Source of the DNA: Thermodesulfobacteriota bacterium
GTDB taxonomy: Bacteria > Desulfobacterota > Desulfarculia > JACQYL01
DNA length: 64,000 bases
Direction of reading: 5' to 3'
Assembly (NCBI GenBank): GCA_963675595.2
Contig: CAXXLZ010000002.1
Coordinates: forward strand, 928,001-992,000
The notes beneath the pieces are model-generated. The model did not search any database. It worked only from the letters and a program-made list of their open reading frames with translations, and had not been told where the DNA came from. A program made the position numbers and the translations under genes. This document shows, piece by piece, positions 1 to 64,000 of this stretch (position 1 is the stretch's first letter; the number at the start of each line of letters is the position of its first letter).

Positions 1-390
1 ATCGCTTGAAGTCATCATCAAGTGAGAATAATTCCATCTTCCTTGATCCTTAACGGTCTAACCCTAATTTATGTGGAACCTTTCTCAAACAGAGGCGCCG
101 CAACGCTTTCTTGCCGATCTCTTCGAGGTTCTTGCGCCGGCATGAGGAATTGAAAGGACTCGAGCCGTTCAATATCTCCAAAACGGTGGGTCCGAACCTG
201 TTTAGAATCCTTTTCACATGGCTTTCGACAATACCTCTCCTGCCGGTTTTTCTCAACTGTCGTCGTGTGTGCAAGACTAAAACCGCCAACAGACAATGGC
301 CGAGTATCCAGGGATGCTGAGACAAAGAATGCTGAAGTCAGAAGGGGAGAGTGCACCAGTGAGTTCATTCGGGTGCTGCGGCTGACAGGG

Positions 391-876
391 TTAAAGGATT
401 ATCCCAGGGGAGAGCTCTGAATCTGTCCACGCCGACAGCGTCTCCAGAAGCTCCTCCACCGACCGGACAACCCGCCCACAGGACATTTCGATCATCGCAT
501 TGATAACGGAGCTCCGGGAGTCCCCGGCGTTCCGGAGATCAGTCCTGATCCCGATAAGTCTTGAGCGCTCCCTGATCGAAAAGAAGTACCCGATCTCCCA
601 GGCTGTTCCGTCGTCAACCTGCGGGCCGTCCAGAAGAGCGACAAGCACATCCGACCGGTCAAGGTTCGACTTGCACCGCTCAAAAACTTCCTGTTTGGCC
701 ATCTCGCCGAGCTTTTCTATTTCTTCCTGATCGATCAATTCGTAAGGCCAGATAACTTCTACTATCCTGCCCAATGCTCGACCACACTCCTCTATCCGAT
801 CTCTCAGGCGTCGGAGCCATTCCTGCTCTGCCTCAGAAAAGAGTGGCCCTGCAAGATAGATTTTCATCGCTTCCAT
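391..876 (-). CDS. Nucleoside 2-deoxyribosyltransferase family protein
   Basis: Family motifs KIYLAGPLFS, SDVLVALLDG, VDDGTAWEIGY and N-x-M near the C-terminus. Confidence 0.88.
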   Translation of the reverse strand: MEAMKIYLAGPLFSEAEQEWLRRLRDRIEECGRALGRIVEVIWPYELIDQEEIEKLGEMAKQEVFERCKSNLDRSDVLVALLDGPQVDDGTAWEIGYFFSIRERSRLIGIRTDLRNAGDSRSSVINAMIEMSCGRVVRSVEELLETLSAWTDSELSPGIIL

Positions 877-1256
877 GACAGCCTTTCTTGAATAATACCC
901 GGATTCCCATTAACCTCAAACCGGAATCACAAACCGGTGCAGGGGAGTAATGCTTTCAGAAATCATAGGCCAGATTGAACGGGTCACCTTCAACAACCAG
1001 GACAACGGCTACACTGTTGCAAAGTTGAAGGTTCCCGGTCGGCGTGAATTGGTCACGGCAGTCGGCTGCCTCATGTCCCCTGTTCCCGGTGAAGTCCCGA
1101 CAATGAAGGGAGAATGGAAGAATCATACACGATACGGTGAACAGTTCGATAAGGTAGGAAATATTTCGCAGATTTCGTAGAAGGGGTAGCCCTCGATCGG
1201 CTACGGTTTGGTTTGAGAAGAAACTAGAACCGAGGACCGAGAAGGAGGGCTACGGA

Positions 1257-2483
1257 ATGGAAGATAACAGGAGTGGATCAGGAAGTGAAGGCCGGGGCCA
1301 GGGAGAAATCATCAAGATTGAGGAAGCCGCTCTTCATCGGCATTTGGACGAAGTGGTTCGGGGGACGGTGGAAGAAACGCTGAACGCCCTACTGGAATCG
1401 GAAGCGGCGGTGTTGTGCGGCGCGGATCGATACGAACGAACGGAAGGCCGTAAGGACACGAGGGCGGGTCATTATAAGCGGAGTTTGCATACCAAGGCGG
1501 GAGAAGTGGAGCTGAAGGTACCCAAGTTGCGAACCCTGACTTTCGAAACCGCGATTATCGAACGATACCGGAGACGAGAGTCTTCCGTGGAGGAAGCGCT
1601 GATCGAAATGTATTTGGCCGGAGTTTCGGTGAGGCGCGTGGAAGACATCACGGAAACGCTTTGGGGAACGCGGATCAGTCCGTCCACGGTGAGTGAACTC
1701 AACAAGAAGCTCTATGTGCGGATACAGGATTGGCTGGATCGGCCGATCGAGGGAAAGTACGCCTACGTGTACTTGGATGGGGTGTGGCTGAAACGGAGTT
1801 GGGGAGGGGAAGTCCGCAACGTATCCGTACTGGTGGCCGTCGGGGTCAACGTCGAGGGATTTCGAGAAGTCCTCGGCGTTGTGGAAGGGACCAAGGAAGA
1901 CAAGGAAAGCTGGAGCCGTTTCCTGCGGCATCTCAAGCGCCGGGGCTTGTGGGGCGTTGAACTCATCATCAGCGACAAATGCCTCGGCCTGATCGAGTCC
2001 CTGGCGGAGTTCTATCCCGAGGCCCTTTGGCAGCGGTGCGCCGTCCATTTCTATCGCAACGTATTCACGGCGGTTCCCAAAGGCAAGGTGAAGGAAGTGG
2101 CGGCGATGCTCAAAGCGATCCATGCCCAAGAAGATCGCCAAGCGGCGCTGGAAAAGGTCGAGGCAGTGACACGAAAACTCGAAACCATGAAACTTCCCAA
2201 GGCGGCCCGTCTCGTGCGGGATGGAGCGGAAGAAACGTTGAGGTACTACGCCTTCCCCAGAGAACACTGGCGGAGCCTGGGCACCAATAACCCCCTGGAA
2301 CGCCTCATGCGGGAAATCCGTCGCAGGACTCGGGTGGTAGGGTGCTTTCCCGACGGGCAATCCGCCCTCATGCTCGTCTCAGCCCGACTACGTCACATTG
2401 CAGGTACCCGGTGGGGCACCCGGGCGTATTTGAATATGGATCGTCTTAACGAGCAGGAAGAAAGGCTCAAAGCCGCCTGCTGA
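1257..2483 (+). CDS. IS256-family (mutator-type) transposase
   Basis: Motifs R.GHY.R.L.T..GEV.L.VPKLR, EMYLAGVS.RRV, YLDG, QRC.VHF.RN and TNNPLERL.REIRRRTRVVG.FP. Confidence 0.95.
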   Translation: MEDNRSGSGSEGRGQGEIIKIEEAALHRHLDEVVRGTVEETLNALLESEAAVLCGADRYERTEGRKDTRAGHYKRSLHTKAGEVELKVPKLRTLTFETAIIERYRRRESSVEEALIEMYLAGVSVRRVEDITETLWGTRISPSTVSELNKKLYVRIQDWLDRPIEGKYAYVYLDGVWLKRSWGGEVRNVSVLVAVGVNVEGFREVLGVVEGTKEDKESWSRFLRHLKRRGLWGVELIISDKCLGLIESLAEFYPEALWQRCAVHFYRNVFTAVPKGKVKEVAAMLKAIHAQEDRQAALEKVEAVTRKLETMKLPKAARLVRDGAEETLRYYAFPREHWRSLGTNNPLERLMREIRRRTRVVGCFPDGQSALMLVSARLRHIAGTRWGTRAYLNMDRLNEQEERLKAAC

Positions 2484-2491
2484 TATCGACC

Positions 2492-2523
2492 GGCAGCCCC
2501 GGCGTATGGAACCCGGGGCTGCC
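2492..2523 (+). terminator. GC-rich hairpin after the IS256 transposase
   Basis: GGCAGCCCCGG-loop-CCGGGGCTGCC inverted repeat; no clear U-tract. Confidence 0.4.
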
Positions 2524-3728
2524 TCCTCAAACCGCCGCGCGAGGGACGACTCCTACAAAGTGCGAAATATTCTGGACACTACCAACAGTTCGAGATCATC
2601 CAGTACAAATCCATTACTCCTGCCACTGTCGCCGGAATCCAGAAATATCTCGGATCTGGTCTGATAAAGGGCATCGGGCCTGTGATGGCCGGACGCATCG
2701 TCAGGGTTTTTGGAAAAGATACACTGTCGGTGATCGAAAATGAAATCGAACGGCTGATTGAGGTTGAAGGTATCGGAAACAAACGAATCAGCCTGATCAG
2801 AAAGGCATGGGATGAGCAAAAGGAAATCCGCCAAGTAATGATCTTCTTGCAGGAGCACAACGTCAGTTCAGTCTATGCAGCGAAGATTTTCAAGCAGTAC
2901 GGCAATGAATCCATCCAAATCGTTAAAGAAAATCCCTACCGTCTGGCTGAAGATATTTGGGGCATCGGATTTCTCACAGCAGACCGTATTGCCGAACACC
3001 TTGGATTCACGAAAGATTCTCCACAGCGGGCGCAGGCCGGAATCCTCTTTGTCCTGCATCAACTTTCAGACGAAGGCCATGTCTATTATCCCTCCGCTTC
3101 CTTGATTGAAAAGAGCACTGAAATGCTCGAGGTCGAAAGCGACCGCATTGTAGAGGCGATGACAGTAATTGCGTCGGAGGGAAAAGTCGTCATCGAAGAG
3201 ATCCCGGAAGCGACCGATGTTCTCCACGAGCATAAAAAGGCGGTATATCTAGCCGGTTATCACACTGCCGAAACCAACGTCGCCGCCCGCCTCAGGTATC
3301 TGATGGCCGCCCCTAAGGCAATTCGTGAGGTGGACTCAGAGAAAGCGGTCGAATGGGTGCAGGGAAGACTCTCCCTGAAACTGGCGGAGAAACAGGTCGA
3401 GGCAATCAAGAGCGCTGCGACCGACAAGGTGCTGGTGATCACCGGCGGACCCGGTACCGGCAAGACCACCATCATTAGAAGCATCCTGACCATTTTCTCC
3501 AAGATCACCGATAAAATCATGCTCGCCGCACCCACCGGCCGTGCTGCGAAAAGAATGTCGGAGGCCACCGGCTTCGAAGCGAAAACCCTTCACAGGTTAT
3601 TGGAGTTCAGCCCCAAATTCGGCGGCTTCAAAAGAAATTTGGAAACGCCTTTGGAGTGCGAACTCCTCATAATCGATGAAGCAAGCATGATCGACGTCGT
3701 ACTGATGCATCATCTGCTCAAGGCGATT

Positions 3729-3911
3729 CGTAATGACAACCCAAAATTGACCCACCTTGATCACGGAAAATTGACCCACCCCTTGGTTTGGTTATGGGTT
3801 TCCTCAGCCGTCCCCCCGACTGGGGCTTGGATCGGCTGACAACGGAGGAAGCCGTAGGCGACCGGAGTTGTCAGCCGAGAGCTCGGTCTTGAGGCAGCTG
3901 TTTCTTTTTGA
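3729..3911 (-). mobile_element. IS21-family terminal remnant (one end only)
   Basis: (C)GTAATGACAAC followed by two copies of AAAATTGACCCACC (3743-3756, 3767-3780), the reiterated terminal motif typical of IS21 ends. It starts where recD2 stops and is cut off by IS1634. Confidence 0.7.
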
Positions 3912-5742
3912 CTCATCTTTGACAGTTGGAGGGTGAAAAAGGGCACCTCTCCCGCCTAAGTTATTGAAATACTTAGGCTGGTCTTTTGTCAAGGCTCAAA
4001 ACGTAGTGCCAATATGTGCGATTTTTTCCTTGACTGTCCCGACCGATATTCCGTACAATTTGTTTTATGTTTGCACGCCTTAAAAAGGTCAAGAGCGGCG
4101 GATTCGAGCATGAATATCTTCAGATCGTGGAGAACTATCGCCAGGATAAGAAGGTAAAACAGAAAGTTATATGCACGCTGGGCCGTCTCGACAGGCTCCG
4201 TGAATCGGGTGCCTTGGACGGAGTTCTTACCAGTCTCGCCAAGTTCTCCACCCAGAATCAGGTCATCAGTCTCTATAAGGAAGGTAGTGTCAAGGCGGAC
4301 TGGGCCAAGTCCTGGGGAACCGTTTTGGTGATCGAGAAACTCTGGAAGACCTTGGGGCTCGATGTGGTACTCCGATCTCTCGCTTCTCGCTCCGATTATC
4401 GCTTCGATCTAGAGCGCGCGGTCTTTGCCTGCGTCTGCCAACGCTTGGTCCGTCCGGGATCCGATCTCGCCGCGAGCCGTTGGATTCAGAACGTCCACGG
4501 TGAAGGCTTCGACGACCTGGAGCTTTAGCACCTTTATCGATCCATGGACTTCCTGGCCGAGTATCAGCCCGAAATCGAAAAGGAACTTTTCCGTCGGGGC
4601 CGCGACCTCTTCGATTACGGGGTGGATCTCGTTTTCTTCGACACCACCTCGGTCTACTTCGAGGGCCGGGGGCCGGCCGAGTTGGCTCGATACGGGTTCT
4701 CCAAGGACCATCGTCCCGATCGGAAACAGGTGTTGGTGGGCGTCGTCATGTCCCGAAAGGGATATCCCCTTTCCTGTCAATTTTGGGAGGGCAACACGGC
4801 GGACGTTACCACCATCAAGCGCATCATCGCCCTGGTCAAGCGTCGGTTCTCCCTGAACAACGTGGTCCTGGTCTCCGACCGCGGTATGGTCGGCGTCGAC
4901 AATCTGGTGGAACTGGAGCGTGCCGGTATCGACTACATCGTGGGCATCCCCATGCGCCGTTACCAGGATGTCCGAGACCAAGTGGTGGACACTCCGGGCT
5001 ACTACCAAGCCTTGACTCCGACCTTGTGGTTCAAGGAGATTCATTTGAACGGATGCCGTTACGTCCTCTGCTATAACCAAGACCAGGCGGCTAAAGACGA
5101 GGCCACCCGATCGGCCCTTGTGGAAAAACTGAAAACCACCCTGAAAAAACAGGGACCCCAATCTCTGGTGGGAAACAAGGGCTTCAGGAAATTCATCAAG
5201 CTCGACCGGGAAACCGTCCGCATCGATCCCGCCAAGGTCAAGGACGACGCCCGCTTCGACAGCAAGTATGTTCTCCTCACCAGTACCGACATTCCCGCCG
5301 ATGAAGTGGCCGTTACCTACAAACGCTTGTGGCAGGTGGAAAGAGCCTTCCGGGACCTCAAATCGGCCCTGGAAGTCAGGCCCGTGTTCCACCAACGGTG
5401 TCAACGCGTTCAAGGTCACATCTTCTGCAATTTCCTGGCCCTATACCTGAAGATCGCGCTGCAGAAACAGCTCAAAACCAAGGAAATCGACATCCCCTGG
5501 GACCAAGTTCTCCTGGACCTCGAAGCCTTCAAAGCCATCCATCTACAGGTCGCGGAGAAATCCTACCTCCTCAGAACGGAATTCCAGGGCCGCGCCTACC
5601 ACATCTTCCAAGCCGTCGGCCTCAAACCGCCGCCCACTTTGCAGACTCTCCAGGAGCACCAAAACGTAGTGCCATAAACCTTTCGTTTTTGTATAACCCA
5701 TTGAAATTACTATATTATTTTTTTTAAACCGTCAAAGATCAG
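3912..5742 (+). mobile_element. IS1634-family insertion sequence
   Basis: Terminal inverted repeats CTCATCTTTGACAGTT (3912-3927) and AACCGTCAAAGATCAG (5727-5742), 14/16 match; subterminal direct repeat CAAAACGTAGTGCCA (3997-4011, 5660-5674); no target duplication visible. Confidence 0.85.
4067..5677 (+). pseudogene. IS1634-family transposase with one in-frame TAG at 4526-4528
   Basis: The two ORFs share a frame (DDLEL*HLYRSMDFL). Motifs YLQIVENYR, FFDTTSVYFEG, GFSKDHRPD, V.DRGM, YK.LWQVERAFR.LKS and RPVFH. Confidence 0.9.
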
Positions 5743-5754
5743 TTAAACGACACT

Positions 5755-6813
5755 TCACTTGGCGTACACTGCTTCGATTGGTTGACTTGCGTCCTCCGTC
5801 AGTCTGTTCGAGTAACGCAGAATGGTAAAATCGTCTCCTACCGCAAAAGCCAAATTACGAGATGCGACCCAAACAGCATTCAGGTTCACTCTCGTTCCGG
5901 AATCCATCTTGCTCAACTCCATACCGTCATAGAACAAAATGGTACCGTCTTCTCCAACGGCGATGACGAAATCCGGAGCGCATCCATGAACCCGACTAAG
6001 CGGCGAGGTCAATTCAGGGAGCGAAACAGACTCCCAACCATCCCCCATATAGCGAAAGAATATCCCGCTGTTTCCATTTCCAAACCAGAAGCCCCAACTC
6101 ATGTCGTAGCCTACCGCATATATTCGATCGCTGGAAATGCCCCAAACGTCGGTAAAACCTCTGACAATTCCAGAATCCTGACCCCTATGAGGAAAAATCT
6201 CTTCAACACCTCCAACATTCTCTGACGTATATGAGGAGCATGAATCACAGGTAAATATTAATGCTTTCTCATAATAATCAAAAGTTGCAAACACACTATC
6301 ATAGTCTTCATGAAAACCAACGGCAGCTATTATGTTTCCGTCACTCCACATATCTTTTATATAAAAGTCGTCATAACTATCAACCATCGTTGTTTCGGAA
6401 TCTTCACATTGGATTCCGTCCTCGACATTTATAAAGGCAGAGCCGCCACAGTAAACATACTTAGTTCCATGTATTATTGTTCCTGGAATGCTCACAAATG
6501 AAATACCGTTAAATAGTTGGTAATCGTTATTAGTTTCTATGATTAGCCCTTGTCGATATAGACCAAGTATTTTCTTAAACTTGCTATCATTATCCGAATA
6601 ATATATATTAATTTTGTTTTTTGATAAATGAATTAATACTCCATCTTCTCCGATAATATAGACATCGTCTTTTGCAGTACCCCATACGTCTACTAGGTCC
6701 CCAGTGTTGTCTCCTAGGTCAACTTGGCTCCATAACGCGCTTGAATCGCAATCAAAGACAACCAGTAGTAGAAGCGGAATCAACACATACAGAAGCAACA
6801 TTCGGTACTTCAT
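5755..6813 (-). CDS. Secreted beta-propeller-like protein (VWG/AVG blade repeats), paralogue of 8965-10014
   Basis: Signal peptide MKYRMLLLYVLIPLLLL with GGAGGA RBS; repeats LVDVWGTAKDDVYIIG, FTDVWGISSDRIYAVG and LNAVWVASRNLAFAVG. Confidence 0.7.
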   Translation of the reverse strand: MKYRMLLLYVLIPLLLLVVFDCDSSALWSQVDLGDNTGDLVDVWGTAKDDVYIIGEDGVLIHLSKNKINIYYSDNDSKFKKILGLYRQGLIIETNNDYQLFNGISFVSIPGTIIHGTKYVYCGGSAFINVEDGIQCEDSETTMVDSYDDFYIKDMWSDGNIIAAVGFHEDYDSVFATFDYYEKALIFTCDSCSSYTSENVGGVEEIFPHRGQDSGIVRGFTDVWGISSDRIYAVGYDMSWGFWFGNGNSGIFFRYMGDGWESVSLPELTSPLSRVHGCAPDFVIAVGEDGTILFYDGMELSKMDSGTRVNLNAVWVASRNLAFAVGDDFTILRYSNRLTEDASQPIEAVYAK

Positions 6814-6898
6814 TGAACTGTCCTCCTCAATTCTTACAAAAGCCGACAACTATGCTGTCAAGCCCCCAGTTTTTGGTCCAGGAGTTATGAGAGTTTTA

Positions 6899-8079
6899 TC
6901 ATGACTCGCGGTTTTCCATCCCCGGCCCTTGGGGCCTCGGCGAAGCCGAGCTGAGCGAGGCGGAGTCGAGGCCCCAAGGGCTCGCCGCGAACTGGGCCGG
7001 GGTCATGTAATTCAATGCACTGTGCGGTCTTTCCTCGTTATAGGCTTTCCGCCATTTGGCGGCCAGAGTCTGCGCTTCCTTGATGTTGTTGAAAATTTCC
7101 ATGTTCAAGAATTCATCCCGAAAACGGCTGTTGAAACTTTCCACGTACCCGTTCTGCCAAGGGGCTCCCGGCTCGACGAAAAGGGTTCCCACTCCCAGGT
7201 CTTTCAGCCAGTTTCTCACCTTTTGGGCTATAAATTCGGGACCGTTATCCGATCGAATGCCCGTTGGAACTCCCCGCTCGCCCATCAATCGGCTCAGCTC
7301 GTTCAAAACGTCTTCACCCGTAATGGAGCGGTTGATCCTCAGGGCCAGGTTTTCCCGAGTAAACTCGTCGACAATGGCCAAGCACTTGAACTGACGGCCG
7401 TCGACCAAGCGGTCATGAATGAAATCCAACGTCCAGACATCATTTGCAAAAGCCGCCTTACGCTTGTTGCACGCATTGGCATCAACTCCCAGGAAGCGTT
7501 TCTTCTTGGCTTTTCGAGGTACCTTGAATCCTTCCTCTTTCCAAAGTCTATGAATTCGCTTGTAGTTTACCGCCCACCCCGCATCACGCAGCAGCCGAGT
7601 GATCCTACGGCATCCAAAACGGGGATGTTCTCCAACCAACCGGTGAAGAGCCTTGATCAGTTCCACCTCATCGTCCCGTTCCTTCGGCTCATAACGTTGG
7701 GTGGATCGGTGTTGACCGGCTACGCGGCAGGCCCGACGCTCTGAAGCGGCATGTTCACTTCGAACATAATCAACCGCTTTCCTACGACGCGCCGGGCTTA
7801 GAAGTTTCCCTCCGCAAGATCCTTCAGCATTGCCTTGTCCAACATCAGATCGGCGACCAGCTTTTTTAAGCGTGCATTTTCCTTTTCCAGTTCTTTTAGC
7901 CGTTTGGCCTCCTCAGCCTTCATCCCCCCATACTGGTTTCGCCACCGGTGGTACGTCGCCTCGCTCACCTCCAGCGATTGGCAAACCTGCGCTATCGTCT
8001 GCCCTGCCGTCAGACGACGGTCCGCGTCTTCAAGTTTCCGGATGATTTGCTCCGCGCTGTGTCTCTTTCTCTTGGCCAT
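6899..8079 (-). CDS. IS3 transposase OrfA/OrfB, probably joined by a -1 programmed frameshift
   Basis: OrfA HTH (MAKRKRHSAEQII...YHRWRNQYGGM...LKELEKENARLKKL, 7798-8079); GGGAAAC slippery site just before the OrfA stop; OrfB rve core W.LDF, DEFTRE, SDNGPEF, PGAPWQNGYVESFN. Confidence 0.9.
6926..6980. repeat. GC-rich palindrome inside the IS3 3' region
   Basis: CCCTTGGGGCCTCG...CGAGGCCCCAAGGG inverted repeat. Confidence 0.7.
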
Positions 8080-8157
8080 GCAAAAAGTCTCCTTCCGTTC
8101 TTTGGGCATTCAGACTCTCATTATACATGGACCAATTATCGGGGGGCATTCCAATGC

Positions 8158-8842
8158 AAAGAATCCGGCCTATAGATATGCCTGCGATCGGAAATAATGG
8201 GGCCTGCAAAACGGAGGATGCCATCACTTAAGACGCAGCCTGACCCGGCACCCGTAGGTCCGGTCTCGGGTAAACACTATGATTGTATACAAAGGTCACA
8301 TCCGCGAAGGCGCACCCGGCAAGCTTCAGGGAGTTGTTCTGTCTCGAACCGGACTCAGGGCCTCCGCCTCCCCCTCTCATCAGAGCTGCCGCCATGCAAT
8401 CCATCTGTCCCAAAGGGCATTCTTACTTCGTAGAGAAATGTGCTCGAATGCCTTTCGGCAAATCAGCGGGATCCGCGGGAATATTGTGCCAACGCCCGGT
8501 TTCTACGTACGTGGTCTGGAAGAGCCTCCTTCGCGCGCCATAGGGGATGGTAGAAGCCAGCCAATCGAGAGCGGCTTTGCCCTTGGTCGAGTTGTAGCCC
8601 TCAACAGAGCACACCTTGATCATGACGGGCCAAATCTTCTTATACTTGGCGATGTCGTTGAGGATATCGCAAACCCAGGTAATCTCCTTACCAATCATGG
8701 TGCTGAGGTAACCCAAGCTCAGCACGTCAGGGAGGTCGCTCAGTATGTAGCACGTCACCTTGCGGACGATGCCGCCGCCATCCTCTTTCTGCTCCTCTTC
8801 GATCTTCTTCGCCTCTGCTCGATGGTCTTCTCTCTTGTTCGA
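8158..8842 (-). pseudogene. Decayed ORF of unknown function (one frame, two internal stops, cut by IS3)
   Basis: ORFs 8423-8758 and 8228-8413 and the flanking sequence share one frame (EAKKIEEEQKEDGGGIVRKVTCYILSD...STK*ECPLGQMDCMAAAL...AAS*VMASS); no start codon or RBS. Confidence 0.45.
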
Positions 8843-8964
8843 TTAGGCATACCGCTATTCCTCTTTTCATGTAAGACAAACGTACACCTATGGTTTGGAA
8901 GGGACCGCAGCCTACCCTTCCGCTTGACAAGGATATTCAGTAAGGCCACAGGGGCATGGAACCT

Positions 8965-10014
8965 TCATTCAATAAAGCCTTCTTCGCTTGTCTGCCTCGT
9001 GCGACGCCGACGGTCGTTCCAGTAACGCAGAATGGTGAAGTCGTCCCCTACGGCAAAAGCCAAATTACGAGATGCAACCCAAACAGCATTCAAGTTCACG
9101 CTTGTTCCGGAATCCATCTTGCTCAACTCCATACCGTCATAAAACAAAATGGTACCGTCTTCTCCAACGGCGATGACGAAATCCGAAGAACACCCATGAA
9201 CTTGACTCAGAGGGCTTGTAGACTCAGGGACCGGGATATCCTGCCATTCCTCCCCGGTATAATGAGTGAAGATTCCTCTATTGTTCTGGTACCAAATGTC
9301 TGAACTTTTATTGTAGCCTACCGCAAATATGTCACTGCTTGAAACACCCCAAACATTTCTATAGCCTGTGGATATGATTCCATGCTGGTATCCTGAATCT
9401 AAAAGCCCAAAACTATGAAAGGTTTCTCCGAACCCTTTCATAGTATCTGTCGTATAAGTAGAACAGGAGTCACAAGGGATGATAAACTCTGCCGCAAAAC
9501 CGGGGTACATGGAACCAACAGCGGCTAACATGCTTCCGTCGGTCCAAATACTCGCGATATAAGTATCTGGAATCCCAATCACGTCAGCAGTGGTTTCTAA
9601 GTCCTCACATTGAATGTCGTACAAGCCTATTGTAAATGCCGAGCTACCACAATAAATAGATTCTGCTCCCCGCATCACCTCATTAGGAATGTCTATAAAC
9701 TGATCCCCATCAAAAATAATATTTCCGTTATTGGTTGATATGACCAAACCCTGTCTTGTTAAGCCTAATATCTTATTAAACTTTTTTCCTGTAATCTCCT
9801 GGAAGACTTCCCACTTATTTGACGAAAGATGAATCAATATTCCGCCTATCCCAATAATATAGACGTTATCTTTCGATGTCCCCCAAACATCTACAAGTCT
9901 CCCACTATATTCCCCTAAGTATATTCGGCTCCAGGAAGCCCATACATTATCGTAAGACAGAACAATCCAATTAAATAGCATGAAAGCAATCATTATTTTC
10001 AGCCAATGCTTCAT
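8965..10014 (-). CDS. Secreted beta-propeller-like protein, paralogue of 5755-6813
   Basis: Likely start MKHWLKIMIAFML (signal peptide); same blade motifs; the last ~60 aa (VIAVGEDGTILFYDGMELSKMDSGT.VNLNAVWVASRNLAFAVGDDFTILRY) are nearly identical to the paralogue. Confidence 0.7.
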   Translation of the reverse strand: MKHWLKIMIAFMLFNWIVLSYDNVWASWSRIYLGEYSGRLVDVWGTSKDNVYIIGIGGILIHLSSNKWEVFQEITGKKFNKILGLTRQGLVISTNNGNIIFDGDQFIDIPNEVMRGAESIYCGSSAFTIGLYDIQCEDLETTADVIGIPDTYIASIWTDGSMLAAVGSMYPGFAAEFIIPCDSCSTYTTDTMKGFGETFHSFGLLDSGYQHGIISTGYRNVWGVSSSDIFAVGYNKSSDIWYQNNRGIFTHYTGEEWQDIPVPESTSPLSQVHGCSSDFVIAVGEDGTILFYDGMELSKMDSGTSVNLNAVWVASRNLAFAVGDDFTILRYWNDRRRRTRQTSEEGFIE

Positions 10015-10318
10015 TGAATGGCCTCCGTACAATAAAGTTACCTGGACTTTCTGATTATTACCGGAACCGATAAATTTTGTCTTAAAAAACCATTGAAGGT
10101 AGTTTGTAGCTTCATTTATGTTTAACATGCGTAAATTAACTGCTTTCTATCAAGAAAATCAGCTTAATTATACTTATAAATAGTTTCAATTAGCATCCAA
10201 ATCTTTTTTAACATAGCCAATTTATGTTTACCGTACTAAGCTTACTATTCTGTATTTTCACTTTTTTGACATCCGTTTGACACATATTCTCATAAAACAT
10301 CATTTAGTTAATAATCAA

Positions 10319-10939
10319 CTAAGGAAGGCTGCTTAACATCACTTCAATCGAAGCTTTAGCACTCTTTTTAACGCACGGAGTCAATGATCCTACTAACCCA
10401 CCTTTAGTTAATCTGATCCAAGAACGGTCTTTCCAAAGCAACCTTCCATCTTCTATATTTATCAAGGATGCGGACACTTCTGCATGACACCATTTTTCAG
10501 CTACAGCATAGGTAGATTCCAAATCTTCAATAAAAATAAAGAGAAGACCTGTCTTATTTTCCATTGTACCTAAAGCCGCAAGCTCCTTAGGGTCCATCTC
10601 GTAAATATCTTCTCCTCTTAAGTGGTTTTTAATTAACAAAGTTTTTTCGAATACAGACTTATGATCATAACCTTTTCCCCGTAATGCATCTATTATCCAT
10701 TCATCTATTTCCTCTATAAATTCTGCGTCGAGATCAACTTTGCCTTTATCGTGTCTTACATCCATCACGCGTAGAATTATTATTTTATTTAATGAATATT
10801 TACCAAAACTTTTATCAAGGTACATTGGTACTCGTCTATTTAAGGTTGTCTTAGTCTTAGGAGTGATGCATCCAGCTGATACTAATATCCCACAAAATAT
10901 CAATAACCATGGCAACATTCTAACTTTCCTACTCATCAT
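10319..10939 (-). CDS. Lipoprotein of unknown function (possible CsgG/LpoB-like alpha/beta fold)
   Basis: Lipobox VSAG-C after a hydrophobic stretch; C-terminal A.V.ASLINIEDGRLLW pattern; AT-rich. Confidence 0.6.
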   Translation of the reverse strand: MMSRKVRMLPWLLIFCGILVSAGCITPKTKTTLNRRVPMYLDKSFGKYSLNKIIILRVMDVRHDKGKVDLDAEFIEEIDEWIIDALRGKGYDHKSVFEKTLLIKNHLRGEDIYEMDPKELAALGTMENKTGLLFIFIEDLESTYAVAEKWCHAEVSASLINIEDGRLLWKDRSWIRLTKGGLVGSLTPCVKKSAKASIEVMLSSLP

Positions 10940-11061
10940 TTCACAACTCCTCGTTGATCCAAGAGGTCTATAGTTGCGGCACGTATAGCGGCGAAGCACA
11001 TCAGGTTTGGCTCCGTCAGCACGATTGAGCTATATTTGCTTTGTCTTTAGTGGAAGGTGTT

Positions 11062-12195
11062 TCAAGGTACGGTCACATCTCTGGCTAAACGGAAGCCTAT
11101 CCTACCGCTGCGATAAGCCTGCAATGCAAAGCCCCTGCGCGCACAACGAAGGCGTCTAGCTGAATTTCGCCAGCTACCCCCTCGATAAACTCGTGCTGTA
11201 CCCGACGATGGACCCGTAGGGTCCGTCACTGAGCCTTCAGGATAATCACCGTACCAATCTTCCACCCACTCGTGTACGTTTCCGTGCATATCATACAGTC
11301 CCCATGCGTTGGGTTTCTTCTTCCCTACCAGAGGCGTTTCCGTACCTGAATTTGCTTCAAACCACGCGTATTCTCCCAGAACACGGTCATCGTTTCCGTA
11401 ACAATATCTTCTTCCAATCCCGCCGGACCTGCAAGCATATTCCCACTCCGCTTCGGTCGGGAGTCTGTATCGTTTCGAGCCTACGGATTCATTCAGTTTG
11501 TTTATGAACTTGCAGCAGTCATCCCAAGAGACCCCTACTGGCGCATCGTCCCACCAATCCTTTGACAAAAGATGAGGCATGGCGTTAAGAAAACTCTTCC
11601 ATTGGAACAATGTCACTTCCGTGGTCTGTAAGTAGAATCCTTTGGTCAGGGTAACCTCGTGCTGAGTCTCCAAACTGCTTCGATCCTCTTCATCCGGTGG
11701 ACTTCCCATCAAGAAAGTCCCGGGAGGAATGTACACGAATTCAAACTTGCTGCCTTTGATTTGGTCGACTATCGAGACCTTGGGCATGTCTATCGGCATC
11801 GCGGACGGCATGGAAGCGGTTGTCGAATCCGGGATGAGCCGAGCCTCAACCACCTGTTTCTCGCCCACTCGCACCTGGATCAAGTCTTTCCAATCTCTGT
11901 ATCCTATCATCTTCATATCGACCCTATGACTTTCTGGAGTAACTTCGGATTTGTGCCCCGGAGTGGTCCCCATGAACTCTCCATCAAGATACCAAAGGGC
12001 TCCAGGCGGTTCACTGCGCACTTCTAGTCCGGTCATTGAAGCCGTGCCCTTATCACCTTGATTGCTCAAAGATGAAACGTCATGGGGACTCACAGGTACT
12101 TCTTCTTGTGACCCAGAAGAACTATCGAAATAGAGGAAAAGCCAAACAAAACTTAAGATCAGGGAATATCTGGCGATATTCGACTTCAAGTTCAT
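11062..12195 (-). CDS. PEGA + FGE-sulfatase (SUMF1/COG1262) protein, TagR-like
   Basis: Signal/TM; PEGA (LEVRSEPPGALWYLDGEFMGTTP); FGE motifs IPPGTFLMGS, RLPTEAEWEYACR, KPNAWGLYDMHGNVHEW, RGGSW and GFRL. Confidence 0.85.
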   Translation of the reverse strand: MNLKSNIARYSLILSFVWLFLYFDSSSGSQEEVPVSPHDVSSLSNQGDKGTASMTGLEVRSEPPGALWYLDGEFMGTTPGHKSEVTPESHRVDMKMIGYRDWKDLIQVRVGEKQVVEARLIPDSTTASMPSAMPIDMPKVSIVDQIKGSKFEFVYIPPGTFLMGSPPDEEDRSSLETQHEVTLTKGFYLQTTEVTLFQWKSFLNAMPHLLSKDWWDDAPVGVSWDDCCKFINKLNESVGSKRYRLPTEAEWEYACRSGGIGRRYCYGNDDRVLGEYAWFEANSGTETPLVGKKKPNAWGLYDMHGNVHEWVEDWYGDYPEGSVTDPTGPSSGTARVYRGGSWRNSARRLRCARRGFALQAYRSGRIGFRLARDVTVP

Positions 12196-12403
12196 ATCTT
12201 CTCCTTCCCATGAAGCCGTCCCGAGAAACCTATTTCGTATAGTCGCATAGCACCGACAAAGCGGTCTTTTGTTCAGGGAGGGCGTAAAATAGTTTATTGA
12301 TATGAGCATAAAATAGGTTAAGGCACGATACTTAATACCACATGTTTCTTAATTTGATGGGTCATCGCTGATAGTGTAGTTAATTCATGCTATTTGCACT
12401 AAT

Positions 12404-14452
12404 TCATTTGCGACTTTCCATAATAACTTGAATTTTATTAATACTATTTGAACCGACATCTATACTTATTGTTGCCTTGGTCTTTGGAAACTTTTCGATG
12501 ACCTTGCACTTTGGTGGAAAACTATTGTATTCATGGAAACCGGCTACAACCCCGATGTATTTCGCCTCCGGGGCCCTACGAAGCTTTAGTTGCCTGTCGC
12601 TTGCCGGCAGGAGCGTTACCTCTGTCACTTCTCCCGAGGCTGTTTTCGAATCGTCTTCACCAGCCAGGAGCTCCTCACACGAACCGTCAAAATCACTCTT
12701 TTTTGCTAGTTGAAAGATGCGCACAAGAAGTGAATGGGCTTGCCCCTCATGCCAATTCAAGCGCGCACTTGATTTCAGGTATAAGGAATCCTCCACAGGA
12801 GGCTTGACCTTCGGTTCTTGTTTTTCCATCTCTTTCAAGCGTTGTGCAATCTCTAGTTCTTTGGATAGGTCTCGAATTTGGCCGTCTCTCTTGGCCAGAT
12901 CCGTTTGAGCCGCTTTCAACCGATCTTCAACCTCCACTTTCTTACGTTCACATTCCGCCATTCTTTCTTTCGAAAGCTTCAACTCACTGTTGCAGTCCGC
13001 CAATCGCTTTTGCAAATCAGCGGTATCGTTCTTCAAATTCTCTACCGAAGCCAGCCGAACTCGTTGGTTTTCCGCAGCACGTCTCTTAGCCAGCTCAAGC
13101 TCACGTTCCAGCTCGGCAAGGCGATTCGCAGCCTCAGCGGCATCGGATCTTGCTTTTTCTTCCACCGCCAGTCTGAGCCATTTGCTTTTCTCAGCTCTTT
13201 CGTCGGCAAGTTTCGCCTCACCTTCAACTTCCGCAAGACGCCCAAGTACCTCCATCTTTTCCGTTTTTGCGCGCTCTTCGGCATCTCTCATTAAGGATTC
13301 AAATTCTTTGCTTTGAAGCGCCGCTCTTGCCTCAGCCCCATCTGCTCGAACTTTCTGTTTCCCCAATTCCAATGTCAATTCCTGCACTCTCGAACTAAGG
13401 TTCAGAAATTCCGATTGCCTATCCGTCAGTTCATTAGAAAGCTGCGTCAACTTCGATTCGGCTGCTTCCTTTTTCGATCGCTCCTGCTGGAGGGAAAGCT
13501 TAAGTGAATCGATTTCTCGCTCAAGACCCTTGATGCGTCCGACAGCTTCCTCCAGGTCCAAACTCGCCTTCGCTTCAACGGCGAGTTTGAGACGATCAAG
13601 CTCCTCGGCCCGTTCCTTTGAAACACCCAGCTCTCGCTGGATCTCGGCTATCCGGCGTAATGCTTCGGATCTTTCGGCCTTCACCCGCTTTTCGGCTTCC
13701 GTCAGCAACGCCTGGATCTCCTTGTCTTTGGCCGTGACTCTCTCTTCAGTCGCGTCAAGACGTTCTCTTTGTTTGGCCAGTTCAGAAGCCAAATCCCGCA
13801 CCCTGGCCTCAAGAACCTCACGTTTGACTCGCTCGGCCTCAAGTTCCGCAGCCTGCTTTTTAAATTCGGATTCAGCCGATTCTCGCAGCCCTTGCTCTTG
13901 TTTGAGGATGCGATCGAGCTGGACGATCTTTCTTTCTCTATCTCGAATCTCGAGCTCTGCAGCGGCCTTTTCCTCCGCCAGCCTGGTCTTGAGTTCCGCA
14001 ACCTCCGCAACCAAACTTTCGGTCAGCTTGGACTTCTGTTCGCTCAGCCGTTCTCTTTCCAACTTGGCGGCATCCTGTTCAGATAGCGCCAGGGCCGTTC
14101 TGATCAGTTTGTCGGCGACATAGGCATTGTGTAGCCTTTGTTCCGAAGATTGAGAGGTCTCTGCTTTTCTCAGGTAGTCCTCCGCTCTCACCAGAAAAGC
14201 CGACCACGGCCCTGCGATCTCCGGCCTGTTCTTTACTTTTCTTAAAAAGGCACGTGTTTGCATCAAGGCTTGATCAGCATCGGTTCCCAGTTCAGCGGCG
14301 GCTGATTCAGAAACGGAGGCTGAGGAACCGGCCGGCTCAACGGCCCATGTCGATCCTGGGTAAGAGGCAAACACCAACAGAATCCAGCACATAACGGTGA
14401 CGATTAAAAGGCAACGCATATTACAGGCATGCTTCCCAGATCTGTTTTCCAT
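12404..14452 (-). CDS. tssJ: Signal peptide + DUF4398-like helical domain + long coiled coil + C-terminal TssJ (SciN/VasD)-like domain
   Basis: The last ~130 aa (SARLNWHEGQAHSLLVRIFQL...F...TLLP...AKYIGVVAGF) fit the TssJ pattern; the centre is heptad-rich E/K/R/A/L; signal peptide has no lipobox. Confidence 0.72.
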   Translation of the reverse strand: MENRSGKHACNMRCLLIVTVMCWILLVFASYPGSTWAVEPAGSSASVSESAAAELGTDADQALMQTRAFLRKVKNRPEIAGPWSAFLVRAEDYLRKAETSQSSEQRLHNAYVADKLIRTALALSEQDAAKLERERLSEQKSKLTESLVAEVAELKTRLAEEKAAAELEIRDRERKIVQLDRILKQEQGLRESAESEFKKQAAELEAERVKREVLEARVRDLASELAKQRERLDATEERVTAKDKEIQALLTEAEKRVKAERSEALRRIAEIQRELGVSKERAEELDRLKLAVEAKASLDLEEAVGRIKGLEREIDSLKLSLQQERSKKEAAESKLTQLSNELTDRQSEFLNLSSRVQELTLELGKQKVRADGAEARAALQSKEFESLMRDAEERAKTEKMEVLGRLAEVEGEAKLADERAEKSKWLRLAVEEKARSDAAEAANRLAELERELELAKRRAAENQRVRLASVENLKNDTADLQKRLADCNSELKLSKERMAECERKKVEVEDRLKAAQTDLAKRDGQIRDLSKELEIAQRLKEMEKQEPKVKPPVEDSLYLKSSARLNWHEGQAHSLLVRIFQLAKKSDFDGSCEELLAGEDDSKTASGEVTEVTLLPASDRQLKLRRAPEAKYIGVVAGFHEYNSFPPKCKVIEKFPKTKATISIDVGSNSINKIQVIMESRK

Positions 14453-14490
14453 TGAACCACCCTTTCGATGCATCAGGCACTGGATTGGAT

Positions 14491-14895
14491 TTACTCCTTG
14501 CTTTGAACTTCTTCCAAGTGCTTCTTCGATTCCTCGATATCGGTCAACATTTCTTGAGTGCTTTCTTTTTCTTTCTCGGACTGCGCCTTGGCATTAGCAA
14601 GTGTCGCATCCGCCCAGGCCTTTTCAGCCAAAAAATAGGCCTGTTCGTATTCACCCTTGATCAGCAGGTTTTTCGCTTCGTATAGCCCGTCTTCTGCCTC
14701 CATAAGTTCAGGGGGAGGCTCTTGTATATTCTTGCTATTCTTTCTGGCTTCAAGAAGCGTTGTCTCTGCCTTGGTTATCATATTCTCGGTATCGATTCTC
14801 AGTTTCGGAGAACAAGAGACTTGAATAAGTATTAGGAAGGTTAGCATGAATAAACTAAATAGGACTCTTGATCTATCATATCCCAAATAAACCAT
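14491..14895 (-). CDS. DUF4398-like lipoprotein
   Basis: Lipobox-like IQVS-C; PELMEAEDGLYEAK...GEYEQAYFLAEKAWADATLANAKA matches the DUF4398 pattern. Confidence 0.78.
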   Translation of the reverse strand: MVYLGYDRSRVLFSLFMLTFLILIQVSCSPKLRIDTENMITKAETTLLEARKNSKNIQEPPPELMEAEDGLYEAKNLLIKGEYEQAYFLAEKAWADATLANAKAQSEKEKESTQEMLTDIEESKKHLEEVQSKE

Positions 14896-14922
14896 AATTC
14901 TCCCCCAATTTAGAAGTAAATT

Positions 14923-17900
14923 CTATATACCTGGTACCGGAACAAACAACTCCTTAGGATAAGGGCTTGGTTTATCCCTATATTTTTCAGAAGCTTTCTT
15001 TTTTATTTCATCTTTAACAGATTTTTCAACCAGCCTGACCAAATCGTTTAGTTTTGGATAGCTCTGAATCGATTGCTGGTGGCCTTCCACTGTTTGCTTA
15101 AAATCGATGCTTACTTCTAGACAACAATCCAATGTATCACACTTATCAATTCTATTCTGCAAATCCTTAAGTTCATTTTTGAATATAAATGCATCCCAAT
15201 TAATTATCAAACCTGACATTATAGCGTTTGTTTCTCTAACAAAATAGTCAACTTGCTTATGGGTAACATTAACTTTACTAAGTTTTTTAATAATTTCTTT
15301 CGCATTCAATTTTGCCCGTTTTAGGTACTTTATAGAAGTATATCGATCGTATAATTTTCCGTTTTCGTTATCATTTGTTTTTGATCCGGAAAATATTCCA
15401 GATAAACCTGATAGCCAACCGGTATTTGAACCACTATAATAATCTTGGTTATTTTCGGTAAGTTTTGCAAGCCGAACATCTTCGTCAATAATTTCATATC
15501 CTGATATTAAAACACGGAAAACATCGAGAAACTCTCTGTACATTATCACAGTATCATTACTCTTCTCAGTTTTTCCGTACGTGCTGTCGTACTCACTAAT
15601 TATCGTTTCAAGCTTTTCAAATTCAGACGTTCCGTGATTGGGTTGGTGGATTTCGGCCATCAACTTTTCCACCACACGTTTCATTTCCTGCTTCTTTCCA
15701 ATTCTGATCGATTCTCCCTTCTGCTCCATCCGCTCTTTCGACTGGACCACAGCACGTCTTATCTGATCTGCTTTGGACCGTATCGCCGAACTGGAGCCGA
15801 CCAACTCCTTTTTGCTTTGAAGCAAATTTTCCAAAGCAATTTGGATTCCCTCACACGCTTCCACGCCGCCACACTTGACTGCCTTCGCAGCCAAGTCATC
15901 CAGTTGTCCCAAGAGAATCCCTTCGCGGCGCGACGCCAACCGGCCCTGCACATGCTTCCTCGCCGCCTCATTGAAGGTCGCCAGTTTCTTATATGCGGAC
16001 AACCCTTCGATCTCTTTTAGCACCTTCCCGTAGAGTTCCTCGCCCTGCGCGAACAGTCCTTTATTCTCCGCTTCGTCTGCGGCGTTCAGGAAACCCCTCA
16101 GCCGCTTATGCGCCTCCACCAAGTCTCGATAGCTCTTAGCGGTTTCGGACCGGTATCCTTGGGTACTTGAGTACTTTCGGTATTCCGACACCAGACTGCC
16201 CACCTGTTCCATCTGAGCCGAACCGTATCCCGGCGATTGGAAGGACACCTTTCCCAACATCTCTTCCATCTCCCTCACGATGCGCGCGAGCTCACCCTCT
16301 CGTTCCGCCCGTCCTCTCGATGCGGTCACGGCTTTTTCTATCGATTCCGCTTTGGAGCGGACGGCCGAACTGGAATCCATTAGTTCCTTCTGGCCTTGGA
16401 GCAGCTTCTCCAAATCCGTTCGCACGTCCCCGCACGCTTTGACGCTCCCGCATTCCGAGGCTCTGCTCCCCAAATCTTCCAGTTGCGCCAAAAGCATCCC
16501 TTCGCGGCACGACGCCAACCGGCCCTTCACGTGTTCCCTCGCAGCACCGGTGAAAGTCCCTAGTTCTTGATGACCGGACAGGCTTTGGATTTCTTCCAGC
16601 GCCTTCGCATAGAGTTCCTCGCCCTGATCGAACCGTCCTTGATTCTCCGCCTTTTCCGCCGCATCCAGAAGACCCGTCAGCCGTTTATGGGCCTCGATCA
16701 GGTCTTGGTAGCTCTTCACGGTCTTGGAACTGTACCCCCGGGTACTCGAGTACTTCCCATATTTCGAGACCAGCTCGCCCAGCTTATCCATCTCAGCCGA
16801 ACCGTACCCCGAAGACGTGAAAGACACCTTGCCCAAGACTCCCTTCATCTGCCTCGCGATGTAGACGACATCGCTCTCTTCCTGCGCCCGTCCTCTCGAT
16901 GCGGCCACGGCTTTTTCTATCGATTCCGCTTCGGAGCGAATGGCCGAACTGGAGTCCATTAGTTCCTTTTGGTCTTGGAGCAGTTTCTCCAAATCCGTTT
17001 GCACGTCCCCGCACGCTTTGACGCTTCCGCATTTGGACGCCCTGCTCCCCAAATCCTCTAGTTGTGCCAAAAGCATCCCCTCGCGGCACGACCGTATCCC
17101 GTCCCTCACGTACGCTAATGCCCCTGCGTTGAACGTCGCCATTTCCTTGTGAACGGACAGCCCTCGCATTTCTTCCAGCGCCTTCTCATAGAGCTCCTTG
17201 CCCTGTTCGAACCGTCCTTGATTCTCAGCCTTTTCCGCCGCATCCAGAAGACCCGTCAGCCGTTTATGCGCCTCGGTCAGGTCTTGGTAGTTCTTTGCAG
17301 TCTTGGAACTGTACCCCCGGATGCCCGAGTACTTCCCATATTTCGAGACCAGCTCGCCCAGCTTATCCATCTGAACCGAACCATATCCCGGCGATTGGAA
17401 GGACACCTTTCCCAACAACTCATCCATTTCCCTCACGATGCGCGCGAGCTCACCCTCTCGTTCCGCCCGTCCTCTCGATGCGGCCACGGCTTTTTCTATC
17501 GATTCTGCTTTGGAGCGAATGGCCGAACTGGAAACTACTAGTTCCTTTTGGCCTTGGAGCAGCTTCTCCAAATCCGTTTGCACGTCCCCGCACGCCGTCA
17601 CGCTCCCGCATTTGGACGCCCTGCTCCCCAAATCCTCCAGTTGTGCCAAAAGCATCCCCTCGCGGCACGAAGCCAGCCGGCCCTTCACGTAATCCCTCGC
17701 AGTGCCGTTGAAAGTTTCTAATTCTTTATGACCGGATAGGCTTTGGATTTCTTCCAGCGCCTTCGCATAGAGTTCCTCGCCCTGCTCGAACCGTCCTTGA
17801 TTCTCCGCTTCGTGTGCGCCGTTCAAAATACTCGTCAAACGCTCGTGCCCGGCAAGCAGTTCCTGGTAACTCTTAACCGTTTCGGCCTGATATCCACGGG

Positions 17901-20900
17901 CCCTCGAGTATTGCCCGTATTCCAATACCAGACTGCTCAACCTATCCATCTCGGACGAACCGTACCCCGGAGCTTGGAAAAACACCTTTCCCAACGACTC
18001 CTTCATCTCCCTCACGATCCGGAGCAATTCCCCCTCTTCTTGCGCAAGTTTCTTCGACAAAGCCACGGCTTCTCTCACCGCGTCCGCTTTGGAGCGTACC
18101 ATGGGACTGGAGCCGACTAGATCCTTTTCTCCTCGGATCAACGTCTCCAGAGCCGTTTGGATTCCCTCACACGCCTCCACACCGTCACACTTGGCGCCCT
18201 TCCCGGCCAAGTCCGCCAGTTGTGCCAGAAGCATCCCTTCGCGGCACGACGCCAGCCTGCCTCTTACGTACTCTCCCGCCGCCTCATTAAACGAGGCGAG
18301 TTCCTTGTGGGAAGACAGCTGTACGATTTCCCCAAGGGCCTTCTCGTAGAGTTCCTCGCCCTGCGCGAACCGTCCTTGATTCTCCGCCCTTTCCGCCGCA
18401 TCCAGAAGATCCGTCAGCCGTTTATGCGCCTCGATCAGGTCTTGGCAGCTCTTCGCGGTCTTGGAACTGTACCCCCGGGTGCCCGAGTACTTCCCATACT
18501 CCAATAACAGCTTGGCCAACTTGTTCATCTCATCCGAACCGTATCCCGGCGATTGGAAGGACACCTTCCCCAACATCTCTTCCATCTCCCTCACAGTGCG
18601 GGCCAGCTCTCCCTCTGCCAGCGCCCGTCTTTTCGAAGCGGCCACGGTTTCTCGTACGGCCTTCGCTTTGGACTGAATCGCCGAACTAGTCTCTACCAAG
18701 TCTTTTTGCTCCTCAAGCAGCCACTCCAGGTCAACACGCTCTCGTTCGCAAAATTCCACGCTCGCGCACCCGGACGCTCTACGAAGCAAATTCTCCAGTT
18801 GCCCCAAGAGAATCCCCTCGCGGCACGACCGTATCCCGTCCCTCACGTATGCTAATGCGCCGGCATTGAACGTCGCCATTTCCTTGTGAACGGACAGCCC
18901 TTGCATTTCTTCCACCGCCTTCTCATAGAGCTCCTTGCCCTGCTCGAACCGACCTTGCTTACCGGCCTTGTCCGCTTCGTCAAGTAAACTCGCCATCCGT
19001 TTGTGCGTTTCCAACACTTCTCGGTAGCTCTTGGCCGTTTCGGACCGGTATCCGCGTGTCTCCGAGTATCTCACGTACTCCGAGAGGAGCTTACCCAGCT
19101 TGTCCGTTTCAGCCCCGCCGTACCCCGGCGACTTGAAGGAAATCCTATCCAACGACTCCTTCATCTCCCTCGCGATCCGGAGCAATTCCCACTCTTCCTG
19201 CGCCTTTCTTTTTGACACTGCCGCCGCTGCTCTTATGGCTTCCGCTTTGGCCCGGATCGCCGAGCTGGATTCCACCAACTCCTTTTGGCCTTGGAGCAAC
19301 TTCTCCAGAGTCGTTTGGATTCCCTCACACGCCTCCACCCCGCCACACTTGGCGGCCTTCCCGGCCAGATCGTCCAGTTGTCCCAAAAGCATCCCTTCAC
19401 GACACGACGCCGTGCGGCTCATCACATGCTTCCTTGCCGCGTCGCTGAAGGAAGCCGGCGCCTCATGTCCGGACAGGCTTTCGATTTCCCTGAGCGCCTT
19501 CTCGTACAGCTCCTTGCCCTGCTCGAACCGCCCCTCATTCTCCGCTTCGTCCGCAGCGTTCAAAATACTCGTCAAACGCTCGTACCTAGCAAGCAGTTCC
19601 TGGTAACTTTTAATCGTTTCGGCTCGGTACCCCCGAGTCCCCGAGTACTTCACGTACTCCGAAAACAATTCCCTCACCTTATCCATCTGGGCCGAACCGT
19701 ATCCCGGCGATTGGAAGGACACCTTTCCCAACATCTCTTCCATCTCCCTCACGATGCGGGCCAGCTCTCCTTCTCGTTCCGCCCGTCTTTTGGAAGCGGT
19801 CACGGCTCTTTCTACGGCGTCAGCTTTGGTCCGGACGGCCGAACTGGAGTCCATTAGTTCCTTTTGGTCTTTGAGCAGCTTCTCCAGAGCCGTTTTCAAC
19901 TCCCCGCAGGCTTTGACGCTCCCGCATTTGGACGCCCTGCTCCCCAAATCCTCCAGTTGTGCCAAAAGCATCCCTTCGCGGCACGACGCCAACCGGCCCT
20001 TCACATGCTCGCTTGCCGCGTCGATGAAGGCCGCCGGCGCCTTATAGGCGGACAGTCCTTTGATCTCCCTGAGCGCCCTCTCATAGAGTTCCTCGCCTTG
20101 CGCGAATCGTCCTTGATTCTCCGCCTTTTCCGCCGCATCCAGAAGATCCGTCAGCCGTTCATGGGCCTCGATCAGGTCTTGGCAGCTCTTCGCGGTCTTG
20201 GAACTGTACCCCCGGGTGCCAGAATACTTCCCATATTTCGAGACCAGACTGCCCAGCTCTTCCATCTCAGCCGAACCGTAGCCCGAAGACTTGAAAGATA
20301 CCTTGCCCAAGACTCCCTGCATCTGCCTCGCGATGTAGACGACATCGCTCTCTTCCTGCGCCCGTCTTTTCGACACGACCACGGCTTCTCTTAGGGCTTT
20401 CGCTTTGGAACGGACGGCCGAACTGGAATCCATTAGTTCCTTCTGGCCTTGGAGCAGCTTCTCCAAATCCGTTTGCACGTCCCCGCACGCCGTCACGCTC
20501 CCGCATTCGGAGGCTCTGCTCCGCAAATCCTCCAGTTGCGCCAAAAGCATCCCTTCGCGGCACGACGCCAGCCTGCCTCTTACGTACTCTCCCGCCGCCT
20601 CATTAAACGAGGCGAGTTCCTTGTGGGAAGACAGCTGTACGATTTCCCCAAGGGCCTTCCCGTAGAGTTCCTCGCCCTGCGCGAATCGTCCTTGATTCTC
20701 CGCCCTTTCCGCCGCATCCAGAAGATCCGTCAGCCGTTTATGCGCCTCGATCAGGTCTTGGCAGCTCTTCGCGGTCTTGGAACTGTACCCCCGGGTGCCC
20801 GAGTACTTCCCATATTTCGAGACCAGCCCGCCCAGCTTATCCATCTCAGCCGAACCGTATCCCGGCGATTGGAAGGACACCTTTCCCAAAACTCCCTCCA

Positions 20901-22038
20901 TCTGCCTCGCGATGTAGACGACATCGCTCTCTTCCTGCGCCCGTCTTCTCGATGCGGCCACGGCTTTTTCTATCGATTCCGCTTTGGAGCGGACGGCCGA
21001 ACTGGAGTCCATTAGTTCCTTTTGGTCTTTGAGCAGCTTCTTCAAATCCGTTTGCACGTCCCCGCAGGCTTTGACGCTCCCGCATTCGGAGGCTCTGCTC
21101 CGCAAATCCTCCAGTTGCGCCAAAAGCATCCCTTCGCGGCACGACGCCAACCGGCCCTTCACATGCTTGTTTGCCGCGTCGATGAAGGTCGCCGGCGCCT
21201 TATGGGCCGACATCCTTTGAATTTCTTTCAGGGCCTTTTCGTAGAGTTTTTCGCCCTGCTCGAATCGTCCTTGCTTCTCGGCCTTGTCGCCTTCGTCAAG
21301 AAAGCCGCTCAGCCGTTTGTGTGTCTTCAACAGGTCTCGGTAGCTCTGGGCGAGTTCGACCCGGTAGCCGTCCGCACCTGAATGTTCCTCGTATTCGGAA
21401 ACCAGCTCGCCCAGTCTTTCGATCTCCGCTCTCCCATAGCCGGGCGATTTGAAGGATATGTTCCCCAAAGACGCTTCCATGTCTCTCGCGATCGGGAGCA
21501 AGTCTCCCGCTTGGTGAACACGCCTTTTCGAGGCGGCCACGAGTTTTTCTCTTAAGTCCGGCGGCACACTACTACCAATCTTTGCTCCAACAACTATTTC
21601 TTGACTATCGATCCATATCAAAACCGGAAATATAAGTCCGGCGTCAAATACTTTATCGAGGTTACTGTATTCCAATGTCAGGAATAATCGATTTTTTGTT
21701 CCGAACTCCTCAATATCCTTTTTCCAGCGTATCCAGTTTTCACGTGGAGAAACGGGAACCGCAATAACGGATAATGCCTGGTCTTTCTTGGCCAGGGACT
21801 CAATAGATTTGAGTGTTCTTCTATCCATCTCTTCTTCAGGAATAAAGAAGAATACGGCGGTTAACGGTGATTTGAAAACATCTTTTGATTGTATGGTCTG
21901 TCCTTTAATATCCTTAAAAGTGAAAAAATTAACGCGCTGGCCTTCATTGACTATCGCAAGAAGTTCGCCATATCCAATAAAAATAAATAAACATGAAGCT
22001 AAAACTATATATTTTATTATAATATATATATATTTCAT
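14923..22038 (-). CDS. Giant secreted repeat protein 1 (2371 aa): signal, redoxin-like N-domain without CxxC, ten 193-aa helical repeats, divergent AT-rich tip
   Basis: Uninterrupted ORF; the SF.S.GYG...QGRF.QG.ELY..AL...SCREG...C.....C unit occurs ten times; N-domain FTFKDIKGQT...VFFF...P.LIWIDS resembles a thioredoxin fold. Confidence 0.85.
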   Translation of the reverse strand: MKYIYIIIKYIVLASCLFIFIGYGELLAIVNEGQRVNFFTFKDIKGQTIQSKDVFKSPLTAVFFFIPEEEMDRRTLKSIESLAKKDQALSVIAVPVSPRENWIRWKKDIEEFGTKNRLFLTLEYSNLDKVFDAGLIFPVLIWIDSQEIVVGAKIGSSVPPDLREKLVAASKRRVHQAGDLLPIARDMEASLGNISFKSPGYGRAEIERLGELVSEYEEHSGADGYRVELAQSYRDLLKTHKRLSGFLDEGDKAEKQGRFEQGEKLYEKALKEIQRMSAHKAPATFIDAANKHVKGRLASCREGMLLAQLEDLRSRASECGSVKACGDVQTDLKKLLKDQKELMDSSSAVRSKAESIEKAVAASRRRAQEESDVVYIARQMEGVLGKVSFQSPGYGSAEMDKLGGLVSKYGKYSGTRGYSSKTAKSCQDLIEAHKRLTDLLDAAERAENQGRFAQGEELYGKALGEIVQLSSHKELASFNEAAGEYVRGRLASCREGMLLAQLEDLRSRASECGSVTACGDVQTDLEKLLQGQKELMDSSSAVRSKAKALREAVVVSKRRAQEESDVVYIARQMQGVLGKVSFKSSGYGSAEMEELGSLVSKYGKYSGTRGYSSKTAKSCQDLIEAHERLTDLLDAAEKAENQGRFAQGEELYERALREIKGLSAYKAPAAFIDAASEHVKGRLASCREGMLLAQLEDLGSRASKCGSVKACGELKTALEKLLKDQKELMDSSSAVRTKADAVERAVTASKRRAEREGELARIVREMEEMLGKVSFQSPGYGSAQMDKVRELFSEYVKYSGTRGYRAETIKSYQELLARYERLTSILNAADEAENEGRFEQGKELYEKALREIESLSGHEAPASFSDAARKHVMSRTASCREGMLLGQLDDLAGKAAKCGGVEACEGIQTTLEKLLQGQKELVESSSAIRAKAEAIRAAAAVSKRKAQEEWELLRIAREMKESLDRISFKSPGYGGAETDKLGKLLSEYVRYSETRGYRSETAKSYREVLETHKRMASLLDEADKAGKQGRFEQGKELYEKAVEEMQGLSVHKEMATFNAGALAYVRDGIRSCREGILLGQLENLLRRASGCASVEFCERERVDLEWLLEEQKDLVETSSAIQSKAKAVRETVAASKRRALAEGELARTVREMEEMLGKVSFQSPGYGSDEMNKLAKLLLEYGKYSGTRGYSSKTAKSCQDLIEAHKRLTDLLDAAERAENQGRFAQGEELYEKALGEIVQLSSHKELASFNEAAGEYVRGRLASCREGMLLAQLADLAGKGAKCDGVEACEGIQTALETLIRGEKDLVGSSPMVRSKADAVREAVALSKKLAQEEGELLRIVREMKESLGKVFFQAPGYGSSEMDRLSSLVLEYGQYSRARGYQAETVKSYQELLAGHERLTSILNGAHEAENQGRFEQGEELYAKALEEIQSLSGHKELETFNGTARDYVKGRLASCREGMLLAQLEDLGSRASKCGSVTACGDVQTDLEKLLQGQKELVVSSSAIRSKAESIEKAVAASRGRAEREGELARIVREMDELLGKVSFQSPGYGSVQMDKLGELVSKYGKYSGIRGYSSKTAKNYQDLTEAHKRLTGLLDAAEKAENQGRFEQGKELYEKALEEMRGLSVHKEMATFNAGALAYVRDGIRSCREGMLLAQLEDLGSRASKCGSVKACGDVQTDLEKLLQDQKELMDSSSAIRSEAESIEKAVAASRGRAQEESDVVYIARQMKGVLGKVSFTSSGYGSAEMDKLGELVSKYGKYSSTRGYSSKTVKSYQDLIEAHKRLTGLLDAAEKAENQGRFDQGEELYAKALEEIQSLSGHQELGTFTGAAREHVKGRLASCREGMLLAQLEDLGSRASECGSVKACGDVRTDLEKLLQGQKELMDSSSAVRSKAESIEKAVTASRGRAEREGELARIVREMEEMLGKVSFQSPGYGSAQMEQVGSLVSEYRKYSSTQGYRSETAKSYRDLVEAHKRLRGFLNAADEAENKGLFAQGEELYGKVLKEIEGLSAYKKLATFNEAARKHVQGRLASRREGILLGQLDDLAAKAVKCGGVEACEGIQIALENLLQSKKELVGSSSAIRSKADQIRRAVVQSKERMEQKGESIRIGKKQEMKRVVEKLMAEIHQPNHGTSEFEKLETIISEYDSTYGKTEKSNDTVIMYREFLDVFRVLISGYEIIDEDVRLAKLTENNQDYYSGSNTGWLSGLSGIFSGSKTNDNENGKLYDRYTSIKYLKRAKLNAKEIIKKLSKVNVTHKQVDYFVRETNAIMSGLIINWDAFIFKNELKDLQNRIDKCDTLDCCLEVSIDFKQTVEGHQQSIQSYPKLNDLVRLVEKSVKDEIKKKASEKYRDKPSPYPKELFVPVPGI
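15710..21500 (-). repeat. Ten tandem 579-bp coding repeats
   Basis: Shadow ORFs recur at 579-bp spacing (e.g. 20267/20846); boundaries approximate. Confidence 0.9.
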
Positions 22039-22197
22039 GTAAATATCGGAGATTAGACCATTATATTAGGATATTCAGGAGCTAATTTATTTAACGTATG
22101 GCAATAACTTTTTACATCAAGGATGAGGTATCTCCACAGACAGGTATAAATAGTTACGTGCCCCGACCCTCCCGCCGCGAATAACCCCCAACGCTCA

Positions 22198-22329
22198 GGC
22201 CCGGGTTCTTCGCTCATGGGCTTCGCCGCATGCGCAGGCTCCGCCCTCTTCGCTCAGAACCTCGGCCCTCACCTGCAAGGAAAACCGCACAGGGTAAAGG
22301 GGTAAAAGGGATCAGGGGTAAGACCTCAG
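22198..22329 (-). repeat. 132-bp 3' element, copy A (IMH-like pyrimidine tract + GC hairpin)
   Basis: Identical to 24517-24648; covers the last codons of the gene and the downstream sequence. Confidence 0.9.
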
Positions 22330-24306
22330 CAGACGCGCGCCGAGGTTGCCGCCGCGGACGTCCGGCGTGAGGCCGCCGCGATTCGCCGAACGGCAGTACC
22401 CCGCGTAGTAGTACCAGCCGCCGCCGCGAAGAACCCGGTAGGAGCCTGAAGCGGGACCCGTGGGATCCGTAACGGATCCACTGGGATAGTCGCCGAACCA
22501 GTCTTCCACCCACTCCCAGACGTTTCCGTGCATGTCGTACAACCCCCAGGCATTGGCCGCCTTTTGAGCCACGGGATGTGTCATGTCTCCGGAATTGTGA
22601 CAATACCACCCCATGGCGTACAGGTTCGGATCATAACCGCAGACGGTTTCCGTGATGCCGCCATTGGCAAAGGCCGTCGTGGAACCCGCCCGAGCCGCGC
22701 ACTCCCACTCCGCTTCCGTGGGCAACCGGTACGTGCCCTCGCCCAGTTGATTCATTGCCGCCACAAAATCCTGGACGTCGTCCCACGATACAGATTCCAC
22801 GGGACAATCATCTCCACAAGAACTGAACGAGGAGGGATTGCTCCCCATGACCGCTTTCCACTGCCCCTGCGTAATCTCCGTGGTCTGCAGGTAATATCCT
22901 TGGGTCAGCGTCACCTGGTGTTGCGTCTCATCGCTGTCCCGGCCCGGCTCATCCGTGGGACTGCCCATGGTGAACGTGCCCGGCGGGATATATTTGAAGG
23001 TCATGCCGAGAGAGTTGGTGAACGTGTCCGGTGGCGACGTTTGCAGGAATTTCGACCAGGCCTGTGTCGGTCGGGGGGACCCGGAAAACGGCGCTTCCAC
23101 GCATCTTTCCAGCGAATCCATGCCGGCTGTGCCGGAACCCGAAAAGCTCATGGTCAGGTGGTACGGTTTGCCCCCTAACTCATCCGCATCGATGCCGTCG
23201 GCGGCGTTGGAATCCAGGAACACGTAGTAGTCCGCCAGGTTCGAGGTTCCGATGGCAACAGCCGAACCCGTGTCGTAGGTTTGGACGTAGTAGTTCATCT
23301 GCGCGGCGCCGCAGGAAGGAGACTTCCAGATCCCGTGATTGGCCGGGGTCGAGCCCAGGCCGTTGGTCCTGGATATGACGTAGGTCGCCGGGGAGCCGAA
23401 CCGGGTCAATACGGCGTTCCCGTGACTTCCGTCCGTAAACGTGACGGACAGATGGTGTCCCATTCCGGCGTAGTCGCTCACATCGATGCCGTCTTGAATA
23501 TCGGCGTCGATGAACACGTAGTACTCCGTCAGATCGGGCGTGGCCAGGATCAAGGCCGAACCGTCCACATAACTCTGGATGTAGAAGTTCATGGAAAGCC
23601 CCGCGTCCTTCCATATCCCGTCGTAGATTACCGACCACGAACCGACCTGAATTTGAAAGCTCCTGGGCACGGAAGTCCGGTCATCGCTATCCCTTACGCT
23701 GCAGGTCGCCGTATAAGAGCCCCCCTGCGCGTAGGTGTGACTGGTTTGTCCGTCGGAACGGATGTCGGAGGTCCCGTCGTCGAACCGAAAAACGTACTCT
23801 ACAATGGGCGATCCATAGGGGTCGTATCCCGAACAGGTGCAATCGACCTGCAACGGTGCGTTCCCCGACGCGGGTGAACAAGAAAACGCCGAGACTACGG
23901 GATCCTCGCAAACTTCACCGATTTCCGGAACATAGGTGCAACCGGAGGGGCCCAGATTGGCACGAATCTCTATCGGCTCTAACACGGTGGAGCTCCCGTC
24001 GGCATGAAAGGCCGTGCAGACCGCGAGAAACTCGCCGGCGCCCAAATACGTGTGCGCCACATAACCTCGGGAGGAGGATTCAAAAGAGCCGTCGCCGAAG
24101 TCGAAAAAGTATTCAACCGCGCCCGGAGCCGTATCGGGTACGGCGCAGCCGAAGGATACCGTCAACGGAGCCGGACCGGCCGCCGGATCGGGACGAACGT
24201 TGAAAGCCGAGGTTGCAAAAGACACCGGTGGACTCAGCGTCGAGGCAACGAGGCATCCAAAGACAGTAAAAAGGAGCATTCTCGGTAACGAATAGGGTGA
24301 TCTCAT
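22312..24306 (-). CDS. Secreted 2xPKD + 2x unknown ~95-aa domain + FGE-sulfatase (CLec-fold) protein A; candidate DGR target
   Basis: Likely start MRSPYSL with GGAGAG RBS; PKD motifs G.APLTVSF, YFFDFGDG and HTY..G.Y; FGE motifs RLPTEAEWE, NAWGLYDMHGNVWEW and RGGGW. Confidence 0.85.
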   Translation of the reverse strand: MRSPYSLPRMLLFTVFGCLVASTLSPPVSFATSAFNVRPDPAAGPAPLTVSFGCAVPDTAPGAVEYFFDFGDGSFESSSRGYVAHTYLGAGEFLAVCTAFHADGSSTVLEPIEIRANLGPSGCTYVPEIGEVCEDPVVSAFSCSPASGNAPLQVDCTCSGYDPYGSPIVEYVFRFDDGTSDIRSDGQTSHTYAQGGSYTATCSVRDSDDRTSVPRSFQIQVGSWSVIYDGIWKDAGLSMNFYIQSYVDGSALILATPDLTEYYVFIDADIQDGIDVSDYAGMGHHLSVTFTDGSHGNAVLTRFGSPATYVISRTNGLGSTPANHGIWKSPSCGAAQMNYYVQTYDTGSAVAIGTSNLADYYVFLDSNAADGIDADELGGKPYHLTMSFSGSGTAGMDSLERCVEAPFSGSPRPTQAWSKFLQTSPPDTFTNSLGMTFKYIPPGTFTMGSPTDEPGRDSDETQHQVTLTQGYYLQTTEITQGQWKAVMGSNPSSFSSCGDDCPVESVSWDDVQDFVAAMNQLGEGTYRLPTEAEWECAARAGSTTAFANGGITETVCGYDPNLYAMGWYCHNSGDMTHPVAQKAANAWGLYDMHGNVWEWVEDWFGDYPSGSVTDPTGPASGSYRVLRGGGWYYYAGYCRSANRGGLTPDVRGGNLGARLLRSYP

Positions 24307-24516
24307 GCGCTCTCCCAAAGGCCCAAAGATTAACGGATCACGGTGCGATTGGATTTGCCCCGCTATCTCCCTTTCCAGTCGGGTTAGTGAAACCATCATG
24401 GACCGACTAGCTTCGGACGGGATTTCATACGGGGTCAAATATGGCTGTAAATTCAGCCTCGCTTCGCTCGGCTTTCTTTTCCCTTTATCCTTACGCCGGG
24501 AACGTCTCCCCGTTCC

Positions 24517-24648
24517 GGCCCGGGTTCTTCGCTCATGGGCTTCGCCGCATGCGCAGGCTCCGCCCTCTTCGCTCAGAACCTCGGCCCTCACCTGCAAGGA
24601 AAACCGCACAGGGTAAAGGGGTAAAAGGGATCAGGGGTAAGACCTCAG
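24517..24648 (-). repeat. 132-bp 3' element, copy B
   Basis: Identical to 22198-22329. Confidence 0.9.
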
Positions 24649-26634
24649 AAGGCGCAAACCGAGGTGGCCGTCGCGGGTGACCGGCGCGCGGATGAAGCGA
24701 AAGGCCGAACGACAGTACAACGCGTAGTTGTCCCAGCTGCCGCCGCGACACACCCGGTGGGAGCCCGACGACGGACCCGTGGGATCCGTTACGGATCGAC
24801 TCGGATAAGTGCCGTACCAGTCCTGACACCACTCCAACACATTGCCGTGCATGTCGTAGAGTCCCCAGGCATTGGCCGACAAGCTGCCCGTAGGAATCGT
24901 CTTTCCTCGGTCCTCACCTTCCGGACAGCCGGACATCGGATAATCCCCGTCATAATTCGCATCGTCGGTTGACAGACAGTCTCCAAAAGCGAAAGGAGTG
25001 GTGGAGCCCGCCCTTGCGGCGTACTCCCACTCCGCTTCCGTGGGCAACCGGTACGTGCCCTCGCCCAGTTGATTCATTGCCGCCACAAAATCCTGGACGT
25101 CGTCCCACGATACAAATTCCACGGGACAATCATCTCCACAAGAACTGAACCAGGAGGGATTGCTCCCCATGACCGCTTTCCACTGCCCCTGCGTAATCTC
25201 CGTGGTCTGCAGGTAATATCCTTGGGTCAGCGTCACCTGGTGTTGCGTCTCATCGCTGTCCCGGCTCGGCTCATCCGTGGGACTGCCCATGGTGAACGTG
25301 CCCGGCGGGATATATTTGAAGGTCATGCCGAGAGAGTTGGTGAACGTGTCCGGTGGCGACGTTTGCAGGAATTTCGACCAGGCCTGTGTCGGTCGGGGGG
25401 ACCCGGAAAACGGCGCTTCCACGCATCTTTCCAGCGAATCCATGCCGGCTGTGCCGGAACCCGAAAAGCTCATGGACAGGTGGTACGGTTTGCCCCCTAA
25501 CTCATCCGCATCGATGCCGTCGGCGGCGTTGGAATCCAGGAACACGTAGTAGTCCGCCAGGTTCGAGGTTCCGATGGCAACAGCCGAACCCGTGTCGTAG
25601 GTTTGGACGTAGTAGTTCATCTGCGCGGCGCCGCAGGAAGGAGACTTCCAGATCCCGTGATTGGCCGGGGTCGAGCCCAGGCCGTTGGTCCTGGATATGA
25701 CGTAGGTCGCCGGGGAGCCGAACCGGGTCAATACGGCGTTCCCGTGACTTCCGTCCGTAAACGTGACGGACAGATGGTGTCCCATTCCGGCGTAGTCGCT
25801 CACATCGATGCCGTCTTGAATATCGGCGTCGATGAACACGTAGTACTCCGTCAGATCGGGCGTGGCCAGGATCAAGGCCGAACCGTCCACATAACTCTGG
25901 ATGTAGAAGTTCATGGAAAGCCCCGCGTCCTTCCATATCCCGTCGTAGATTACCGACCACGAACCGACCTGAATTTGAAAGCTCCTGGGCACGGAAGTCC
26001 GGTCATCGCTATCCCTTACGCTGCAGGTCGCCGTATAAGAGCCCCCCTGCGCGTAGGTGTGACTGGTTTGTCCGTCGGAACGGATGTCGGAGGTCCCGTC
26101 GTCGAACCGAAAAACGTACTCTACAATGGGCGATCCATAGGGGTCGTATCCCGAACAGGTGCAATCGACCTGCAACGGTGCGTTCCCCGACGCGGGTGAA
26201 CAAGAAAACGCCGAGACTACGGGATCCTCGCAAACTTCACCGATTTCCGGAACATAGGTGCAACCGGAGGGGCCCAGATTGGCACGAATCTCTATCGGCT
26301 CTAACACGGTGGAGCTCCCGTCCGCATGGAAGGCCGTGCAGACTGCGAGGAACTCCCCGGCCCCTATATACGTATGCTCGGCCAAGCCGCGGGTGGAGAA
26401 TTCAAAAAACCCGTCACCGAAGTCGAAAAAGTATTCCGTCGCACCTTGAATCGTTTCAGGTACCGCGCAGTCGAAGGAGACCGTCAACGGTGCCGGACCC
26501 GCCGCCGGATCGGGACGGGCAAAAAGGCCTTCGTTCTCCGAGGACGATGCGACGGTTCCAGCGAAGGCGACAAAGGTTGCGAGCAAGAGGATCAGCATAC
26601 GAAGGCCTCTGGGAAGCGCGTCTCTTGTACTCAT
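24631..26634 (-). CDS. Secreted 2xPKD + 2x unknown domain + FGE-sulfatase protein B; candidate DGR target
   Basis: Likely start MSTRDAL with AGGAG RBS; central ~1.3 kb nearly identical to gene A (offset 2322); different C-terminal half of the FGE domain. Confidence 0.85.
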   Translation of the reverse strand: MSTRDALPRGLRMLILLLATFVAFAGTVASSSENEGLFARPDPAAGPAPLTVSFDCAVPETIQGATEYFFDFGDGFFEFSTRGLAEHTYIGAGEFLAVCTAFHADGSSTVLEPIEIRANLGPSGCTYVPEIGEVCEDPVVSAFSCSPASGNAPLQVDCTCSGYDPYGSPIVEYVFRFDDGTSDIRSDGQTSHTYAQGGSYTATCSVRDSDDRTSVPRSFQIQVGSWSVIYDGIWKDAGLSMNFYIQSYVDGSALILATPDLTEYYVFIDADIQDGIDVSDYAGMGHHLSVTFTDGSHGNAVLTRFGSPATYVISRTNGLGSTPANHGIWKSPSCGAAQMNYYVQTYDTGSAVAIGTSNLADYYVFLDSNAADGIDADELGGKPYHLSMSFSGSGTAGMDSLERCVEAPFSGSPRPTQAWSKFLQTSPPDTFTNSLGMTFKYIPPGTFTMGSPTDEPSRDSDETQHQVTLTQGYYLQTTEITQGQWKAVMGSNPSWFSSCGDDCPVEFVSWDDVQDFVAAMNQLGEGTYRLPTEAEWEYAARAGSTTPFAFGDCLSTDDANYDGDYPMSGCPEGEDRGKTIPTGSLSANAWGLYDMHGNVLEWCQDWYGTYPSRSVTDPTGPSSGSHRVCRGGSWDNYALYCRSAFRFIRAPVTRDGHLGLRLLRSYP

Positions 26635-26860
26635 GAGGGTCTCCTGTGCGTTTTCGTTTTTCGGAACGCCCGAAAGGGGTAGAAGCGGAAATTTCATGTC
26701 CGTTTTCTTTTGCCCAAAACGGATGGAGTGGATTCTCGGAGAAAAAACGAGCGACCGATGAACGTATCTGCTCACTGCCGAGCCTCTCTGATCATTCGGA
26801 TCATTCAAACTGCGACGCCCTCGTCGGAGGTTCCGGGTTTCCGGATGGTCGCACATGAGG

Positions 26861-29800
26861 TTAGTGATTCGACTTTGCGCGTTGCCTCGCAGCCAGGAGA
26901 TCGGCAAGGGATTCTCGTGTAAGCTGTTCGGCCTTGCGGTTCCATTCGGCGTCCCCGTAATAACTCACGGAAACCTCGTTCGCGAACGCTTTGCCCGTGT
27001 GTAAATCCACCAGGGCGGTGTATATTTTGGAATCAATGGTCGGACTGTACGGATTTTCTGCGGTGAGTCGGACCGCGTAGGAAATGACTGCGTCCGCCCC
27101 TGCCGCCGCTCCCAAGCTTCGCATGGTTTCCGTGTCGGGTCGCGGATCGTTTTCAGACCATCTGTGAGTCCAGACACCGGTTGACCGGGTCTTTTCATTC
27201 AAGATCGGAGTACCAACGAGCGCGGGGTGGAATCCGGCGAAATCGTACGCGGAGGCAACGGCCGTGATTTTGACAAACCCGGGCAAGATTTCAGATAGAG
27301 CTTTGAGAAAGTAATTCAGAAGGCGGTCGTGTTCTGTCGGAAGATCAAAGGGCAGGATCACCAGCTTGACGTTGGAATCCACAGCCGGTTTGACGGCCGG
27401 CCGCTGATCGTCGGCTTTCACAGCGGCAGCCGGTTCAGGCTTTTTCCCGATCGATACGGAAACATGATGCGATCTTGCGCGTTGCCTCGCGGCAAGAAAA
27501 TCGGCAAAGGATACTCGTGTGAGTTGTTCTGCCTTGCGGTTCCATTCGGCGTCTCCGTAATAACTCACGGAAACCTCGTTCACGAACGCTTCGCCCGTAT
27601 GTACATTCACCAGGGCGGTGCATATCTTGGAATCAATGGTCGGGCTGTACGGATTTTCTGCGGAGAGTCGGACCGCGTAGGAAATGACTGCGTCCGCCCC
27701 TGCCGCCGCGCCCAAGCTTCGCATGGCTTCCGTGTCGGGTCGTGGATCGTTTTCAGACCATATGTGGTTCAAGACACCGCTTGACCGGGTCTTTTCATTC
27801 AAGTTCGGAGTGTCAGCGAGCGCAGGGTGGAATCCGGCGAAATCATACGCGGAGGCAACGGCCGTGATGTCGGCATGACCGGGCAAAATTTCAGATAGGG
27901 CTTTGAGAAAGTACTTCAGATGGCGGTCGTGTTCTGTCGGAAGATCAAAGGGCAGGATCACCAGCTTGACGTTGGAATCCACAGCCGGTTTGACGGCCGG
28001 CCGCTGATCGTCGGCTTTCAGAGCGGCAGCCGGTTCGGGCTCTTTTCCCATCGATATGGGAGACGGCTCGAAAGCGAGCAAATCCCCCTCTTGCTGAGCC
28101 CGTTTTCTTGACACGGCCACGGCTTCTCTTACAGCTTCCGCTTTGGCCCGGATCGCCGGGCTACAATCCAACAGGTCCTTTTTGCCTTGAAGTAACTTCT
28201 CCAGTGTCGCTTGCACCTGCCCGCATGCTTCCAAGCTCTCGCAACTGGTCCCCTTCCCGGCCAGGTCTTCCAGTTTTCCCAGAAGAATCCCTTCTCGGCA
28301 GGACGCCATGCGACTGGTCACATGCGCTCGTGCCGCCTCGTTGAACGAGGAGAGTTCTCTGCAAGCGGACAGCTGTTCGATCTCCCCAAGGGCCCTCTCG
28401 TACAGCTCTTTTCCCTGCTCGAAACGACCCTGTTTCTCGGCCTTGTTCGCAGCGTCCAGCAAACCCGTCAGCCGTTTATGCGCCTCCAACAAGTCTCGAT
28501 AGCTCTTAACGGTTTCGGACTGGTATCCGCGTGTCTCCGAGTATCTCACGTACTCCGAGATGAGCTTCCCCAGCTCGTCCGTTTCAGCCCCGCCGTACCC
28601 CGGCGACTTGAAGGAAATCCTATCCAACGACTCCTTCATCTCCCTCGCGATCCGGAGCAATTCCCACTCTTCCTGCGCCTTTCTTTTAGACACTGCCGCC
28701 GCTGCTCTTATGGCTTCCGCTTTGGCCCGGATCGCCGAGCTGGATTCCACCAACTCCTTTTGGCCTTGGAGCAACTTCTCCAGAGCAGTGTGCACTGCCC
28801 CGCATGCTTCAACACTCCTACACCTGGAAGCGTCACCGGCCAAATCCTCCAGTTGCGCCAAAAGCATCCCTTCGCGGCACGACGCCAGCCTGCCTCTTAC
28901 GTACTCTCCCGCCGCCTCATTAAAGGAGGCGATTTCCTTGTGGGAAGACAGCTGTTCGATTTCCCCAAGGGCCTTTTCGTAGAGTTCCTCGCCCTGCTCG
29001 AACCGTCCTTGATTCTCAGCCTTTTCCGCCGCATCCAGAAGACCCGTCAGCCGTTTATGGGCCTCGATCAGATCATTATAGCTTTTGGCGGTTTCGGGCT
29101 TGTATCCTTGGGTACTCGAGTACTTCCCGTATTTCGATACCAGACTGCCCAGCTCATTCATCTCATCCGAACCGTATCCCGGCGATTGGAAGGACACCTT
29201 TCCAAACAACTCATCCATTTCCCTCACGATGCTGGCCAGCTCTCCCTCTGCCAGCGCCCGTCTTTTGGAAGCGGCCACGGCTCTTTCTAAGGCTTCAGCT
29301 TTGGTCCGGACGGCCGAACTGGAATCCATTAGTTCCTTTTGGCCTTGGAGCAGCTTCTCCAGAGCCGTTTTCAACTCCCCGCACGCTTTGACGCTCCCGC
29401 ATTCCGAGGCCCTGCTCCCCAAATCCTCCAAGCGCCCCAAGAGGACCCCCTCGCTGCAGGACTGCATGCGACTCCTCACATGTCGTTGTGCCGCGTCGAT
29501 GAAGGTCGCCGGCGCCTTGTAGGCGGACAGGCCTTCGACCTCCATGAGCGCCTTCTCGTAGAGTTCCTCGCCCTGATCGAACCGTCCCTGATTCTCCGCC
29601 TTTTCGGCCGCATCCAGAAGCTCCGTCAGCCGTTTATGTCCCTCGATCAGATCATTATAGCTTTTGGCGGTTTCGGCCTGGTATCCTTGGGTACTCGAGT
29701 ACTTCCCGTATTTCGAGACCAGACTGCCCAGCTTATCCATCTCAGCCGAACCGTATCCCGGCGATTGGAAGGACACCTTTCCCAACAACTCATCCATTTC

Positions 29801-32800
29801 CCTCACAGTGCGGGCCAGCTCACCCTCTCGTTCCGCCCGTCCTCTCGATGCGGCCACGGCTTCTCTCACGGCTTCGGCTTTGGACCGAATGGCCGAACTG
29901 GAGTCCATTAGTTCCTTTTGGTCTTTGAGCAGCTTCTCCAAATCCGTTTGCACGTCCCCGCACGCTTTGACGCTTCCGCATTTGGACGCACCACCGGCCA
30001 AATCCTCCAAGCGCCCCAAGAGGACCCCCTCGCTGTAGGACTGCATGCGACTCCTCACATGCCGTTGTGCCGCATCATTGAACGTCGCCATTTCCTTGTG
30101 AACGGACAGCCCTCGCATTTCTTCCAGCGCCTTCTCATAGAGCTCCTTGCCCTGTTCGAACCGTCCTTGATTCTCAGCCTTTTCCGCCGCATCCAGAAGA
30201 CCCGTCAGCCGTTTATGCGCCTCGGTCAGGTCTTGGTAGTTCTTTGCAGTCTTGGAACTGTACCCCCGGATGCCCGAGTACTTCCCATATTTCGAGACCA
30301 GCTCGCCCAGCTTATCCATCTCAGCCGAACCGTATCCCGGCGATTGGAAGGACACCTTTCCCAACAACTCATCCATTTCCCTCACGATGCGGGCCAGCTC
30401 TCCTTCTCGTTCCACCCGTCCTCTCGATGCGGCCACGGCTTCTCTCACAGCTTCGGCTTTGGACCGGACGGCCGAACTGGAATCCACCACGGCCTTCCGG
30501 CTTAGGAGCAGGTTGTCCAGCGCCGTTTTCACTTCCCCGCACGCCGCCACGCTCCCGCATTCGGAGGCTCTACTCCCCAAATCCTCCAGTTGCGCCAAAA
30601 GCATCCCTTCGCGGCACGACGCCAGCCTGCCTCTTACGTACTCTCCCGCCGCCTCATTAAACGAGGCGAGTTCCTTGTGGGAAGACAGCTGTTCGATTTC
30701 CCCAAGGGCCTTCTCGTAGAGTTCCTCGCCCTGCGCGAACCGTCCTTGATTCTCCGCCCTTTCCGCCGCATCCAGAAGATCCGTCAGCCGTTTATGCGCC
30801 TCGATCAGGTCTTGGCAGCTCTTCGCGGTCTTGGAACTGTACCCCCGGGTGCCCGAGTACTTCCCATACTCCAATAACAGCTTGGCCAACTTGTTCATCT
30901 CATCCGAACCGTATCCCGGCGATTGGAAGGACACCTTCCCCAACATCTCTTCCATCTCCCTCACAGTGCGGGCCAGCTCTCCCTCTGCCAGCGCCCGTCT
31001 TTTCGAAGCGGCCACGGTTTCTCGTACGGCCTTCGCTTTGGACTGAATCGCCGAACTAGTCTCTACCAAGTCTTTTTGCTCCTCAAGCAGCCACTCCAGG
31101 TCAACACGCTCTCGTTCGCAAAATTCCACGCTCGCGCACCCGGACGCTCTACGAAGCAAATTCTCCAGTTGCCCCAAGAGAATCCCCTCGCGGCACGACC
31201 GTATCCCGTCCCTCACGTATGCTAATGCGCCGGCATTGAACGTCGCCATTTCCTTGTGAACGGACAGCCCTTGCATTTCTTCCACCGCCTTCTCATAGAG
31301 CTCCTTGCCCTGCTCGAACCGACCTTGCTTACCGGCCTTGTCCGCTTCGTCAAGTAAACTCGCCATCCGTTTGTGCGTTTCCAACACTTCTCGGTAGCTC
31401 TTGGCCGTTTCGGACCGGTATCCGCGTGTCTCCGAGTATCTCACGTACTCCGAGAGGAGCTTACCCAGCTTGTCCGTTTCAGCCCCGCCGTACCCCGGCG
31501 ACTTGAAGGAAATCCTATCCAACGACTCCTTCATCTCCCTCGCGATCCGGAGCAATTCCCACTCTTCCTGCGCCTTTCTTTTCGACACTGCCGCCGCTGC
31601 TCTTATGGCTTCCGCTTTGGCCCGAATCGCCGAGCTGGATTCCACCAACTCCTTTTGGCCTTGGAGCAACTTCTCCAGAGTCGTTTGGATTCCCTCACAC
31701 GCCTTCACGCCGCCACACTTGGCGGCCTTCCCGGCCAGATCGTCCAGTTGTCCCAAAAGAATCCCTTCACGACACGACGCCGTGCGGCTCATCACATGCT
31801 TCCTTGCCGCGTCGCTGAAGGAAGCCGGCACCTCATGTCCGGACAGGCTTTCGATTTCCCTGAGCGCCTTCTCGTACAGCTCCTTGCCCTGCTCGAACCG
31901 CCCCTCATTCTCCGCTTCGTCCGCAGCGTTCAAAATACTCGTCAAACGCTCGTACCTAGCAAGCAGTTCCTGGTAACTTTTAATCGTTTCGGCTCGGTAC
32001 CCCCGAGTCCCCGAGTACTTCACGTACTCCGAAAACAATTCCCTCACCTTATCCATCTGGGCCGAACCGTATCCCGGCGATTGGAAGGACACCTTTCCCA
32101 ACATCTCTTCCATCTCCCTCACGATGCGTGCCAGCTCTCCTTCTCGTTCCGCCCGTCTTTTGGAAGCGGTCACGGCTCTTTCTACGGCGTCAGCTTTGGT
32201 CCGGACGGCCGAACTGGAGTCCATTAGTTCCTTTTGGTCTTTGAGCAGCTTCTCCAGAGCCGTTTTCAACTCCCCGCAGGCTTTGACGCTCCCGCATTTG
32301 GACGCCCTGCTCCCCAAATCCTCCAGTTGTGCCAAAAGCATCCCTTCGCGGCACGACGCCAACCGGCCCTTCACATGCTCGCTTGCCGCGTCGATGAAGG
32401 CCGCCGGCGCCTTATAGGCGGACAGTCCTTTGATCTCCCTGAGCGCCCTCTCATAGAGTTCCTCGCCCTGCGCGAATCGTCCTTGATTCTCCGCCTTTTC
32501 CGCCGCATCCAGAAGATCCGTCAGCCGTTCATGGGCCTCGATCAGGTCTTGGCAGCTCTTCGCGGTCTTGGAACTGTACCCCCGGGTGCCAGAATACTTC
32601 CCATATTTCGAGACCAGACTGCCCAGCTCTTCCATCTCAGCCGAACCGTAGCCCGAAGACTTGAAAGATACCTTGCCCAAGACTCCCTGCATCTGCCTCG
32701 CGATGTAGACGACATCGCTCTCTTCCTGCGCCCGTCTTTTCGACACGACCACGGCTTCTCTTAGGGCTTTCGCTTTGGAACGGACGGCCGAACTGGAATC

Positions 32801-35038
32801 CATTAGTTCCTTCTGGCCTTGGAGCAGCTTCTCCAAATCCGTTTGCACGTCCCCGCACGCCGTCACGCTCCCGCATTCGGAGGCTCTGCTCCCCAAATCC
32901 TCCAGTTGCGCCAAAAGCATCCCTTCGCGGCACGACGCCAGCCTGCCTCTTACGTACTCTCCCGCCGCCTCATTAAACGAGGCGAGTTCCTTGTGGGAAG
33001 ACAGCTGTACGATTTCCCCAAGGGCCTTCCCGTAGAGTTCCTCGCCCTGCGCGAATCGTCCTTGATTCTCCGCCCTTTCCGCCGCATCCAGAAGATCCGT
33101 CAGCCGTTTATGCGCCTCGATCAGGTCTTGGCAGCTCTTCGCGGTCTTGGAACTGTACCCCCGGGTGCCCGAGTACTTCCCATATTTCGAGACCAGCCCG
33201 CCCAGCTTATCCATCTCAGCCGAACCGTATCCCGGCGATTGGAAGGACACCTTTCCCAAAACTCCCTCCATCTGCCTCGCGATGTAGACGACATCGCTCT
33301 CTTCCTGCGCCCGTCTTCTCGATGCGGCCACGGCTTTTTCTATCGTTTCCGCTTTGGAGCGGACGGCCGAACTGGAATCCACCACGGCCTTCCGGCTTAG
33401 GAGCAGGTTGTCCAGCGCCGTTTTCACTTCCCCGCACGCCGTCACGCTCCCGCATTCGGAGGCTCTACTCCCCAAATCCTCCAGTTGCGCCAAAAGCATC
33501 CCTTCGCGGCACGACGCCAGCCTGCCTCTTACGTACTCTCCCGCCGCCTCATTAAACGAGGCGAGTTCCTTGTGGGAAGACAGCTGTACGATTTCCCCAA
33601 GGGCCTTCCCGTAGAGTTCCTCGCCCTGCGCGAATCGTCCTTGATTCTCCGCCCTTTCCGCCGCATCCAGAAGATCCGTCAGCCGTTTATGCGCCTCGAT
33701 CAGGTCTTGGCAGCTCTTCGCGGTCTTGGAACTGTACCCCCGGGTGCCCGAGTACTTCCCGTATTTCGAGACCAGCCCGCCCAGCTTATCCATCTCAGCC
33801 GAACCGTATCCCGGCGATTGGAAGGACACCTTTCCCAAAACTCCCTCCATCTGCCTCGCGATGTAGACGACATCGCTCTCTTCCTGCGCCCGTCTTCTCG
33901 ATGCGGCCACGGCTTTTTCTATCGATTCCGCTTTGGAGCGGACGGCCGAACTGGAATCCATTAGTTCCTTTTGGTCTTGGAGCAGCTTCTTCAAATCCGT
34001 TTGCACGTCCCCGCAGGCTTTGACGCTCCCGCATTCGGAGGCTCTGCTCCGCAAATCCTCCAGTTGCGCCAAAAGCATCCCTTCGCGGCACGACGCCAGC
34101 CTGCCCTGCACATGCTTGTTTGCCGCGTCGATGAAGGTCGCCGGCGCCTTATGGGCCGACATCCTTTGAATTTCTTTCAGGGCCTTTTCGTAGAGTTTTT
34201 CGCCCTGCTCGAATCGTCCTTGCTTCTCGGCCTTGTCGCCTTCGTCAAGAAAGCCGCTCAGCCGTTTGTGTGTCTTCAACAGGTCTCGGTAGCTCTGGGC
34301 GAGTTCGACCCGGTAGCCGTCCGCACCTGAATGTTCCTCGTATTCGGAAACCAGCTCGTCCAGTCTTTCGATCTCCGCTCTCCCATAGCCGGGCGATTTG
34401 AAGGATATGTTCCCCAAAGACGCTTCCATCTCCCCCACATTGTGGCGTAACTTCTCAACTTCCTGCTTTGCTTTTCTCTTATCCTCATAACCCTGTGCTT
34501 TCTTCCGGACCTTTTCTTCTAAGGTATGGTAGGTTTCTATTAGTGGCTTGAAATTATCAGGCACGTAATTACCGCTTTTCTCTTGAATAACCCTACCTTC
34601 ACTATCAATCCAGATCAGAATGGGAGTAATTATTTCAATATCGAATATTTTAGCAAGATTTTTGTATTCCAATGTCATGAATAATCGATCTTTTGTACCG
34701 AACTCCTCAATATCCTTTTTCCAGCTTCGTTCCCAGTATTCACGTGGAGAAACGGGAATCGCAATAACGGATAATGTCTGATTCTTCTTGGCCAGGAACT
34801 CAATAGCTTTGAGAATTATCCTTTCTTTTTCTTTTTCAGGAAGGAAAAAGAATACAGCAGTCATTGGTGATTTAAAAACATTTCTAGATTGAACGTTCCG
34901 ACCATTAATATCCTTAAAAGTGAATAATTTAACCAGATCACCTTCTTTAACTGATGCAAAAATTTGGGTATCTCCAATACATATTGCTAAACATGCAAAT
35001 AAGACTATATATTTTATTGTAATATATATATATTTCAT
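26861..35038 (-). CDS. Giant secreted repeat protein 2 (2725 aa): redoxin-like N-domain, eleven 193-aa repeats, two C-terminal CsgG/TolB-N-like domains
   Basis: Same N-domain and repeat as protein 1; the C-terminal 200-aa unit (KLVILPF...LGAAAGADAVI...I.TALV...TG) is duplicated. Confidence 0.85.
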   Translation of the reverse strand: MKYIYITIKYIVLFACLAICIGDTQIFASVKEGDLVKLFTFKDINGRNVQSRNVFKSPMTAVFFFLPEKEKERIILKAIEFLAKKNQTLSVIAIPVSPREYWERSWKKDIEEFGTKDRLFMTLEYKNLAKIFDIEIITPILIWIDSEGRVIQEKSGNYVPDNFKPLIETYHTLEEKVRKKAQGYEDKRKAKQEVEKLRHNVGEMEASLGNISFKSPGYGRAEIERLDELVSEYEEHSGADGYRVELAQSYRDLLKTHKRLSGFLDEGDKAEKQGRFEQGEKLYEKALKEIQRMSAHKAPATFIDAANKHVQGRLASCREGMLLAQLEDLRSRASECGSVKACGDVQTDLKKLLQDQKELMDSSSAVRSKAESIEKAVAASRRRAQEESDVVYIARQMEGVLGKVSFQSPGYGSAEMDKLGGLVSKYGKYSGTRGYSSKTAKSCQDLIEAHKRLTDLLDAAERAENQGRFAQGEELYGKALGEIVQLSSHKELASFNEAAGEYVRGRLASCREGMLLAQLEDLGSRASECGSVTACGEVKTALDNLLLSRKAVVDSSSAVRSKAETIEKAVAASRRRAQEESDVVYIARQMEGVLGKVSFQSPGYGSAEMDKLGGLVSKYGKYSGTRGYSSKTAKSCQDLIEAHKRLTDLLDAAERAENQGRFAQGEELYGKALGEIVQLSSHKELASFNEAAGEYVRGRLASCREGMLLAQLEDLGSRASECGSVTACGDVQTDLEKLLQGQKELMDSSSAVRSKAKALREAVVVSKRRAQEESDVVYIARQMQGVLGKVSFKSSGYGSAEMEELGSLVSKYGKYSGTRGYSSKTAKSCQDLIEAHERLTDLLDAAEKAENQGRFAQGEELYERALREIKGLSAYKAPAAFIDAASEHVKGRLASCREGMLLAQLEDLGSRASKCGSVKACGELKTALEKLLKDQKELMDSSSAVRTKADAVERAVTASKRRAEREGELARIVREMEEMLGKVSFQSPGYGSAQMDKVRELFSEYVKYSGTRGYRAETIKSYQELLARYERLTSILNAADEAENEGRFEQGKELYEKALREIESLSGHEVPASFSDAARKHVMSRTASCREGILLGQLDDLAGKAAKCGGVKACEGIQTTLEKLLQGQKELVESSSAIRAKAEAIRAAAAVSKRKAQEEWELLRIAREMKESLDRISFKSPGYGGAETDKLGKLLSEYVRYSETRGYRSETAKSYREVLETHKRMASLLDEADKAGKQGRFEQGKELYEKAVEEMQGLSVHKEMATFNAGALAYVRDGIRSCREGILLGQLENLLRRASGCASVEFCERERVDLEWLLEEQKDLVETSSAIQSKAKAVRETVAASKRRALAEGELARTVREMEEMLGKVSFQSPGYGSDEMNKLAKLLLEYGKYSGTRGYSSKTAKSCQDLIEAHKRLTDLLDAAERAENQGRFAQGEELYEKALGEIEQLSSHKELASFNEAAGEYVRGRLASCREGMLLAQLEDLGSRASECGSVAACGEVKTALDNLLLSRKAVVDSSSAVRSKAEAVREAVAASRGRVEREGELARIVREMDELLGKVSFQSPGYGSAEMDKLGELVSKYGKYSGIRGYSSKTAKNYQDLTEAHKRLTGLLDAAEKAENQGRFEQGKELYEKALEEMRGLSVHKEMATFNDAAQRHVRSRMQSYSEGVLLGRLEDLAGGASKCGSVKACGDVQTDLEKLLKDQKELMDSSSAIRSKAEAVREAVAASRGRAEREGELARTVREMDELLGKVSFQSPGYGSAEMDKLGSLVSKYGKYSSTQGYQAETAKSYNDLIEGHKRLTELLDAAEKAENQGRFDQGEELYEKALMEVEGLSAYKAPATFIDAAQRHVRSRMQSCSEGVLLGRLEDLGSRASECGSVKACGELKTALEKLLQGQKELMDSSSAVRTKAEALERAVAASKRRALAEGELASIVREMDELFGKVSFQSPGYGSDEMNELGSLVSKYGKYSSTQGYKPETAKSYNDLIEAHKRLTGLLDAAEKAENQGRFEQGEELYEKALGEIEQLSSHKEIASFNEAAGEYVRGRLASCREGMLLAQLEDLAGDASRCRSVEACGAVHTALEKLLQGQKELVESSSAIRAKAEAIRAAAAVSKRKAQEEWELLRIAREMKESLDRISFKSPGYGGAETDELGKLISEYVRYSETRGYQSETVKSYRDLLEAHKRLTGLLDAANKAEKQGRFEQGKELYERALGEIEQLSACRELSSFNEAARAHVTSRMASCREGILLGKLEDLAGKGTSCESLEACGQVQATLEKLLQGKKDLLDCSPAIRAKAEAVREAVAVSRKRAQQEGDLLAFEPSPISMGKEPEPAAALKADDQRPAVKPAVDSNVKLVILPFDLPTEHDRHLKYFLKALSEILPGHADITAVASAYDFAGFHPALADTPNLNEKTRSSGVLNHIWSENDPRPDTEAMRSLGAAAGADAVISYAVRLSAENPYSPTIDSKICTALVNVHTGEAFVNEVSVSYYGDAEWNRKAEQLTRVSFADFLAARQRARSHHVSVSIGKKPEPAAAVKADDQRPAVKPAVDSNVKLVILPFDLPTEHDRLLNYFLKALSEILPGFVKITAVASAYDFAGFHPALVGTPILNEKTRSTGVWTHRWSENDPRPDTETMRSLGAAAGADAVISYAVRLTAENPYSPTIDSKIYTALVDLHTGKAFANEVSVSYYGDAEWNRKAEQLTRESLADLLAARQRAKSNH
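26875..28060 (-). repeat. Two tandem 600-bp copies encoding the C-terminal domain
   Basis: Sequence at 27361 recurs at 27961. Confidence 0.9.
28080..34449 (-). repeat. Eleven tandem 579-bp coding repeats
   Basis: Shadow ORFs at 32637, 33216 and 33795; boundaries approximate. Confidence 0.9.
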
Positions 35039-35115
35039 GAAAAACTCAGTTAGTTTAGTTTTTCTTTTGAATCTTTTTAAAATAGTAGTGCATATTTTAA
35101 TCCTAACTAATTATG

Positions 35116-35736
35116 TCAAAACTTAGGTATATCTATAGACATGTATAAATATCTAACGGCATCTACGCCATCATCACGAATACGCTCATCATTGGATAGA
35201 TTACATAAACTTCTCTTCAAATTGTCATAACGATTCTTTATCTCCATAACATTTCTTGGAATGTAAACGCCTGTTTCTTCTCCTAAAACCATACTTTTAC
35301 TATCAATCCAGATCAGCACGGGAAACACAATTCCGGCATCGAACACTTTAGCAAGCTTGCCATATTCCAATGTCATAAATAATCGATCTTTTGAACCGAA
35401 ATCCTCAATATGCGATTTCCAGCGTAGATTTCAGTTTTCACGTTGGGAGCAGGGAACCGCAATGACGGATAATGCCTGCTCTTTCTTGGCTAGATACTCA
35501 ATAGATTTTAGGATTTGCCTGTCACTTTCTATTTCAGGAAGAAAGAAAAATACGTCGGTTAACGGAGTTTTAAGCACATCCTTGGATTGAATCGTTCGGC
35601 CTCTCATGTCCTCAAAGGAAAACGGCGCTACTTGGTGTCCCTGTTTCACCAGGGCGGAAGCCGGCCCGGCGCTCAAGAAAAAGATCATGCAGATACAGAA
35701 GATCGCACACTGAAATAGGGTCATTATAGATTTCAT
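35116..35736 (-). pseudogene. Short third paralogue of the redoxin-like N-domain, with an in-frame TGA at 35431-35433
   Basis: The two ORFs share a frame (REN*NLRWKSHIEDFGSKDRLFMTLEY); the TGA aligns with Trp in both giant proteins. Confidence 0.8.
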
Positions 35737-35952
35737 GAGCTCCTCGCCTTACCGATCTTATCCAACAGAATCCGATGTAGCGTCGAATAACCGGACTCTT
35801 CCCCGATCTTGGTCGCCGATTTGAGCTTTGGGAATGCTTCGGCCCTCCGATCCATCCTTTGCCGAAAACCCCGCTTGCATTTCCCAGCCGACCCGTTTAT
35901 TAAGAAAACACGTTCTACGTTGATTTCGATTTAACCTATCGAGACGGATGCC

Positions 35953-37173
35953 ATGGAATCTCCCCGGAGAAGCGGACCAATAGCCCAGCCTGATCGATTT
36001 GGAAGATACGAGATCGTTTCGCTTCTGGGCCGAGGCGCAATGGGCGTTGTTTACAAAGCTTGGGACCCCGTGGGTTCGAGAGAGCTTGCGGTAAAAGTAC
36101 ATAAAATGGACGTGGTGGAAGGCTCGGCCGAAGAAACACGTCTTCTGAAAGAAGCCCGCGCCATGGCGCAACTGAGTCACGGCAACATCGTGACCTTGTA
36201 CGACATCGGCAGGGAAGACGAATCTCTGTTTCTTGCCATGGAGTACATTCGCGGCCATAACCTGAGCCATATGCTTAAAGACAAGAAACGATTCTCCCCA
36301 TTTCAGGCGGCGGAATTCGGGGCGCAGATCGCCGACGCTCTCGATTACGCCCACAGATTGGGAATTGTCCATCGTGATATCAAACCGGCCAATATATTGG
36401 TTAACGAAGACGGGACTCCCAAGATCGCCGATTTCGGCATTGCGCGGATCATTGACCTCGGACTGTCTATGGACAACAGGATCGTGGGGACTCCCGCGTA
36501 CATGTCTCCGGAACAGGTGAGCGGACAACCCGTAGACGGACGCAGCGACCTGTTTTCCCTGGGTGTCATCATCTATGAAATGGCCACTCAACAGAAACCT
36601 TTCGACGGTGAAACCTTTACCGAAGTGACCGTGCAAATCGTTGGGCGCGATCCCCGTCACCCTCGAGCCATCGACCGACACATCCCAAAGCCTCTTGGAG
36701 ACATTATCATCAAGGCCCTGCAAAAGGACCCCTTGAAGCGTTTTCAGACGGGCCGGGAAATGGCGGAGGCTCTTCGCGCTTTTGCTCACGGTACCGGCAA
36801 GCCCCGCTCGTCGACCTCTGCAACGAAGTCCTTCTTGATCACTGTTCCCGTCCTCCTTGCCATGCTTGCAGGCGGCTGGTATTTCTATGTTTACAAGCAG
36901 CAGACTCCCATCGAAACCCCGGCGATCCAAACGCAAGAACCTGCTTTCCTTTCTTATGTAACCGCCATCACGTATCCCGACGGGGCGGAAGTGTGGCTGG
37001 ACGGCAAGTTAAAGGGGATCAGCCCCACCGTGCTCGAGTTGACACCCGGCGCACACGACCTGAAGTTTGTCAAAGAAGGCTACAAGACCAAGGAAGCCGG
37101 CATTTTCATTCGGGAAGACAAAGACCAGGACCTTGAAATCGATCTCGAGCCACTGGGCGCTTCAGAAAACTAA
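35953..37173 (+). CDS. Hanks-type Ser/Thr kinase with TM and C-terminal PEGA domain (PpkA/PknB-like)
   Basis: GRGAMGVVY, AVK, HRDIKPANIL, DFG, GTPAYMSPEQ; TM; PEGA (TYPDGAEVWLDGKLKGISP). Confidence 0.93.
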   Translation: MESPRRSGPIAQPDRFGRYEIVSLLGRGAMGVVYKAWDPVGSRELAVKVHKMDVVEGSAEETRLLKEARAMAQLSHGNIVTLYDIGREDESLFLAMEYIRGHNLSHMLKDKKRFSPFQAAEFGAQIADALDYAHRLGIVHRDIKPANILVNEDGTPKIADFGIARIIDLGLSMDNRIVGTPAYMSPEQVSGQPVDGRSDLFSLGVIIYEMATQQKPFDGETFTEVTVQIVGRDPRHPRAIDRHIPKPLGDIIIKALQKDPLKRFQTGREMAEALRAFAHGTGKPRSSTSATKSFLITVPVLLAMLAGGWYFYVYKQQTPIETPAIQTQEPAFLSYVTAITYPDGAEVWLDGKLKGISPTVLELTPGAHDLKFVKEGYKTKEAGIFIREDKDQDLEIDLEPLGASEN

Positions 37174-37192
37174 TACCGCCCCCCAGCACGGT

Positions 37193-38638
37193 TCAGGAGA
37201 TGGACCGCACCCTGAACCCGGCTCCGAACGGACTGACCAGAGTCACGAGATCGCCCGCCCGCAACGAGTGTCTTTGCCACTTGATTAATCGTTCTCCATT
37301 CACGAACGTTCCATTGGTGCTGCAGTCCGTCACAAAGTAGGCGCCGTCCTGAAGTTCTATTCTCGCGTGGCGCCGAGAAACAAGCCCCAAGGAAAACGGG
37401 ATGTCGGATCGGGGATCCCTCCCGATGACCAATTCGCGCTTGTTGTCGTAGCAAATCTCCTGGTCGGGCGACTCCCTGAATGAAATGACGATCTTCGGAA
37501 TCCGGTATTGAACGACGTCGCTGCAATCGCAATACATCGTTGACTCGAGAAAATCCCCCGCACCGTTCAGTCCCGAGTCCGAACCGACAGGCTCTGCGAA
37601 TCCGGTTCGATCCATTGAAGACAGCAATGCCCCGATCTGTATGGTTTCATCAGGATACGCCTGCAACGAGAAACTCAGCCCCGTTCGTTCGGAAATCATA
37701 CTTTGGAGCAGGGGAACCTGAAAGCCTCCCCCCGCCCCCAGTATTTTCATAGAAACTCTCCCGGCGTCAGAGCCGGCACTTGCCGCCATCTCGCTCACCG
37801 CCGAACTCAGTTCACTGACTCCAGCCTCCAACATGTCTGCGCAAACCTCTTCCGAAATGACACCGTCCAATTTGCCGCACTCACCGTACCCGTTAATTTC
37901 CAGGTCACGGCCGTTTCCGAGGGTTTTCAGCCCGGATGCGATCACCGAAAATGCGTGGATTCGATCGGGAGCACCAATGATCTTTCCACGCCAAGCCCCG
38001 TCCTCCAAATGCGACAAGAGAAGTTCCGTAAAGTACTGCAGCCCGATTGCCTTTAAAGAGGATTTGGAAACGCACTCGATATTCCCGGACTCACACCGGA
38101 AAAGGCAGAGAGACGAACCCGAGAAACCGATCCTGACCGTCAGCGCCCATTCGTTTTCGTTTGAAGGCAGCCCGTGGGCCCTGAGGATGGCCGTTTCGTG
38201 AGAAACGACCCGCCCCTCCAAACCCAGTCTCTCCATGAGTTCTTGCAGCTTTGTAAAATGCGTCTTGGGCAGCGTTCCCGGAATGGCCAAGGTGGTCTCT
38301 CGAAGAAGGCGACTATGATTCATCACACGGTTCAATACCCGATCCAGAAGCAATTCAAGCAAGAGTCTATAATTCGGATCGCTTTCCCCTAAAGCCTTAT
38401 TCAGAGAAAAGGGGATATCGCCTCGAGGTTCTCTTCGGTATCGATAGGCGGCCGCCCATCCGGAAACGATTCCGTATTCGGTCTGAAGGAACCGACACGG
38501 GAAAAACGGCCATTCCATCCGCATGTAACGATCCGTCAAGGGAACCGCCTTCCCGTCACGACCGGTAATCGAGGCTCGTGCCACCGTGTTTCCGAGTTTA
38601 ATTCCAAGAACCGCGTCGTCGAGCATAGAAGTCAGCAA
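37193..38638 (-). CDS. Degenerate Hsp70/DnaK-like nucleotide-binding domain fused to a C-terminal FHA domain
   Basis: VLGIKLGNT, LAIPG, VSHETAILRAHG, GAGGGFQVP and PDETIQIGALL parallel the Hsp70 motifs; FHA core IGR...VSRRHA...D.STNGTFVNG. Confidence 0.75.
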   Translation of the reverse strand: MLTSMLDDAVLGIKLGNTVARASITGRDGKAVPLTDRYMRMEWPFFPCRFLQTEYGIVSGWAAAYRYRREPRGDIPFSLNKALGESDPNYRLLLELLLDRVLNRVMNHSRLLRETTLAIPGTLPKTHFTKLQELMERLGLEGRVVSHETAILRAHGLPSNENEWALTVRIGFSGSSLCLFRCESGNIECVSKSSLKAIGLQYFTELLLSHLEDGAWRGKIIGAPDRIHAFSVIASGLKTLGNGRDLEINGYGECGKLDGVISEEVCADMLEAGVSELSSAVSEMAASAGSDAGRVSMKILGAGGGFQVPLLQSMISERTGLSFSLQAYPDETIQIGALLSSMDRTGFAEPVGSDSGLNGAGDFLESTMYCDCSDVVQYRIPKIVISFRESPDQEICYDNKRELVIGRDPRSDIPFSLGLVSRRHARIELQDGAYFVTDCSTNGTFVNGERLIKWQRHSLRAGDLVTLVSPFGAGFRVRSIS

Positions 38639-39531
38639 GCCTCAAATACGTCTTTCATTTTGGCGTCCAAAGCTTTCAAATGTGACATGACCAACGATAT
38701 TCTTCTCTTGAGACTTTCCGGCATCGGAGTATCGCCCCAGTCATTATCTATGATGTTGATCAAGCGACTTTCCGTTTCAATAAACAACACGTCCTTAATA
38801 TCGGACTCGGAGGGAACACGATAGAAAATGAAGAGTCGACGATCACCGTTCCTGGTCAGAACAAACACGGAAACCGGCTGATTTCCGGCATGGATTTTGG
38901 ATGCAAAATACAACCAGAAACAGCTTTCGACCTCGGGCTCCTCGGAACGGAGCGCCACCGAGATTGCATGAGTAGGCGTCTTGCCGGCCGAAAAGTCCTG
39001 CAATACCATTAGATTATGAATTGCCCGTTCGACGGTCCCGGATTCCGTTTCGGTCTTGAGCAACGACGATGGGGCACGATTCAGGAAAGCCGCTTCGGCC
39101 TCTTGAAGCTCCGCGTCGGAGAAAGCCGACGAATCCAACCCGCGCAAACCCTCCGCGAGTTCATTCTCGCTTTGAGGCGCGCTTTTGAGAATCTCACGAA
39201 ATTTCAACCAGCAGGGACTCAGCAACAAAGACCACATGTTTGCAGGACCGATGGATTCCGCACCCGCCGACGAAAACAATGCGAAGGGATAGGGACGCAT
39301 CCCATCGGAACTCCTGGTGATAGTGCCCCAGACCGGTCCCTTTCCTTCTTCCAGGCGAAAGATGAAATCCAGATACAACAAGGCGTCGTTCGCCTCCTGT
39401 AGGGTATCGAACAGCGGGGAGATCATGTCCAGCCAGCGAATAAACGCATCCGTAGCGCGACCGGGCACGTAATCCCGGATGAATTCCCTGGAGAAGGGCA
39501 GCTTTCCGTAATATGAGACCTTGACGTTCAC
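38632..39531 (-). CDS. tagF: T6SS regulator TagF (ImpM/DUF2094)
   Basis: N-terminal YYGKLPFSREFI and S.DG.R.YPF motifs; directly downstream of tssM. Confidence 0.8.
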   Translation of the reverse strand: MNVKVSYYGKLPFSREFIRDYVPGRATDAFIRWLDMISPLFDTLQEANDALLYLDFIFRLEEGKGPVWGTITRSSDGMRPYPFALFSSAGAESIGPANMWSLLLSPCWLKFREILKSAPQSENELAEGLRGLDSSAFSDAELQEAEAAFLNRAPSSLLKTETESGTVERAIHNLMVLQDFSAGKTPTHAISVALRSEEPEVESCFWLYFASKIHAGNQPVSVFVLTRNGDRRLFIFYRVPSESDIKDVLFIETESRLINIIDNDWGDTPMPESLKRRISLVMSHLKALDAKMKDVFEAC

Positions 39532-39537
39532 GAACGC

Positions 39538-42500
39538 TCACTCGGATAGGGTCGAAGGGCAAGATATGGTCTGAAACGGCACCGATCGAGGGTCCTCTCC
39601 GGCGGATGCCCGCAGATGATAGGGAACCACGATTTCGGTCTCCCCCCCTCGATTCCGGTTCTCGTTCACCGGTATGTGCCAGTTGATCAAGTTCAGGCTC
39701 GACTCCTCGCCGGCCCGCAGAAGCTTAAGCAAGGACCAATGTCCGGTGAAGCCCATGCCGACATCGTCTTTGCGGCCTCGCTTGGTCGAGTAGCGAGCCT
39801 CAATGCCCGCGCGCTCGCAGGATCCCAATTCCCAGAGCCAGCCTTTCTTTGCTTTTGGCCCATTGAAATATCGCAACACACCGTGCTTCTCAGGATCACA
39901 TCGAATTTCCAGTGAATTCGACGTTACGAACAAATCTTTTCGTTCGTCCACCCCCCTGGACAGTGCTTTTGGAAGCTCGGTCTCAAAGACCAAAGTATGT
40001 TTTCTCTTGCCTCCATCGGGAAGGAAGAAATAGTTCGAAATGGAACACCATTGATTCAGAAATTCCGAGCTCAAAGGTCCCATGACACCGTCCACGGAAA
40101 GCCAGGAAGGATTCCTTACTTCACAATTCTCCAAACTGATAAATGGGAACGCCTCTTCAAGAAACCCCGCGACCGATCCTGTTTCAGGATGGAAGAAGTT
40201 GATCACGGAAACCATGTCCGCTTCCTTGCAGGAGGTCAAAGCTGATGGCTCGAACCTGCCGAACGGAAATCGGCCGGATATGTCCTTGGCAAATCGCAAA
40301 TGAACGGAAGCTTCCCACAACGCCTGCAAGTGTTTCGAGGCTTCCCGAACGAGGATTACTTGTTGGACCAAGATGGGGAACTCAAGTAGATTTTGCAGCC
40401 CCGTCTTCAACTCCGCATTGTCTATCGTAGACAAAAAGCCGTTGGTCATTACGGAGAGTTCTCCGGCCTGCCACACGCCTTCGTCTTCCGCCTGTGGGAA
40501 AAATACGGTTTTGATTTTCGAGAACTTGACCTCCTGGTTTGGTATGCCCACGATGCGCGACAGCCGGCCTACGAGAACCTCAACCAATGACTTATATTTG
40601 CCTTCAATCTCCTGATACTTATGTATTGCCTCAAACTTCTTCAACTCTCCGGCAAAGCCCTTCCAAACCTCATCCGAGTCCAAGTCGGCAACATAAGTAT
40701 TTTCAATGATCCGGTGCAGCGGTTCAAGATAGACACCGCTTGATATTAAATGAATAAGTTGCTCCGAATCAATTGATCTTAGTAAATCCTTATCTAAATT
40801 GATGCTCTTAATATGATTGTACCATGTATTTATATACGCCGATGAGTAGCTACCAACAAATTCGGGAACAGCCTTGTCCTCCAAGTCCGATCTTATAACG
40901 TCGTCAAGCTCGGACGAAGCTTGAAGGCCAATTAATGAATTAACTACCGATCTTACCTTCTCGTTGAAGCAACTCTTGCTAAATGCAATGGGAATCTCAT
41001 TGATGTTGGATATAATAATTGGATGCCATATTTCGTGAAATTGGCTAATCGTTGACTTATCGTATGATAAGGCCATGTTTCCGACAAAGTATTCTATATT
41101 TAACAAATCGGATAATGAGTTATTATCTATCGAATCACGCCTACTGTAATATTGATACTTCAGTCTATCCGAGTTCTGCAATGCCAAGTATAGATCCAGA
41201 TTTTCCTTAAGCTCTTGAATAACCGACCTGGTCTTGGCTTGCCATAGTTTGGTCATCCAATAATAATCGTTGGGCGTAAGCGCATGTTCATTCGATTTCA
41301 GGCCTTTTGACAAAGAGCCGGCGGAAGGCTCATACTTGGCACCTTTGGTCTCGTCCAGGGTCTTACTTCGGCTTTCTTCAGACGCCTCAAGGTCAGGGGC
41401 CACATTTGAAGCTTTGTTGCTATCGAACTCTGCCTCCGAGATTCGAGACAAGGGTACTCCCCGCCTCGTGAGTTCGACTTTGACGGTCTGAAGGTATCCA
41501 CCATAGGCTCGCAAACGGAGAATCATTTCCTCGTAATCCAGATGCCGCTCCTCCGTGTCACCGGGACGGGCCGAAAAACCTGCGACAAGCGAATTGAGAG
41601 TGGGGTTAAGCACCGCCTCCTCAAAATGGTGAAGGTAGAAGGACTTCATGTTTGAAGCGGGTGCCCTGTCAGCATGAAATCCGAAAACTCGAGCAGGGTG
41701 CAATATGGAGACTTCATCCAATCGTTCGATGTCTCTTCCGATTCCGTAAAGGATGTGATTCAGTCGCGCAATATTCCCTGAAACTCGCTGCGCTTTTTGG
41801 AACTCGCCGACACTTCTTTTCAGGCCGCCCACCTGGTTGAGGTTCAGGAAGAAAGAAGCGGACATCCCTGCAACCAGAAGCAGCAACCCTATGCAGGCGC
41901 CACCGTATAGAAATCTGAGAGATCGTCGTTCCTTGGTGAGTCTGAGTGCCGATTTCGAAGCCAGATTCTGGTCCCTCACCAGAATACGAGTAAAGAAATC
42001 CCGAAGAAAATAGCTCTTTGAACGAGTCTCGGGAGAGAATGTCTTCAGTCTGCTCGGAAAGCCCAACTTATCCAGAAGCGAAGTGACCACGGTTCCCACC
42101 TGATGGCCGCTGGTCAAGTAGAAGCCGCGAAAGAAAGGGGAAGGGAAATACGGATTGGACTGAAAAAGCGATTCCATCCATAGGGACAGGGGCTTTTGAA
42201 GTTGCCGAAACTCGTCGGGGAAGGAGAAGATCGGCTGTATGGATTCTACGGATGTATCGGAATCTTCAAGAATAGAGATTCTGTATCTTTCGAAGCGTTC
42301 CATCAGTGTTTGAAACGCCCCGCCGAAGGTTTCATCGGGAGCATCCAGGTCCATCCGGTCATTTGTCCACCCAAGAGCTTCAAAATGCTTCTCCTCTGGG
42401 AAGCCTGCAAAAAACTCCGTAAATCCGTTGATTAGATCGCATTTGGTGACAAGAATGAAAACCGGAACCCTCAACCCCAGTTCTTGCGTAATCTGGTCGA

Positions 42501-43200
42501 TCTTTGACCGGGCGCGACGAGCCTCGTCTTGGATCTGTTCCAAAGGTCTTTTGACAAGGCCTTCGGCGGGAATGGCAAGGATGATCCCGTTGATCGGAAG
42601 CTTCTTGCGATAGCGAGCCAAAAGTTTTAGAAATACGCTCCATTCGGACCGATCGGCTTCCTTGTTCACCTCCATGGTGTATCTACCCGCGGTATCCAAC
42701 ATGATAAAGCGGTCCGAGAACCACCAGTCGCAGTTTCTCGTTCCTCCCGTACCCTGAATCGGCTCTCCCATGGGAAATTCCGCACCGCTTTGACGGATGG
42801 CGGTGCTCTTTCCCGAAGCCGGCTCGCCCATGATGATGAACCAGGGCAGATAATACAGTGGGTCCTTCCTCCGCCCCACATGACTGGCCTTCAGCTTTTC
42901 AAGAGCCTCTTTCCATTGTTTTCTCAACTCTTCCACGGATCGCTGGGTCAGCAGATTGACGGAATCCAGCTCCCCTTGAGTGAGAGAGTCCAGCTCCCGT
43001 ATGAATTTCTTCGAACGGGTCACCTCCAGATAAAGGTGCACGAAATAGACGATCCCATACACCAGAATCAGCACCAAAAAGGACAGCACGGTTACGGGCC
43101 ATTCCGGCTGCAAGTTCCAGATGACAAAGGCGAGAATCAGGACGGTTGTGATAAAAGCCACCCAGAACAGATACTTGAACTTGAGCCATTGTTTGACCAT
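39538..43200 (-). CDS. tssM: T6SS membrane-complex protein TssM (IcmF)
   Basis: YYLPWFIIMG, GEPASGKST, CDWWF, DTAGRY, PINGII, TKCDLI.GFTEFF, FRGFYLTSG; C-terminal GRFPF. Confidence 0.95.
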   Translation of the reverse strand: MVKQWLKFKYLFWVAFITTVLILAFVIWNLQPEWPVTVLSFLVLILVYGIVYFVHLYLEVTRSKKFIRELDSLTQGELDSVNLLTQRSVEELRKQWKEALEKLKASHVGRRKDPLYYLPWFIIMGEPASGKSTAIRQSGAEFPMGEPIQGTGGTRNCDWWFSDRFIMLDTAGRYTMEVNKEADRSEWSVFLKLLARYRKKLPINGIILAIPAEGLVKRPLEQIQDEARRARSKIDQITQELGLRVPVFILVTKCDLINGFTEFFAGFPEEKHFEALGWTNDRMDLDAPDETFGGAFQTLMERFERYRISILEDSDTSVESIQPIFSFPDEFRQLQKPLSLWMESLFQSNPYFPSPFFRGFYLTSGHQVGTVVTSLLDKLGFPSRLKTFSPETRSKSYFLRDFFTRILVRDQNLASKSALRLTKERRSLRFLYGGACIGLLLLVAGMSASFFLNLNQVGGLKRSVGEFQKAQRVSGNIARLNHILYGIGRDIERLDEVSILHPARVFGFHADRAPASNMKSFYLHHFEEAVLNPTLNSLVAGFSARPGDTEERHLDYEEMILRLRAYGGYLQTVKVELTRRGVPLSRISEAEFDSNKASNVAPDLEASEESRSKTLDETKGAKYEPSAGSLSKGLKSNEHALTPNDYYWMTKLWQAKTRSVIQELKENLDLYLALQNSDRLKYQYYSRRDSIDNNSLSDLLNIEYFVGNMALSYDKSTISQFHEIWHPIIISNINEIPIAFSKSCFNEKVRSVVNSLIGLQASSELDDVIRSDLEDKAVPEFVGSYSSAYINTWYNHIKSINLDKDLLRSIDSEQLIHLISSGVYLEPLHRIIENTYVADLDSDEVWKGFAGELKKFEAIHKYQEIEGKYKSLVEVLVGRLSRIVGIPNQEVKFSKIKTVFFPQAEDEGVWQAGELSVMTNGFLSTIDNAELKTGLQNLLEFPILVQQVILVREASKHLQALWEASVHLRFAKDISGRFPFGRFEPSALTSCKEADMVSVINFFHPETGSVAGFLEEAFPFISLENCEVRNPSWLSVDGVMGPLSSEFLNQWCSISNYFFLPDGGKRKHTLVFETELPKALSRGVDERKDLFVTSNSLEIRCDPEKHGVLRYFNGPKAKKGWLWELGSCERAGIEARYSTKRGRKDDVGMGFTGHWSLLKLLRAGEESSLNLINWHIPVNENRNRGGETEIVVPYHLRASAGEDPRSVPFQTISCPSTLSE

Positions 43201-43215
43201 GAGCTTCTCTCTTCC

Positions 43216-43869
43216 CTATAGGCTGATCGATGCGAGAAAAGATTCCATTTGCCGACGAAGCAGGAATGAATAGGTAAAATACAGAACGAGCAACAGAACG
43301 ATTGGAATGCCTACCCACAGAGGAGAAGGGCGAGACACGATGGGCCCGGCTTCCTCCCGGAGGTTGGTATCATAAGCGGCGGGAGAAATGTGTTCCTGGG
43401 CGATTGGGTTGAGGTGGGACGTGCGATGCAGCAGCTCTGATTTCAGTTTGCCGATGGCCTCCGGCCGAGATTGATACTTGCCGAGAAATCCGAGAGACAG
43501 GCAAGTGTAATAGATCTCGCAAAGGTCTTGATTGCCTTCACCGATCGCTTCCAGCCTGCGATAGAAATCCACACCTGCGGTATGAGTTCCGAAGTAGTAG
43601 TTTTGAAGCAAATTCGCCTGCCATTCTCGACGATACTCCCATTTGGAGTTCAGCACCACTTCGTCCATCAGCGCGGCCAAGGCAAATTGAGCGTTTTCCA
43701 TATCATCGCCGGGAATTCCCAGCCGCGTGCCTTCCTTGCGTTGCTCGTCGAACATTCCTTCAACCTTGGTGCGCAACTCGTGATATTCCAGCCTATCCTC
43801 AGGATTCAAGGCTTTGAATGAAAGCACAACCTGGAAAAACTCGGATGCAAGCCCCATGAGCGATGACAT
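43216..43869 (-). CDS. tssL: T6SS protein TssL (DotU), short form without OmpA
   Basis: AQFALAALMDE.VL, W...LLQ..YFG...AG..F, YY.CLSLGF.GKY; C-terminal TM. Confidence 0.93.
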   Translation of the reverse strand: MSSLMGLASEFFQVVLSFKALNPEDRLEYHELRTKVEGMFDEQRKEGTRLGIPGDDMENAQFALAALMDEVVLNSKWEYRREWQANLLQNYYFGTHTAGVDFYRRLEAIGEGNQDLCEIYYTCLSLGFLGKYQSRPEAIGKLKSELLHRTSHLNPIAQEHISPAAYDTNLREEAGPIVSRPSPLWVGIPIVLLLVLYFTYSFLLRRQMESFLASISL

Positions 43870-43892
43870 ACTTCCTCCCAACCCGGACGAGC

Positions 43893-45281
43893 TTATCGTG
43901 GGTTTCCCCTTTTAGCCACATGTTTTCCGGACAAAATGACATAGACCTCAAAGGTTATCCTTTGAGGAGAAATATCTGCGTAAACACACAAATTACCCGA
44001 TTTCCGAACGTCTTCCCAATGGGGATCCCCTGAATCCATCCTGAAATATTGCCTGTCCAGTTGTTTGGGTATCTCGCCGGGGGGCTCTGAGAGGTGGGTC
44101 ACGGGAACACCGGGCAACGCCCTGAAGATCAGCGACTCCATTTGGCTTCGACTGCTGATTTTCGCCTGATTCACAACCAGGTCTCGCGCTTCCTCTTCCG
44201 ACAAGCCGCCCCCCACGGCAAGGACGAAGGAATTCTCCGGAGCCAGCCATGAAGCATCCAAATCAATACAAAAGAAGTCTCCGTCGAAAACCAGGGTGGC
44301 CATGTCGTAAAAAGTGGGCACGCTCACGTCGAGGAGGTTTCTGATCTTCTCCGACAAAGGCAGGAAGGAGGAGAAGAGGTTTTCGTGGTCGTAGTTTGGA
44401 ACGTCCCACGGCGTCTCCGCCATGGAGAAGGCGCACAGCCCACCGTAGAAACGACAAAGGTTCAAATAGAATTCGTAGGGATGCACGCCGCCGTCTTGAA
44501 CCATCACGCTCAGCTCGGGAATAGCGGAGCAGAGCGCAAAAAACAGCGACGTGCCGGCTCCTCCCTGCTTGCGATAGGTGCTTTCAATCAACGCACGATT
44601 CGACTGCTCTTCAGCGATCACTTTGGCTCTCGCTGTGACGAGATCCAGCAAGCGGCTGCAGAAGTCATGCAGGTAGGGAAAGGAGGAAATCCTGAGCGCC
44701 GGCGGAAAATAGTCTTGGGAAACGGCATAGGGTGGGTCTTTTCTTCCCGTGGATAGAATCTCCATCACCTTGACCGCTTCGAAAATCCCCAGCTCGGGCT
44801 TCTCCGTTGAAAAGAGGATGGAGCCCTGCAACTCGAGCGTTTCCACCTGGACAGTGTTTTCGCCGGTGTTCTGGTCCGGTATTTCAACGAGCTTGGGGTT
44901 GGTTCTCGGGGCGCCCTGCGACGTTTGCCCGGCGGCCACATTCGCTTGTTTCGATCCATGGCGGCGAACGCCGACGTACACACCCAAAGGCTCGCCCGGT
45001 TGAATCAAGTTCTTGAACTCACGGCGTTCGAGGCGGCCTCCCCCGGGATACCTGAAAAGGGTCCCACCGGGGAGAATCAGTTCGCACTTGTTGAATTCGA
45101 CCGCCATGTTTTCCAGAGCATCCTGGTCCAATTCAAGCCGGATCACACCCCATGCGTGCCGGTTGATCGACCTGAGCAGATCATCCGTTCTGGTTTCCTG
45201 ATATCTGTCAGACAATTGGAGATGATGAGGCCTAAGGAAAAGACCCTCTCGCCAGTATACACTATTAGACCATTCCGACAT
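43893..45281 (-). CDS. tssK: T6SS baseplate protein TssK
   Basis: VYWREGLFLRPHHLQ, HP..FY..L, Y.H.NL and ALPGVP. Confidence 0.95.
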   Translation of the reverse strand: MSEWSNSVYWREGLFLRPHHLQLSDRYQETRTDDLLRSINRHAWGVIRLELDQDALENMAVEFNKCELILPGGTLFRYPGGGRLERREFKNLIQPGEPLGVYVGVRRHGSKQANVAAGQTSQGAPRTNPKLVEIPDQNTGENTVQVETLELQGSILFSTEKPELGIFEAVKVMEILSTGRKDPPYAVSQDYFPPALRISSFPYLHDFCSRLLDLVTARAKVIAEEQSNRALIESTYRKQGGAGTSLFFALCSAIPELSVMVQDGGVHPYEFYLNLCRFYGGLCAFSMAETPWDVPNYDHENLFSSFLPLSEKIRNLLDVSVPTFYDMATLVFDGDFFCIDLDASWLAPENSFVLAVGGGLSEEEARDLVVNQAKISSRSQMESLIFRALPGVPVTHLSEPPGEIPKQLDRQYFRMDSGDPHWEDVRKSGNLCVYADISPQRITFEVYVILSGKHVAKRGNPR

Positions 45282-45388
45282 TATGGGTCGCTATGCCTCC
45301 AAGGATATAAGCGGACATTATATTTTCGGTTTAAAAATAGAAACATAAGCACAAGCTCTTACATAAACTACAAATCATGAACTTCCTG

Positions 45389-46600
45389 CTATTCCTTTTT
45401 TGAGCTCTGAATCTTCAGACCTTCAATGAAATAAGGTTCGATCACCTTCTTGTACCTATCGATTCCGGACCAGGAATGAAGTAGCTTTAAAACGTTCTTG
45501 TAGTTCGGTTTCATATTTGCAGGCATCCAGGATACGTTTTTTCCGGAACCTTCCGATTCCAATGCCGACAGCATGTTTTCGAGACCCTGTGTCGTGGAAA
45601 ACTGGTGAACTTCAAGGACTGCGGGGACCAGTGCTTTCAGTTGTTCCACGCTGGAAGCCAATTGTTCCTCGAAATCAGCGTCGTGAGCCGTCATCATGTC
45701 TTTGAACTTATGAAGCGGGGTTTTGATTCCCGCCGATTTGAGCAATTCAGCCCTTATGTTCGAAAGTTGGTCGAACAAGTCGACCAAAAGGTTCATAGCT
45801 CGGGCGAAAGACCCGGCCCGACGGTTCCACCCTTCTTCCACGGCCGTTCGTAATGCCGTGTCTTCATCCCCGAGATACGTGGAAAGAAAAGCCCTCAACA
45901 CGTCGAAACCCAAATCCCGACTCAAAGCCAGCTCCCGCTCCAACGCATCCACCCGGTCTTCCAGTCGAGCCCCCATCAGATCGGAATCACGTGGCTTCTC
46001 ATGCAACGGCTCTTGTGACGGCTCCGACGTCACCTGCTCGGCCTCTTCGGGATCAACCTTCATTTCAACCGGTGACAGGTCCGGAGGTTTCGAAGCAGTT
46101 TGAGGAGTCTCGGTCTCGGAGGCCCTCTCGGAAGCGGCAGGCTCCGGAAGCTTTGAGTCGGCTGACGTTTCCGGAACCGGCTCCGGCGATTCTTTCGGCA
46201 CATCCGAGGACTCGTTCCTTCCAGGACTCTCCCCGAGCACGAATTGCGGCTCGCTCTGCAACCGGTCAAGCAGATACTTGAGGCTTCTCTTGAGGGCGGC
46301 TTTGCGCGTTACGGGCCCCCGGCCCAACATGTCCATCAGCTCACTCCAAAGGAGAAGCGCCGGAGCCTCCAATGCTTCCGGGCTGATCGTGCCTTTCACC
46401 CCGGGCAGCAAAGGAAAGACCCTTTCCACGGCATCGGTCAAAGCCGCCGCAAAGGCCGTCCTGCTCGCATCGGACGCTGTTGCTTCCGCCAGGGAACATT
46501 CCGCCCAAAGCCGGTTCCCCAGCTGGTCCGCAAGTTGGAACACCATATCGCCGTTGGTATTCATAATTCTCCCGTCAACATATGCTGAAGGGCTCCCCAC
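45389..46600 (-). CDS. Hypothetical protein with a Pro/Glu-rich linker; C-terminus possibly TagH-C-like
   Basis: 403-aa ORF in the operon between the pseudokinase and tssK; function not assignable. Confidence 0.6.
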   Translation of the reverse strand: MGSPSAYVDGRIMNTNGDMVFQLADQLGNRLWAECSLAEATASDASRTAFAAALTDAVERVFPLLPGVKGTISPEALEAPALLLWSELMDMLGRGPVTRKAALKRSLKYLLDRLQSEPQFVLGESPGRNESSDVPKESPEPVPETSADSKLPEPAASERASETETPQTASKPPDLSPVEMKVDPEEAEQVTSEPSQEPLHEKPRDSDLMGARLEDRVDALERELALSRDLGFDVLRAFLSTYLGDEDTALRTAVEEGWNRRAGSFARAMNLLVDLFDQLSNIRAELLKSAGIKTPLHKFKDMMTAHDADFEEQLASSVEQLKALVPAVLEVHQFSTTQGLENMLSALESEGSGKNVSWMPANMKPNYKNVLKLLHSWSGIDRYKKVIEPYFIEGLKIQSSKKE

Positions 46601-46606
46601 ATCGTG

Positions 46607-48259
46607 TCAGGGGATTTTCTCGAGTTCCCTGTTGATCGTTCCTTCGCCGCCCGCAACCACACGCAGATTGCCGCTCCATTCCCGGTGGCCCGGGAGCGAC
46701 AACCTGAGTTCATAGATCCCGGGTCTCAGGTTTAAATCAATGGGAGTAAGGCCCTTTACCTGCCCCGAAATGATTACTTGGGCTCCTTCCGGGCGAGACT
46801 TCACCAGAATTCGACCCCTTTCCTCCCCCATCCAAACATACCCAAGAGCCGCCAGGGTACCGACCAGCATCACCAGGCCGGCACAGATCCCAAATCTGAG
46901 CCGCTTCAGTTTCTTTCCTTGGCCTGTAGCCATGCGCGTCTGTCTGAAATCATTTCGATGGCCTTCCGTGGATGCCCGGGGGATGGTCGGCATCTCAAAT
47001 TCCCGCCGGGAACTGCCGGGGCCACGCCGATCATTGGATTCATAGGAATTCGGCATGGATGCATCGCCGAAGATGCTGGTTTCAAACAGTGAAGGTTCTC
47101 TTGTATCCTCTCCCCCTACGAACTCGGCAAATCCGTGCAACCTGCGGGCCAGCCCCAAACGCAGCTTCCGAAAGCCTCTGGGAGGAACCGTCGGAGCCGG
47201 ATAGGCGGGCCGCGGCGAATACGGCGCCGGGGTCCCGAGTCCGGGGGCCGGCGGAGGGTCCCCAAGAAATCCTCCGACACCGACGGTAGCCTCCACGGGT
47301 TCCGACTCGTTCGAATCTCCCGCACCGGTAGGACGTACGGCAACAGGCCCTTCAGGTTCGGTTCGTTCCGAAAGGGCTCCATCCCCTCTCGCAGGGCTCA
47401 GCGACTCGCCCAATCTCCGGGGAACGTCTTCCGCATAGGCACAGGATGCGCACGCATGAAGATCCGCCAGGAAATCGGACGGGATTGCGTAGCGCTTGGC
47501 GGGATCGCGGTTGAGCAGTTTCGAAATCATGCTCCGGATTTCGGGGCTGCAATCAAGGTTCTCCAGTTCGGAAGCGTAATCCTGGTCCAGAATCATGACG
47601 TAGGCGTCGGTCGGGCGCATTGGGTTGAACAAAGGCTTTCCGGATAGAATCTCGTACCAGATCAAGCCCAAGGCAAACAGGTCCGATCGGACCGTAGTGG
47701 CTTCCCCCCTCATCTGTTCCGGCGAATAGTATTGAAAGTCGCTCGCATCGATGCGGGTCTGGAGTACGCGCGTCACGGCAAGCACTTTGCCGATGCCCCA
47801 AGAGCGCACTCTGATTTCCCCACCCGGACCCACCAGTATATTTTGAGGGCTGAGCTCCCCGTGTACCGCCAGGGCATCACACTCATAGGCCTGCGCCAAA
47901 GCCGATGCCGCTTCATGAACAACGACATTGCCCCATTCTTCGGGGAGATCCGGCAAAGCGGGTCTCTTTTCAAAAATCCAGGCCAAGGAGTTGGCTTCAT
48001 GGTGCTCCGTGACCACGTATTTTCCTTCGTCGCAATCCCCGAATTCCAGAATCGATACGAGGTTTGGGCCTTTAAGCGATGCCGCCCTGTGCATTTCCGT
48101 GTCAAAGGATCGTTCAAACCGGGGTCCTAAGTGCTCGGAACCGTGGATCAAAAGCAGTTCCAAATCCGTTCGGCCGCTCCGATCGTCCCGAGCCAGGAAC
48201 AGGGAGACCAAGTCCGATTCTTCCAACGTTAAATAGGTCTCAAAATGAGGAAAACGCAT
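46607..48259 (-). CDS. Ser/Thr pseudokinase with Pro-rich linker, TM and PEGA domain
   Basis: Kinase fold (YYSPEQ, SDLFALG..WYE.L.G) but HRD is HGE, DFG is SWG, and the Gly loop and catalytic Lys are absent; PEGA (SRPEGAQVII.G..KG.TP). Confidence 0.82.
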   Translation of the reverse strand: MRFPHFETYLTLEESDLVSLFLARDDRSGRTDLELLLIHGSEHLGPRFERSFDTEMHRAASLKGPNLVSILEFGDCDEGKYVVTEHHEANSLAWIFEKRPALPDLPEEWGNVVVHEAASALAQAYECDALAVHGELSPQNILVGPGGEIRVRSWGIGKVLAVTRVLQTRIDASDFQYYSPEQMRGEATTVRSDLFALGLIWYEILSGKPLFNPMRPTDAYVMILDQDYASELENLDCSPEIRSMISKLLNRDPAKRYAIPSDFLADLHACASCAYAEDVPRRLGESLSPARGDGALSERTEPEGPVAVRPTGAGDSNESEPVEATVGVGGFLGDPPPAPGLGTPAPYSPRPAYPAPTVPPRGFRKLRLGLARRLHGFAEFVGGEDTREPSLFETSIFGDASMPNSYESNDRRGPGSSRREFEMPTIPRASTEGHRNDFRQTRMATGQGKKLKRLRFGICAGLVMLVGTLAALGYVWMGEERGRILVKSRPEGAQVIISGQVKGLTPIDLNLRPGIYELRLSLPGHREWSGNLRVVAGGEGTINRELEKIP

Positions 48260-48351
48260 TTTACCTACCGTAAAACTCCTGAACAGATTAAGGGATCGCG
48301 TGCTGCGGGTTTGAATACAAAATCACCGGGATCAAGTGCCCCTTTCGGTTC

Positions 48352-48670
48352 CTACTCAATGGTCCTGAAGAGCAATCCAAATGAGGCGTCCAGAGTCCCC
48401 GAGGGCAGCAACGAAGCGACCGTCCCGCTCTGGGAATCCGCCGCGTTCAAGGTGAAGCTGTACCCTCCGTTCAAGATATCGCCCGAGGACACCCCGTCCG
48501 AGTAGTCGGGATCCAGAAACGCGGTGAGTGTGCCTCCGGCGGCCACCACCGCCACGGAAGACCCGGTGACGTATTTCTGAAAATAGAATTTTTCGCCCGT
48601 GGTCGGGCCCGACCAGATGCCATTGGCCGGAGATCCGACCGTTCCTTCAACGGCTTCAAACAACAAGGCC
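48352..48670 (-). pseudogene. Orphan 3' fragment carrying the ~95-aa domain found twice in the PKD-FGE proteins
   Basis: SPANGIWS...FYFQKY.TGS.V.V...AFLD...DG aligns with TPANHGIWK...YYVQTYDTGSAVA...VFLD...DG; no convincing start. Confidence 0.55.
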
Positions 48671-48705
48671 TTCCTACACAGATATTTGAGATACACATAA
48701 ATCAT

Positions 48706-49491
48706 CTAAAAAGAATAATAGAAACTCAGTACAAGTCCCTTGAATTCTTCAGTGGGAACATTAAAGTTAACTGTTTCTTCGGAAGTATGGATAGAGACCG
48801 GATCATGGTCTGAGAACAGAAGCCGCTGGTATCTGTAGCTGAGAAGTGCGGATAGGTTTCCAAATAATTGTATTCCTATACCGGGTTCCAGGGAAAAGCC
48901 GTTGATACCATGAACCTTGAAATCGTATCCATCAAATTTGTATTCTACACTGTCAATACTGTATGAGGCCTCCAGCAGATAGATATAGGCTGCGGACAAG
49001 GAAAAAAACACTGGATTGTCCGATACGGAAAACAGGGGGACGGCGGCGCTGGCACCTAGGGTCAGTCCTTCATAGTTCCAGTCATACGGGCTTGTTAAGT
49101 CATGCTGGGCATCAGATATCGTACCATCCTGAAGGACCCACTTGTATCCCAAAAAAAATGCAAAATTGGATAAATTATATCCAAACAGGACATCGATCTC
49201 CTTTCGATCCAGCTCGTCGGAATAATCCGAAGTATCTACCACCTCGAAGTCACTCACGCTTGCCGCATACGAACCGACAAGAAAAAAATCTTTGTAAGAT
49301 CCTCTTAGAATAGGATTTAGCATAAATCCTCCGTCTCCAGAGCTTCCGGAGGAATTGCTCAGTCTTTTCTCCGCATACATGGTCTTCATACCAAGTGAAA
49401 CACTCCAATCTTTGGTCTCTTGTGCAAACGCGGAAATGGAAACAAACATGGAACACAAAACCAATACGATCACCAAGCTTCTGAATTTCAT
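48706..49491 (-). CDS. Outer-membrane beta-barrel protein
   Basis: Signal peptide ending AFA; alternating aromatic/Gly strands; C-terminal GLVLSFYYSF BAM-type signal. Confidence 0.72.
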   Translation of the reverse strand: MKFRSLVIVLVLCSMFVSISAFAQETKDWSVSLGMKTMYAEKRLSNSSGSSGDGGFMLNPILRGSYKDFFLVGSYAASVSDFEVVDTSDYSDELDRKEIDVLFGYNLSNFAFFLGYKWVLQDGTISDAQHDLTSPYDWNYEGLTLGASAAVPLFSVSDNPVFFSLSAAYIYLLEASYSIDSVEYKFDGYDFKVHGINGFSLEPGIGIQLFGNLSALLSYRYQRLLFSDHDPVSIHTSEETVNFNVPTEEFKGLVLSFYYSF

Positions 49492-49659
49492 CCCTCTTTC
49501 TCCTCTACCTGTTGAATTACTGAAAACCGGTTGAACCAAACCATCCTTAATTGAGAATGACGTTCCACGTCGTCATATCAGGATGCAGATGTGCTGTTTC
49601 AGACTTTTGCCAAAACCCAATTTGACGCAGAATCCGGCTTTGTGACCCATTGCCGTTGT

Positions 49660-50379
49660 TTACGGTTTCAAGACCACCGCCCCGACAAAAGTCAGGTTAT
49701 CCTTGCTGCCCTGGGACAGGGCCAGGTCTTTGAGACTGCCCCAGAGGGTCTCAAAACATTTACCGCTCTCCGCCGACTCCAAGATTTGCGTTTCGGACAC
49801 ATGCCCGTGCAGGCCGTCGGTAGTCAGAATGAAAAGGTCCAGTGGCCGAGCTTCCAAATACCCGATTTCCGGCACGGCCGAATCCCCCCCCAAGAAACGA
49901 AGCAAAACATTGCGCATGGGGTGCGCCCTCGCTTCTTCAGGGGTGATCCTACCTTGCTGAAGCAGCCCCCCGGGCAGATTATGGTCTTCCGTCACCCGGA
50001 TAAGCCGCCGGTCTCTCAGAAGGCAAAGCCGCGAATCGCCGATATGACCGTACCAGGCCCCATTTTCGGTGAGCCACAGCAGGGTCAGAGTTGTCCCCAT
50101 GGTGTTGCCCAGGACCTCGCCTCTCGAACAAATCTGATCGTTCTTCTCCTTGAAGAACAATTCGATGGTCTCCGCCTCCCTTCCGGCCTCGGGGGTCCAT
50201 TGGTCGAGTCCCTCCACCGCCAGCGAGGCGGCGATCTCACCGGCAAGGTGACCGCCCATGCCGTCCGCCACCGCGAGCAGGGCCCCGGCGTCCCTCACCG
50301 AAACATACCATCTGTCTTCCTGGTTCCGACGGAAACCGCCCATATCCTGAGCGCCGAACACCTCAATGGTCATTTTCAA
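49660..50379 (-). CDS. pppA: PP2C-family Ser/Thr phosphatase (PppA-like)
   Basis: R..QED, VADGMGGH..GE.AS, MGTT, H.GDSR, TDGL and DNLT. Confidence 0.9.
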   Translation of the reverse strand: MKMTIEVFGAQDMGGFRRNQEDRWYVSVRDAGALLAVADGMGGHLAGEIAASLAVEGLDQWTPEAGREAETIELFFKEKNDQICSRGEVLGNTMGTTLTLLWLTENGAWYGHIGDSRLCLLRDRRLIRVTEDHNLPGGLLQQGRITPEEARAHPMRNVLLRFLGGDSAVPEIGYLEARPLDLFILTTDGLHGHVSETQILESAESGKCFETLWGSLKDLALSQGSKDNLTFVGAVVLKP

Positions 50380-50614
50380 ACCTTAGCAGGCCGGGGAAAA
50401 ACGCGATCTGCTTCGCTGCGCTTCAGCCCTCGTCATTGCGGCGTACTTCTATGTACGCCTTGTCCCTCTGGATTCGCACGCTTTGCATCTCATCCTTTTT
50501 CACCAGTCTGCGGCAATCGGATTTTTCAAACGGGCTTTTAAGGGCATTGCCTCCGCCGAACTCCCAAACGCCGGCTCAGAACCGACTTCCCGCGCCACCG
50601 GACTCCCTTTCGCC

Positions 50615-50914
50615 CTACCCGCCGATGATCACCGTGGGGCACCCTACAGTGATGACGCCTCCATGGGCCGTCATATCCCCCACGCGCGCCGCCGGAACAC
50701 CGCATATGGTCACCGTGGCGGAACCCTGGACGATCACGTCCGGCGGCCCCACACAGAGGGCCATGTCCCCCACCCGAGCCGCCGGTTGCCCCCCGATCAG
50801 GACGGTTGGAGCACAGGGGCCCGTAATGGGTCCGCCCACATGGGGCACCGGAGGCACTCCGGGGGTCACGGCGGGGCAGGCATGCATATCTCCCAGTCTG
50901 GCTGCAGGCGGCAT
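50615..50914 (-). CDS. PAAR spike-tip protein (no toxin extension)
   Basis: Three PAAR motifs (PAARLGD, PAARVGD x2) with conserved His/Cys. Confidence 0.95.
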   Translation of the reverse strand: MPPAARLGDMHACPAVTPGVPPVPHVGGPITGPCAPTVLIGGQPAARVGDMALCVGPPDVIVQGSATVTICGVPAARVGDMTAHGGVITVGCPTVIIGG

Positions 50915-51018
50915 GTTAATCTCCCATCTTGAGCCAAGCTTTTCGCAAAGCGGCTGTCGGAGCCACCTGTCCCAATCCAACGGCCCAAGCCTCCCGAAAG
51001 GGAGGCTCTTGATATCTG

Positions 51019-51555
51019 TTACGACTGAACCTCATCTTGAAATTTCACCGTTTCCGGCCGGACTTTTATTCTTACAACCACTGTCTTGGCCAACTTGTCG
51101 TGCCAGCCCTGCCGTCTCTTATTAATTGCAATGGTTATAAAACCTATTCCTAGCGCCAAAAACGACAGAAAATACGCTAAATACCTTCCAATGAATTGCA
51201 TTAAAGACGGTTTTTTACCGGTACGAGCATCCACGATTTTCAAATTCAACACCATTTTTCCCGGATTGGCGGACCAAATCACCCAACAAACGATCGTTCC
51301 AACAGCGGGAAATAGGTAACTGATTAAGAAATCAATCGGATCTCTAACAAATGGCTGCGGGTCACTAAATGACTCGATCGGACCATAAATTGCATAACTG
51401 ATCGAACCTGTAATAAGCAAAATCAACACTATATCAATGCATTCGGCCAATAAACGGATCCAGAACCCGGCATATTCAAGTTCGGAGGATACGGCATCCC
51501 TTTCGGGGGAAGAGTCCATTGTTTCGACGCTCAATTCATTTGCCTGCTCAACCAT
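51019..51555 (-). CDS. RDD family membrane protein
   Basis: YAGFWIRLLA..ID, PGK..L.LKIVD and RQGWHDKLAKTVVV. Confidence 0.9.
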   Translation of the reverse strand: MVEQANELSVETMDSSPERDAVSSELEYAGFWIRLLAECIDIVLILLITGSISYAIYGPIESFSDPQPFVRDPIDFLISYLFPAVGTIVCWVIWSANPGKMVLNLKIVDARTGKKPSLMQFIGRYLAYFLSFLALGIGFITIAINKRRQGWHDKLAKTVVVRIKVRPETVKFQDEVQS

Positions 51556-51701
51556 AGCTTAGGGCTCCTTTCTAAAGCTCTCGCAATTAAAGGAAAAAGA
51601 CTCAACTTGTTCATGAACAATAAACCCGGACGGTCTTCTATTTCCTGATGGTCTTTCAACAAACTTCAAAACCTCGAAGTTTGGAACTCAGATTCTCCAC
51701 C

Positions 51702-53639
51702 TTAGTCCATCCCATCGTCCGGAATCTCCGGGTCCGAAGGCTCTTTGGGCATGGATCCGGACCCCACGCCCGGCGCTCCCCCGCTGTTGATATTCACCGC
51801 CGTTCCCTGGATGCTGATCCCCGCGGGCCCGATGTCGATAAAGCCCCCCGCGCCCACGAGGGACAGTTGCAGACCGGATTCGATCACGATCTTCATGCCG
51901 GCTTTCAGATGGATTTCCTGGCCCACTTCATGCGCGTACACCATCCCCGTCTTTTCATTCCGCTTCATGCCCACTTCGAGGGACATTTCGTTGTCGATCT
52001 TCTCCATGTGGTCCTTCTTGACATGAAGATGCTTGTCTTTCTCGACGATTTCCTTCTGATTCCCCTCAACGGTCAGATGACGGTCGGTTCCCGCATATTC
52101 CCTGCACTCCTTTTCCACGCGGATGTGTATATCCTTTTCCGCATTGATGAATATCTTTTCTTCACCCTTCTTGTCTTCAAACCGAATCTCGTTGAAGTTG
52201 GATCCTCCGCCCTGCTTGGAGCTTCGGCTCTTGAGGCCGCTGCGCGTCTGGTGATTCGGCAGGGCGTACGGTGGCATGCGCTCCGCGTTGTAGGCGCGCC
52301 CCACAATGATGGGCCGATCGGGGTCCCCCTCCAGAAAGGCGACGATGACCTCCTGGCCGATTCTCGGGATGTGAATCCCGCCCCATTCGCTGCCGGCCCA
52401 CAACTGGGACACGCGAATCCAGCAGGAGCTCTTGTCGTCCCGTTTCCCTTCCCGATCCCAGTGAAATTGGACCTTTACCCGGCCGTACTTGTCCGTGTAG
52501 ATTTCTTCCCCTTTGGGTCCGACCACCATGGCGGTTTGCGCACCGTGAACAATGGGTTTGGGCGTCTTGCGCGAGGTCCTGTAGGGCACTTCCTTGGGGA
52601 TGCACTGAAACGAGTTGGCATAGTAGGGATGGGATCGACCTTCGATCACATTGCTGCCTCCCGAGTGTTCCACCGACGTAAGGAAATAGCCGGCATTGAA
52701 GTCCGGCCGGAAGTGATCGGTCAGGTCGAAGGAATAGCCGGGGATGAGCGAGCAGCAGTCTCCGTTGCCGCTGATGCGGGTGTGAGGCGTTTCCTGTTCT
52801 TCCATTCTCAGTTTGGCGTACCGCTCCCCCTCCCCACGCTTGCCGTATTGACCCGGATATTCATACACTTCGAGATCGTCGTTTCTTCCTTCCTGCATGA
52901 TGGTGGGCACTTCCACGGACAAGTCCAAGGAAGGCGTCTCGAAGTTGTAGTCCCGGGCGGCGTATCGCGCGGTACGAATTTCCATGCGGTACAACCATTC
53001 CGTGACGGCGTCCCCCGTTTGGGGGCCGCCCATGGGCGCGTACGGCACCTTGGACTGATCCGGACAAGCGTCCACGCCGGCCGAGGAGTCCATAAGCACC
53101 AAAATATGCTTGTCGGAGGAGTGTTCGAAGAAATAGAAGATGCCTTCTTCCTCCATGAGCCTCGATACGAACGCGAAATCCGTTTCCTGGTACTGTACGC
53201 AGTACACCCTGGGATCATATTGCCCGGTGAGTTGCATTCTGAAATCATCGAATCCCAAGTCATCGAAAATCTGTTCAATGATGTCCGGTACGGATTTTTC
53301 CTGGAAGATGCGACTGTCCGCGGTTCGCGTGAGGTTCCACAACCAAGGCACCAGGACCGCATGATACCGAACGAAACCGGCCTCTTGGGAACCCTGTGCG
53401 AAATGACTGAGACAGCCGTTGATGTGACGCCGGCCGCCGAAATCATTGGCGATGGAAATGGTGGCCGGCTCCCCCACAATGTCACTGAACGAAATGGAGG
53501 GATTGTTGGAAAGCAAGTCCACTTCGAATTCGAACAGACCGGAAACCGCTTCCCGACCTGAAAAACGCTCCAGCAGAAGTTCGTCTTCTCCAAGGGTGGA
53601 TTTGAATTTGATCAGTCGTTCCGTTTGGGTGACGGGCAT
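51702..53639 (-). CDS. vgrG: T6SS spike protein VgrG
   Basis: GREAVS.LF, RIFQ, YCVQY.ETDF.FVSRLMEEEGI, D.YGRVKVQFHWDR, SCWIRVSQ, PRIGQEV, GDPDRP; no C-terminal effector domain. Confidence 0.97.
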   Translation of the reverse strand: MPVTQTERLIKFKSTLGEDELLLERFSGREAVSGLFEFEVDLLSNNPSISFSDIVGEPATISIANDFGGRRHINGCLSHFAQGSQEAGFVRYHAVLVPWLWNLTRTADSRIFQEKSVPDIIEQIFDDLGFDDFRMQLTGQYDPRVYCVQYQETDFAFVSRLMEEEGIFYFFEHSSDKHILVLMDSSAGVDACPDQSKVPYAPMGGPQTGDAVTEWLYRMEIRTARYAARDYNFETPSLDLSVEVPTIMQEGRNDDLEVYEYPGQYGKRGEGERYAKLRMEEQETPHTRISGNGDCCSLIPGYSFDLTDHFRPDFNAGYFLTSVEHSGGSNVIEGRSHPYYANSFQCIPKEVPYRTSRKTPKPIVHGAQTAMVVGPKGEEIYTDKYGRVKVQFHWDREGKRDDKSSCWIRVSQLWAGSEWGGIHIPRIGQEVIVAFLEGDPDRPIIVGRAYNAERMPPYALPNHQTRSGLKSRSSKQGGGSNFNEIRFEDKKGEEKIFINAEKDIHIRVEKECREYAGTDRHLTVEGNQKEIVEKDKHLHVKKDHMEKIDNEMSLEVGMKRNEKTGMVYAHEVGQEIHLKAGMKIVIESGLQLSLVGAGGFIDIGPAGISIQGTAVNINSGGAPGVGSGSMPKEPSDPEIPDDGMD

Positions 53640-53715
53640 AGAAGAGCCTCGTAGAAATCCTTATGCTGAGATATTGGCTTGAATTGGCGCGCAATCTTCA
53701 CTAATTCAATTGGAT

Positions 53716-54159
53716 TTACCCCCTAGAACCTCCAGAAATAAATTTGCTCGGTCTCTTTCGTGATTCTTTGCTTATATCTTTACCGTCCCTGAGTAATGAA
53801 GGCTTATTCCCGAATTTTGCCCATCGACAGCCTTCATCGACAATACCCTTACAACCAGTTATTGCGCCCACCGCTATCCAAAATATTCCGATAAAATATG
53901 CTTTTCCTTTATCGACAATGAATGTATTCTTGCAGGTACTAAAAGCTCTTTCTGAGTATTGTTTTAGTTTAAGATCAGTAAGACATAGTTCGCTATTTGT
54001 TTTTGCCGCCAACAAATTACCCATTAGTTTATCTTCAATGGCCTTTTCTACTAATATATCAAACATATCGCCTGCTTCCTCACCAGATACGCCTAATCTT
54101 ATCGTCATAATATTGGAAAAAACTGCTTTTGGATTTGCGACCGACTTATAAAGTTCCAT
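53716..54159 (-). CDS. Hypothetical AT-rich protein
   Basis: 147-aa ORF with RBS-like GAGG, co-oriented between clpV and vgrG. Confidence 0.5.
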   Translation of the reverse strand: MELYKSVANPKAVFSNIMTIRLGVSGEEAGDMFDILVEKAIEDKLMGNLLAAKTNSELCLTDLKLKQYSERAFSTCKNTFIVDKGKAYFIGIFWIAVGAITGCKGIVDEGCRWAKFGNKPSLLRDGKDISKESRKRPSKFISGGSRG

Positions 54160-54172
54160 CCTCTTTCTCCAA

Positions 54173-54449
54173 TTAGTCTGCGTTCAGCATTCTAAAATTT
54201 TCGGCATATTCATCACCGCTGATCTTGAGAAACTTGGGCGGATCGGTTGGTATTTGCACGCGGACCCACATCCTGGTGGGGATTCTTCCCACCTCCACGA
54301 CTACCAACTCCACTCCGGGAATCATGTAGCCGTGAAGCCGGGCGCACTCGGAAGCGTAGGTCCAATGGCGTATCCTTTCGTTGCGAATATCGCGCATGGG
54401 CGTTATTTTCATCCCGACCTGCAAGGCCTTGATCATGTCCTCACGTGTC

Positions 54450-54463
<14 letters not shown>
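54173..54463 (-). CDS. Small hypothetical protein
   Basis: Likely start MTFNKTREDM overlaps the clpV stop; co-oriented. Confidence 0.5.
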
Positions 54464-57146
<2,683 letters not shown>

Positions 57147-57191
57147 GTAGAGTCTCCTAATAGACTGATTTCGAAGCGACTTTTTTGATGA

Positions 57192-58220
57192 TCAAAAAAC
57201 CGCGCTATCGGCATCCTGCATAAACGGCCCGCTCTTGAGCCAAGTCGTCAAGCCGAGCTTGCCGGTGGCGCCGGAAAGCTTGCAATAGGGGACTTCTTCC
57301 TTATTCAGAATCAATTGAATATCGTATTCCATATTCATTCCAATGGAATAACGAACCAATTGGTGAAGGGCGGTATTGGCGTTTCCACCCGGCAGAAAGT
57401 CTTGAAATTTTGGCCAGGACAAGGGGCCAACGACCAGACGAAACGCGAATTGACGATCCCAAACAGCCTCTCCTACGACGGCGTCCAGACCGAGTCGGCA
57501 ATTTTCCAGTCCGAGTCGTGTCTGGTCGGATTCTCTGATTTCATAGGCTCGGAGGCGAAACTGTTCCACGTCGATATTGACCGAAAAGAAGTCGCTCAGC
57601 ACGGCCGTCAGGGCAGACGCCGAACGCGGCAACTGCCCCAACAGGCCCCCGTAATAGCAGAGGGACGAATCCTCCACGCCGTGGGAATTGTCCTTTAGCC
57701 TCCCTTGCAAGCCGTTGGTGCCGAGTCCGATCACGTCCAGCACGTACCTGTTTAGGGCCGTCTCGGCTTTTCGCTCATGGGAAACTACAAAGGAGTGCTT
57801 CTCCCACGCGTCGTAAAACAAACTGATGAATTTGTGATTGAAGATGTCGAAGAAGGCCCGCGCCTGCTGTCTGACCTTCGACGAATTGGGTTCCAGCAAG
57901 GCCTCTGTGTAATGCCTCGGCAACACTCCCTTGAGCCCCACCAAGCCCATAAAGGTCACCGTCATTCGGAAAGGATCGAGGGCATCTTGTCCACCCTTAG
58001 GGGGAGATTCCAGCGAATGGAGCGCGCTGGCGGGGAATTCCAGGGAAGGCAGCGTTCCGAATCGGACCACGTCATCCGTCTCCACGGGAACGCGAACTCC
58101 CTTCGCTTGTCCCATGAAGCTTTTCAGGATTCGAACCGCTTGAAAAAAATCGAAGCGATACGGTTCCCGCAACATGCTTCGGATCAGATCAGAAACCGGT
58201 TTCCAGCCCTCGGAGGCCAT
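57192..58220 (-). CDS. tssG: T6SS baseplate protein TssG
   Basis: FDFFQAVR, SL.FP, FMGL.G..G.LP.HYTE, F.DIFNH and FLPGG. Confidence 0.95.
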   Translation of the reverse strand: MASEGWKPVSDLIRSMLREPYRFDFFQAVRILKSFMGQAKGVRVPVETDDVVRFGTLPSLEFPASALHSLESPPKGGQDALDPFRMTVTFMGLVGLKGVLPRHYTEALLEPNSSKVRQQARAFFDIFNHKFISLFYDAWEKHSFVVSHERKAETALNRYVLDVIGLGTNGLQGRLKDNSHGVEDSSLCYYGGLLGQLPRSASALTAVLSDFFSVNIDVEQFRLRAYEIRESDQTRLGLENCRLGLDAVVGEAVWDRQFAFRLVVGPLSWPKFQDFLPGGNANTALHQLVRYSIGMNMEYDIQLILNKEEVPYCKLSGATGKLGLTTWLKSGPFMQDADSAVF

Positions 58221-60025
58221 TTAGCCAGCACCTTTTCTCTTTGCTTGGTGGTCACAATGAGCCGGGTGAAGCTGTTGGTCGCGCAGTACAATCCCAGGAA
58301 TCGCTCCAATACGCACGATAAGAGATACACACCGCTTCCCGTGTATTCGTCTTCGTCGAACTGGATGGAAACTTCGGTACCGCGGCAGAAAGCGGACTGA
58401 TGAGAAGGTCCCACATACGCCGTACAGGGAACGCTCTTGATGTCGGTGATTCCTTGGATGTGCTTTCGAACGGCCAAGGAATGGGTGTAATTATAGAGAT
58501 TTAATATCTCGAGAAAGGCCTCTCGGCCGCTGTCCACAATGGACAGATGGTTCAGGCTCAGGTGAGAAATGAGGCGCCACTGGCTTTCCTTTCCCCGGAA
58601 AGGTCTGATCACCGGCGTCGGCTTCCGAAGACACATTGCTTTGGACACGACGCCGCCTTCTTCGCAGAAGAGCTCCCCGGGTCTCCCTCCCAAAGGAAGC
58701 AGTGAAGGCAGGTCTCTGTTGCTGCCGGTGATTCCAACGGTTAAAGTTTCAATTCCGGTCTTGGAACTCAAATCCCTGTCCGCGAGCCAGATATAGACTT
58801 CCGTGCCTTTGTCGTCTCTTGAAGCGGAAAAGCGACGAGTGGCATGCCAGTAGACCTCGCGGCCCGGGGTGTCATAGGCGTGCTTGAACGCAAACATGGG
58901 GCGGCATTGGGTAACCGTATCCTTTCCCGCCTTGGTGGTGACTTTTTTCACCGAATCGACGGAATAGACTTCCATCCCCTGAGGACGTCGAATGTCCGGA
59001 ATGATTTTGTATTCGGGGTTTGCATGCGTCAGGCGTATGGGTTCCGCCGTGTGCTGGAACAGGTTGACGATCGGCGTGCAATGCAGGCGGAAGCTGGAGG
59101 CTCCTACCGTCTTTTCGAGGTAGTTCAGACGATCTCCGCGTTCCGTCTCGCTGAAACTGAAAACCAGCTCCATTTCTCGTCCCGGGTTTTCGGCGGCGGA
59201 CTCGGCGAGATTCCCAATGTCGAAGAACAGAAACTTCTCAGGAAAAACAAAGTACTCGTGAAGAAGCCGGTATCCCAGGAACGACCTGGCATCGTAAGGC
59301 AGAAGTCCTTCCTCCGGCTCATACCCAACGGGCTTGACGCAGCCGGCGGGCAGCTGAACGGAAGTATCCTCTTCGCCCACTTTCCAGTTGAGGAAGACCG
59401 CTTGAGTGCTGTTGAACAGCAACTCGTAAAGCGTGTGGCCGGTTTGCCCGTCTCCGTCCAGAAAGAAACGCAGGCGGTCGATCTTCAGTGACTTGAACGT
59501 GAGTTCGTGGAGGCATCGAAGGCGGATTCGGAGGACATGGTGAACCTTTCCGGCATAGGAGCCGAAGGGATGCCGCTCGGGCCTTTCAAATCGGGCGTCC
59601 GATACTTCCAAAGGCCAAGCCTCCACCGGGTAGCCGGTGCGAAACTTACACGGCATCCCGCGAAAGGGCTGGGTGAGCAACACCGTTCCCGATGGAATAA
59701 CCTGCTTGGAAGTGAACTTGGTTTCACGCGAGCTCACATCAAACTGCGCAATGGACATCGAAGGAATGGGACGGGTGTAGTGGGGATAGAGGATGTCCAA
59801 GAAAGCGTCGGTGATCTCCGGGTAGGCTTCGTCCAGTTTCTTGCGTACCCGAGCGGCCAGAAAGGCGCAGCCTTCCAGCAGGCGTTCGACGTGGGGATCG
59901 TCGCAGGCTTCGCCGTGAAGCAGCAGTCGGTTCGCTATTTCCGGGTATTGAAGAGCGAATTCCTTGCTCAGGCGCCTCAAAGAGGCCAGTTCTCTTTCAT
60001 AATACGGTAGAATATCTTCGAACAT
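58184..60025 (-). CDS. tssF: T6SS baseplate protein TssF
   Basis: YYEREL..LR, DPHVERLLEG, YPHY.RPIPS, GYRLL.EYF.FPEKF, CTPIVNLF, WRLISHLSLNHLS. Confidence 0.97.
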   Translation of the reverse strand: MFEDILPYYERELASLRRLSKEFALQYPEIANRLLLHGEACDDPHVERLLEGCAFLAARVRKKLDEAYPEITDAFLDILYPHYTRPIPSMSIAQFDVSSRETKFTSKQVIPSGTVLLTQPFRGMPCKFRTGYPVEAWPLEVSDARFERPERHPFGSYAGKVHHVLRIRLRCLHELTFKSLKIDRLRFFLDGDGQTGHTLYELLFNSTQAVFLNWKVGEEDTSVQLPAGCVKPVGYEPEEGLLPYDARSFLGYRLLHEYFVFPEKFLFFDIGNLAESAAENPGREMELVFSFSETERGDRLNYLEKTVGASSFRLHCTPIVNLFQHTAEPIRLTHANPEYKIIPDIRRPQGMEVYSVDSVKKVTTKAGKDTVTQCRPMFAFKHAYDTPGREVYWHATRRFSASRDDKGTEVYIWLADRDLSSKTGIETLTVGITGSNRDLPSLLPLGGRPGELFCEEGGVVSKAMCLRKPTPVIRPFRGKESQWRLISHLSLNHLSIVDSGREAFLEILNLYNYTHSLAVRKHIQGITDIKSVPCTAYVGPSHQSAFCRGTEVSIQFDEDEYTGSGVYLLSCVLERFLGLYCATNSFTRLIVTTKQREKVLAKWPPRAGNRFLI

Positions 60026-60573
60026 TACCTTGCGCTTCGAACATCACATTTCTGACTGGTTAGATCGACAATGGTATCAAAGGTGATCGGCTCTCCCGCA
60101 GGCTCCACTCTGAGCAGCGCGTCAATGCGAAACTTGAGGGTTCGATTTCCTTCATCTTGAGATTCCAGGAATACTCTGATTCGAGTCAATCTCGGCTCAA
60201 AGGACGACAGAGTTTGTTCGAGCAGCCGTTGGATGAGGGCCCGATCTTTCGGGTTATCCAACGTCAAGGAGCCCAGGTCGGGCAGGCCGTAGTTCAGCAG
60301 AGAGCTCCTGGTCTCTTCAAAATCCTCCGGCAGTTCTTCCATGGCCTCCCGACGACAGTTCAACAATTCCTCAAGATCGTGAACCACTCTGGTCTTGAGC
60401 ATTTCCATGGAGTACCGCGCCGGCATAGGTGCCGTTTCCAAACTCTCATTTCCCGAGTGTTCCTGTGACCTCAAGTTGGAAGCACGCCGTCTCGATCCGA
60501 TATCCAGAAGTCGGTCCATGACTGAAGGAACAAAACGAATGTTTGATGTGGACAGCGGCATAGAATTTTTCAT
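60025..60573 (-). CDS. tssE: T6SS baseplate protein TssE (gp25-like)
   Basis: PSVMDRL, DLE.LLN.R, S.LNYGLPD and FEPRL. Confidence 0.93.
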   Translation of the reverse strand: MKNSMPLSTSNIRFVPSVMDRLLDIGSRRRASNLRSQEHSGNESLETAPMPARYSMEMLKTRVVHDLEELLNCRREAMEELPEDFEETRSSLLNYGLPDLGSLTLDNPKDRALIQRLLEQTLSSFEPRLTRIRVFLESQDEGNRTLKFRIDALLRVEPAGEPITFDTIVDLTSQKCDVRSAR

Positions 60574-60698
60574 ATCATACTACTTATTGATTATGGTTAC
60601 ACAGAATTTCTTTCAACCTAAATGGTGCTTGAATACAGACTTTATTCTATTAAATATATATAATACGTTTTCTATTTGTCTTACAAAAATTTGTCAAA

Positions 60699-61706
60699 TC
60701 AAAACTTGACAATCCTAGGGACTATACTCCAAATATTTGTGTATCCATCACGTAAGGATGTGAAATAGAGTCTATTATCAGGAGACCATTTCCAAGAAGG
60801 AGAACAATCAATAGCCTTATGACCGGTTAATTGAGTTAAGGCGGTTGCGTCTCTTTCTATCACCCAGATATCGTTTCCTCTCTTACCAAAGACATCATAA
60901 TAGGCATCCTCATCACCGTGAGATGCTTTCATAACTATTTTAGCGGTTGGAACTTCTTTGCCCTGAGAAGAGAACACTATTTTCGTCCCGTCGGGAGACC
61001 AGTCTGGGGTTCGGTAGCTCTCCTCAGTAGAGCTCATGATCATGGTCTCTTCATCGCCATGGTCGTTAATAATCCAAATGGAACTATGCCTGTTTTTCTC
61101 TTCATTTGGCCGCTCGAAGGCAATGAAATTATCGACAGGAGAATATTTTGGGAACTTTCCGGGGGCAATTGCTGTTATTGCTTCGGTCGCTAAATCCATA
61201 ACCCATATTGACCAGTATTGATCTAAGGGATTGTATCGGCAAAAGGCCAACCTTTTCCCATCGTGCGACCATGTAGGACTTATTTCATGATCCTCTGTGA
61301 ATGTAAGTTGCGTCTTAGCTTTTCCACCTTTTGTATTCATTACGAATATATCGTAATTTCCGTTGCGTTCGGATGCAAAAGCTATTTTCTCTCCATCAGG
61401 AGAAAAAGCAGGATGTATGTCCGCAGTCTTACTGAATGTCATACGTGTCATAGTTTTCGAATCAGGGGATTTAACATAGATATCTTCGTTTCCGCCTTTT
61501 TTAACTACGAAAGCGAGTCGCTTTCCATCTGGAGATATACAAGGTTGCCCATAGTAGACATCTTCGGTATCTGAATAAGTATTTTGCCTCAGATCTCTGA
61601 ACGTATATCCCAAACCAATTAAAGTTTCCGGTTTTGGTTGTTTCGATGAGCATCCAAAAACGAGACATATCATAGATGCCACAAGCATTGTTCTTAATAT
61701 TTTCAT
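60699..61706 (-). CDS. TolB-like PD40 beta-propeller lipoprotein
   Basis: Lipobox VFG-C; repeated P.[FW]SPDG..[IL]AF blades; AT-rich. Confidence 0.85.
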   Translation of the reverse strand: MKILRTMLVASMICLVFGCSSKQPKPETLIGLGYTFRDLRQNTYSDTEDVYYGQPCISPDGKRLAFVVKKGGNEDIYVKSPDSKTMTRMTFSKTADIHPAFSPDGEKIAFASERNGNYDIFVMNTKGGKAKTQLTFTEDHEISPTWSHDGKRLAFCRYNPLDQYWSIWVMDLATEAITAIAPGKFPKYSPVDNFIAFERPNEEKNRHSSIWIINDHGDEETMIMSSTEESYRTPDWSPDGTKIVFSSQGKEVPTAKIVMKASHGDEDAYYDVFGKRGNDIWVIERDATALTQLTGHKAIDCSPSWKWSPDNRLYFTSLRDGYTNIWSIVPRIVKF

Positions 61707-62113
61707 ATCCGTTTCCCTTTTTTCAGTATAAACATGATAGAGTGAACATTTAATTGTACCGTCAACATTATTGAGTTATGAGTCGTGAAAGCGACTTATC
61801 TATCCGAATGAAACAGAAGCAAACGGTGGTTACGGAATTCCTTAATCATATCATTGAATATGCCACACCGGATTTCTTCTCATCTTCGCCTTCTGAACAA
61901 TAAATAATAATCGTTAGTTACACTGTAGTCTAAGTTGAATCGTTTTTTGACGCAAGAGTGCCCTAATAACACTGTAATAACAGCGATATTAGTGCAGTGC
62001 CCCCTTCCATTAAATAGTACGCAGTAGAGGGCCTGATTCGGCAAATGAGTGTTACAAAAATTCAACGACGAAGAATGAACTAATTCACACCATCGACACC
62101 GAAAAATTGATGA

Positions 62114-62605
62114 TTACAGCTTCTTGTTCGCCTCTAAATCCCATCCCGTCTTTTGAGTCTTTGCCGGCTTGCCCATCGAGTCCGACCCAGCGTATTCCCA
62201 ACGGATTTTGCCGTAGTTGAAGGACACTTCCTCAAGGGGCTTCGAGTCTCCGCCTTGGGAAGCACCGCCCGGACGGACACCGGACACAATGGCATTTTCC
62301 AGTATGTATTTCATATAGGGATGTTTGTCTCCAGTTGCCTCACACAATTCCACTTCGATTTTCTTGATGTGTCGGCCGTCGCAGCAGGCAAGGGCCAGTA
62401 TGGGGCTTGAAATATCCAAAACTTTGACTATCGACAAATCGTCAAAGTCGGCCCTTTCCGCGGAGCGCCCTCCGGTTGCGCTTGCAGCCGACGCAGGTTG
62501 GCTCACGCCGAGATTGTAGGATAGAATCTCGATCCACTGTTTGTGCTTGTCGTCGGAGCACTCACCATCAATACCGTCGATCTTCACGAACGCATCAAAC
62601 GCCAT
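62114..62605 (-). CDS. hcp: T6SS tube protein Hcp (TssD)
   Basis: MAFDAFVKIDGIDGE..D.KHK.WIE, D.SSP.L, E.VSFNYGKI.WEY and GWDL..N. Confidence 0.97.
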   Translation of the reverse strand: MAFDAFVKIDGIDGECSDDKHKQWIEILSYNLGVSQPASAASATGGRSAERADFDDLSIVKVLDISSPILALACCDGRHIKKIEVELCEATGDKHPYMKYILENAIVSGVRPGGASQGGDSKPLEEVSFNYGKIRWEYAGSDSMGKPAKTQKTGWDLEANKKL

Positions 62606-62655
62606 TTCTGCTCTCCTTTGGAATCGGTTTCGCTGATTGCCTTTTCGATAAACGG

Positions 62656-64000
62656 CTAACCTTGTTGAGCTTGCGCCGGCAGATCCGCCACCAAACGCAA
62701 GGATACTCCTAGTTCCTCCAACTGATAATGCGGCTTCAGGAAGGCCACGGCTTTGTACGATCCGGGTTTGCCCGGAACCTCGGCTACCTCGATTCTAGCC
62801 TCACGGAGAGGATAGCGTGCTTTCATCTCCTGCCCCGCTTCCTCCGTACCCAATACGTAGTCCATGATCCATCGGTTCAAAAAAGATTCGGCCTCATTGC
62901 GAGTCATGAATGAGCCGATGCGGTCCCGCATCATGGCTTTCAAATAATGCGCAAAACGGGACGTGGCCATGAGGTATTGGAGTTGGGACGACAGGCGTGC
63001 ATTGGCCGTGGCTGCGTCGGTATTGTACTTTTTCGGTTTCTGAGCGGATTGTGTTGAGAAGACGGCCGCGTAGTCCGTTCCTTTGCAATGGACCAGCGGG
63101 ATGAAGCCGAGGTCGGCCAGCTCCTTTTCCCTCCGGTCGGTAATGGCGATTTCCGTCGGACATTTCAGCGCCACTTCCCCCTCGTCCGTCGAGAACGTGT
63201 GCGTGGGCAAGCCCTCAATGAGACCGCCGCCCTCCACGCCTCGAATCGCCGTGCACCATCCGTATTTGGCGAATGCGTCCGTCAAACGGGCGGCAACCGC
63301 ATAGGCGGCATTGGTCCATAGGTATTTGTCGTGGTGCTTTCCGTCCACGTCTTCTTCGAAGTTGAAGGCTTCAACCGGCACGGTTTTCGACCCATAGGGC
63401 AGACGTCCCAACACGTGCGGAAGGGTCAGGCCCACGTATCTGGAATCTTCCGACTCCCGGAAGGATTTCCATTTGGCATACTCCGTCGTATCGAATATCT
63501 TGGCCAGGTCCCTTGGTCCCGACAGGTCGGTGAAATGATCCCATCCGAACATTTGGGATGAAGCCGCGCTGATGAAAGGCGCGTGTGCCGCGGCCGCCAC
63601 ATGCGAGAACTGCTCCAGCAGGAAGATGTCTTCTGGATGATTGCCGAACTCGAAGTCACCCACAAGAGCGCCGTAAGGCGTTCCACCGAAGGTGCCGTAC
63701 TCTTCTTCATAGACTTTCTTGAACACGCTGCTCTGGTCGAATTCGGGCGCCCGTTTGAAATCCTTGATCAGCTCCTTCTTCGTGGCGTTGAATACGGTCA
63801 ACTTCAAAGAAGTGCCGGTCTCCGATTGATGCACCAGATAGTGCAGCCCTCTCCAGGATGCCTCCAACTTCTGGAAAGGTTCGGCATGCATGATTTCATT
63901 GAGCTGTTCGGACAGAAGGCCGTCTATTTCGGCAATGCGGGCATCGATCCCGGCTGCGATGTCGTCGGAAACAACAATGGACTCGTCCATGACCTGGCTG
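62656..64000 (-). CDS. tssC: T6SS sheath large subunit TssC (VipB), 5' end outside the window
   Basis: [61 protein letters not shown]. Confidence 0.97.

Follow-up and report, generated by a model that had tools for sequence, protein, structure and literature searches.

How a type VI secretion system (T6SS) chooses the time and the target of its firing is, to our knowledge, understood in detail for very few systems, and the sensors of those well-studied T6SSs that we know of are fixed proteins. The locus analysed here, a window of 64 000 nucleotides from a Thermodesulfobacteriota bacterium, raises the question of what a T6SS may do with a whole arm of exported-type proteins (positions 5755–35736), in which the original prediction saw variable surface receptors of a T6SS variant with no recognizable toxin. 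Pfam and NCBIfam searches returned the gene content and orientation of the block as described there, i.e. a row of genes on the minus strand, divergent from the gene for a Ser/Thr kinase with a PEGA domain (table 1). Function and cellular location are, throughout, predictions from the genes of one genome.

Table 1. Features of the T6SS arm (in arm order, from the truncated giant N-terminus to the paralog beyond the insertion sequence) and of the adjacent cluster.
Feature	Position	Strand	Basis and remarks
Third, truncated copy of the N-terminal domain of the giants, 101 aa	35431..35736	-	read from translation
Giant1, 2725 aa	26861..35038	-	built like giant2, but 11 units and C-terminal domain (~190 aa) duplicated
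FGE1, tandem paralog of FGE2	24631..26907	-	PKD + FGE-sulfatase; probable start 26634
Variable-repeat-like end of FGE1, partly decayed	24644..24765	-	alignment to template repeat
FGE2, PKD-PKD-X-FGE/CLec	22312..24609	-	PKD + FGE-sulfatase; probable start 24306; exported (predicted), remote DGR variable protein
Variable repeat of FGE2 (ORF residues 722-762)	22325..22446	-	alignment to template repeat
Giant2, 2371 aa	14923..22038	-	signal/anchor and thioredoxin-like N-domain (CxxC absent), followed by ten helical units of 193 aa and an orphan domain at the C-terminus
DUF4398 small exported protein or lipoprotein	14491..14895	-	PF14346 42.5 bits; predicted export
Stalked TssJ, 689 aa	12404..14473	-	signal sequence and coiled coil of ~450 aa ahead of a TssJ domain at the C-terminus
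PEGA + FGE-sulfatase-fold protein without variable repeat	11062..12309	-	PEGA 43.6 bits, FGE-sulfatase 148.7 bits
226-aa lipoprotein, orphan	10319..10999	-	probable start 10939; lipobox by eye; GC 0.37
387-aa propeller-like protein	8965..10128	-	probable start 10014; sole family match a weak one, to Ycf48-like PSII_BNR (E 0.023)
IS3-family insertion sequence, two ORFs	6899..8109	-	rve/rve_3/HTH_21 and HTH_Tnp_1
364-aa exported (predicted) propeller-like protein	5755..6849	-	beyond IS3; paralog of the 387-aa protein
PpkA-like Ser/Thr kinase, PEGA ectodomain	35953..37173	+	Pkinase 199.9 bits, PEGA 37.5 bits
T6SS core and regulators	37193..63990	-	Pfam, NCBIfam; in order: FHA protein, TagF-like, TssM, TssL, TssK, 403-aa orphan, PEGA pseudokinase, 117-aa ORF, 277-aa exported protein, PP2C, PAAR, RDD protein, VgrG, two small ORFs, ClpV, TssG, TssF, TssE, PD40 lipoprotein, Hcp, TssC

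The T6SS beside the arm is complete. All 13 core genes (TssA–TssM) and PAAR, the set that defines a T6SS-i (the canonical proteobacterial type), are present, and the cluster also holds an FHA protein, PP2C and a weak match to TagF. The window itself holds TssC, Hcp, TssE, F, G, H, VgrG, K, L, M and PAAR, with the TssJ domain in the arm; TssA and TssB lie just beyond the window edge and are followed by IS elements. To the first reading of the cluster we add the PP2C gene (49660–50379) and a second PEGA protein, a pseudokinase (46607–48259). An N-terminal hydrophobic segment occurs in up to 10 of 11 arm proteins (Kyte–Doolittle scan, the 101-aa ORF being left out); the PEGA + FGE and 387-aa proteins fall below the threshold of the scan and their hydrophobic stretch was read by eye, so that all export signals reported here are predicted ones. 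No transposase gene lies between 14.9 and 35.7 kb, and since the TssJ gene lies on their far side, the FGE and giant genes are found within the bounds of the cluster. Promoter and terminator scans gave results near shuffle expectation. Among the small genes of the arm, the 226-aa lipoprotein has neither a family match nor a paralog in the genome, and the 387-aa protein has weak paralogs on contigs C1 and C2. The 364-aa protein, with an N-terminal hydrophobic segment and no family match, is near-identical to the 387-aa protein over the C-terminal ~75 aa.

The feature that ties the arm to the T6SS, as originally proposed, is its TssJ domain; the genome contains no other PF12790 match. Residues 555–677 match PF12790 with 50.1 bits (cut-off 27) and TIGR03352 with 37 bits (cut-off 31.6), and a search of the PDB retrieved TssJ1 (PA0080, E 0.0025); the C-terminal ~120 residues are thus like those of the canonical TssJ lipoproteins (EAEC SciN/TssJ, P. 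aeruginosa TssJ1), both by models and by solved chains. The remainder of the protein differs. Canonical TssJ proteins have about 160–300 aa and a lipobox, whereas the arm protein has 689 aa, including a long coiled coil N-terminal to the domain (residues 101–550 consist to 77% of E/K/R/A/L/Q/D and contain no proline, and SMC-like matches cover residues 276–560), and it has no lipobox: by eye, no Cys follows a small residue after the hydrophobic segment, so that by its sequence the protein is not a lipoprotein. The stalked TssJ of the original prediction stands as regards the domain, with the missing lipobox as a correction. A cleavage site of the TWA type was noted by eye in the same protein. 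The location of the gene is likewise unlike that of canonical tssJ genes, which are next to tssK; in three related loci tssJ is immediately upstream of tssK, whereas here this slot is occupied by other genes and the arm gene lies ~30 kb away. Among 400 other genomes of the phylum, all 43 further TssJ matches fall in open frames of 163–445 aa (one of the two frames at 444–445 aa was inspected and encodes a short lipoprotein), which makes the stalked build unique in a total of 44 TssJ matches from 401 genomes. A word search for proteins of nearly this length with a TssJ domain, covering 5.8 billion proteins, retrieved only the query itself.

The stalked TssJ gene belongs to a tight row on one strand, with gaps of 27 bp between giant2 and the DUF4398 gene and 17 bp between the latter and tssJ (ORF coordinates). 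The lipobox of the DUF4398 protein is non-canonical, and its comparison with the N-terminus of the TssJ protein (BLASTP) was not significant. Canonical TssJ is known to bind the C-terminal periplasmic domain of TssM; in the TssM of this cluster, the Pfam model IcmF_C was not detected at E 0.01.

The two giants share a period of exactly 193 aa, and their unit arrays are in register with 86% DNA identity. The corresponding 579-bp period was missed by Tandem Repeats Finder because the maximum period of that program is 500. A single unit was modelled as all helical (pLDDT 86), and Foldseek retrieved nothing for this model from the PDB at E ≤0.001, only weak TPR-like rows. A HMMER profile built from 16 of the 21 units (five giant2 units 98–100% identical to giant1 units were omitted) found no relative among 1.84 billion representative proteins: at E ≤0.001 it matched 13 proteins, i.e. 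giant2 itself and 12 weak matches, seven of which were scanned and all seven rejected as generic TPR proteins. No further copy exists in the genome. As leads only, two consecutive units (386 aa) scored at best 0.84 in the ESM Atlas, against TPR clusters, and the N-domain 0.94–0.95 against clusters including TlpA and thioredoxin-like proteins, so that this domain may resemble the thioredoxin fold of periplasmic TlpA-type proteins. The C-terminal 388 aa of giant1 gave an unusable model (AlphaFold with no alignment, pLDDT 35), and BLASTP of the giant1 C-terminal domain against the 226-aa lipoprotein was not significant. The available text of PMC9251886 describes periplasmic TPR-like positioning factors of T6SSs, the TslA/TagM1 type, with TslA-like genes defined by high pI and a position upstream of tssBC. 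The giants resemble these factors in being exported (predicted), alpha-helical, TPR-like and encoded with a T6SS; they differ in being 10 to 20 times larger, in their exact 193-aa units and in having no sequence relation to them.

The term ‘variable’ in the original prediction gains support from the variable repeats (VRs) of a diversity-generating retroelement (DGR) found in FGE2 and, less cleanly, in FGE1. A complete DGR cassette, with target, HRDC (72 bits), bAvd (67.8 bits, cut-off 40), reverse transcriptase (RT; RVT_1 71.3 bits) and a template repeat (TR) directly after the RT stop, lies 2.3 Mb from the arm. Compared with this TR (G000:C2:3248304-3248425), the FGE2 repeat is changed at 23 of 35 A sites and 3 of 87 other sites (Fisher p 3.6e-13), and the FGE1 repeat at 23 of 35 and 9 of 87 (p 1.8e-9), the non-A changes of FGE1 including its 3' GC-rich end. 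Both exceed the 50% identity to the TR core expected of a target (FGE2 96/122, FGE1 90/122). DGR targets are further recognized by a share of more than 80% of mismatches at adenines of the template, with codon positions 1–2 predominating (PMC7517822); the value is 88% (23/26) for FGE2, with 22 of the 26 mismatches in those codon positions, and 72% (23/32), i.e. below this limit, for FGE1. The FGE2 repeat is moreover identical to the template over its 3' 21 nt, and its 120-nt downstream flank is common to the cognate target. No template-repeat match was found at the 3' end of the PEGA + FGE gene, whose closest paralogs are the PEGA–FGE parts of the caspase–PEGA–FGE DGR-target family (45–50% identity). 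When the contigs of three DNA runs were compared with 22040–24900, paralogs of the FGE family mapped there and contigs ended at the VR flank that these genes share; an alternative contig, differing at 38 positions, is ~84% identical to FGE2, as distant from it as its paralogs are.

As far as the available texts go, FGE1 and FGE2 agree with the remote DGR proteins of the FGE-type CLec class (PMC7517822, PMC10907252) in having the VR at the 3' end of the CLec/FGE domain, adenine-specific mismatches to an Asn-codon-rich template, a cis flank common to the cassette's own target, a location far from the RT with IS elements near, and paralogs fused to caspase domains. They differ from the DGR FGE targets of cyanobacteria and other multicellular bacteria in being PKD-PKD-X-FGE proteins, predicted to be exported, inside a T6SS cluster. 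In their available portions, PMC10907252 contains neither ‘Type VI’ nor ‘secretion’ and PMC11661182 neither ‘T6SS’ nor ‘secretion system’, and judging by titles and the beginnings of abstracts, none of the nine listed publications, out of ten naming both diversity-generating retroelements and type VI secretion, deals with such a link. The literature, as far as accessible, treats DGR targets with the FGE fold as binding proteins, and we set aside the possibility that the arm proteins would be active formylglycine-generating enzymes.

A candidate receiver for such binding proteins is the PpkA-like kinase. It has one transmembrane helix (residues 293–313) and, judging from its catalytic residues (HRD and DFG are both present), is of the active type. 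With the PP2C (PP2C_2, 57.5 bits) and FHA (70.3 bits) proteins of the cluster, all three marks of a threonine phosphorylation pathway (TPP) are present, i.e. a kinase of the Hanks type that retains its catalytic residues, a PP2C and an FHA protein. The TagF candidate is termed TagF-like here, as both matches are below the curated cut-offs (TagF_N 25.7 bits versus 27; TIGR03373 28.1 versus 41.2). The PpkA of P. aeruginosa has a vWA-like domain, whereas the ectodomain of the kinase here is PEGA; of the 13 PEGA matches in the genome, eight are in FGE-fold proteins and two in the two T6SS kinases. Further differences from the H1-T6SS are the C-terminal FHA domain, the additional PEGA pseudokinase and the lack of recognizable counterparts of TagQ, TagS and TagT: ABC transporter families had no match in the cluster ORFs (Pfam, NCBIfam), and the only lipoprotein candidates for the position of TagQ are the PD40 and the 226-aa lipoproteins. 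The likeness to the TPP of the P. aeruginosa H1-T6SS (TagQRST–PpkA–PppA–Fha1–TagF; PMC13713981, in its available part) consists in a Ser/Thr kinase that spans the membrane, has a domain outside the cytoplasm and is encoded with the T6SS, and in the PP2C, FHA, TagF-like and exported FGE-sulfatase-fold proteins. The same text confirms, as originally stated, that TagR is a protein of the FGE-sulfatase superfamily acting on PpkA, and models its FGE domain as the PpkA-binding part. Exported proteins of this superfamily encoded with PpkA are three here, and at the level of domains only they appear TagR-like in fold; they differ from TagR in their number, in that two are DGR targets, and in being paralogs of a resident family. 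Complex prediction for residues 85–415 of the PEGA + FGE protein with the PpkA ectodomain (316–406) gave a score of 0.01.

The search for toxins agrees with the original prediction. VgrG (51702–53639) ends ~70 unassigned residues after Gp5_trimer_C, and PAAR (50615–50980, probably 99 aa from an internal Met) consists of the PAAR motif only, so neither carries a toxin extension. Rhs, amidase, lipase, nuclease and adaptor families had no match among the scanned ORFs of at least 100 aa in the window, and genome-wide we found no RHS_repeat match and one copy each of Hcp, VgrG, (plain) PAAR and TssC. Neither a canonical tssJ nor effectors were found just outside the window. Sec-type signals are normally absent from T6SS cargo, and we reject the giants as T6SS effectors because of their Sec-type N-termini. 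PADLOC, run on 14 proteins or protein parts of the arm and cluster, gave no credible match.

The linkage of the accessory families to tss clusters that the original prediction implied was not encountered elsewhere. By tblastn (E 1e-5), relatives of the FGE, giant, DUF4398, lipoprotein or propeller proteins were found in the 10-kb flanks of none of 80 TssM-related loci and at none of 40 tssJ loci of the same phylum (~10 kb each side, several ended by contig ends; 40 of the 42 loci from other genomes, leaving out G240 and G301). Comparative support for the arm–T6SS link is hence nil among these 120 loci, and the island and the giants are known from one genome only.

The explanation that we regard as the best one, tentatively and as possible rather than probable, is that a T6SS gained by horizontal transfer and gated by phosphorylation has the arm as its envelope side, with FGE-fold proteins acting on PEGA kinases. 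The arm would supply the only TssJ of the system, unlipidated and carried on a coiled coil of ~450 residues, in a tight row with the DUF4398 protein and giant2, and the giants, as exported helical-repeat proteins, would probably be envelope scaffolds or spacers. It would further supply three exported binding proteins of the FGE/C-type-lectin fold, the PEGA-bearing one invariant and FGE1 and FGE2 remote targets of the genome's DGR, their ligand-binding tips therefore rewritable at template adenines if the DGR is active at present. By analogy to TagQ/TagR–PpkA, these proteins, once past the inner membrane, may recognize a ligand, from the envelope or foreign, either in the periplasm or on the cell surface, and in turn act upon the PEGA ectodomains of both the kinase and the pseudokinase. 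PpkA would phosphorylate the FHA protein, PP2C and TagF would counteract, and the T6SS would assemble, its firing being controlled, we infer, via PpkA. The bolder version, a T6SS with a reprogrammable trigger or target recognition, in which DGR-rewritten TagR-like lectin-fold proteins feed the PEGA kinases and a stalked-TssJ/giant scaffold carries the machine, so that the cell could change within generations which stimulus fires its T6SS, appears unlikely to us.

It is doubtful, although a serious possibility, that giant1–FGE1–FGE2, perhaps with giant2, form an independent DGR-diversified envelope system that recombination placed between the kinase gene and the tssJ operon. Such a system might, on equally uncertain grounds, function in adhesion, kin or phage recognition, or conflict, as described in multicellular bacteria, and DUF4398–TssJ, perhaps with PEGA–FGE, would then with similarly limited likelihood be the only arm genes serving the T6SS. 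The FGE family occurs at ~15 further places in the genome and, where examined, is fused to caspase and PEGA domains beside CHAT–TPR and NERD-kinase genes, not T6SS genes, matching the conflict-system contexts in which DGR FGE/CLec targets are reported from multicellular bacteria in the available texts of PMC10907252 and PMC7159879. The block is a GC mosaic, FGE1 and FGE2 (660–670 aa, multidomain, with PKD domains; GC 0.59–0.60) are a duplicate pair 96.9% identical over 1527 bp, and their GC, like that of the resident DGR-target family, and their paralogy to that family, found elsewhere in the genome away from T6SS, make a recent insertion with no functional link plausible; the truncated third giant N-terminus shows repeated rearrangement, and such genes are missing from the loci compared. 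Yet giant2 abuts DUF4398–tssJ on the same strand, the block contains no mobile-element genes, and the giants, found nowhere else in the genome or the searched databases, have no known existence apart from this T6SS.

A purely structural role, with the stalked TssJ, DUF4398 and giants adjusting the membrane complex to an envelope of unusual width or layering and the FGE proteins having no gating role, seems rather improbable: the proline-free coiled coil, the 10–11 rigid helical units per giant, the vacated slot beside tssK and the undetected IcmF_C model, which fits a diverged TssJ–TssM interface, speak for it, but the three FGE-fold genes and two PEGA kinases of the cluster are left unexplained. 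We consider it very improbable that the FGE-fold proteins confer periplasmic immunity in the manner of Tsi3, be it to an unrecognized effector of the cell's own T6SS or to incoming ones, with the DGR widening what is neutralized. An FGE-domain T6SS immunity family, often in effector–immunity modules, is described in the available part of bioRxiv 10.1101/2021.05.21.445229, and the FGE proteins have (predicted) export signals; however, an adjoining effector candidate is absent, the neighbours carry Sec-type signals, and FGE1 and FGE2, large PKD-containing proteins, have caspase-fused DGR targets as closest kin.

What is new here is that two PKD + FGE genes of a T6SS arm carry DGR variable repeats. 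All implications rest on one genome. A TssJ with no lipid anchor on a ~450-residue coiled coil matters for membrane-complex assembly, and (predicted) exported proteins of 2400–2700 aa built of exact 193-aa units matter for envelope architecture. If the preferred gating explanation is true, a cluster with DGR-diversified binding proteins beside its gating kinase would provide the first candidate T6SS trigger that can evolve, and the DGRs of multicellular bacteria would be linked to a machine with easy read-outs, namely Hcp secretion, sheath imaging and phospho-FHA.

The observation made from the sequence alone, of a type VI secretion system (T6SS) accompanied by an arm of exported-type proteins, is confirmed and extended, the extension being the footprint of a diversity-generating retroelement (DGR). 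When every long ORF of the window and of the sequence just beyond it was scanned against Pfam and NCBIfam, one complete T6SS was recovered, in an island bordered by IS elements on either side (see the table). The arm had been described as a co-oriented block of exported-type proteins diverging from a PEGA kinase, and its gene content and a hydropathy scan, from which export is predicted, agree with this description: of 11 arm proteins covered by the scan, 10 showed a single N-terminal hydrophobic segment, and in the PEGA+FGE and 387-aa proteins, with no segment above the scan threshold, a hydrophobic stretch was seen by eye. No T6SS was found in the four genomes that share its family and order, and among 40 relatives searched 11 have one; the island is foreign to this genome. 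It is also a GC mosaic, in which accessory genes at 0.34-0.43 (the giant end domains, the lipoprotein, the 147-aa ORF and the PD40, RDD, 277-aa and DUF4398 proteins) alternate with core genes at 0.49-0.59, with FGE1 and FGE2 at 0.59-0.60 and the genome at 0.56.

Features of the T6SS island and of DGR-related sites in the same genome. Positions refer to the window (G000:C2:928001-992000) or, with the prefix G000:C2, to contig C2 of the source genome G000; VR, variable repeat; TR, template repeat; RT, reverse transcriptase.
Feature	Position	Strand	Remarks
TssA, TssB	just past right edge of window	minus	Pfam/NCBIfam
TssC, Hcp, PD40/TolB-like lipoprotein, TssE, TssF, TssG, ClpV	window	minus	Pfam/NCBIfam; PD40 beta-propeller lipoprotein between hcp and tssE at 60699-61706, GC 0.41, lipobox by eye
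Two small orphan ORFs (147 and 111 aa)	within 53716-54508	minus	between clpV and vgrG
VgrG, RDD-family membrane protein, PAAR	window; RDD, between vgrG and PAAR, at 51019-51555	minus	
PP2C phosphatase, 277-aa exported protein	window	minus	
117-aa ORF	48352-48705	minus	between pseudokinase and 277-aa exported protein
PEGA-domain kinase-like protein, 403-aa cytoplasmic orphan	45389-48259	minus	slot upstream of tssK
TssK, TssL, TssM, weak TagF match	window	minus	
FHA protein	37193-38638	minus	FHA domain at residues 404-467
406-aa kinase	35953-37173	plus	one transmembrane helix and PEGA ectodomain (Pfam and hydropathy scan); converges on FHA gene
Arm	5755-35736	minus	comprises the next ten rows
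Truncated copy (101 aa) of the N-terminus of the giants		minus	
giant1		minus	2725 aa
FGE1, FGE2		minus	each with two PKD domains, shared middle region, FGE-sulfatase domain
giant2		minus	2371 aa
DUF4398 protein		minus	
TssJ protein		minus	689 aa, C-terminal TssJ domain
PEGA+FGE protein		minus	
Lipoprotein		minus	226 aa
Propeller-like protein and its paralog	5755-10128	minus	387 and 364 aa
IS3		minus	between the two propeller-like genes
FGE2 VR	22325-22446		template A sites changed 23/35, other sites 3/87, Fisher p 3.6e-13
FGE1 VR	24644-24765		template A sites changed 23/35, other sites 9/87, Fisher p 1.8e-9
VR of the cassette's own target			template A sites changed 22/35, other sites 1/87, Fisher p 3.2e-14
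Complete DGR cassette	G000:C2:3248301-3252769	minus	exported caspase-PEGA-FGE target, HRDC ORF, bAvd ORF, RT, TR
Second TR copy	G000:C2:4724298-4724419		
Chimeric site	G000:C2:903225-903346		VR-like body (A sites 20/35, others 2/87 changed) with the template's 3' flank; ends FGE gene fragment

The 406-aa kinase has intact HRD and DFG motifs, as read from its translation, and in the second PEGA kinase-like protein, read in the same way, the catalytic Asp of HRD and the Asp of DFG are both replaced, for which reason we regard it as a pseudokinase. The FHA protein carries its FHA domain at the C-terminus, behind about 390 residues that show only a faint Hsp70/actin-like match; the TagH model has this domain close to the N-terminus (model positions 23-94). 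A PpkA-like kinase is encoded in 6 of 40 same-phylum tssJ loci (44-46% identity in the four best), and the one of these six that was inspected (positions 53000-72999 of contig C4 of genome G346, G346:C4:53000-72999) has a kinase ectodomain of CHASE2 type and a neighbouring protein of FecR/LysM type instead of PEGA/FGE; kinase gating thus recurs in combination with other sensors. The 117-aa ORF next to the pseudokinase matched no Pfam, NCBIfam or PADLOC family; tblastn gave 42 hits to it at other places of the genome, the top eight at 41-48% identity.

The original prediction had noted the lack of toxin extensions on VgrG and PAAR and of any recognised toxin or adaptor, and this is upheld: the extension is absent from both proteins, no window ORF matched a toxin or adaptor family, and RHS repeats are absent genome-wide from the assembly (98% complete, three contigs), which encodes a single copy each of Hcp, VgrG, PAAR and TssC. 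A canonical tssJ or effector genes just outside the window were likewise looked for and neither was found, the flanks containing only tssA, tssB and transposases. Positions around vgrG and PAAR are often occupied by effector, immunity or adaptor genes; no family was matched by the RDD protein or by the 147-aa and 111-aa ORFs located there. These three, together with the 277-aa and 117-aa ORFs that follow PP2C, are the leading effector candidates.

What joins the arm to the T6SS is, as had been proposed, the TssJ domain. In the 689-aa protein, the last 120 residues exceed the TssJ cut-offs of both Pfam and TIGRFAM, can be aligned with TssJ chains of known structure (best, P. aeruginosa PA0080, E 0.0025) and represent the sole TssJ match of the genome. 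Residues 101-550 consist to 77% of E/K/R/A/L/Q/D, are devoid of proline and give SMC-like coiled-coil matches, and no lipobox occurs in the protein. The tssJ gene lies directly upstream of tssK in 3 of 80 TssM-related loci, namely the three in which the TssJ query gave a detection; here that slot is taken by the pseudokinase and the 403-aa orphan. A survey of 400 other sampled genomes of the same phylum returned 43 TssJ matches in 42 genomes, in open frames of 163-301 aa except for two of 444-445 aa, both in one genus, of which the one inspected is an ordinary lipoprotein of about 190 aa after stop-free GC-rich sequence. Since querying 5.8 billion proteins with this domain in a near-length search also yielded nothing but the protein itself, we consider this stalked, displaced and, by sequence, unlipidated TssJ to be real and so far unique. 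The gaps from the giant2 stop to the DUF4398 gene and from there to tssJ (27 and 17 bp) suggest that the three genes share one transcript.

Both giants comprise a signal or anchor sequence, a domain of about 170 aa, an array of exact 193-aa units (11 in giant1, 10 in giant2) and unrelated C-terminal domains. For the 170-aa domain there is a lead only, a thioredoxin fold without CxxC, with Atlas clusters at 0.94-0.95 that include TlpA-like proteins. The units are 49-100% identical among themselves, giant2 units 1-5 being 98-100% identical to giant1 units 1 and 3-6, and the two arrays share 86% identity at the DNA level. A single unit was modelled as an all-helical bundle (pLDDT 86), to which the PDB offered no structural match at E 0.001 or better. 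A 16-unit profile searched against 1.84 billion representative proteins retrieved giant2 itself and 12 weak hits, all seven of those scanned being generic TPR proteins; the unit was not found in the 40 related genomes searched, and no giant paralogs exist elsewhere in the genome. The giants are, as far as these searches reach, orphans. At the far end of the arm, the propeller-like paralogs flanking IS3 are near-identical over their C-terminal stretch of about 75 aa and have the same terminator-like hairpin, which indicates that a duplication or a gene conversion took place recently around the IS3 insertion.

The FGE domain is abundant in the genome (19 matches), several matches representing exported caspase-PEGA-FGE proteins. 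Comparison of the 3' ends of the arm FGE genes with the genome gave two matches outside FGE genes, one of them directly after the stop codon of an RT ORF belonging to a complete DGR cassette, whose bAvd ORF scores 67.8 bits against a cut-off of 40 and whose AAC-codon-rich TR, translated in frame, gives an Asn-rich stretch. Adjoining this cassette is a group II intron RT. A scan of the genome on both strands, in which ungapped matches had to agree with the template at 80% or more of its 87 non-adenine positions, identified eight sites, comprising the template, a second copy of it and six VR-like sites; five of these six form the 3' termini of full-length FGE genes, and the sixth terminates a fragment of an FGE gene. 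The second TR copy differs from the first at four positions of the 122-nt core. The 60 nt in front of it are similar to the 3' end of the RT gene, yet no RT is present, and another caspase-PEGA-FGE gene lies 277 nt upstream; this is probably what is left of a DGR whose RT has been lost.

In the FGE2 VR, 22 of 26 mismatches fall in codon positions 1-2, and its 3'-terminal 21 nt are identical to the template. The approximately 120 nt following the VR are the same in FGE1 and FGE2, near-identical to the flank of the cassette target and unlike the flank of the template, a pattern expected of cis-acting homing elements. The FGE1 VR has non-adenine changes too, some in its GC-rich 3' end. By the criteria for remote variable proteins, which concern the adenine-mismatch share, as stated in PMC7517822, FGE2 (88% of mismatches at adenines) qualifies as a remote DGR variable protein, and FGE1 (72%) is at most a homologous or decayed copy. 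The PEGA+FGE gene showed no match to the repeat in either the 3'-end comparison or the genome scan. The idea that the recognition proteins are variable thus gains support from the VR footprint in FGE2 and, less cleanly, in FGE1. Judged by titles and the beginnings of abstracts, none of nine out of ten papers that mention both DGRs and type VI secretion deals with a DGR-T6SS link, a case of which supplementary DGR-target tables may hold; the single paper found to mention both the PEGA domain and type VI secretion is unrelated.

Linkage of the accessory families to T6SS in other genomes, the test attached to the original prediction, was not borne out: relatives of the FGE, giant, DUF4398, lipoprotein and propeller proteins were found by tblastn (E 1e-5) at 0 of 120 loci, comprising 80 built on TssM relatives of 38% identity or less, with flanks of 10 kb, and 40 same-phylum tssJ loci (about 10 kb on each side, several clipped by contig ends). 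We counted this absence against a T6SS link and towards the main rival explanation, rather unlikely in our estimation, that a DGR envelope module is a mere passenger inside the T6SS cluster. Counted against the link as well were the foreign character of the island, the recurrence of kinase gating with other sensors, the GC content of FGE1 and FGE2 (0.59-0.60, against 0.34-0.39 in the adjacent giant end domains and 0.56 in the genome), and their closest kin, resident DGR-target paralogs that, where examined, lie beside CHAT-TPR and NERD-kinase genes. Conflict-system contexts of this kind have been reported for multicellular bacteria in PMC10907252 and PMC7159879; the terms "type VI" and "secretion" are absent from the text of the former. 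In favour of the link, FGE1 and FGE2 occupy the interval that separates the gating kinase from the tssJ of the same cluster, an interval free of mobile-element genes. TagR of the H1-T6SS is, according to PMC13713981, a periplasmic FGE-sulfatase-superfamily protein whose FGE domain was modelled as binding the PpkA ectodomain. This model and the PEGA ectodomains on both T6SS kinases likewise argue for the link; genome-wide, 8 of 13 PEGA matches share a polypeptide with the FGE fold.

As an unlikely alternative, the FGE proteins might also be read as immunity proteins similar to Tsi3, an FGE-like T6SS immunity protein according to bioRxiv 10.1101/2021.05.21.445229. The reading we tentatively favour, from one genome and as a possibility of somewhat less than even standing, is that the arm would serve as the envelope sensor and scaffold of a phosphorylation-gated T6SS, equipped with TagR-like binding proteins that are diversified by a DGR.

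Follow-up and report, generated by a model that had tools for sequence, protein, structure and literature searches.

A TssJ domain joined to a coiled coil and a DUF4398-type head in the type VI secretion island of a Thermodesulfobacteriota bacterium

By definition, TssJ of type VI secretion systems (T6SSs) is a lipoprotein of the outer membrane, and part of the contact between the membrane complex and the outer membrane is attributed to its acyl anchor. According to excerpts of the structural report on the E. coli protein, TssJ binds TssM by the loop joining strands 1 and 2; in the solved protein the N-terminus is turned toward the outer membrane and this loop away from it (PMC3213119). The T6SS membrane complex is described, in excerpts of a further report, as 5-fold with 15 TssJ copies and a 3:2:2 stoichiometry (PMC6517824). 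Some T6SSs work without TssJ; an excerpted source names Acinetobacter (TsmK) and, in part, Serratia (TagV) (PMC13584744). In full-text literature searches, no paper describing a TssJ with a stalk or without lipidation was returned.

The second system with which the locus described here can be compared is the two-gene module of DUF4398 proteins, which consists of a small and a large partner. At least 26 such pairs, adjacent and on the same strand, appear among the domain matches of 400 genomes from the phylum. Among the pairs analysed, the second gene encodes DUF4398 in 21/21 and OmpA in 20/21; one of the OmpA-bearing large partners also has a PRC barrel and one is truncated. A LysM variant of the large partner also exists, and Leptospira LipL71 is given as DUF4398 plus LysM in an excerpt of PMC5406399. 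Since the C-terminal domain is mostly OmpA and in some cases LysM, the C-terminal slot of the large partner varies. Both partners generally have a lipobox of their own (21/21 large and 20/21 small partners), so nothing yet indicates that the small one holds the large one. The coils of ordinary large partners measure 39-132 aa, and coil length in module members varies by internal repeats, as judged by eye. No paper about the function of DUF4398 was returned by a full-text literature search, judged by titles and part of the texts.

Here we analysed a window of 64,000 nucleotides, the whole stretch of DNA under study (GenBank assembly GCA_963675595.2, contig CAXXLZ010000002.1, positions 928,001 to 992,000), which carries a T6SS island. 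Two adjacent ORFs of this window, named L and J, have the following features (positions are those of the window).

12404-14473, minus strand: ORF J, 689 aa, with signal peptide, DUF4398 head, coiled coil and TssJ domain
14491-14895, minus strand: ORF L (small partner), 134 aa, DUF4398 by PF14346
14342-14473, minus strand: J signal peptide, residues 1-44, without a usable lipobox cysteine
14021-14278, minus strand: DUF4398-like head of the large-partner type, J residues ~66-151, by custom HMM and hhalign
12815-14020, minus strand: coiled-coil stalk, J residues ~152-553, proline-free, by composition and heptad occupancy
13439-13813, minus strand: stalk repeat copy 1, J residues 221-345, by local alignment, z 12.8
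13052-13399, minus strand: stalk repeat copy 2, J residues 359-474, by local alignment, z 12.8
12407-12814, minus strand: Pro-rich linker and TssJ domain, J residues 554-689, by PF12790 and TIGR03352

L is located upstream of J on the same strand, with a gap of 17 nt. J likely starts at Met8, which would give a protein of 682 aa; a purine-rich run lies directly ahead of this codon by eye, and the database copy of J (P0001) has 682 aa. A frameshift or assembly artefact was considered for J and rejected, the other two frames before the TssJ domain being filled with stops and containing no hidden signal peptide. Short-read contigs of runs X1 and X2 span 12300-15000 with 0 differences, and one contig of X3, a different sample from the same study, crosses the junction between coil and TssJ domain. 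Because the other frames are stop-filled and the contigs of X1, X2 and X3 agree, the J sequence, junction included, is confirmed as real.

The TssJ domain of J and the T6SS of this genome

The first-pass annotation had assigned the C-terminus of J to TssJ, and an HMM scan placed it above the cut-offs of both relevant families: PF12790 (T6SS-SciN) at residues 564-667 (E 2.7e-13, 50.1 bits, cut-off 27) and TIGR03352 (TssJ) at residues 555-677 (37 bits, cut-off 31.6). A profile of the J TssJ domain and 23 homologues matched the solved TssJs 3zhn, 6ixh, 6hs7, 3rx9/4y7o and 4a1r at E 4e-19 to 7e-13. The nearest relative is P0002, an ordinary lipoprotein of 169 aa with 40% identity and a Cys pair in common with J. 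Their alignment opens right behind the lipobox cysteine of P0002 (L-V-S-G-C) and includes the Pro-rich linker. The C-terminal part of J corresponds to a mature canonical TssJ lipoprotein, from just past the lipid cysteine. J also keeps the loop-region motif R-L-N-W-x-x-x-x-x-H, whose Asn is invariant in 24/24 sequences, and may bind TssM through the strand 1-2 loop.

The genome (6.8 Mb, 98% complete) contains one PF12790 match (J), one TssK and one DUF4398 protein (L). As J is the single PF12790 match genome-wide, a canonical tssJ hidden elsewhere is excluded, and the earlier claim that J holds the only TssJ-like domain holds good; the same scan found no canonical tssJ upstream of tssC. The other T6SS genes are complete and intact (TssA, B, C, Hcp, E, F, G, ClpV, VgrG, K, L and M). 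With a single PF12790 match and an otherwise complete T6SS, J is the sole candidate TssJ subunit. Two of the core genes bear directly on it.

39538-43200, minus strand: tssM, 1220 aa, expected partner of the TssJ domain
43893-45281, minus strand: tssK; an unrelated ORF of 403 aa stands in the usual tssJ slot upstream of it

This 403-aa ORF (45389-46600) has no family match, in agreement with the absence of tssJ beside tssK noted previously. Compared with the ORFs of 281-284 aa that precede tssJ in loci L015 and L026, it gave E 0.76 by BLASTP and E 1.7 by HMM. The tssM product matched IcmF-related_N with 214 bits and TIGR03348 with 374.5 bits, slightly below the cut-off of 388. IcmF_helical and IcmF_C were matched weakly and in the correct order, IcmF_C, the TssJ-binding C-terminal domain, at E 0.071. 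EAEC TssM structures were matched at E 2e-6, with the helical part covered and the last domain not. Through its final residues the protein is ~30% identical to TssM of L015 and L026, and these adjoin lipoprotein TssJs of the same TssJ subfamily as J.

The build of J was seen once. It accounts for 1 of 42 matches among 1.84 billion representative proteins, the other 41 having 118-397 aa apart from a repeat protein with 1133 aa that is unrelated. No second example was found in 440 genomes of the phylum. In the phylum sample it is 1 of 44 TssJ matches; the other TssJ open frames have 163-445 aa, and those of the long ones that were checked proved to be ordinary lipoproteins. Frames of 398-445 aa in relatives proved to hold upstream junk or Pro/Ala-rich C-terminal tails, with normal lipoboxes, and an 843-aa frame in L031 is a high-GC read-through before a normal 160-aa lipoprotein. 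None of the 26 related loci (5 genome and 21 metagenome, profile alignment A2) has the build of J: all contain ordinary short TssJs, and tssK lies directly downstream of tssJ in 19 of them. Alignment A1 was too diverse for a locus search, and A3 gave no loci in metagenomes. A word-based homologue search returned the query alone for the J TssJ domain (lengths 378-1206) and for L (73-235). Because the build was seen once, evolutionary conservation is not available as an argument for function.

The DUF4398-type head, the stalk and the small partner

The DUF4398-like head claimed for J is missed by Pfam, where the head alone gave no match at E<=10, and is borne out by purpose-built profiles. An HMM made from 21 large-partner heads ranked J first of 58,180 genome frames (E 1.6e-7, 33.3 bits), and hhalign matched the J head to the large-partner profile with a probability of 92.3% (E 5.4e-7, 84 columns). 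The match is not a composition effect, because the remainder of the J coil scores negative against the same HMM. By BLASTP, the J head gave E 0.28 with the large partner of G040. Searched against solved structures, the large-partner head profile returned just designed helical repeats and Cdc23.

L matches PF14346 (DUF4398) at residues 40-115 (E 9.5e-11, 42.5 bits, cut-off 27.9) and is the sole such match in the genome. With a small-partner profile, L is the best match in the genome (E 7.5e-15) and J is unmatched. BLASTP gave E 2.7 between L and J and nothing between L and the small partner of G040; L also showed a weak match to 4fm3 (E 0.0056). The J head thus sorts with the second genes of DUF4398 pairs and L with the first, and TssJ fills the slot usually held by OmpA, as had been proposed. 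L has a signal peptide followed by Cys28 in I-Q-V-S-C, at the position typical of the family. The Gln at -3 makes this lipobox fail the strict pattern that 20/21 small partners pass. L is therefore a probable lipoprotein; of the claim that a DUF4398 lipoprotein precedes J, the domain and its position 17 nt upstream stand, but the lipobox is atypical and the lipoprotein status stays at probable.

The hydrophobic core of J ends in V-F-A-S-Tyr38 (codon TAC) and is followed by a T-W-A / V-E cleavage site, assigned by rule of thumb. In the alignment with 21 large partners, Ser50 of J occupies the column of the invariant lipobox Cys. No lipobox pattern was found ahead of the J head, and Tyr38 or Ser50 stands at the would-be Cys positions. 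A signal peptide with Cys is present in 23/23 aligned TssJ homologues, whereas J has no lipobox Cys; the description of J as non-lipidated is upheld by this absence.

The stalk follows the head. J residues 90-553 contain zero prolines, residues 140-545 are rich in E/L/A/R/K, and weak SMC matches were found in this part. The long coil of the first-pass annotation is thus present, with a length of ~410 aa (from the head end at ~141 to 553) and not ~430. It includes the internal duplication of ~140 aa that had been noticed: in a Smith-Waterman alignment, residues 221-345 and 359-474 scored 222 versus 89 +/- 10 in 300 shuffles (z 12.8). The repeat unit spacing is 138 aa, and the copies are about 30-35% identical with no stops. 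Self-BLAST of J gave the identity line alone, the duplication having come from the Smith-Waterman comparison of two halves. Tandem Repeats Finder reported nothing, the repeat periods being above its 500-nt limit.

Putative anchor and function of J

With moderate confidence, we regard J as a chimeric non-acylated TssJ subunit of the single T6SS, in which OmpA has been replaced and the outer membrane is contacted indirectly via L. We infer its origin and mode of action as follows. The OmpA domain of a DUF4398 large partner would have been swapped for a mature canonical TssJ, the lipobox cysteine of the large partner would have been lost, and the coil would have grown to ~410 residues, partly via the tandem duplication of 138 residues. 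J would be exported by Sec with removal of the signal peptide, and its TssJ domain would dock on the periplasmic tip of TssM via the conserved strand 1-2 loop. Contact with the outer membrane would be made by pairing of the DUF4398 head with the probable lipoprotein L, replacing the acyl chains. That L holds J is an assumption, complicated by the own lipobox in both ordinary partners and by the atypical lipobox of L. The coil may act as a long tether beneath the outer membrane and not as a periplasm-wide ruler. Because the N-terminus of solved TssJ faces the outer membrane (excerpts of PMC3213119), a coil joined to it would lie under or along this membrane and not cross the periplasm. The suggestion that the stalk length implies an unusual envelope spacing appears weak for the same reason, and since ordinary large partners also have coils, of repeat-variable length.

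J could instead be a neutral or decaying chimera, an accident of recombination between tssJ and DUF4398 that is not under selection, in a T6SS that is inactive or operates with no functional TssJ. We hold this to be unlikely, even though the build seen once (1/42, 1/44, 0/26) agrees with it. The location of J fits as well: it lies ~25 kb from tssKLM and about 31 kb from tssK, whereas at each of the TssK loci (12/12) of class relatives a TssJ match lies no more than about 1 kb away, and J is surrounded by low-GC accessory genes with a transposase nearby. TssJ-independent T6SS activity is also on record in excerpts of PMC13584744. However, the 689-codon frame of J is intact, the motifs of its TssJ subfamily and the Cys pair in common with P0002 are retained, the head still scores as DUF4398, and the remaining T6SS genes are intact. 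The divergence of the stalk copies to about 30-35% identity without stops suggests long maintenance.

It is less probable again that J binds TssM with L not serving as the anchor, either through an uncleaved N-terminus in the inner membrane and a periplasm-spanning coil, or as a soluble periplasmic subunit. J has no lipobox Cys, at 15-18 residues its hydrophobic core falls on the border between signal peptide and membrane anchor, and four hundred helical residues are long enough to cross the periplasm easily. Yet after the core come a Pro-Gly break and a site of the small-x-small type, which we take, as a rule of thumb, to be the pattern of cleaved signal peptides. The tight L-J pair copies a conserved two-gene module, and in ordinary members the head adjoins the outer-membrane lipid anchor.

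The neighbours of L and J include giant proteins with 193-aa repeats. An accessory role, with the TssJ domain as an adaptor that links complexes to the envelope (for example to the giant repeat proteins) or gathers several of them and is not a stoichiometric core subunit, is the least probable reading: L and J do follow the gene of a 2371-aa repeat protein (gaps of 27 and 17 nt, with no terminator-like site in either by a promoter/terminator scan) in a block between tagF/fha and the island end, but the genome has no other TssJ for the core role and the giant proteins are tied to J by adjacency alone.

If J works as a TssJ subunit anchored via L, a partner lipoprotein can take over the anchoring of TssJ, and the widespread, unstudied DUF4398 two-gene module gains a first functional handle, its head and coil being an outer-membrane tether and its exchangeable C-terminal domain the hook. 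J is the sole TssJ of a complete T6SS, without an acyl anchor and grafted where the DUF4398 family puts a cell-wall-binding domain. More speculatively, and at a likelihood we would set low, the DUF4398 head and coil may be a general outer-membrane tether with swappable hooks (cell-wall-directed OmpA or LysM, or TssJ for a secretion machine), from which the T6SS would hang on lipoprotein-held cables. In that case TssJ could in principle do without acylation, and DUF4398 would have an assignable function; if the coil were also trimeric, five cables would bear the 15 TssJ copies of the 5-fold complex described in excerpts of PMC6517824.

Comparison with known systems

Like the DUF4398 module, L and J have the same order, strand and spacing, and a coiled coil comes after the J head; coil repeats are seen in other members too. 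Unlike the module, J ends in TssJ and not in OmpA (20/21) or LysM, lacks the lipobox seen in 21/21 large partners, and has a coil of ~410 aa versus 39-132 aa.

Like canonical TssJ, such as SciN of enteroaggregative E. coli (3rx9/4y7o), PA0080 (3zhn) and Serratia Lip (4a1r), J has a TssJ domain in its C-terminal 135 residues, keeps the loop region with the subfamily motif and is encoded in a T6SS island. Canonical TssJs are small single-domain proteins of about 150-250 aa, whereas J has ~550 extra N-terminal residues, has no acylated cysteine and is not adjacent to tssK. P0014, with three TssJ domains in tandem, and P0037, with two, came from the search of representative proteins and are likewise multi-part TssJs; unlike J, they are lipoproteins with repeated TssJ and have neither a coiled coil nor a DUF4398 head. 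The T6SSs of Acinetobacter and Serratia are, in excerpts of PMC13584744, precedents for a differently built outer-membrane end of the complex. In these systems unrelated proteins replace or supplement TssJ, whereas J keeps the TssJ fold and the anchor alone would be swapped.

DUF4398 scaffold and TssJ domain of J

The chimeric ORF J and the DUF4398 ORF L are adjacent in the window:

14491-14895, minus strand: L, 134 aa, a PF14346-type DUF4398 protein
12404-14473, minus strand: J, 689 aa, beginning 17 nt after L

The C-terminal ~135 residues of J are a TssJ domain, which exceeded the cut-offs of PF12790 (residues 564-667, E 2.7e-13, 50.1 bits against 27) and TIGR03352 (37 bits against 31.6). 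A profile made from this domain and 23 homologues matched the solved TssJs 3zhn, 6ixh, 6hs7, 3rx9/4y7o and 4a1r (E 4e-19 to 7e-13). The first-pass annotation was thus right to end a ~680-aa protein with a TssJ-like domain, and equally right about a coiled coil with an internal duplication. Between the signal peptide and the TssJ domain, residues 90-553 are proline-free and rich in E, L, A, R and K, with moderate heptad occupancy, and residues 221-345 and 359-474 form an old tandem duplication (score 222 compared with 89 ± 10 in shuffles, z 12.8).

Many long stop-free frames also lie over the coil of J and over the giant repeat genes, in other frames and on the plus strand (12500-14200 and 15600-21000). 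These Ser/Arg/Pro-rich frames look like composition artefacts, not genes.

A frameshift that fused two separate genes does not explain J, because upstream of the TssJ domain its other two reading frames are riddled with stops and contain no concealed signal peptide. Contigs of short-read runs X1 and X2, one sample and possibly the source of the assembly, span 12300-15000 with 0 differences, and a contig of X3, taken from another sample within this study, runs across the coil/TssJ junction. Since all four runs come from one study, they confirm the sequence and are not an independent occurrence.

DUF4398 was matched in 101 of 400 sampled genomes of the phylum, with at least 26 adjacent same-strand pairs in which the small gene comes first and the larger one follows ~400-550 nt on. 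We analysed the 21 pairs lying whole within fetched loci. All large partners carried DUF4398 and, by pattern, a lipobox; 20 carried OmpA (one large partner had an extra PRC barrel and one was truncated), and the coil from head to OmpA measured 39-132 aa. By the same pattern, a lipobox was present in 20 of the 21 small partners.

Profiles were run against the six-frame ORFs of this genome, 58,180 in all at a minimum length of 60 aa. The HMM of the 21 large-partner heads ranked J first (E 1.6e-7, 33.3 bits, residues ~66-151) and L second (E 0.17); the remainder of the J coil scored negative, so the match is not a composition effect. The small-partner HMM ranked L first (E 7.5e-15) and did not match J. 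The DUF4398-like head proposed earlier therefore holds by the large-partner HMM and by hhalign (large-partner heads against residues 45-160, probability 92.3%, E 5.4e-7), but not by Pfam, which gave no DUF4398 match in J even at E≤10. As the head of J matches large partners and L matches small ones, L and J are, judged by these profiles, a DUF4398 module with the TssJ domain exactly in the place of OmpA, as the first-pass annotation had it.

The C-terminal slot of this scaffold is variable in nature, since a large partner at locus L081 (G075:C167) has a LysM-like end instead of OmpA (weak matches) and Leptospira LipL71 is listed as DUF4398+LysM in PMC5406399. At locus L058 (G230:C31), a PRC-barrel domain follows OmpA.

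The T6SS island

Every T6SS gene in the window is on the minus strand, in this order from the high-coordinate end:

tssC, hcp, PD40 protein, tssE, tssF, tssG, clpV, vgrG
RDD protein, barrel-like ORF, PEGA kinase, 403-aa ORF without a family
tssK, tssL, tssM, tagF, FHA protein

tssB and tssA are just past the window end. Across the whole genome (6.79 Mb in 3 contigs, 98% complete), TssK, PF12790 and DUF4398 were each matched once, PF12790 by J and DUF4398 by L; J is thus the sole TssJ candidate for one otherwise complete T6SS. As had been claimed, no tssJ lies beside tssK. J is ~31 kb away, and the intervening genes include those for a pair of giant repeat proteins and a pair of FGE-sulfatase/PKD proteins. 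Other features of the island are:

6899-7666, minus strand: rve-type integrase/transposase near the low-GC end
11062-12309, minus strand: PEGA+FGE-sulfatase protein directly downstream of J
14923-22038, minus strand: giant repeat protein, 2371 aa, ending 27 nt before L
22312-24609 and 24631-26907, minus strand: near-identical PKD+FGE-sulfatase paralogs
26861-35038, minus strand: giant repeat protein, 2725 aa
35953-37173, plus strand: Ser/Thr kinase, C-terminal PEGA
37193-38638, minus strand: FHA protein
38632-39531, minus strand: TagF
45389-46600, minus strand: 403-aa ORF, no signal peptide by eye
46607-48259, minus strand: Ser/Thr kinase, C-terminal PEGA
48706-49539, minus strand: 277-aa ORF, no family; signal peptide and C-terminal aromatic residue
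60699-61706, minus strand: PD40 beta-propeller, between hcp and tssE

In each of the giant paralogs (65-78% identical), a hydrophobic N-terminus precedes a 193-aa unit repeated ~9-11 times in tandem (self-identity 52-54% at lag 193), and no convincing Pfam family was found for them. By eye, the 277-aa ORF looks like an outer-membrane barrel. The PEGA kinases, FHA protein and TagF look like a T6SS threonine-phosphorylation control set; the unusual PEGA theme of the kinases recurs in the gene downstream of J. ORFs at 8965-10999 have a GC of 0.37-0.43. Neither T6SS nor DUF4398 was present in the four relatives belonging to its own family or order, so the island was probably acquired by horizontal transfer.

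TssJ in other genomes

At all 12 TssK loci of class relatives, a TssJ match lay within ~1 kb of TssK. The closest fetched clusters, L015 and L026 (TssK 34-37% identical, TssM ~30% across full length), have the order X, tssJ, tssK, tssL, tssM; their TssJs are lipoproteins 220 and 246 aa long. The 403-aa ORF, which fills the usual tssJ slot upstream of tssK, has at most a weak, collinear similarity (E 0.76) to the 281-284-aa ORFs preceding tssJ there. Among 26 fetched loci with relatives of the J TssJ domain, tssK was directly downstream in 19 and a long N-terminal TssJ extension was found in none. In the 400 sampled genomes, the open frames that hold the 43 other TssJ matches are 163-445 aa long, compared with 729 for J, and the long ones that were opened are normal lipoproteins.

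A full HMMER pass of the J TssJ domain against 1.84 billion representatives gave 42 matches, none but J with a stalk. P0002, the top match, is a lipoprotein of 169 aa with 40% identity; its alignment with J begins at the residue following its lipid cysteine and takes in the Pro-rich linker. A signal peptide and Cys stand in all 23 aligned homologues where J has its coiled coil. Cys 599 and Cys 656 in the J TssJ domain are shared with P0002, absent from other aligned homologues, and may form a disulfide of a small subclade. Around the TssJ-like lipoprotein genes at L030-L033, window proteins used as queries detected no tssK, tssL or tssM in the 10 kb to each side.

Proposed anchoring of J and comparison with known systems

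The N-terminus of J has a charged start, a hydrophobic core of 15-18 residues ending V-F-A-S-Tyr38 (codon TAC), followed by Pro-Gly and a T-W-A / V-E site. When J is aligned with the 21 large partners, its Ser50 falls in the column of their invariant lipobox Cys. Tyr38 or Ser50 may be the former lipobox position; with either, no cysteine follows the core, and J is, by its sequence, non-lipidated as first described. The description of L as a DUF4398 lipoprotein stood for DUF4398 (42.5 bits, Pfam cut-off 27.9). Cys28 is at the family's usual position with Gln at -3, and by the usual lipobox rule we take L to be a probable, not certain, lipoprotein.

In solved TssJ, the TssM-binding loop (strands 1-2) sits on the far side from the N-terminus, and so from the outer membrane (PMC3213119). 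J retains the loop-region motif of its TssJ subfamily, and TssM here is collinear to the last residues with TssMs paired with lipidated TssJs (its last domain matched Pfam IcmF_C at E 0.071 only, and solved-structure matches span the helical part only). The most economical reading, which we favour with modest confidence, is that the TssJ domain would cap TssM as usual, that the DUF4398 head and L would supply the outer-membrane contact, and that the coil would be a long tether. Anchoring through the DUF4398 pair is plausible. Since the coil joins TssJ on the side facing the membrane, it would run beneath that membrane; with this geometry and the variable coils of ordinary large partners, stalk length is poor evidence for the unusual envelope spacing drawn from it earlier.

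The architecture of J is confirmed and was found in one genome; a neutral or decaying chimera, with the loop motif retained, is unlikely. A reading in which the stalk is soluble or held in the inner membrane, and L plays no part, is still more doubtful. A new accessory or tethering role for J, the sole TssJ candidate, is improbable.

The T6SS membrane complex has 5-fold symmetry and TssJ:TssL:TssM of 3:2:2 (PMC6517824). P0014 and P0037 are lipoproteins whose single chains carry three and two TssJ domains in tandem, respectively, and the three-domain form recalls the E. coli complex, with three TssJ copies per asymmetric unit. A TssJ with an exchanged anchor was not found in the literature searched; T6SSs lacking or supplementing TssJ are known, with Acinetobacter TsmK and Serratia TagV on record (PMC13584744).

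Follow-up and report, generated by a model that had tools for sequence, protein, structure and literature searches.

Two giant, putatively exported proteins made of an orphan 193-residue repeat unit in a T6SS gene cluster of a Thermodesulfobacteriota bacterium

Two neighbouring genes for giant proteins, built mainly from tandem copies of an orphan 193-aa unit, were characterized in a stretch of 64,000 nucleotides from a Thermodesulfobacteriota genome (contig CAXXLZ010000002.1, positions 928,001 to 992,000; hereafter the window). Both are real genes under selection, and each encodes a signal-like N-terminus, a thioredoxin-like head and a long array of units. The reading preferred here, held tentatively and at slightly less than an even chance, is that the giants are hypertrophied proteins of the periplasm that serve the T6SS threonine-phosphorylation switch as input or scaffold. 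It draws on how the proteins are built, on selection acting on their units, on the unit being an orphan, on the homology of the head and on the neighbouring genes, and on a docking of the head on a kinase PEGA domain that is a model prediction. A full-text search of the literature found no paper on such giant proteins. The features of the window are listed in Table 1.

Table 1. Features of the giant-protein locus and its surroundings (positions and strand refer to the window).
Feature	Position	Strand	Remarks
Giant A	14923-22038	-	2371 aa; frame open throughout (7.1 kb)
Giant A, signal-like N-terminus and Trx-like head	21526-22038	-	
Giant A, units A1-A10	15736-21525	-	
Giant A, low-GC tail	14926-15735	-	Diverged eleventh unit with a Pro-rich end
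Giant B	26861-35038	-	2725 aa; frame open throughout (8.2 kb)
Giant B, signal-like N-terminus and Trx-like head	34475-35038	-	
Giant B, units B1-B11	28106-34474	-	Followed by a linker
Giant B, tip domain, two copies of 190 aa	27434-28033 and 26864-27433	-	
Third, stand-alone head copy	35116-35736	-	Own signal-like N-terminus; in-frame TGA at 35431-35433 where the giants have Trp
K1, PpkA-like Hanks Ser/Thr kinase	35953-37173	+	One TM helix, periplasmic PEGA domain; Pfam
K2, second Ser/Thr kinase	46607-48259	-	C-terminal PEGA
Fha (FHA domain)	37193-38638	-	Pfam
TagF	38632-39531	-	Pfam
PKD + FGE-sulfatase-domain protein, TagR-like	24631-26907	-	True start probably downstream of the listed TTG
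Second PKD + FGE-sulfatase-domain protein, TagR-like	22312-24609	-	
DUF4398 small envelope protein	14491-14895	-	27 nt after giant A
TssJ fusion	12404-14473	-	689 aa; 17 nt after the DUF4398 gene
PEGA + FGE-sulfatase-domain protein, third TagR-like	11062-12309	-	
PP2C phosphatase, PppA-like	49660-50379	-	PP2C_2 match C2:977789-978322 (window 49789-50322)

The motifs QGRF/EGRF/KGLF and (P/S)GYG recur at an exact spacing of 193 aa, ten times in giant A and eleven times in giant B, so that one unit corresponds to 579 nt. A profile of the unit recovered 21/21 units, with 310.6-347.8 bits each, in agreement with the 10 or 11 copies proposed by the initial annotation of this DNA; these copy numbers rest on the long assembly, as short-read contigs end about 74 nt inside the array. 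Identity between pairs of units ranged from 50 to 100%. In an alignment of 16 units, from which the five near-duplicates B3-B7 were left out, 39 of the 193 columns were invariant, mostly hydrophobic residues, Gly or Cys. Periodicity and conservation are far beyond chance. The initial annotation had also counted usually three Cys per unit, and this was borne out: the C-x5-C pair (C148 and C154) was present in 21/21 units and C129, in the motif SCREG, in 19/21 (absent from A10 and B8), while a fourth Cys at position 62 was found in 7/21. For the 203 of 210 unit pairs with dS above 0.1, the median dN/dS was 0.29, all values were below 1 and the mean dS was 0.81. The units are thus old and under purifying selection.

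As had been suspected when it was first noted, the unit is an orphan. A single unit matched 0 Pfam families at E<=10, and Pfam and NCBIfam searches with the whole proteins and their parts gave nothing for the unit and otherwise sub-threshold noise. Among 1.84 billion representative proteins, its sole relatives were TPR_12 proteins that match one hairpin (unit positions ~35-120); against the TPR_12 (PF13424) cut-off of 30.1 bits, the giant listed as P0001 scored 32.2 and that listed as P0002 15.0. The best match of the unit profile to PDB sequences was to kinesin light chain TPRs, at E 0.03-0.14 only, and in an Atlas search with two units (recognition 1224) TPR clusters scored best, at 0.83, no more than a lead. 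A word-indexed protein search with residues 1-600 of giant P0001 returned only the two giants themselves. The unit was found in 0/40 nearest genomes, and a scan of genome contigs gave 114 pattern matches, of which 0 were confirmed; in these searches it was seen in one genome only. Comparison by hhalign with a 1300-aa neighbouring protein in genome G367 was negative. The precomputed Pfam labels on the giants were PF10952 and PF27015; the former, in the model version used, matched nowhere in this genome, and the latter, carried by P0002 only, is unlikely to be the shared unit.

A two-unit AF2 model was all helical (pLDDT 89.5, pTM 0.60). In this model the unit has about six helices, a helix of about 40 residues (176-215) crosses the unit boundary, and the C-x5-C pair sits at a helix-loop-helix corner, where one helix ends at 146 and the next starts at 151. 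A fold search with the model gave no convincing match, all results being below the helical noise (Z ~13 for unrelated helical models); this includes the weak matches to spectrin repeats 15-17 (Z 8.9, with an rmsd of 8.3 over 224 aligned residues) and to the plakin domain of desmoplakin (Z 7.8, with an rmsd of 12.2 over 287). Of the TPR-like segment described at first, one TPR-like hairpin per 193 aa stands, and the rest of the unit is without TPR counterpart. A rod-like shape fits the model and its inter-unit helix; estimated from the helix lengths, the rods would be tens of nm long, and if each unit added some 6-7 nm, a complete rod would measure 60-75 nm. As a new helical building block that is modelled with confidence and has a corner putatively stapled by Cys, the unit is of interest for the evolution and design of repeat proteins.

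The distal ends of the giants were described initially as unrelated tip domains presented on rods. The tip of giant B consists of a 190-aa domain in two copies (87% identical). Tip A (residues 2102-2371) was matched collinearly by the unit profile at unit parts 3-72 (iE 5e-6) and 107-189 (iE 9e-6), was 21% identical to the unit by tblastn (E 1e-6) and keeps a Cys cluster at the place matching that of the units; judged by these similarities, it is a very diverged, degenerate eleventh unit and not a foreign domain. Tip B was without match in Pfam (E<=10), NCBIfam and a PDB sequence search, and was found in 0/400 genomes of the phylum. A language-model feature search placed it near clusters of LpoB / CsgG / GNA1162 / FlgO-like lipoproteins (0.94-0.91). 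By hhalign, its comparison with the CsgG-like domain of the ~650-aa family described below and with small CsgG-like partner proteins gave <1%, and that of a 226-aa lipoprotein with the same small partner proteins was negative. AF2 modelling from a 2-row alignment gave a pLDDT of 38 and no usable fold. Tip B looks like an alpha/beta domain and is left unclassified.

Read by eye, the N-termini of both giants have a Lys-containing start and about 20 hydrophobic residues, followed by LLA before IV and IFA before SV, consistent with the signal peptide assigned to both by the initial annotation. The putative cleavage region aligns with the post-signal start of the ~650-aa relatives of the head. The giants would be Sec-exported and periplasmic. 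Pfam showed neither a sorting signal nor an autotransporter, T1SS or anchor domain in them, and no PF03781 (FGE-sulfatase) match; this domain sits in three neighbouring genes instead.

The thioredoxin-like head without CxxC was confirmed in both proteins, with no Cys at the CxxC place or elsewhere in the mature head. Its alignment by hhalign to a CxxC-bearing AhpC/TSA protein (79.3%, E 1.5e-5, 124 columns) places IPEEE / LPEKE of the giant heads on WCPGC of that protein, and Pfam AhpC-TSA matched the head at E 0.045, with 14.1 bits against a cut-off of 26. Nothing meaningful was found among PDB sequences, and a word-indexed search of a 5.8-billion database returned no match for the head, its E-values being too harsh for a 29-bit relation. 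By homology, the head is assigned to the thioredoxin fold, AhpC/TSA- or TlpA/ResA-like (PF00578, PF08534), without catalytic CxxC or peroxidatic Cys.

In 400 other genomes of the phylum, the head profile matched in 9 at E<=0.01, and 7 of these 9 matches were proteins of ~650 aa with a signal, AhpC-TSA (E ~1e-14), TPRs, a CsgG-like domain and FlgT_C, in which YFFDxxSRPSQE stands where CxxC would be. The giant heads aligned to this family by hhalign (95.3%, E 2.1e-8, 109 columns) and BLASTP gave 25% identity over 142 aa (E 3e-6). By these alignments, the giant head is homologous to the redox-dead AhpC/TSA-like head of a ~650-aa Thermodesulfobacteriota family. Its preference for that family over ordinary thioredoxin-like proteins is modest: the generic CxxC-bearing AhpC/TSA protein named above aligned at 79% as well, and the family profile gave the same E-value, 2.3e-8, for the giant A head as for a generic CxxC protein of 205 aa encoded in this genome. 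No canonical member of the family was found in this genome, the giants have no CsgG or FlgT_C domain in Pfam at E<=10, and the unit has no detectable kinship with the TPR region of the relatives (hhalign 6%). Because the unit and tip B are unrelated to the TPR and CsgG-like parts of the family, the architectural parallel between the giants and the ~650-aa proteins rests on the head and the gene context.

Contigs from runs X1/X2 and from a second sample, X3, likewise carried the in-frame TGA of the third head copy. Its reading as selenocysteine was rejected: in relatives, TGAs inside matches are ordinary stops between genes, and the TGA of the third head aligns to Trp.

The gene order is fha, tagF, K1 on the other strand, the head remnant, giant B, two PKD-FGE genes, giant A, DUF4398, the TssJ fusion and PEGA-FGE. 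Except for K1, the genes of the cluster are on one strand with short gaps, and no terminator-like site was found in the minus-strand intergenic regions between them; a promoter scan was uninformative, its best hexamer pair overlapping the start codon of giant A. The giants are interleaved with TagR-like FGE proteins, ahead of the only tssJ, and the two PKD-FGE neighbours are identical over ~465 central residues. The TssJ fusion, in which a signal-like N-terminus and a stretch of ~500 aa resembling coiled coil precede the TssJ domain and which has no lipobox, is the sole TssJ match in the genome, and the PP2C phosphatase the sole PP2C_2 match. The T6SS linkage suggested earlier is thus supported by the position of the giants between fha/tagF/tssM and the only tssJ of the genome.

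K1 lies 0.9 kb from the start of giant B, on the opposite strand. Along its whole length it shares 41% identity (E 6e-101) with the kinase adjoining a ~650-aa relative, an orthologue-like match. Nine loci of head relatives were retrieved together with their flanking sequence; in seven of them, a gene for a kinase with a PEGA domain immediately precedes the relative in the same orientation (five checked by Pfam, two by alignment); in the remaining two, one contig ends before the kinase position and one locus is without a kinase. The cassettes of the relatives also encode PP2C, a trypsin-like protease, FHA and a VipA/VipB-like protein. In a complex prediction, the head and K1 scored 0.66 and the best of 3 controls 0.00; a score of 0.66 is reached by 116/157 solved complexes and 2/215 mismatched pairs, a mark that is rough here, with the custom shallow alignments used. 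The docking runs agreed in at least 88% of contacts, with a partner pLDDT of at least 79. On the head side, the predicted interface comprises L37/E39/K40/E43 (the former CxxC site), V67-P69, E106-P110 (cis-Pro loop) and S126-Y129, and on the kinase side residues 378-385; it includes the invariant or near-invariant head columns S68, I108, P110 and G127 and the invariant kinase columns G366, E381, A382 and L394. According to this model, the vestigial active-site groove of the head probably docks on the PEGA domain of K1. The proposal of the initial annotation that the head is a non-catalytic docking module gains support from the CxxC-less homologues next to PEGA kinases and from this passing, predicted complex.

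In the proposed mechanism, the Sec-exported giants would belong to the input side of a threonine-phosphorylation switch whose parts here are PpkA-like kinases, a PP2C phosphatase, Fha, TagF and TagR-like FGE proteins. The old substrate groove of the head, a thioredoxin fold that has lost CxxC, would consist of the vestigial active-site turn and the cis-Pro loop and would clamp an edge strand of the periplasmic PEGA domain of the kinase. Behind the head, the 10 or 11 units, each a bundle of up-and-down helices that includes one TPR-like hairpin and has its C-x5-C at a corner, joined by the continuous ~40-residue helix, would form a long semi-rigid rod, closed by a degenerate capping unit in giant A and by the two alpha/beta-looking copies in giant B. 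Together with the TagR-like proteins, the rods may position or gather the kinase with respect to a remote element of the envelope and thereby help to set when or where Fha is phosphorylated and the T6SS assembled. An ordinary periplasm is narrower than a rod of tens of nm, which counts against this mechanism. To our knowledge, how a T6SS senses the time and place for firing is understood in depth only in a few Proteobacteria (TagQRST-PpkA, TslA, RtkS). The new coupling predicted here is a redox-dead thioredoxin fold gripping the PEGA domain of a PpkA-like kinase; if the docking holds, it would give a function to the PEGA domains of many bacterial Hanks kinases and to a widespread, unannotated ~650-aa protein family, and an example of a signalling accessory inflated into a giant rod. 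A bolder version, regarded as unlikely, makes the giants a mechanical ruler or tripwire: rods of ~60-70 nm, anchored by the dead thioredoxin head on the PpkA-like kinase, would reach a distant envelope layer, and displacement or breakage of this layer upon contact, attack or envelope damage would be relayed as clustering of the kinase. With the coiled-coil TssJ, this would be a T6SS remodelled for an envelope that is unusually wide or has multiple layers, and the clamping of PEGA by a thioredoxin fold would be the coupling rule of a T6SS-linked envelope sensor family in Thermodesulfobacteriota.

Other explanations were weighed against the signalling role. The giants could be passive spacers or tethers of the T6SS membrane complex, the rods and the coiled-coil TssJ bracing or spacing the machine in a wide or layered envelope with no signalling. 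This rather unlikely possibility is favoured by the closeness of giant A to the DUF4398 gene (27 nt) and of the latter to the gene of the only TssJ (17 nt), with its long coiled-coil-like part and no lipobox, by the scaffold-like character of the invariant positions (hydrophobic, Gly or Cys), by the all-helical model with its connecting helix, and by the resemblance to spectrin and plakin rods (Z 8.9 and 7.8), although these fold matches are below the level of unrelated helical proteins. It accords less well with the relatives of the head, which are encoded next to PEGA kinases and not TssJ/TssM, and with a docking prediction that points to the kinase. Spacing and signalling are compatible, and neither shuts out the other. 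A thiol, redox or metal sensor, in which the 2-3 conserved Cys of each unit (more than 60 in total) switch state, change the shape of the rod and report envelope redox stress to the T6SS switch, is considered improbable. The invariance of C148 and C154, the near-constancy of C129, the Cys cluster kept at the matching place of the diverged tail unit and the placement of the organism among Thermodesulfobacteriota speak for it; yet a C-x5-C at a helix-loop-helix corner is equally simply a structural disulfide staple, two DSBA-family genes are present in the genome, the unit is without known metal or heme motif and the head has lost its own redox Cys.

To the same low degree, the giants might be exported surface or matrix proteins (adhesin, S-layer-like or filament) that are merely located in the T6SS cluster. 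The signal-like N-terminus, the large size and the tandem repeats are as in many surface proteins, and a unit limited to one genome is often found in fast-evolving ones, but Pfam gave none of the export or anchoring domains named above, the genes are on the same strand among T6SS membrane-complex and threonine-phosphorylation genes, the homologues of the head are tied to kinases, and a dN/dS of 0.29 is unlike that of a diversifying surface antigen. The adhesin role of the initial annotation was accordingly abandoned, since nothing indicates adhesion or surface exposure; its general tip presenter gave way to a more specific reading, that of a periplasmic partner of a PpkA-like kinase, and its orphan unit, T6SS linkage and docking head were retained. 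That the giants are T6SS-delivered effectors or cargo, as their location in the cluster near vgrG might suggest, is extremely improbable: a Sec-type N-terminus is unexpected for T6SS substrates, no PAAR, Rhs, MIX or toxin domain was found in Pfam, no immunity-like small gene follows the giants, and proteins of 2371-2725 aa with rigid repeats are a poor fit for the Hcp lumen.

The preferred reading, with the giants as periplasmic partners of the kinase, can be compared with several known systems. Like the ~650-aa family, the giants carry a signal and a CxxC-less head at the N-terminus, followed by a helical middle part; they differ in having 10-11 orphan units in place of the TPR array, CsgG-like domain and FlgT_C, in being four times the size, and in the divergent K1, which is not co-transcribed with them, whereas in seven of the nine loci of relatives the kinase is directly upstream on the same strand. 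The modelled unit shares with spectrin and plakin rods the helical bundles joined by a helix that continues into the next unit. A spectrin repeat has ~106 aa and three helices, against 193 aa and about six helices here, there is no sequence similarity, and the giants, unlike these rods, are bacterial and putatively exported. TPR_12 repeats are tandem 34-aa helix pairs, and the GYG loops, Cys corner and connecting helix of the unit have no counterpart in TPRs. The b and b' domains of protein disulfide isomerase are likewise redox-inactive thioredoxin-fold domains used for binding; the giant head differs in its AhpC/TSA- or TlpA-like lineage, its predicted PEGA partner and its putative periplasmic signalling context.

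The closest system is the TagQ/TagR-PpkA-PppA-Fha1-TagF threonine-phosphorylation pathway of the Pseudomonas aeruginosa H1-T6SS (PMC13713981; review, PMC13584744). According to the former, TagR carries an FGE-sulfatase domain, is periplasmic and was modelled as binding the periplasmic domain of PpkA. The H1-T6SS and the window share their logic and a set of parts, namely a Hanks kinase that carries a periplasmic domain, PP2C, Fha, TagF and periplasmic FGE-sulfatase (TagR-like) proteins, and in both, in our case as a proposal, envelope proteins act on the periplasmic domain of the kinase. The giants differ from TagR in having no FGE domain and no similarity to it; the periplasmic domain of the kinase is here PEGA, unlike that of the H1-T6SS, and the proposed partner is a rod of 2400-2700 aa and not a 32-kDa lipoprotein.

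Two long open reading frames were found on the minus strand of the window between positions 14923 and 35038, encoding proteins of 2371 aa (P0001, giant A) and 2725 aa (P0002, giant B). Both have a Lys-containing, strongly hydrophobic N-terminus, about 140 thioredoxin-like residues (the head) and then a perfectly periodic array, whose diagnostic motifs are spaced 193 residues apart, with 10 occurrences in P0001 and 11 in P0002. The unit profile recovered 21 of 21 units (A1–A10 and B1–B11) with 310.6–347.8 bits each. Pairwise unit identity was 50–100%, and 39 of the 193 columns were invariant in an alignment of 16 units, B3–B7 being excluded as near-duplicates of A2–A6. C148 and C154 (C-x5-C) were present in all 21 units, C129 in 19 and an additional C62 in seven, in agreement with the 10 or 11 copies with usually three Cys of the initial annotation. 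Loops with invariant aromatic-Gly motifs, SFxSPGYG (unit positions 24–31) and SxxxGY (49–54), occur in 21 of 21 units and may offer a repeated binding surface. The G+C content was 43% in the heads, tail A and a third head, and 56–59% in the units, compared with 53% for the window overall. The coordinates of all features are listed in the table.

The reading frames are open across 7.1 kb (giant A) and 8.2 kb (giant B). dS exceeded 0.1 in 203 of 210 unit pairs (mean dS 0.81 and mean dN 0.23 for those 203); the median dN/dS was 0.29, with values below 1 in 203 of 203 pairs with dS > 0.1. Both giants are real genes, and the dS and dN values indicate an old array kept by purifying selection rather than a fresh amplification. 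The two genes have also exchanged sequence recently: the stretch from A2 to the first half of A6 shows only 9 differences from B3–B7 in the first 2623 nt, beyond which 62 differences fall within 272 nt. Likewise, the two PKD-FGE genes located between giant B and giant A are identical over about 465 aa in their centre and differ at their ends. The copy numbers 10 and 11 rest on the long assembly, since short-read contigs end about 74 nt inside the array. Elsewhere in the genome (6.79 Mb in 3 contigs) no further unit copies were found.

Coordinates of the features in the window and in loci fetched from other genomes of the phylum
Feature	Sequence	Positions	Strand	Remarks
Mutator-family, DDE and rve transposase genes	window	1257-2483, 4544-5677, 6899-7666		left cluster edge
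RecD2-like fragment	window	2682-3839		left cluster edge
689-aa protein	window	12404-14473	-	C-terminus is the genome's only TssJ domain
43% G+C regions	window	14001-16000, 34001-36000
P0001 (giant A)	window	14923-22038	-
Conversion tract 1, ~2.6 kb	window	16500-20950, 29900-33320		near-identical between giants (9 differences)
SFxSPGYG loop (example)	window	20854-20877
Conversion tract 2	window	22312-26907		both PKD-FGE genes
P0002 (giant B)	window	26861-35038	-
Third head copy	window	35116-35736	-	stand-alone, own signal-like start, just upstream of giant B
In-frame TGA of third head	window	35431-35433		at place of Trp in giants
K1 (PpkA-like PEGA kinase)	window	35953-37173	+	0.9 kb from giant B start
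K2 (PEGA kinase)	window	46607-48259	-
PD40/WD40-like beta-propeller gene	window	60699-61706	-	between hcp and tssE
One-piece VipA+VipB-like proteins, 521-526 aa	L104; L101; L105; L106	14164-15732; 4097-5662; 7984-9564; 14612-16183
1300-aa protein	L118 (genome G367)	565-4467		upstream of cassette
~1100-aa proteins	L115; L117	1066-4356; 1018-4326

To place the unit, profile and structure searches were performed. No Pfam family matched a single unit at E ≤ 10, and on the whole giants only TPR_12 passed its threshold, in P0001 only (32.2 vs 30.1 bits). Precomputed Pfam labels, PF10952 (P0001 and P0002) and PF27015 (P0002), were not reproduced with local libraries. An exhaustive HMMER search of 1,835,955,588 representative proteins gave 18 matches at E ≤ 1e-3, three at E ≤ 1e-10 and one at E ≤ 1e-30, the last being P0001 itself; four of the five other matches scanned were TPR_12-rich NB-ARC, CHAT or TIR proteins, matched only within unit positions ~35–120. 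A word-indexed protein search returned nothing beyond the two window proteins, the unit was present in 0 of the 40 nearest genomes, and a scan of 185,579 species genomes yielded no confirmed relatives. The AlphaFold2 model of two units (15-row alignment of unit pairs) was confident and all-helical (pLDDT 89.5, pTM 0.60), with about six helices per unit, a 40-residue helix (176–215) spanning the unit boundary, and C-x5-C at a corner where one helix ends at 146 and the next starts at 151. Foldseek found nothing at E ≤ 1e-3 (best E 0.038, TM 0.15), and in a second, independent fold search the top Z of 10.0 was below the ~13 reached by unrelated helical models. Sub-matches, such as model residues 26–133 against a pectin methylesterase inhibitor (Z 9.7, rmsd 2.5 over 99 residues), indicate a predicted up-down four-helix bundle. 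The unit, described initially as an unrecognised repeat, is without relative and without fold match: the searches then proposed, by unit profile and by two-unit AlphaFold2 model with Foldseek, gave no repeat family, the profile matching only in the TPR_12 hairpin region. According to the model, it would be a TPR-flavoured, Cys-stapled helical bundle with a continuous helix into its neighbours, weakly resembling spectrin/plakin rods.

The distal ends of the giants differ, as first noted. Tip A (270 aa, low G+C) was matched collinearly by the unit profile in two pieces, positions 3–72 (iE 5e-6) and 107–189 (iE 9e-6), and by tblastn against the units (21% identity, E 1e-6), and it retains a Cys cluster at the corresponding position; it is a strongly diverged eleventh unit. 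Tip B consists of two copies, 87% identical, of a 190-aa domain with no sequence relatives in Pfam, PDB or 400 phylum genomes. A language-model search placed it beside LpoB/GNA1162/FlgO-like lipoprotein clusters (0.91–0.94); hhalign comparisons with the ~650-aa family described below and with small CsgG-like partners were negative, and its AF2 model had a pLDDT of 38.

By hhalign the head aligned with a CxxC-bearing AhpC/TSA protein (79%, E 1.5e-5), IPEEE lying opposite WCPGC; it is a thioredoxin fold without CxxC, in line with the thioredoxin-like head noted at the outset. Its profile had matches in 9 of 400 other phylum genomes at E ≤ 0.01, seven of them within ORFs of ~650 aa. In all of these proteins a signal precedes an AhpC-TSA-like head (E about 1e-14), in which CxxC is replaced by an invariant YFFDxxSRPSQE; TPRs, a CsgG-like domain and an FlgT_C domain complete the shared architecture. 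Their family profile was found in 50 of 400 phylum genomes at E ≤ 1e-20, in 16 of the 50 over nearly full length; no canonical member is present in the window's genome. RpoB is at most 66–68% identical to records labelled Thermodesulfobacteriota, Desulfobacterales, Geobacter or Syntrophales, and the organism is therefore a deep-branching phylum member with few close genomes. Profile–profile comparison of the giant heads with the family gave 95.3% (E 2.1e-8). The preference over ordinary thioredoxin-like proteins is real but modest. A full-text search found no paper on head-to-PEGA coupling or on this family. The stop of the third head also occurs in contigs assembled for two samples from a single study; the window totals three heads and likewise three PEGA-bearing proteins (K1, K2 and PEGA-FGE).

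Nine loci of the relatives were examined with their flanks. In seven, a Ser/Thr kinase with C-terminal PEGA domain (five assigned by Pfam, two by alignment) is encoded immediately upstream of the ~650-aa gene; of the others, one contig ends at the kinase position and one locus lacks the kinase. Around the pair are a PP2C phosphatase, a trypsin-like protease and a small CsgG-like protein and, divergently, an FHA protein and a one-piece VipA/VipB-like protein, both verified in four loci. The latter adjoins the kinase/PP2C/protease cassette and a protein with two FHA domains; the 20 kb of L104 examined contains no further T6SS core genes. In L118, the 1300-aa protein has an N-terminal CsgG-like domain, besides which Pfam finds nothing; it provides a further example of a large envelope protein in this setting and bears no relation to the 193-aa unit. 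The ~1100-aa proteins join adenylate/guanylate cyclase and CHAT domains to the same TPR/CsgG-like module, which is thus reused with other signalling outputs.

The window cluster comprises TssC, Hcp, TssE/F/G, ClpV, VgrG and TssK/L/M, together with TagF, Fha, two PEGA kinases, one PP2C and three FGE-sulfatase-domain proteins. K1 shares 41% identity, across its entire length, with a kinase partnering a ~650-aa protein. Giant A is followed after 27 nt by DUF4398 and, after a further 17 nt, by the 689-aa protein, which has a signal-like start and ~500 coiled-coil-like residues with internal duplication before TssJ (first ~550 residues in all) and no lipobox Cys, an unusual architecture for TssJ. 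The proposed T6SS linkage is upheld by this position amid core and phospho-switch genes, before the only TssJ.

Complex prediction was carried out with the giant B head (145 residues, 10-row alignment) and the periplasmic part of K1 (318–406, 8-row alignment). The score was 0.66 (runs 0.59, 0.68 and 0.66) and the best of three controls 0.00; 116 of the 157 solved complexes attain 0.66, against 2 of the 215 mismatched pairs, a rough guide here because custom alignments were used. Runs agreed in at least 88% of contacts, with partner pLDDT of at least 79. The predicted interface comprises, in the head, L37, E39, K40 and E43 (former CxxC turn), V67–P69, E106–P110 (cis-Pro loop) and S126–Y129, which would be the old thioredoxin substrate site, and, in K1, the strand TKEAGIFI (378–385). 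Within it, S68, I108, P110 and G127 (heads) and G366, E381, A382 and L394 (kinases) are invariant or nearly so. As a measure of model confidence, the score supports docking of the head on the K1 PEGA domain and, with the loss of CxxC, the early suggestion of a non-catalytic docking module.

The best-supported reading treats the giants as a lineage-specific, hypertrophied version of the kinase-linked periplasmic proteins. The redox-dead head would plug into the PpkA-like kinase, and behind it would extend a long rod of orphan units with distal ends differing between giants, rising about 6–7 nm per unit and 60–75 nm in total as estimated from helix lengths. A purely structural role, or an unusual envelope, is kept alive because this length exceeds an ordinary periplasm and the coiled-coil-extended TssJ echoes a long rod. 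The simplest role for the conserved unit Cys is that of structural staples, given the two DSBA-family genes of the genome; a redox-sensing role is less likely. A surface adhesin, among the roles proposed initially, finds little support, as does an effector.

P. aeruginosa TagR is a periplasmic protein with an FGE-sulfatase domain, modelled with the lipoprotein TagQ to bind and dimerise the PpkA periplasmic domain (PMC13713981; review PMC13584744). Together with the TagR-like proteins encoded between them, the giants would act on the input side of the T6SS phospho-switch, and in its overall logic the window system follows, in variant form, the known T6SS threonine-phosphorylation pathway.

Follow-up and report, generated by a model that had tools for sequence, protein, structure and literature searches.

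We analyzed a 64,000-nt stretch of a Thermodesulfobacteriota genome (the window) and found that two tandem genes within its T6SS cluster, here called A and B, are both remote targets of a DGR on the chromosome. The best explanation overall, which we regard as very probable, is that A and B are remote targets whose 3' ends have been rewritten from a template and whose products, encoded in the T6SS locus, would act as ligand binders. The coordinates of the features are collected in Table 1.

The first-pass annotation of the window had proposed that the ends of both genes were products of adenine mutagenesis directed from elsewhere, and that a TR should be sought near a DGR RT. We searched the whole genome by blastn with the 3'-terminal 200 nt of each gene. 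This search identified two AAC-rich TRs and six copies of the VR, five of the latter intact. TR1 lay beside genes for an RT, Avd and an HRDC protein, while the cassette of TR2 was without the 1.77-kb HRDC-Avd-RT segment; the two templates differed at only 4 positions. Compared by eye, the template that the annotation had reconstructed agreed with TR2 at 27/27 positions of its first piece and 43/44 of its second. The RT matched RVT_1 (E=1.2e-19) and carried the motifs IGNLTSQ and YMDD, the former fitting the [I/V/L]GxxxSQ pattern that marks DGR RTs. It shared 39-50% identity with RTs encoded after HRDC and Avd genes beside FGE-type targets in six other genomes, and it was the sole DGR-type RT found in this genome, ~2.3 Mb from A and B. 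Avd scored 101.1 bits against NF033474 (cut-off 80) and matched Pfam bAvd with an E-value of 1.4e-18. A DGR-type RT, Avd and TR/VR differences falling mainly on template adenines were all found. The three other targets encoded caspase-PEGA-FGE proteins that were not linked to a T6SS, one of them adjoining a kinase-STAND NTPase. A degraded third cassette (V903) was also noted.

Comparison of the VRs with the templates indicated that the substitutions were concentrated on adenines. VR A differed from TR1 at 23/36 adenines and 3/88 other bases (Fisher p=6.5e-13), and VR B at 24/36 adenines and 9/88 other bases (p=5.9e-10). The target in cis to TR1 (V3250) was changed at 23/36 adenines and 1/88 other bases, and V4724 relative to TR2 at 20/34 and 2/90; overall, the four VRs besides those of A and B ranged from 18/36 versus 7/88 to 23/36 versus 1/88. 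Within the last 44 codons, A and B had 16 amino-acid-changing differences, all at codon positions 1 and/or 2 with the third position kept, and 6 more codons that changed at position 3 only. Both observations had been made in the first-pass annotation and were reproduced, with its coordinates correct to within a few bases. Across 25 relatives in other genomes, entropy was high in the columns that correspond to the adenine codons of the TR. The proposed mechanism would rewrite ~20 codons at the tip of the FGE/CLec domain, which by an arithmetic estimate allows ~10^19-10^20 protein variants. That no DGR is involved, and that the paralogues acquired this codon pattern through ordinary divergence or positive selection, is hardly credible. 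The divergence between A and B does span the whole C-terminal 390 nt, beyond the VR, but the adenine bias relative to the template (p ~1e-10 to 1e-13) and the complete set of RT, Avd and TR in the genome refute ordinary paralogue divergence for practical purposes.

The six synonymous differences had been ascribed to two templates or to older divergence. Two TRs do exist, but they do not account for these differences: only 4 positions separate the TRs, and at each of the six sites one gene (B at five, A at one) departs from both TRs at a non-adenine base. By this comparison the differences reflect either decay through point mutations or an older divergence, for the most part in B.

The two targets differed in the state of their template homology. 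The final 20 nt of VR A were identical to the TR, while 5 of the 9 non-adenine changes of VR B fell within the final 20 nt of its template homology. Since the changes in B cluster there, A looks competent and B decaying: A is probably a live target with undamaged 3' homology, and B is probably a target in decay. The two hypervariable receptors may therefore in practice be one. VR A had 3 non-adenine mismatches when compared with TR1 and 5 when compared with TR2. Among these, a CGC in place of CGG was common to three other VRs, both cis VRs among them, so some VR positions have not been overwritten since the TRs last changed. The 250 nt directly upstream of the VR in A were only 58-66% identical to every paralogue, yet 85/88 non-adenine positions of VR A (96.6%) were equal to TR1, a pattern consistent with homogenisation of VR A by the template despite the diverged flank. 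Each cis VR carried private non-adenine variants of its own TR, which indicates that TR-to-VR transfer went on after the cassette was duplicated.

These observations bear on the possibility that A and B are fossils, that is, that the DGR once wrote both VRs but is now inactive on them and the genes evolve as ordinary paralogues. We consider this unlikely, though a real contender. The non-adenine mismatches of B and the smaller number in A agree with it, as does the erosion of the system suggested by the degraded third cassette and the RT-less TR2 copy. The assembled contigs of four public runs also yielded no demonstrable population variation in VR A; the one variant contig over VR A matched the paralogue V3250 at 8/8 listed positions. 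Against it stand the intact RT, Avd and TR1, the intact final 20 nt and 135-nt flank of VR A, the near identity of VR A to TR1 at non-adenine positions beside a sequence only ~60% identical to all paralogues, and the transfer that continued after duplication.

The 135-nt element directly 3' of the VR was present in the genome solely after the five intact VRs (83-100% identity), and the two TRs had a common 3' flank that differed from it. It had no significant fold or hairpin (z=-0.61). From its distribution, we regard it as a candidate target-recognition (IMH-like) element. In the mechanism we propose for A and B as DGR targets, RT and Avd would copy the TR RNA into cDNA while misreading adenines, and this cDNA would take the place of the 124-nt VR at each target's 3' end. 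Its guides are probably the conserved VR end and the 135-nt element found after each intact VR. Misreading of adenines by RT and Avd and replacement of the VR by cDNA constitute the established DGR mechanism.

Table 1. Positions of the features in the window and, where marked C2, on contig C2 of the assembly
Feature	Position	Strand	Remarks
VR A	22325..22448	-	124 nt homologous to TR1 and TR2
VR B	24644..24767	-	124 nt of template homology at the 3' end of gene B
3' element of VR A	22190..22324	-	135 nt directly 3' of VR A, including the last 13 nt of the gene
3' element of VR B	24511..24643	-	98.5% identity to the copy of A over 133 nt
Gene A	22312..24609	-	Longest ORF 765 aa; likely start 24306 (664 aa)
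Gene B	24631..26907	-	Longest ORF 758 aa; likely start 26634 (667 aa); paralogue of A
PEGA + FGE-sulfatase protein	11062..12309	-	Pfam; no VR; non-variable TagR-like candidate
TssJ fused to ~550-aa N-terminal extension	12404..14473	-	T6SS-SciN E=2.7e-13; TIGR03352 37 bits (cut-off 31.6)
Giant repeat protein 1	14923..22038	-	2371 aa; downstream neighbour of A
Giant repeat protein 2	26861..35038	-	2725 aa; upstream neighbour of B
Fha (37193-38638), TagF (38632-39531)	37193..39531	-	Pfam FHA, TagF_N; TIGR03373
TssM, TssL, TssK	39538..45281	-	Pfam IcmF-related_N, DotU, T6SS_VasE
PpkA-like Ser/Thr kinase-fold protein	46607..48259	-	Pfam Pkinase and PEGA; one TM, periplasmic PEGA
PP2C-type phosphatase (PppA-like)	49660..50379	-	NF033484 E=1.7e-49, below cut-off
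VgrG, ClpV, TssG, TssF, TssE (~60100-60399), PD40 protein, Hcp (~62192-62590), TssC	51702..63990	-	Pfam
First cassette	C2:3.248-3.253 Mb	-	Order: target, HRDC, Avd, RT, TR1
Target gene of first cassette	3252769..3250481	- of C2	VR = V3250
RT	3249446..3248436	- of C2	336-aa ORF beside TR1
TR1	3248427..3248304	- of C2	Downstream of RT
TR2	4724421..4724298		Second cassette, C2:4.724 Mb; target and TR2 only

Genes A and B each encode two PKD domains and, at the C-terminus, an FGE-sulfatase domain (PF03781). In A, the order was an export signal, PKD-PKD, a tandem domain of unknown family and the FGE/CLec C-terminus, with Pfam matches to PKD, PKD_4 and FGE-sulfatase (E=4.7e-42). The likely start of A was preceded by a Shine-Dalgarno-like sequence, and the protein had a single N-terminal hydrophobic segment. 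The DNA of A and B was ~100% identical over ~1.3 kb in the middle of the genes; the regions of divergence were the N-terminus and the final ~390 nt. Because each protein is predicted to have one N-terminal export signal and no further membrane segment, A and B should be ligand binders in the periplasm or at the cell surface. The top PDB sequence match of the FGE/CLec domain was Treponema TvpA (2y3c, E=1.8e-33), as compared to ~1e-19 for FGE enzymes. An AF2 model of the domain (pLDDT 89.5) also had 2y3c as its best fold match (TMq 0.84, rmsd 2.6). By sequence and by predicted fold, the domain is thus nearest to TvpA, in line with the FGE-type CLec target suggested by the first-pass annotation. 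The VR lay in the C-terminal strands of the FGE-sulfatase/CLec fold, as in the TvpA class.

The T6SS setting described in the first-pass annotation was confirmed. All 13 core genes were single-copy and on one strand, and they lay within the window or immediately next to it. Pfam recognized TssC, F, G, J, K, L, M, ClpV and VgrG, and a genome-wide search gave a single match for each of TssB, Hcp, TssE and TssA, at C2:988-994 kb; the genome searches for T6SS parts included PF04965 and PF05638. The cluster is the only T6SS of the genome. In addition to the core, it encodes a PpkA-like protein, a PP2C phosphatase, Fha, TagF and a non-variable PEGA-FGE protein, in which probes from the VR region matched the conserved FGE core only. 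A and B are placed between fha (upstream) and tssJ (downstream) on the same strand. The immediate neighbours of the pair are two giant repeat proteins and not T6SS core genes. The repeats of giant repeat protein 1 are spaced ~579 nt apart and were seen at this locus only. Both proteins have an N-terminal hydrophobic anchor and matched no toxin family above a Pfam cut-off; giant repeat protein 1 matched no Pfam family at all above its cut-off.

We infer a functional tie of A and B to the T6SS from gene position in one genome. The function that we prefer, tentatively and at clearly less than even chances, is by analogy with TagR: A and B may serve as a variable input sensor for T6SS activation. 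The context agrees with such a role, since exported FGE-domain proteins are encoded here together with PpkA, PppA, Fha and TagF. The PpkA-like protein has HGE and SWG in place of HRD and DFG, the usual kinase motifs, and a phosphorylation relay from TagR to PpkA may therefore not run as in Pseudomonas. More specifically, the DGR may reprogram the T6SS, with the hypermutable tip of A (formerly also of B) acting, in changeable form, either as a sensor in the periplasm or at the surface with input to the PpkA-like/Fha/TagF switch or as an FGE-type immunity protein that captures new incoming effectors; we hold this to be rather doubtful. If the sensor reading is true, the triggers of firing, such as neighbours or signals, could evolve within generations, and under either the sensor or the immunity reading adaptive recognition would be coupled to a contact-dependent weapon.

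A serious possibility, not far short of even, is that A and B belong with the giant repeat proteins to a separate unit, for surface functions, adhesion or kin recognition, that is only a passenger in the cluster and has no role in secretion. The giant genes that bracket the pair are AT-rich at their ends and distinct in composition, no other DGR target of the genome is linked to a T6SS, and FGE genes were absent from the related T6SS loci examined. In the closest TssK relative, tssJ stood directly before tssK and no A/B-type module was present on the 16-kb contig. On the other hand, the module sits between the essential fha and tssJ genes on the same strand, and the cluster has a third, non-variable FGE protein as well as a PpkA-like protein with PEGA, which match the TagR-PpkA pair in domain type. 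An improbable third reading is that A and B are FGE-like T6SS immunity proteins of the Tsi3 kind, with a binding site diversified against incoming or self effectors in the periplasm. At ~660 aa with PKD and other domains, A and B differ from Tsi3, which we take to be a single-domain protein. Among their neighbours no cognate effector was recognized by Pfam, the giant proteins being anchored and without a toxin family above the cut-off. The predicted export of both proteins would suit an immunity role, and FGE-domain T6SS immunity proteins are widespread according to one report (bioRxiv 10.1101/2021.05.21.445229).

The pairing of a DGR target with a T6SS was seen in this genome only. At the 79 loci of the closest FGE relatives, a T6SS core gene was in no case present within 6 kb; the flanks covered for 13 further T6SS loci of the phylum contained no FGE gene; and four genomes of the same order gave neither a TssM match nor a DGR-type RT match. 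In the literature we found no description of DGR targets paired with a T6SS cluster. We conclude that the DGR is real and has several targets, and that its genomic context is new.

Bordetella phage BPP-1 carries the prototype DGR (mtd-avd-TR-brt). The present system shares with it the adenine-specific flow from TR to VR, Avd and RT, a VR at the 3' end of the target and a distinct sequence after the VR that is absent after the TR. Unlike BPP-1, it has the order target-HRDC-Avd-RT-TR, in which the TR follows the RT; it also has two TRs and five intact targets, and its trans targeting spans megabases. The variable stretch of A and B aligned to the C-terminal segment of the same domain in TvpA of Treponema denticola (2y3c), which we take to be the VR of TvpA. 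Relative to TvpA, A and B add two PKD domains and the tandem unknown domain, and they lie 2.3 Mb from the RT and inside a T6SS cluster. The DGRs of Thiohalocapsa PB-PSB1, an example of multi-target DGRs in multicellular bacteria, are described as having several CLec-type targets, incomplete loci, candidate trans-diversified remote targets and duplicated cassettes, with targets fused to caspase-like and other conflict-system domains (PNAS 2024, PMC10907252). Multiple CLec-type targets, incomplete loci, remote targets and duplicated cassettes are found here as well, together with caspase-PEGA-FGE targets. The word 'secretion' does not occur in the searched text of PMC10907252; here, unlike in PB-PSB1 as described there, two targets lie within a T6SS cluster and are without conflict-system effector domains.

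For the FGE-type T6SS immunity family, the preprint reports action by binding of the effector (bioRxiv 10.1101/2021.05.21.445229). A and B would resemble these proteins as non-enzymatic FGE proteins with genetic linkage to a T6SS that act via protein-protein binding, but they are multidomain, diversified by a DGR and without a recognized adjacent effector. In the H1-T6SS of Pseudomonas aeruginosa, it is reportedly through its FGE domain that TagR binds PpkA, at the latter's periplasmic domain, the FGE domain being used for protein binding and not catalysis (Nat Commun 2026, PMC13713981). Like TagR as described there, A and B are exported FGE-sulfatase proteins encoded in a cluster with PpkA, a phosphatase, Fha and TagF. 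TagR is not known to be hypervariable, and A and B are likened to it by domain type and gene context. Compared with the TagR system, the local PpkA-like protein carries PEGA as its periplasmic domain and departs from the usual catalytic motifs, and the non-variable PEGA-FGE gene of the cluster is at least as good an analogue of TagR as A and B are.

Searching the genome by blastn with the last 200 nt of genes A and B, the tandem PKD-FGE paralogues, we found four further copies resembling the variable region (VR), all on contig CAXXLZ010000002.1 (C2) near 885.8, 903.3, 3250.5 and 4724.7 kb (V885, V903, V3250 and V4724). The same search identified two AAC-rich copies, the templates TR1 and TR2. 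The template guessed in the first-pass annotation proved almost exact, as TR2 equalled it by eye at 27/27 and 43/44 bases. That annotation had also proposed looking for a TR near a DGR RT, and we found that an RT adjoined TR1. The 336-aa ORF directly upstream of TR1 matched RVT_1 (E=1.2e-19) and contained YMDD and the IGNLTSQ motif, which we take to be diagnostic of a DGR-type RT. Upstream of the RT were genes for Avd (NF033474, 101.1 bits vs a cut-off of 80), a protein with an HRDC domain and a target of 762 aa that has caspase, PEGA and FGE domains. RVT_1 had 21 matches in the genome by Pfam search, mostly group II intron copies. Seven equally scoring group II intron-type RT copies were of 504 aa and five of 623 aa, and one example lay 1.3 kb from TR1. 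The second DGR locus (L010) was a duplicate of the first minus 1.77 kb carrying HRDC, Avd and RT, with the deletion junction at a single point when the loci were compared; it encodes a 700-aa target followed by ~270 nt and then TR2, and its VR carried private variants of TR2.

Coordinates of the features discussed
Feature	Location	Strand	Description
TssJ fusion	window 12404-14473	minus	TssJ lipoprotein domain and extension
Giant 1	window 14923-22038	minus	2371 aa
Gene A	window 22312-24609	minus	2 PKD domains, C-terminal FGE-sulfatase (E=4.7e-42); likely start 24306
VR A	window 22325-22448	minus	
Stretch before VR A	window 22450-22700	minus	
Central domain of A	window 23020-23650	minus	residues ~328-520
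Gene B	window 24631-26907	minus	2 PKD domains, C-terminal FGE-sulfatase (E=6.5e-47); likely start 26634
VR B	window 24644-24767	minus	
Stretch before VR B	window 24770-25020	minus	250 nt
Giant 2	window 26861-35038	minus	2725 aa
Extra copy of giant N-terminal domain	window 35242-35736		third copy
PpkA-like protein	window 46607-48259	minus	
V903 remnant (L012)	C2:902770-903346		outside the window
Group II intron-type RT	C2:3246368-3247027		
TR1	C2:3248304-3248427		
TR2	C2:4724298-4724421		
Second DGR locus (L010)	C2:4724298-4726798		

In the aligned last 44 codons of A and B, 16 codons altered the amino acid, each solely via positions 1-2, and six differed at position 3 only, which bore out the pattern first read from the two genes. 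Over the 124-nt homology between each VR and its template, we counted the changed positions at template adenines and at other positions, and the changes were adenine-biased.

Positions changed between VRs and their templates (p, Fisher)
VR	Template	Adenines changed	Others changed	p
VR A	TR1	23/36	3/88	6.5e-13
VR B	TR1	24/36	9/88	5.9e-10
V3250 (cis)	TR1	23/36	1/88	7.9e-15
V4724 (cis)	TR2	20/34	2/90	4.1e-12
V885	TR1	18/36	7/88	6.0e-07
V903	TR1	21/36	2/88	3.5e-12

The likeness between VR and TR might be due to shared ancestry only, with no overwriting by a template. Two observations speak against this. Gene A is diverged just upstream of its VR, with 58-66% identity to each paralogue over 250 nt, yet 85/88 of its non-adenine VR positions equalled TR1. 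Moreover, four positions separate TR1 from TR2, and the non-adenine variants of either TR recurred in its cis VR, indicating that TR-to-VR flow continued after the cassette was duplicated. We argue from these comparisons that the VRs are really overwritten by template. VR A itself was mixed, with a 5' variant fitting TR1 and a 3' variant fitting either TR2 or an older TR1.

The two targets differ in their state. The last 20 nt of template homology in A were identical to the TR, while B had five non-adenine changes in this stretch and nine overall, and B is probably a decaying target. The six synonymous differences between A and B had earlier been taken to suggest two templates or older divergence. 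Two templates were ruled out as their source, since all six sites were non-adenine departures from TR1 and TR2 alike (five in B and one in A), and the probable decay of B accounts for the differences. In the assembled contigs of four public runs from one study, compared over window 22150-24900, X1 and X2 had VR A unchanged, and the one contig that diverged, with 38 differences, agreed with the paralogue V3250 at all eight listed positions. We also noted a 135-nt element 3' of all five intact VRs, with 83-100% identity, and nowhere else in the genome. The TRs have a common 3' flank of their own, unlike this VR-side element. An IMH-like target signal would be expected to be placed in this way, and the element is a candidate for one. 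No hairpin was detected after the VR, as the DNA fold of the element was no better than that of shuffles (z=-0.61). V903 was a 5'-truncated, frameshifted FGE remnant with a diversified VR, and its 3' flank was TR-type for ~185 nt. Since this is the expected leftover of VR/TR recombination in a lost cassette, V903 looks like a third DGR cassette that collapsed in this way.

The DNA of A and B was a mosaic, with unrelated N-terminal coding parts, an essentially identical middle of ~1.3 kb (99.3% identity from 400 to 1000 nt upstream of the VR end) and only 60.6% identity in the 250 nt preceding the VR. The stretch before VR B was 81-84% identical to the distant targets V4724 and V885 and only 61% to that of A, though A and B were ~100% identical farther upstream; the DGR target paralogues thus appear to swap C-terminal half-domains via recombination. 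From their likely starts, both proteins had a single N-terminal hydrophobic segment and no further membrane segment, so export of A and B is expected. The central part of A held a tandem ~95-aa domain without a Pfam family that also occurred in many other genes. This domain was strongly expanded, as the source genome had 56 matches and two other genomes from its family had 13 and 35, and every score against the Protein Atlas was <0.9.

An FGE-type CLec domain, with TvpA as an example, had been proposed for the targets. By sequence, the nearest match to the FGE domain of A was TvpA, a DGR variable protein (2y3c, E=1.8e-33), with true FGE enzymes at ~1e-19. TvpA was also the closest by fold (TMq 0.84, rmsd 2.6) to an AF2 model built from 31 sequences (pLDDT 89.5). 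Across 25 relatives found in other genomes, it was the TR adenine codons that had ~3 bits of column entropy, and the arginines and glycines between the variable columns were invariant. From these columns, the entire FGE subfamily looks DGR-targeted. HRDC-Avd-RT directly followed the target in 6/79 related loci, and the TR codons permit ~10^19-10^20 protein variants. The proposal that A and B are remote DGR targets, with an FGE/CLec fold, was therefore confirmed in its essentials by the TRs, the RT and Avd and by the adenine-biased changes.

The genes from tssC through the PEGA-FGE gene all lie on the minus strand, in the order TssC, Hcp, PD40 protein, TssE, TssF, TssG, ClpV, VgrG, PP2C phosphatase, PpkA-like protein with periplasmic PEGA, TssK, TssL, TssM, TagF, Fha, a 392-aa unknown protein, giant 2, B, A, giant 1, the TssJ fusion and a PEGA-FGE protein without a VR. 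TssB and TssA are just outside the window. As TssA, TssB, TssE and Hcp had one match each in the genome, this cluster is its only T6SS. The PpkA-like protein had HGE in place of HRD and SWG in place of DFG, and is thus a possible pseudokinase, with one PEGA domain as its periplasmic part. The TssJ domain was fused C-terminal to a ~550-aa extension whose coiled-coil (SMC-like) matches were weak, and its gene was distant from tssK-L-M; the closest relative found had the order tssJ-K-L-M. The giants, repeat-protein genes flanking A and B, each had an N-terminal hydrophobic anchor, a thioredoxin-like-looking domain, AT-rich gene ends and more than 10 helical repeats of ~193 aa that were absent elsewhere in the genome; the third copy of their N-terminal domain was just upstream of giant 2. 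TRF found no repeats in the giant genes because the period of ~579 nt is longer than the 500 nt that it allows. Two roles already known for FGE domains in T6SS clusters bear on this locus: one study proposes that the TagR FGE domain binds the PpkA periplasmic domain (PMC13713981), and another describes the Tsi3 family as FGE-domain T6SS immunity proteins (bioRxiv 10.1101/2021.05.21.445229). Complex prediction with the FGE domain of A (residues 520-765) and the PpkA-like PEGA domain (472-550) gave no verdict (score 0.14, mark 0.34).

A second case of a DGR target beside a T6SS was sought in related genomes. No full-length orthologue of A or B was present in the order (5 genomes only), and its other four genomes had no TssM or DGR-type RT match with the queries used here. 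Among genome contigs, 358 stretches matched and 79 loci were kept, 78 of them via the FGE domain alone; the other, L027, was a nominal full-length match to A/B but fragmented. A metagenome scan with residues 100-530 of A, the N-terminal two thirds, found no relative. T6SS core genes occurred within 6 kb of the closest FGE relatives in 0/79 loci, a count that excludes the PEGA-FGE query rows because this query matched every FGE domain, and the sole T6SS-like signals were one FHA-domain and one ClpB/ClpV-like match. TssK homologues were found in 37/401 genomes of the phylum, including the source genome. In 13 of the others, no FGE gene lay beside the T6SS, over 21 stretches of ≤20 kb, some of which ended at contig ends or covered one side only. 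No description of DGR-T6SS coupling was found among the co-mentions checked in the full-text literature searched; in these, one term was confined to the reference list or the DGR passage was about pili, and DGR and T6SS combined with 'variable region' had no match.

No second case was found. The functional link is thus an inference drawn from where the genes lie and what domains they encode in a single genome, and a role of A and B in T6SS recognition is attractive but unproven. The giants, which are unique to the locus and are the immediate neighbours of A and B, could equally be their true partners. The T6SS link aside, the system offers a clear natural case of DGR turnover, in which one RT serves two templates and five targets over megabases, one target is probably dropping out and one cassette appears to have collapsed by VR/TR recombination. 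Known DGR targets are phage receptor-binding proteins, surface lipoproteins, pilus tips and putative conflict-system sensors. The recognition behind T6SS firing and immunity is generally regarded as fixed and genetically encoded, so a DGR target among core T6SS genes would be a first hint of something new. In Pseudomonas, T6SS firing is controlled by FGE-domain and kinase signalling parts, and the presence of the same kind of parts beside A and B points to targeted hypermutation as a possible means of tuning the timing of T6SS firing or the range of what is resisted.
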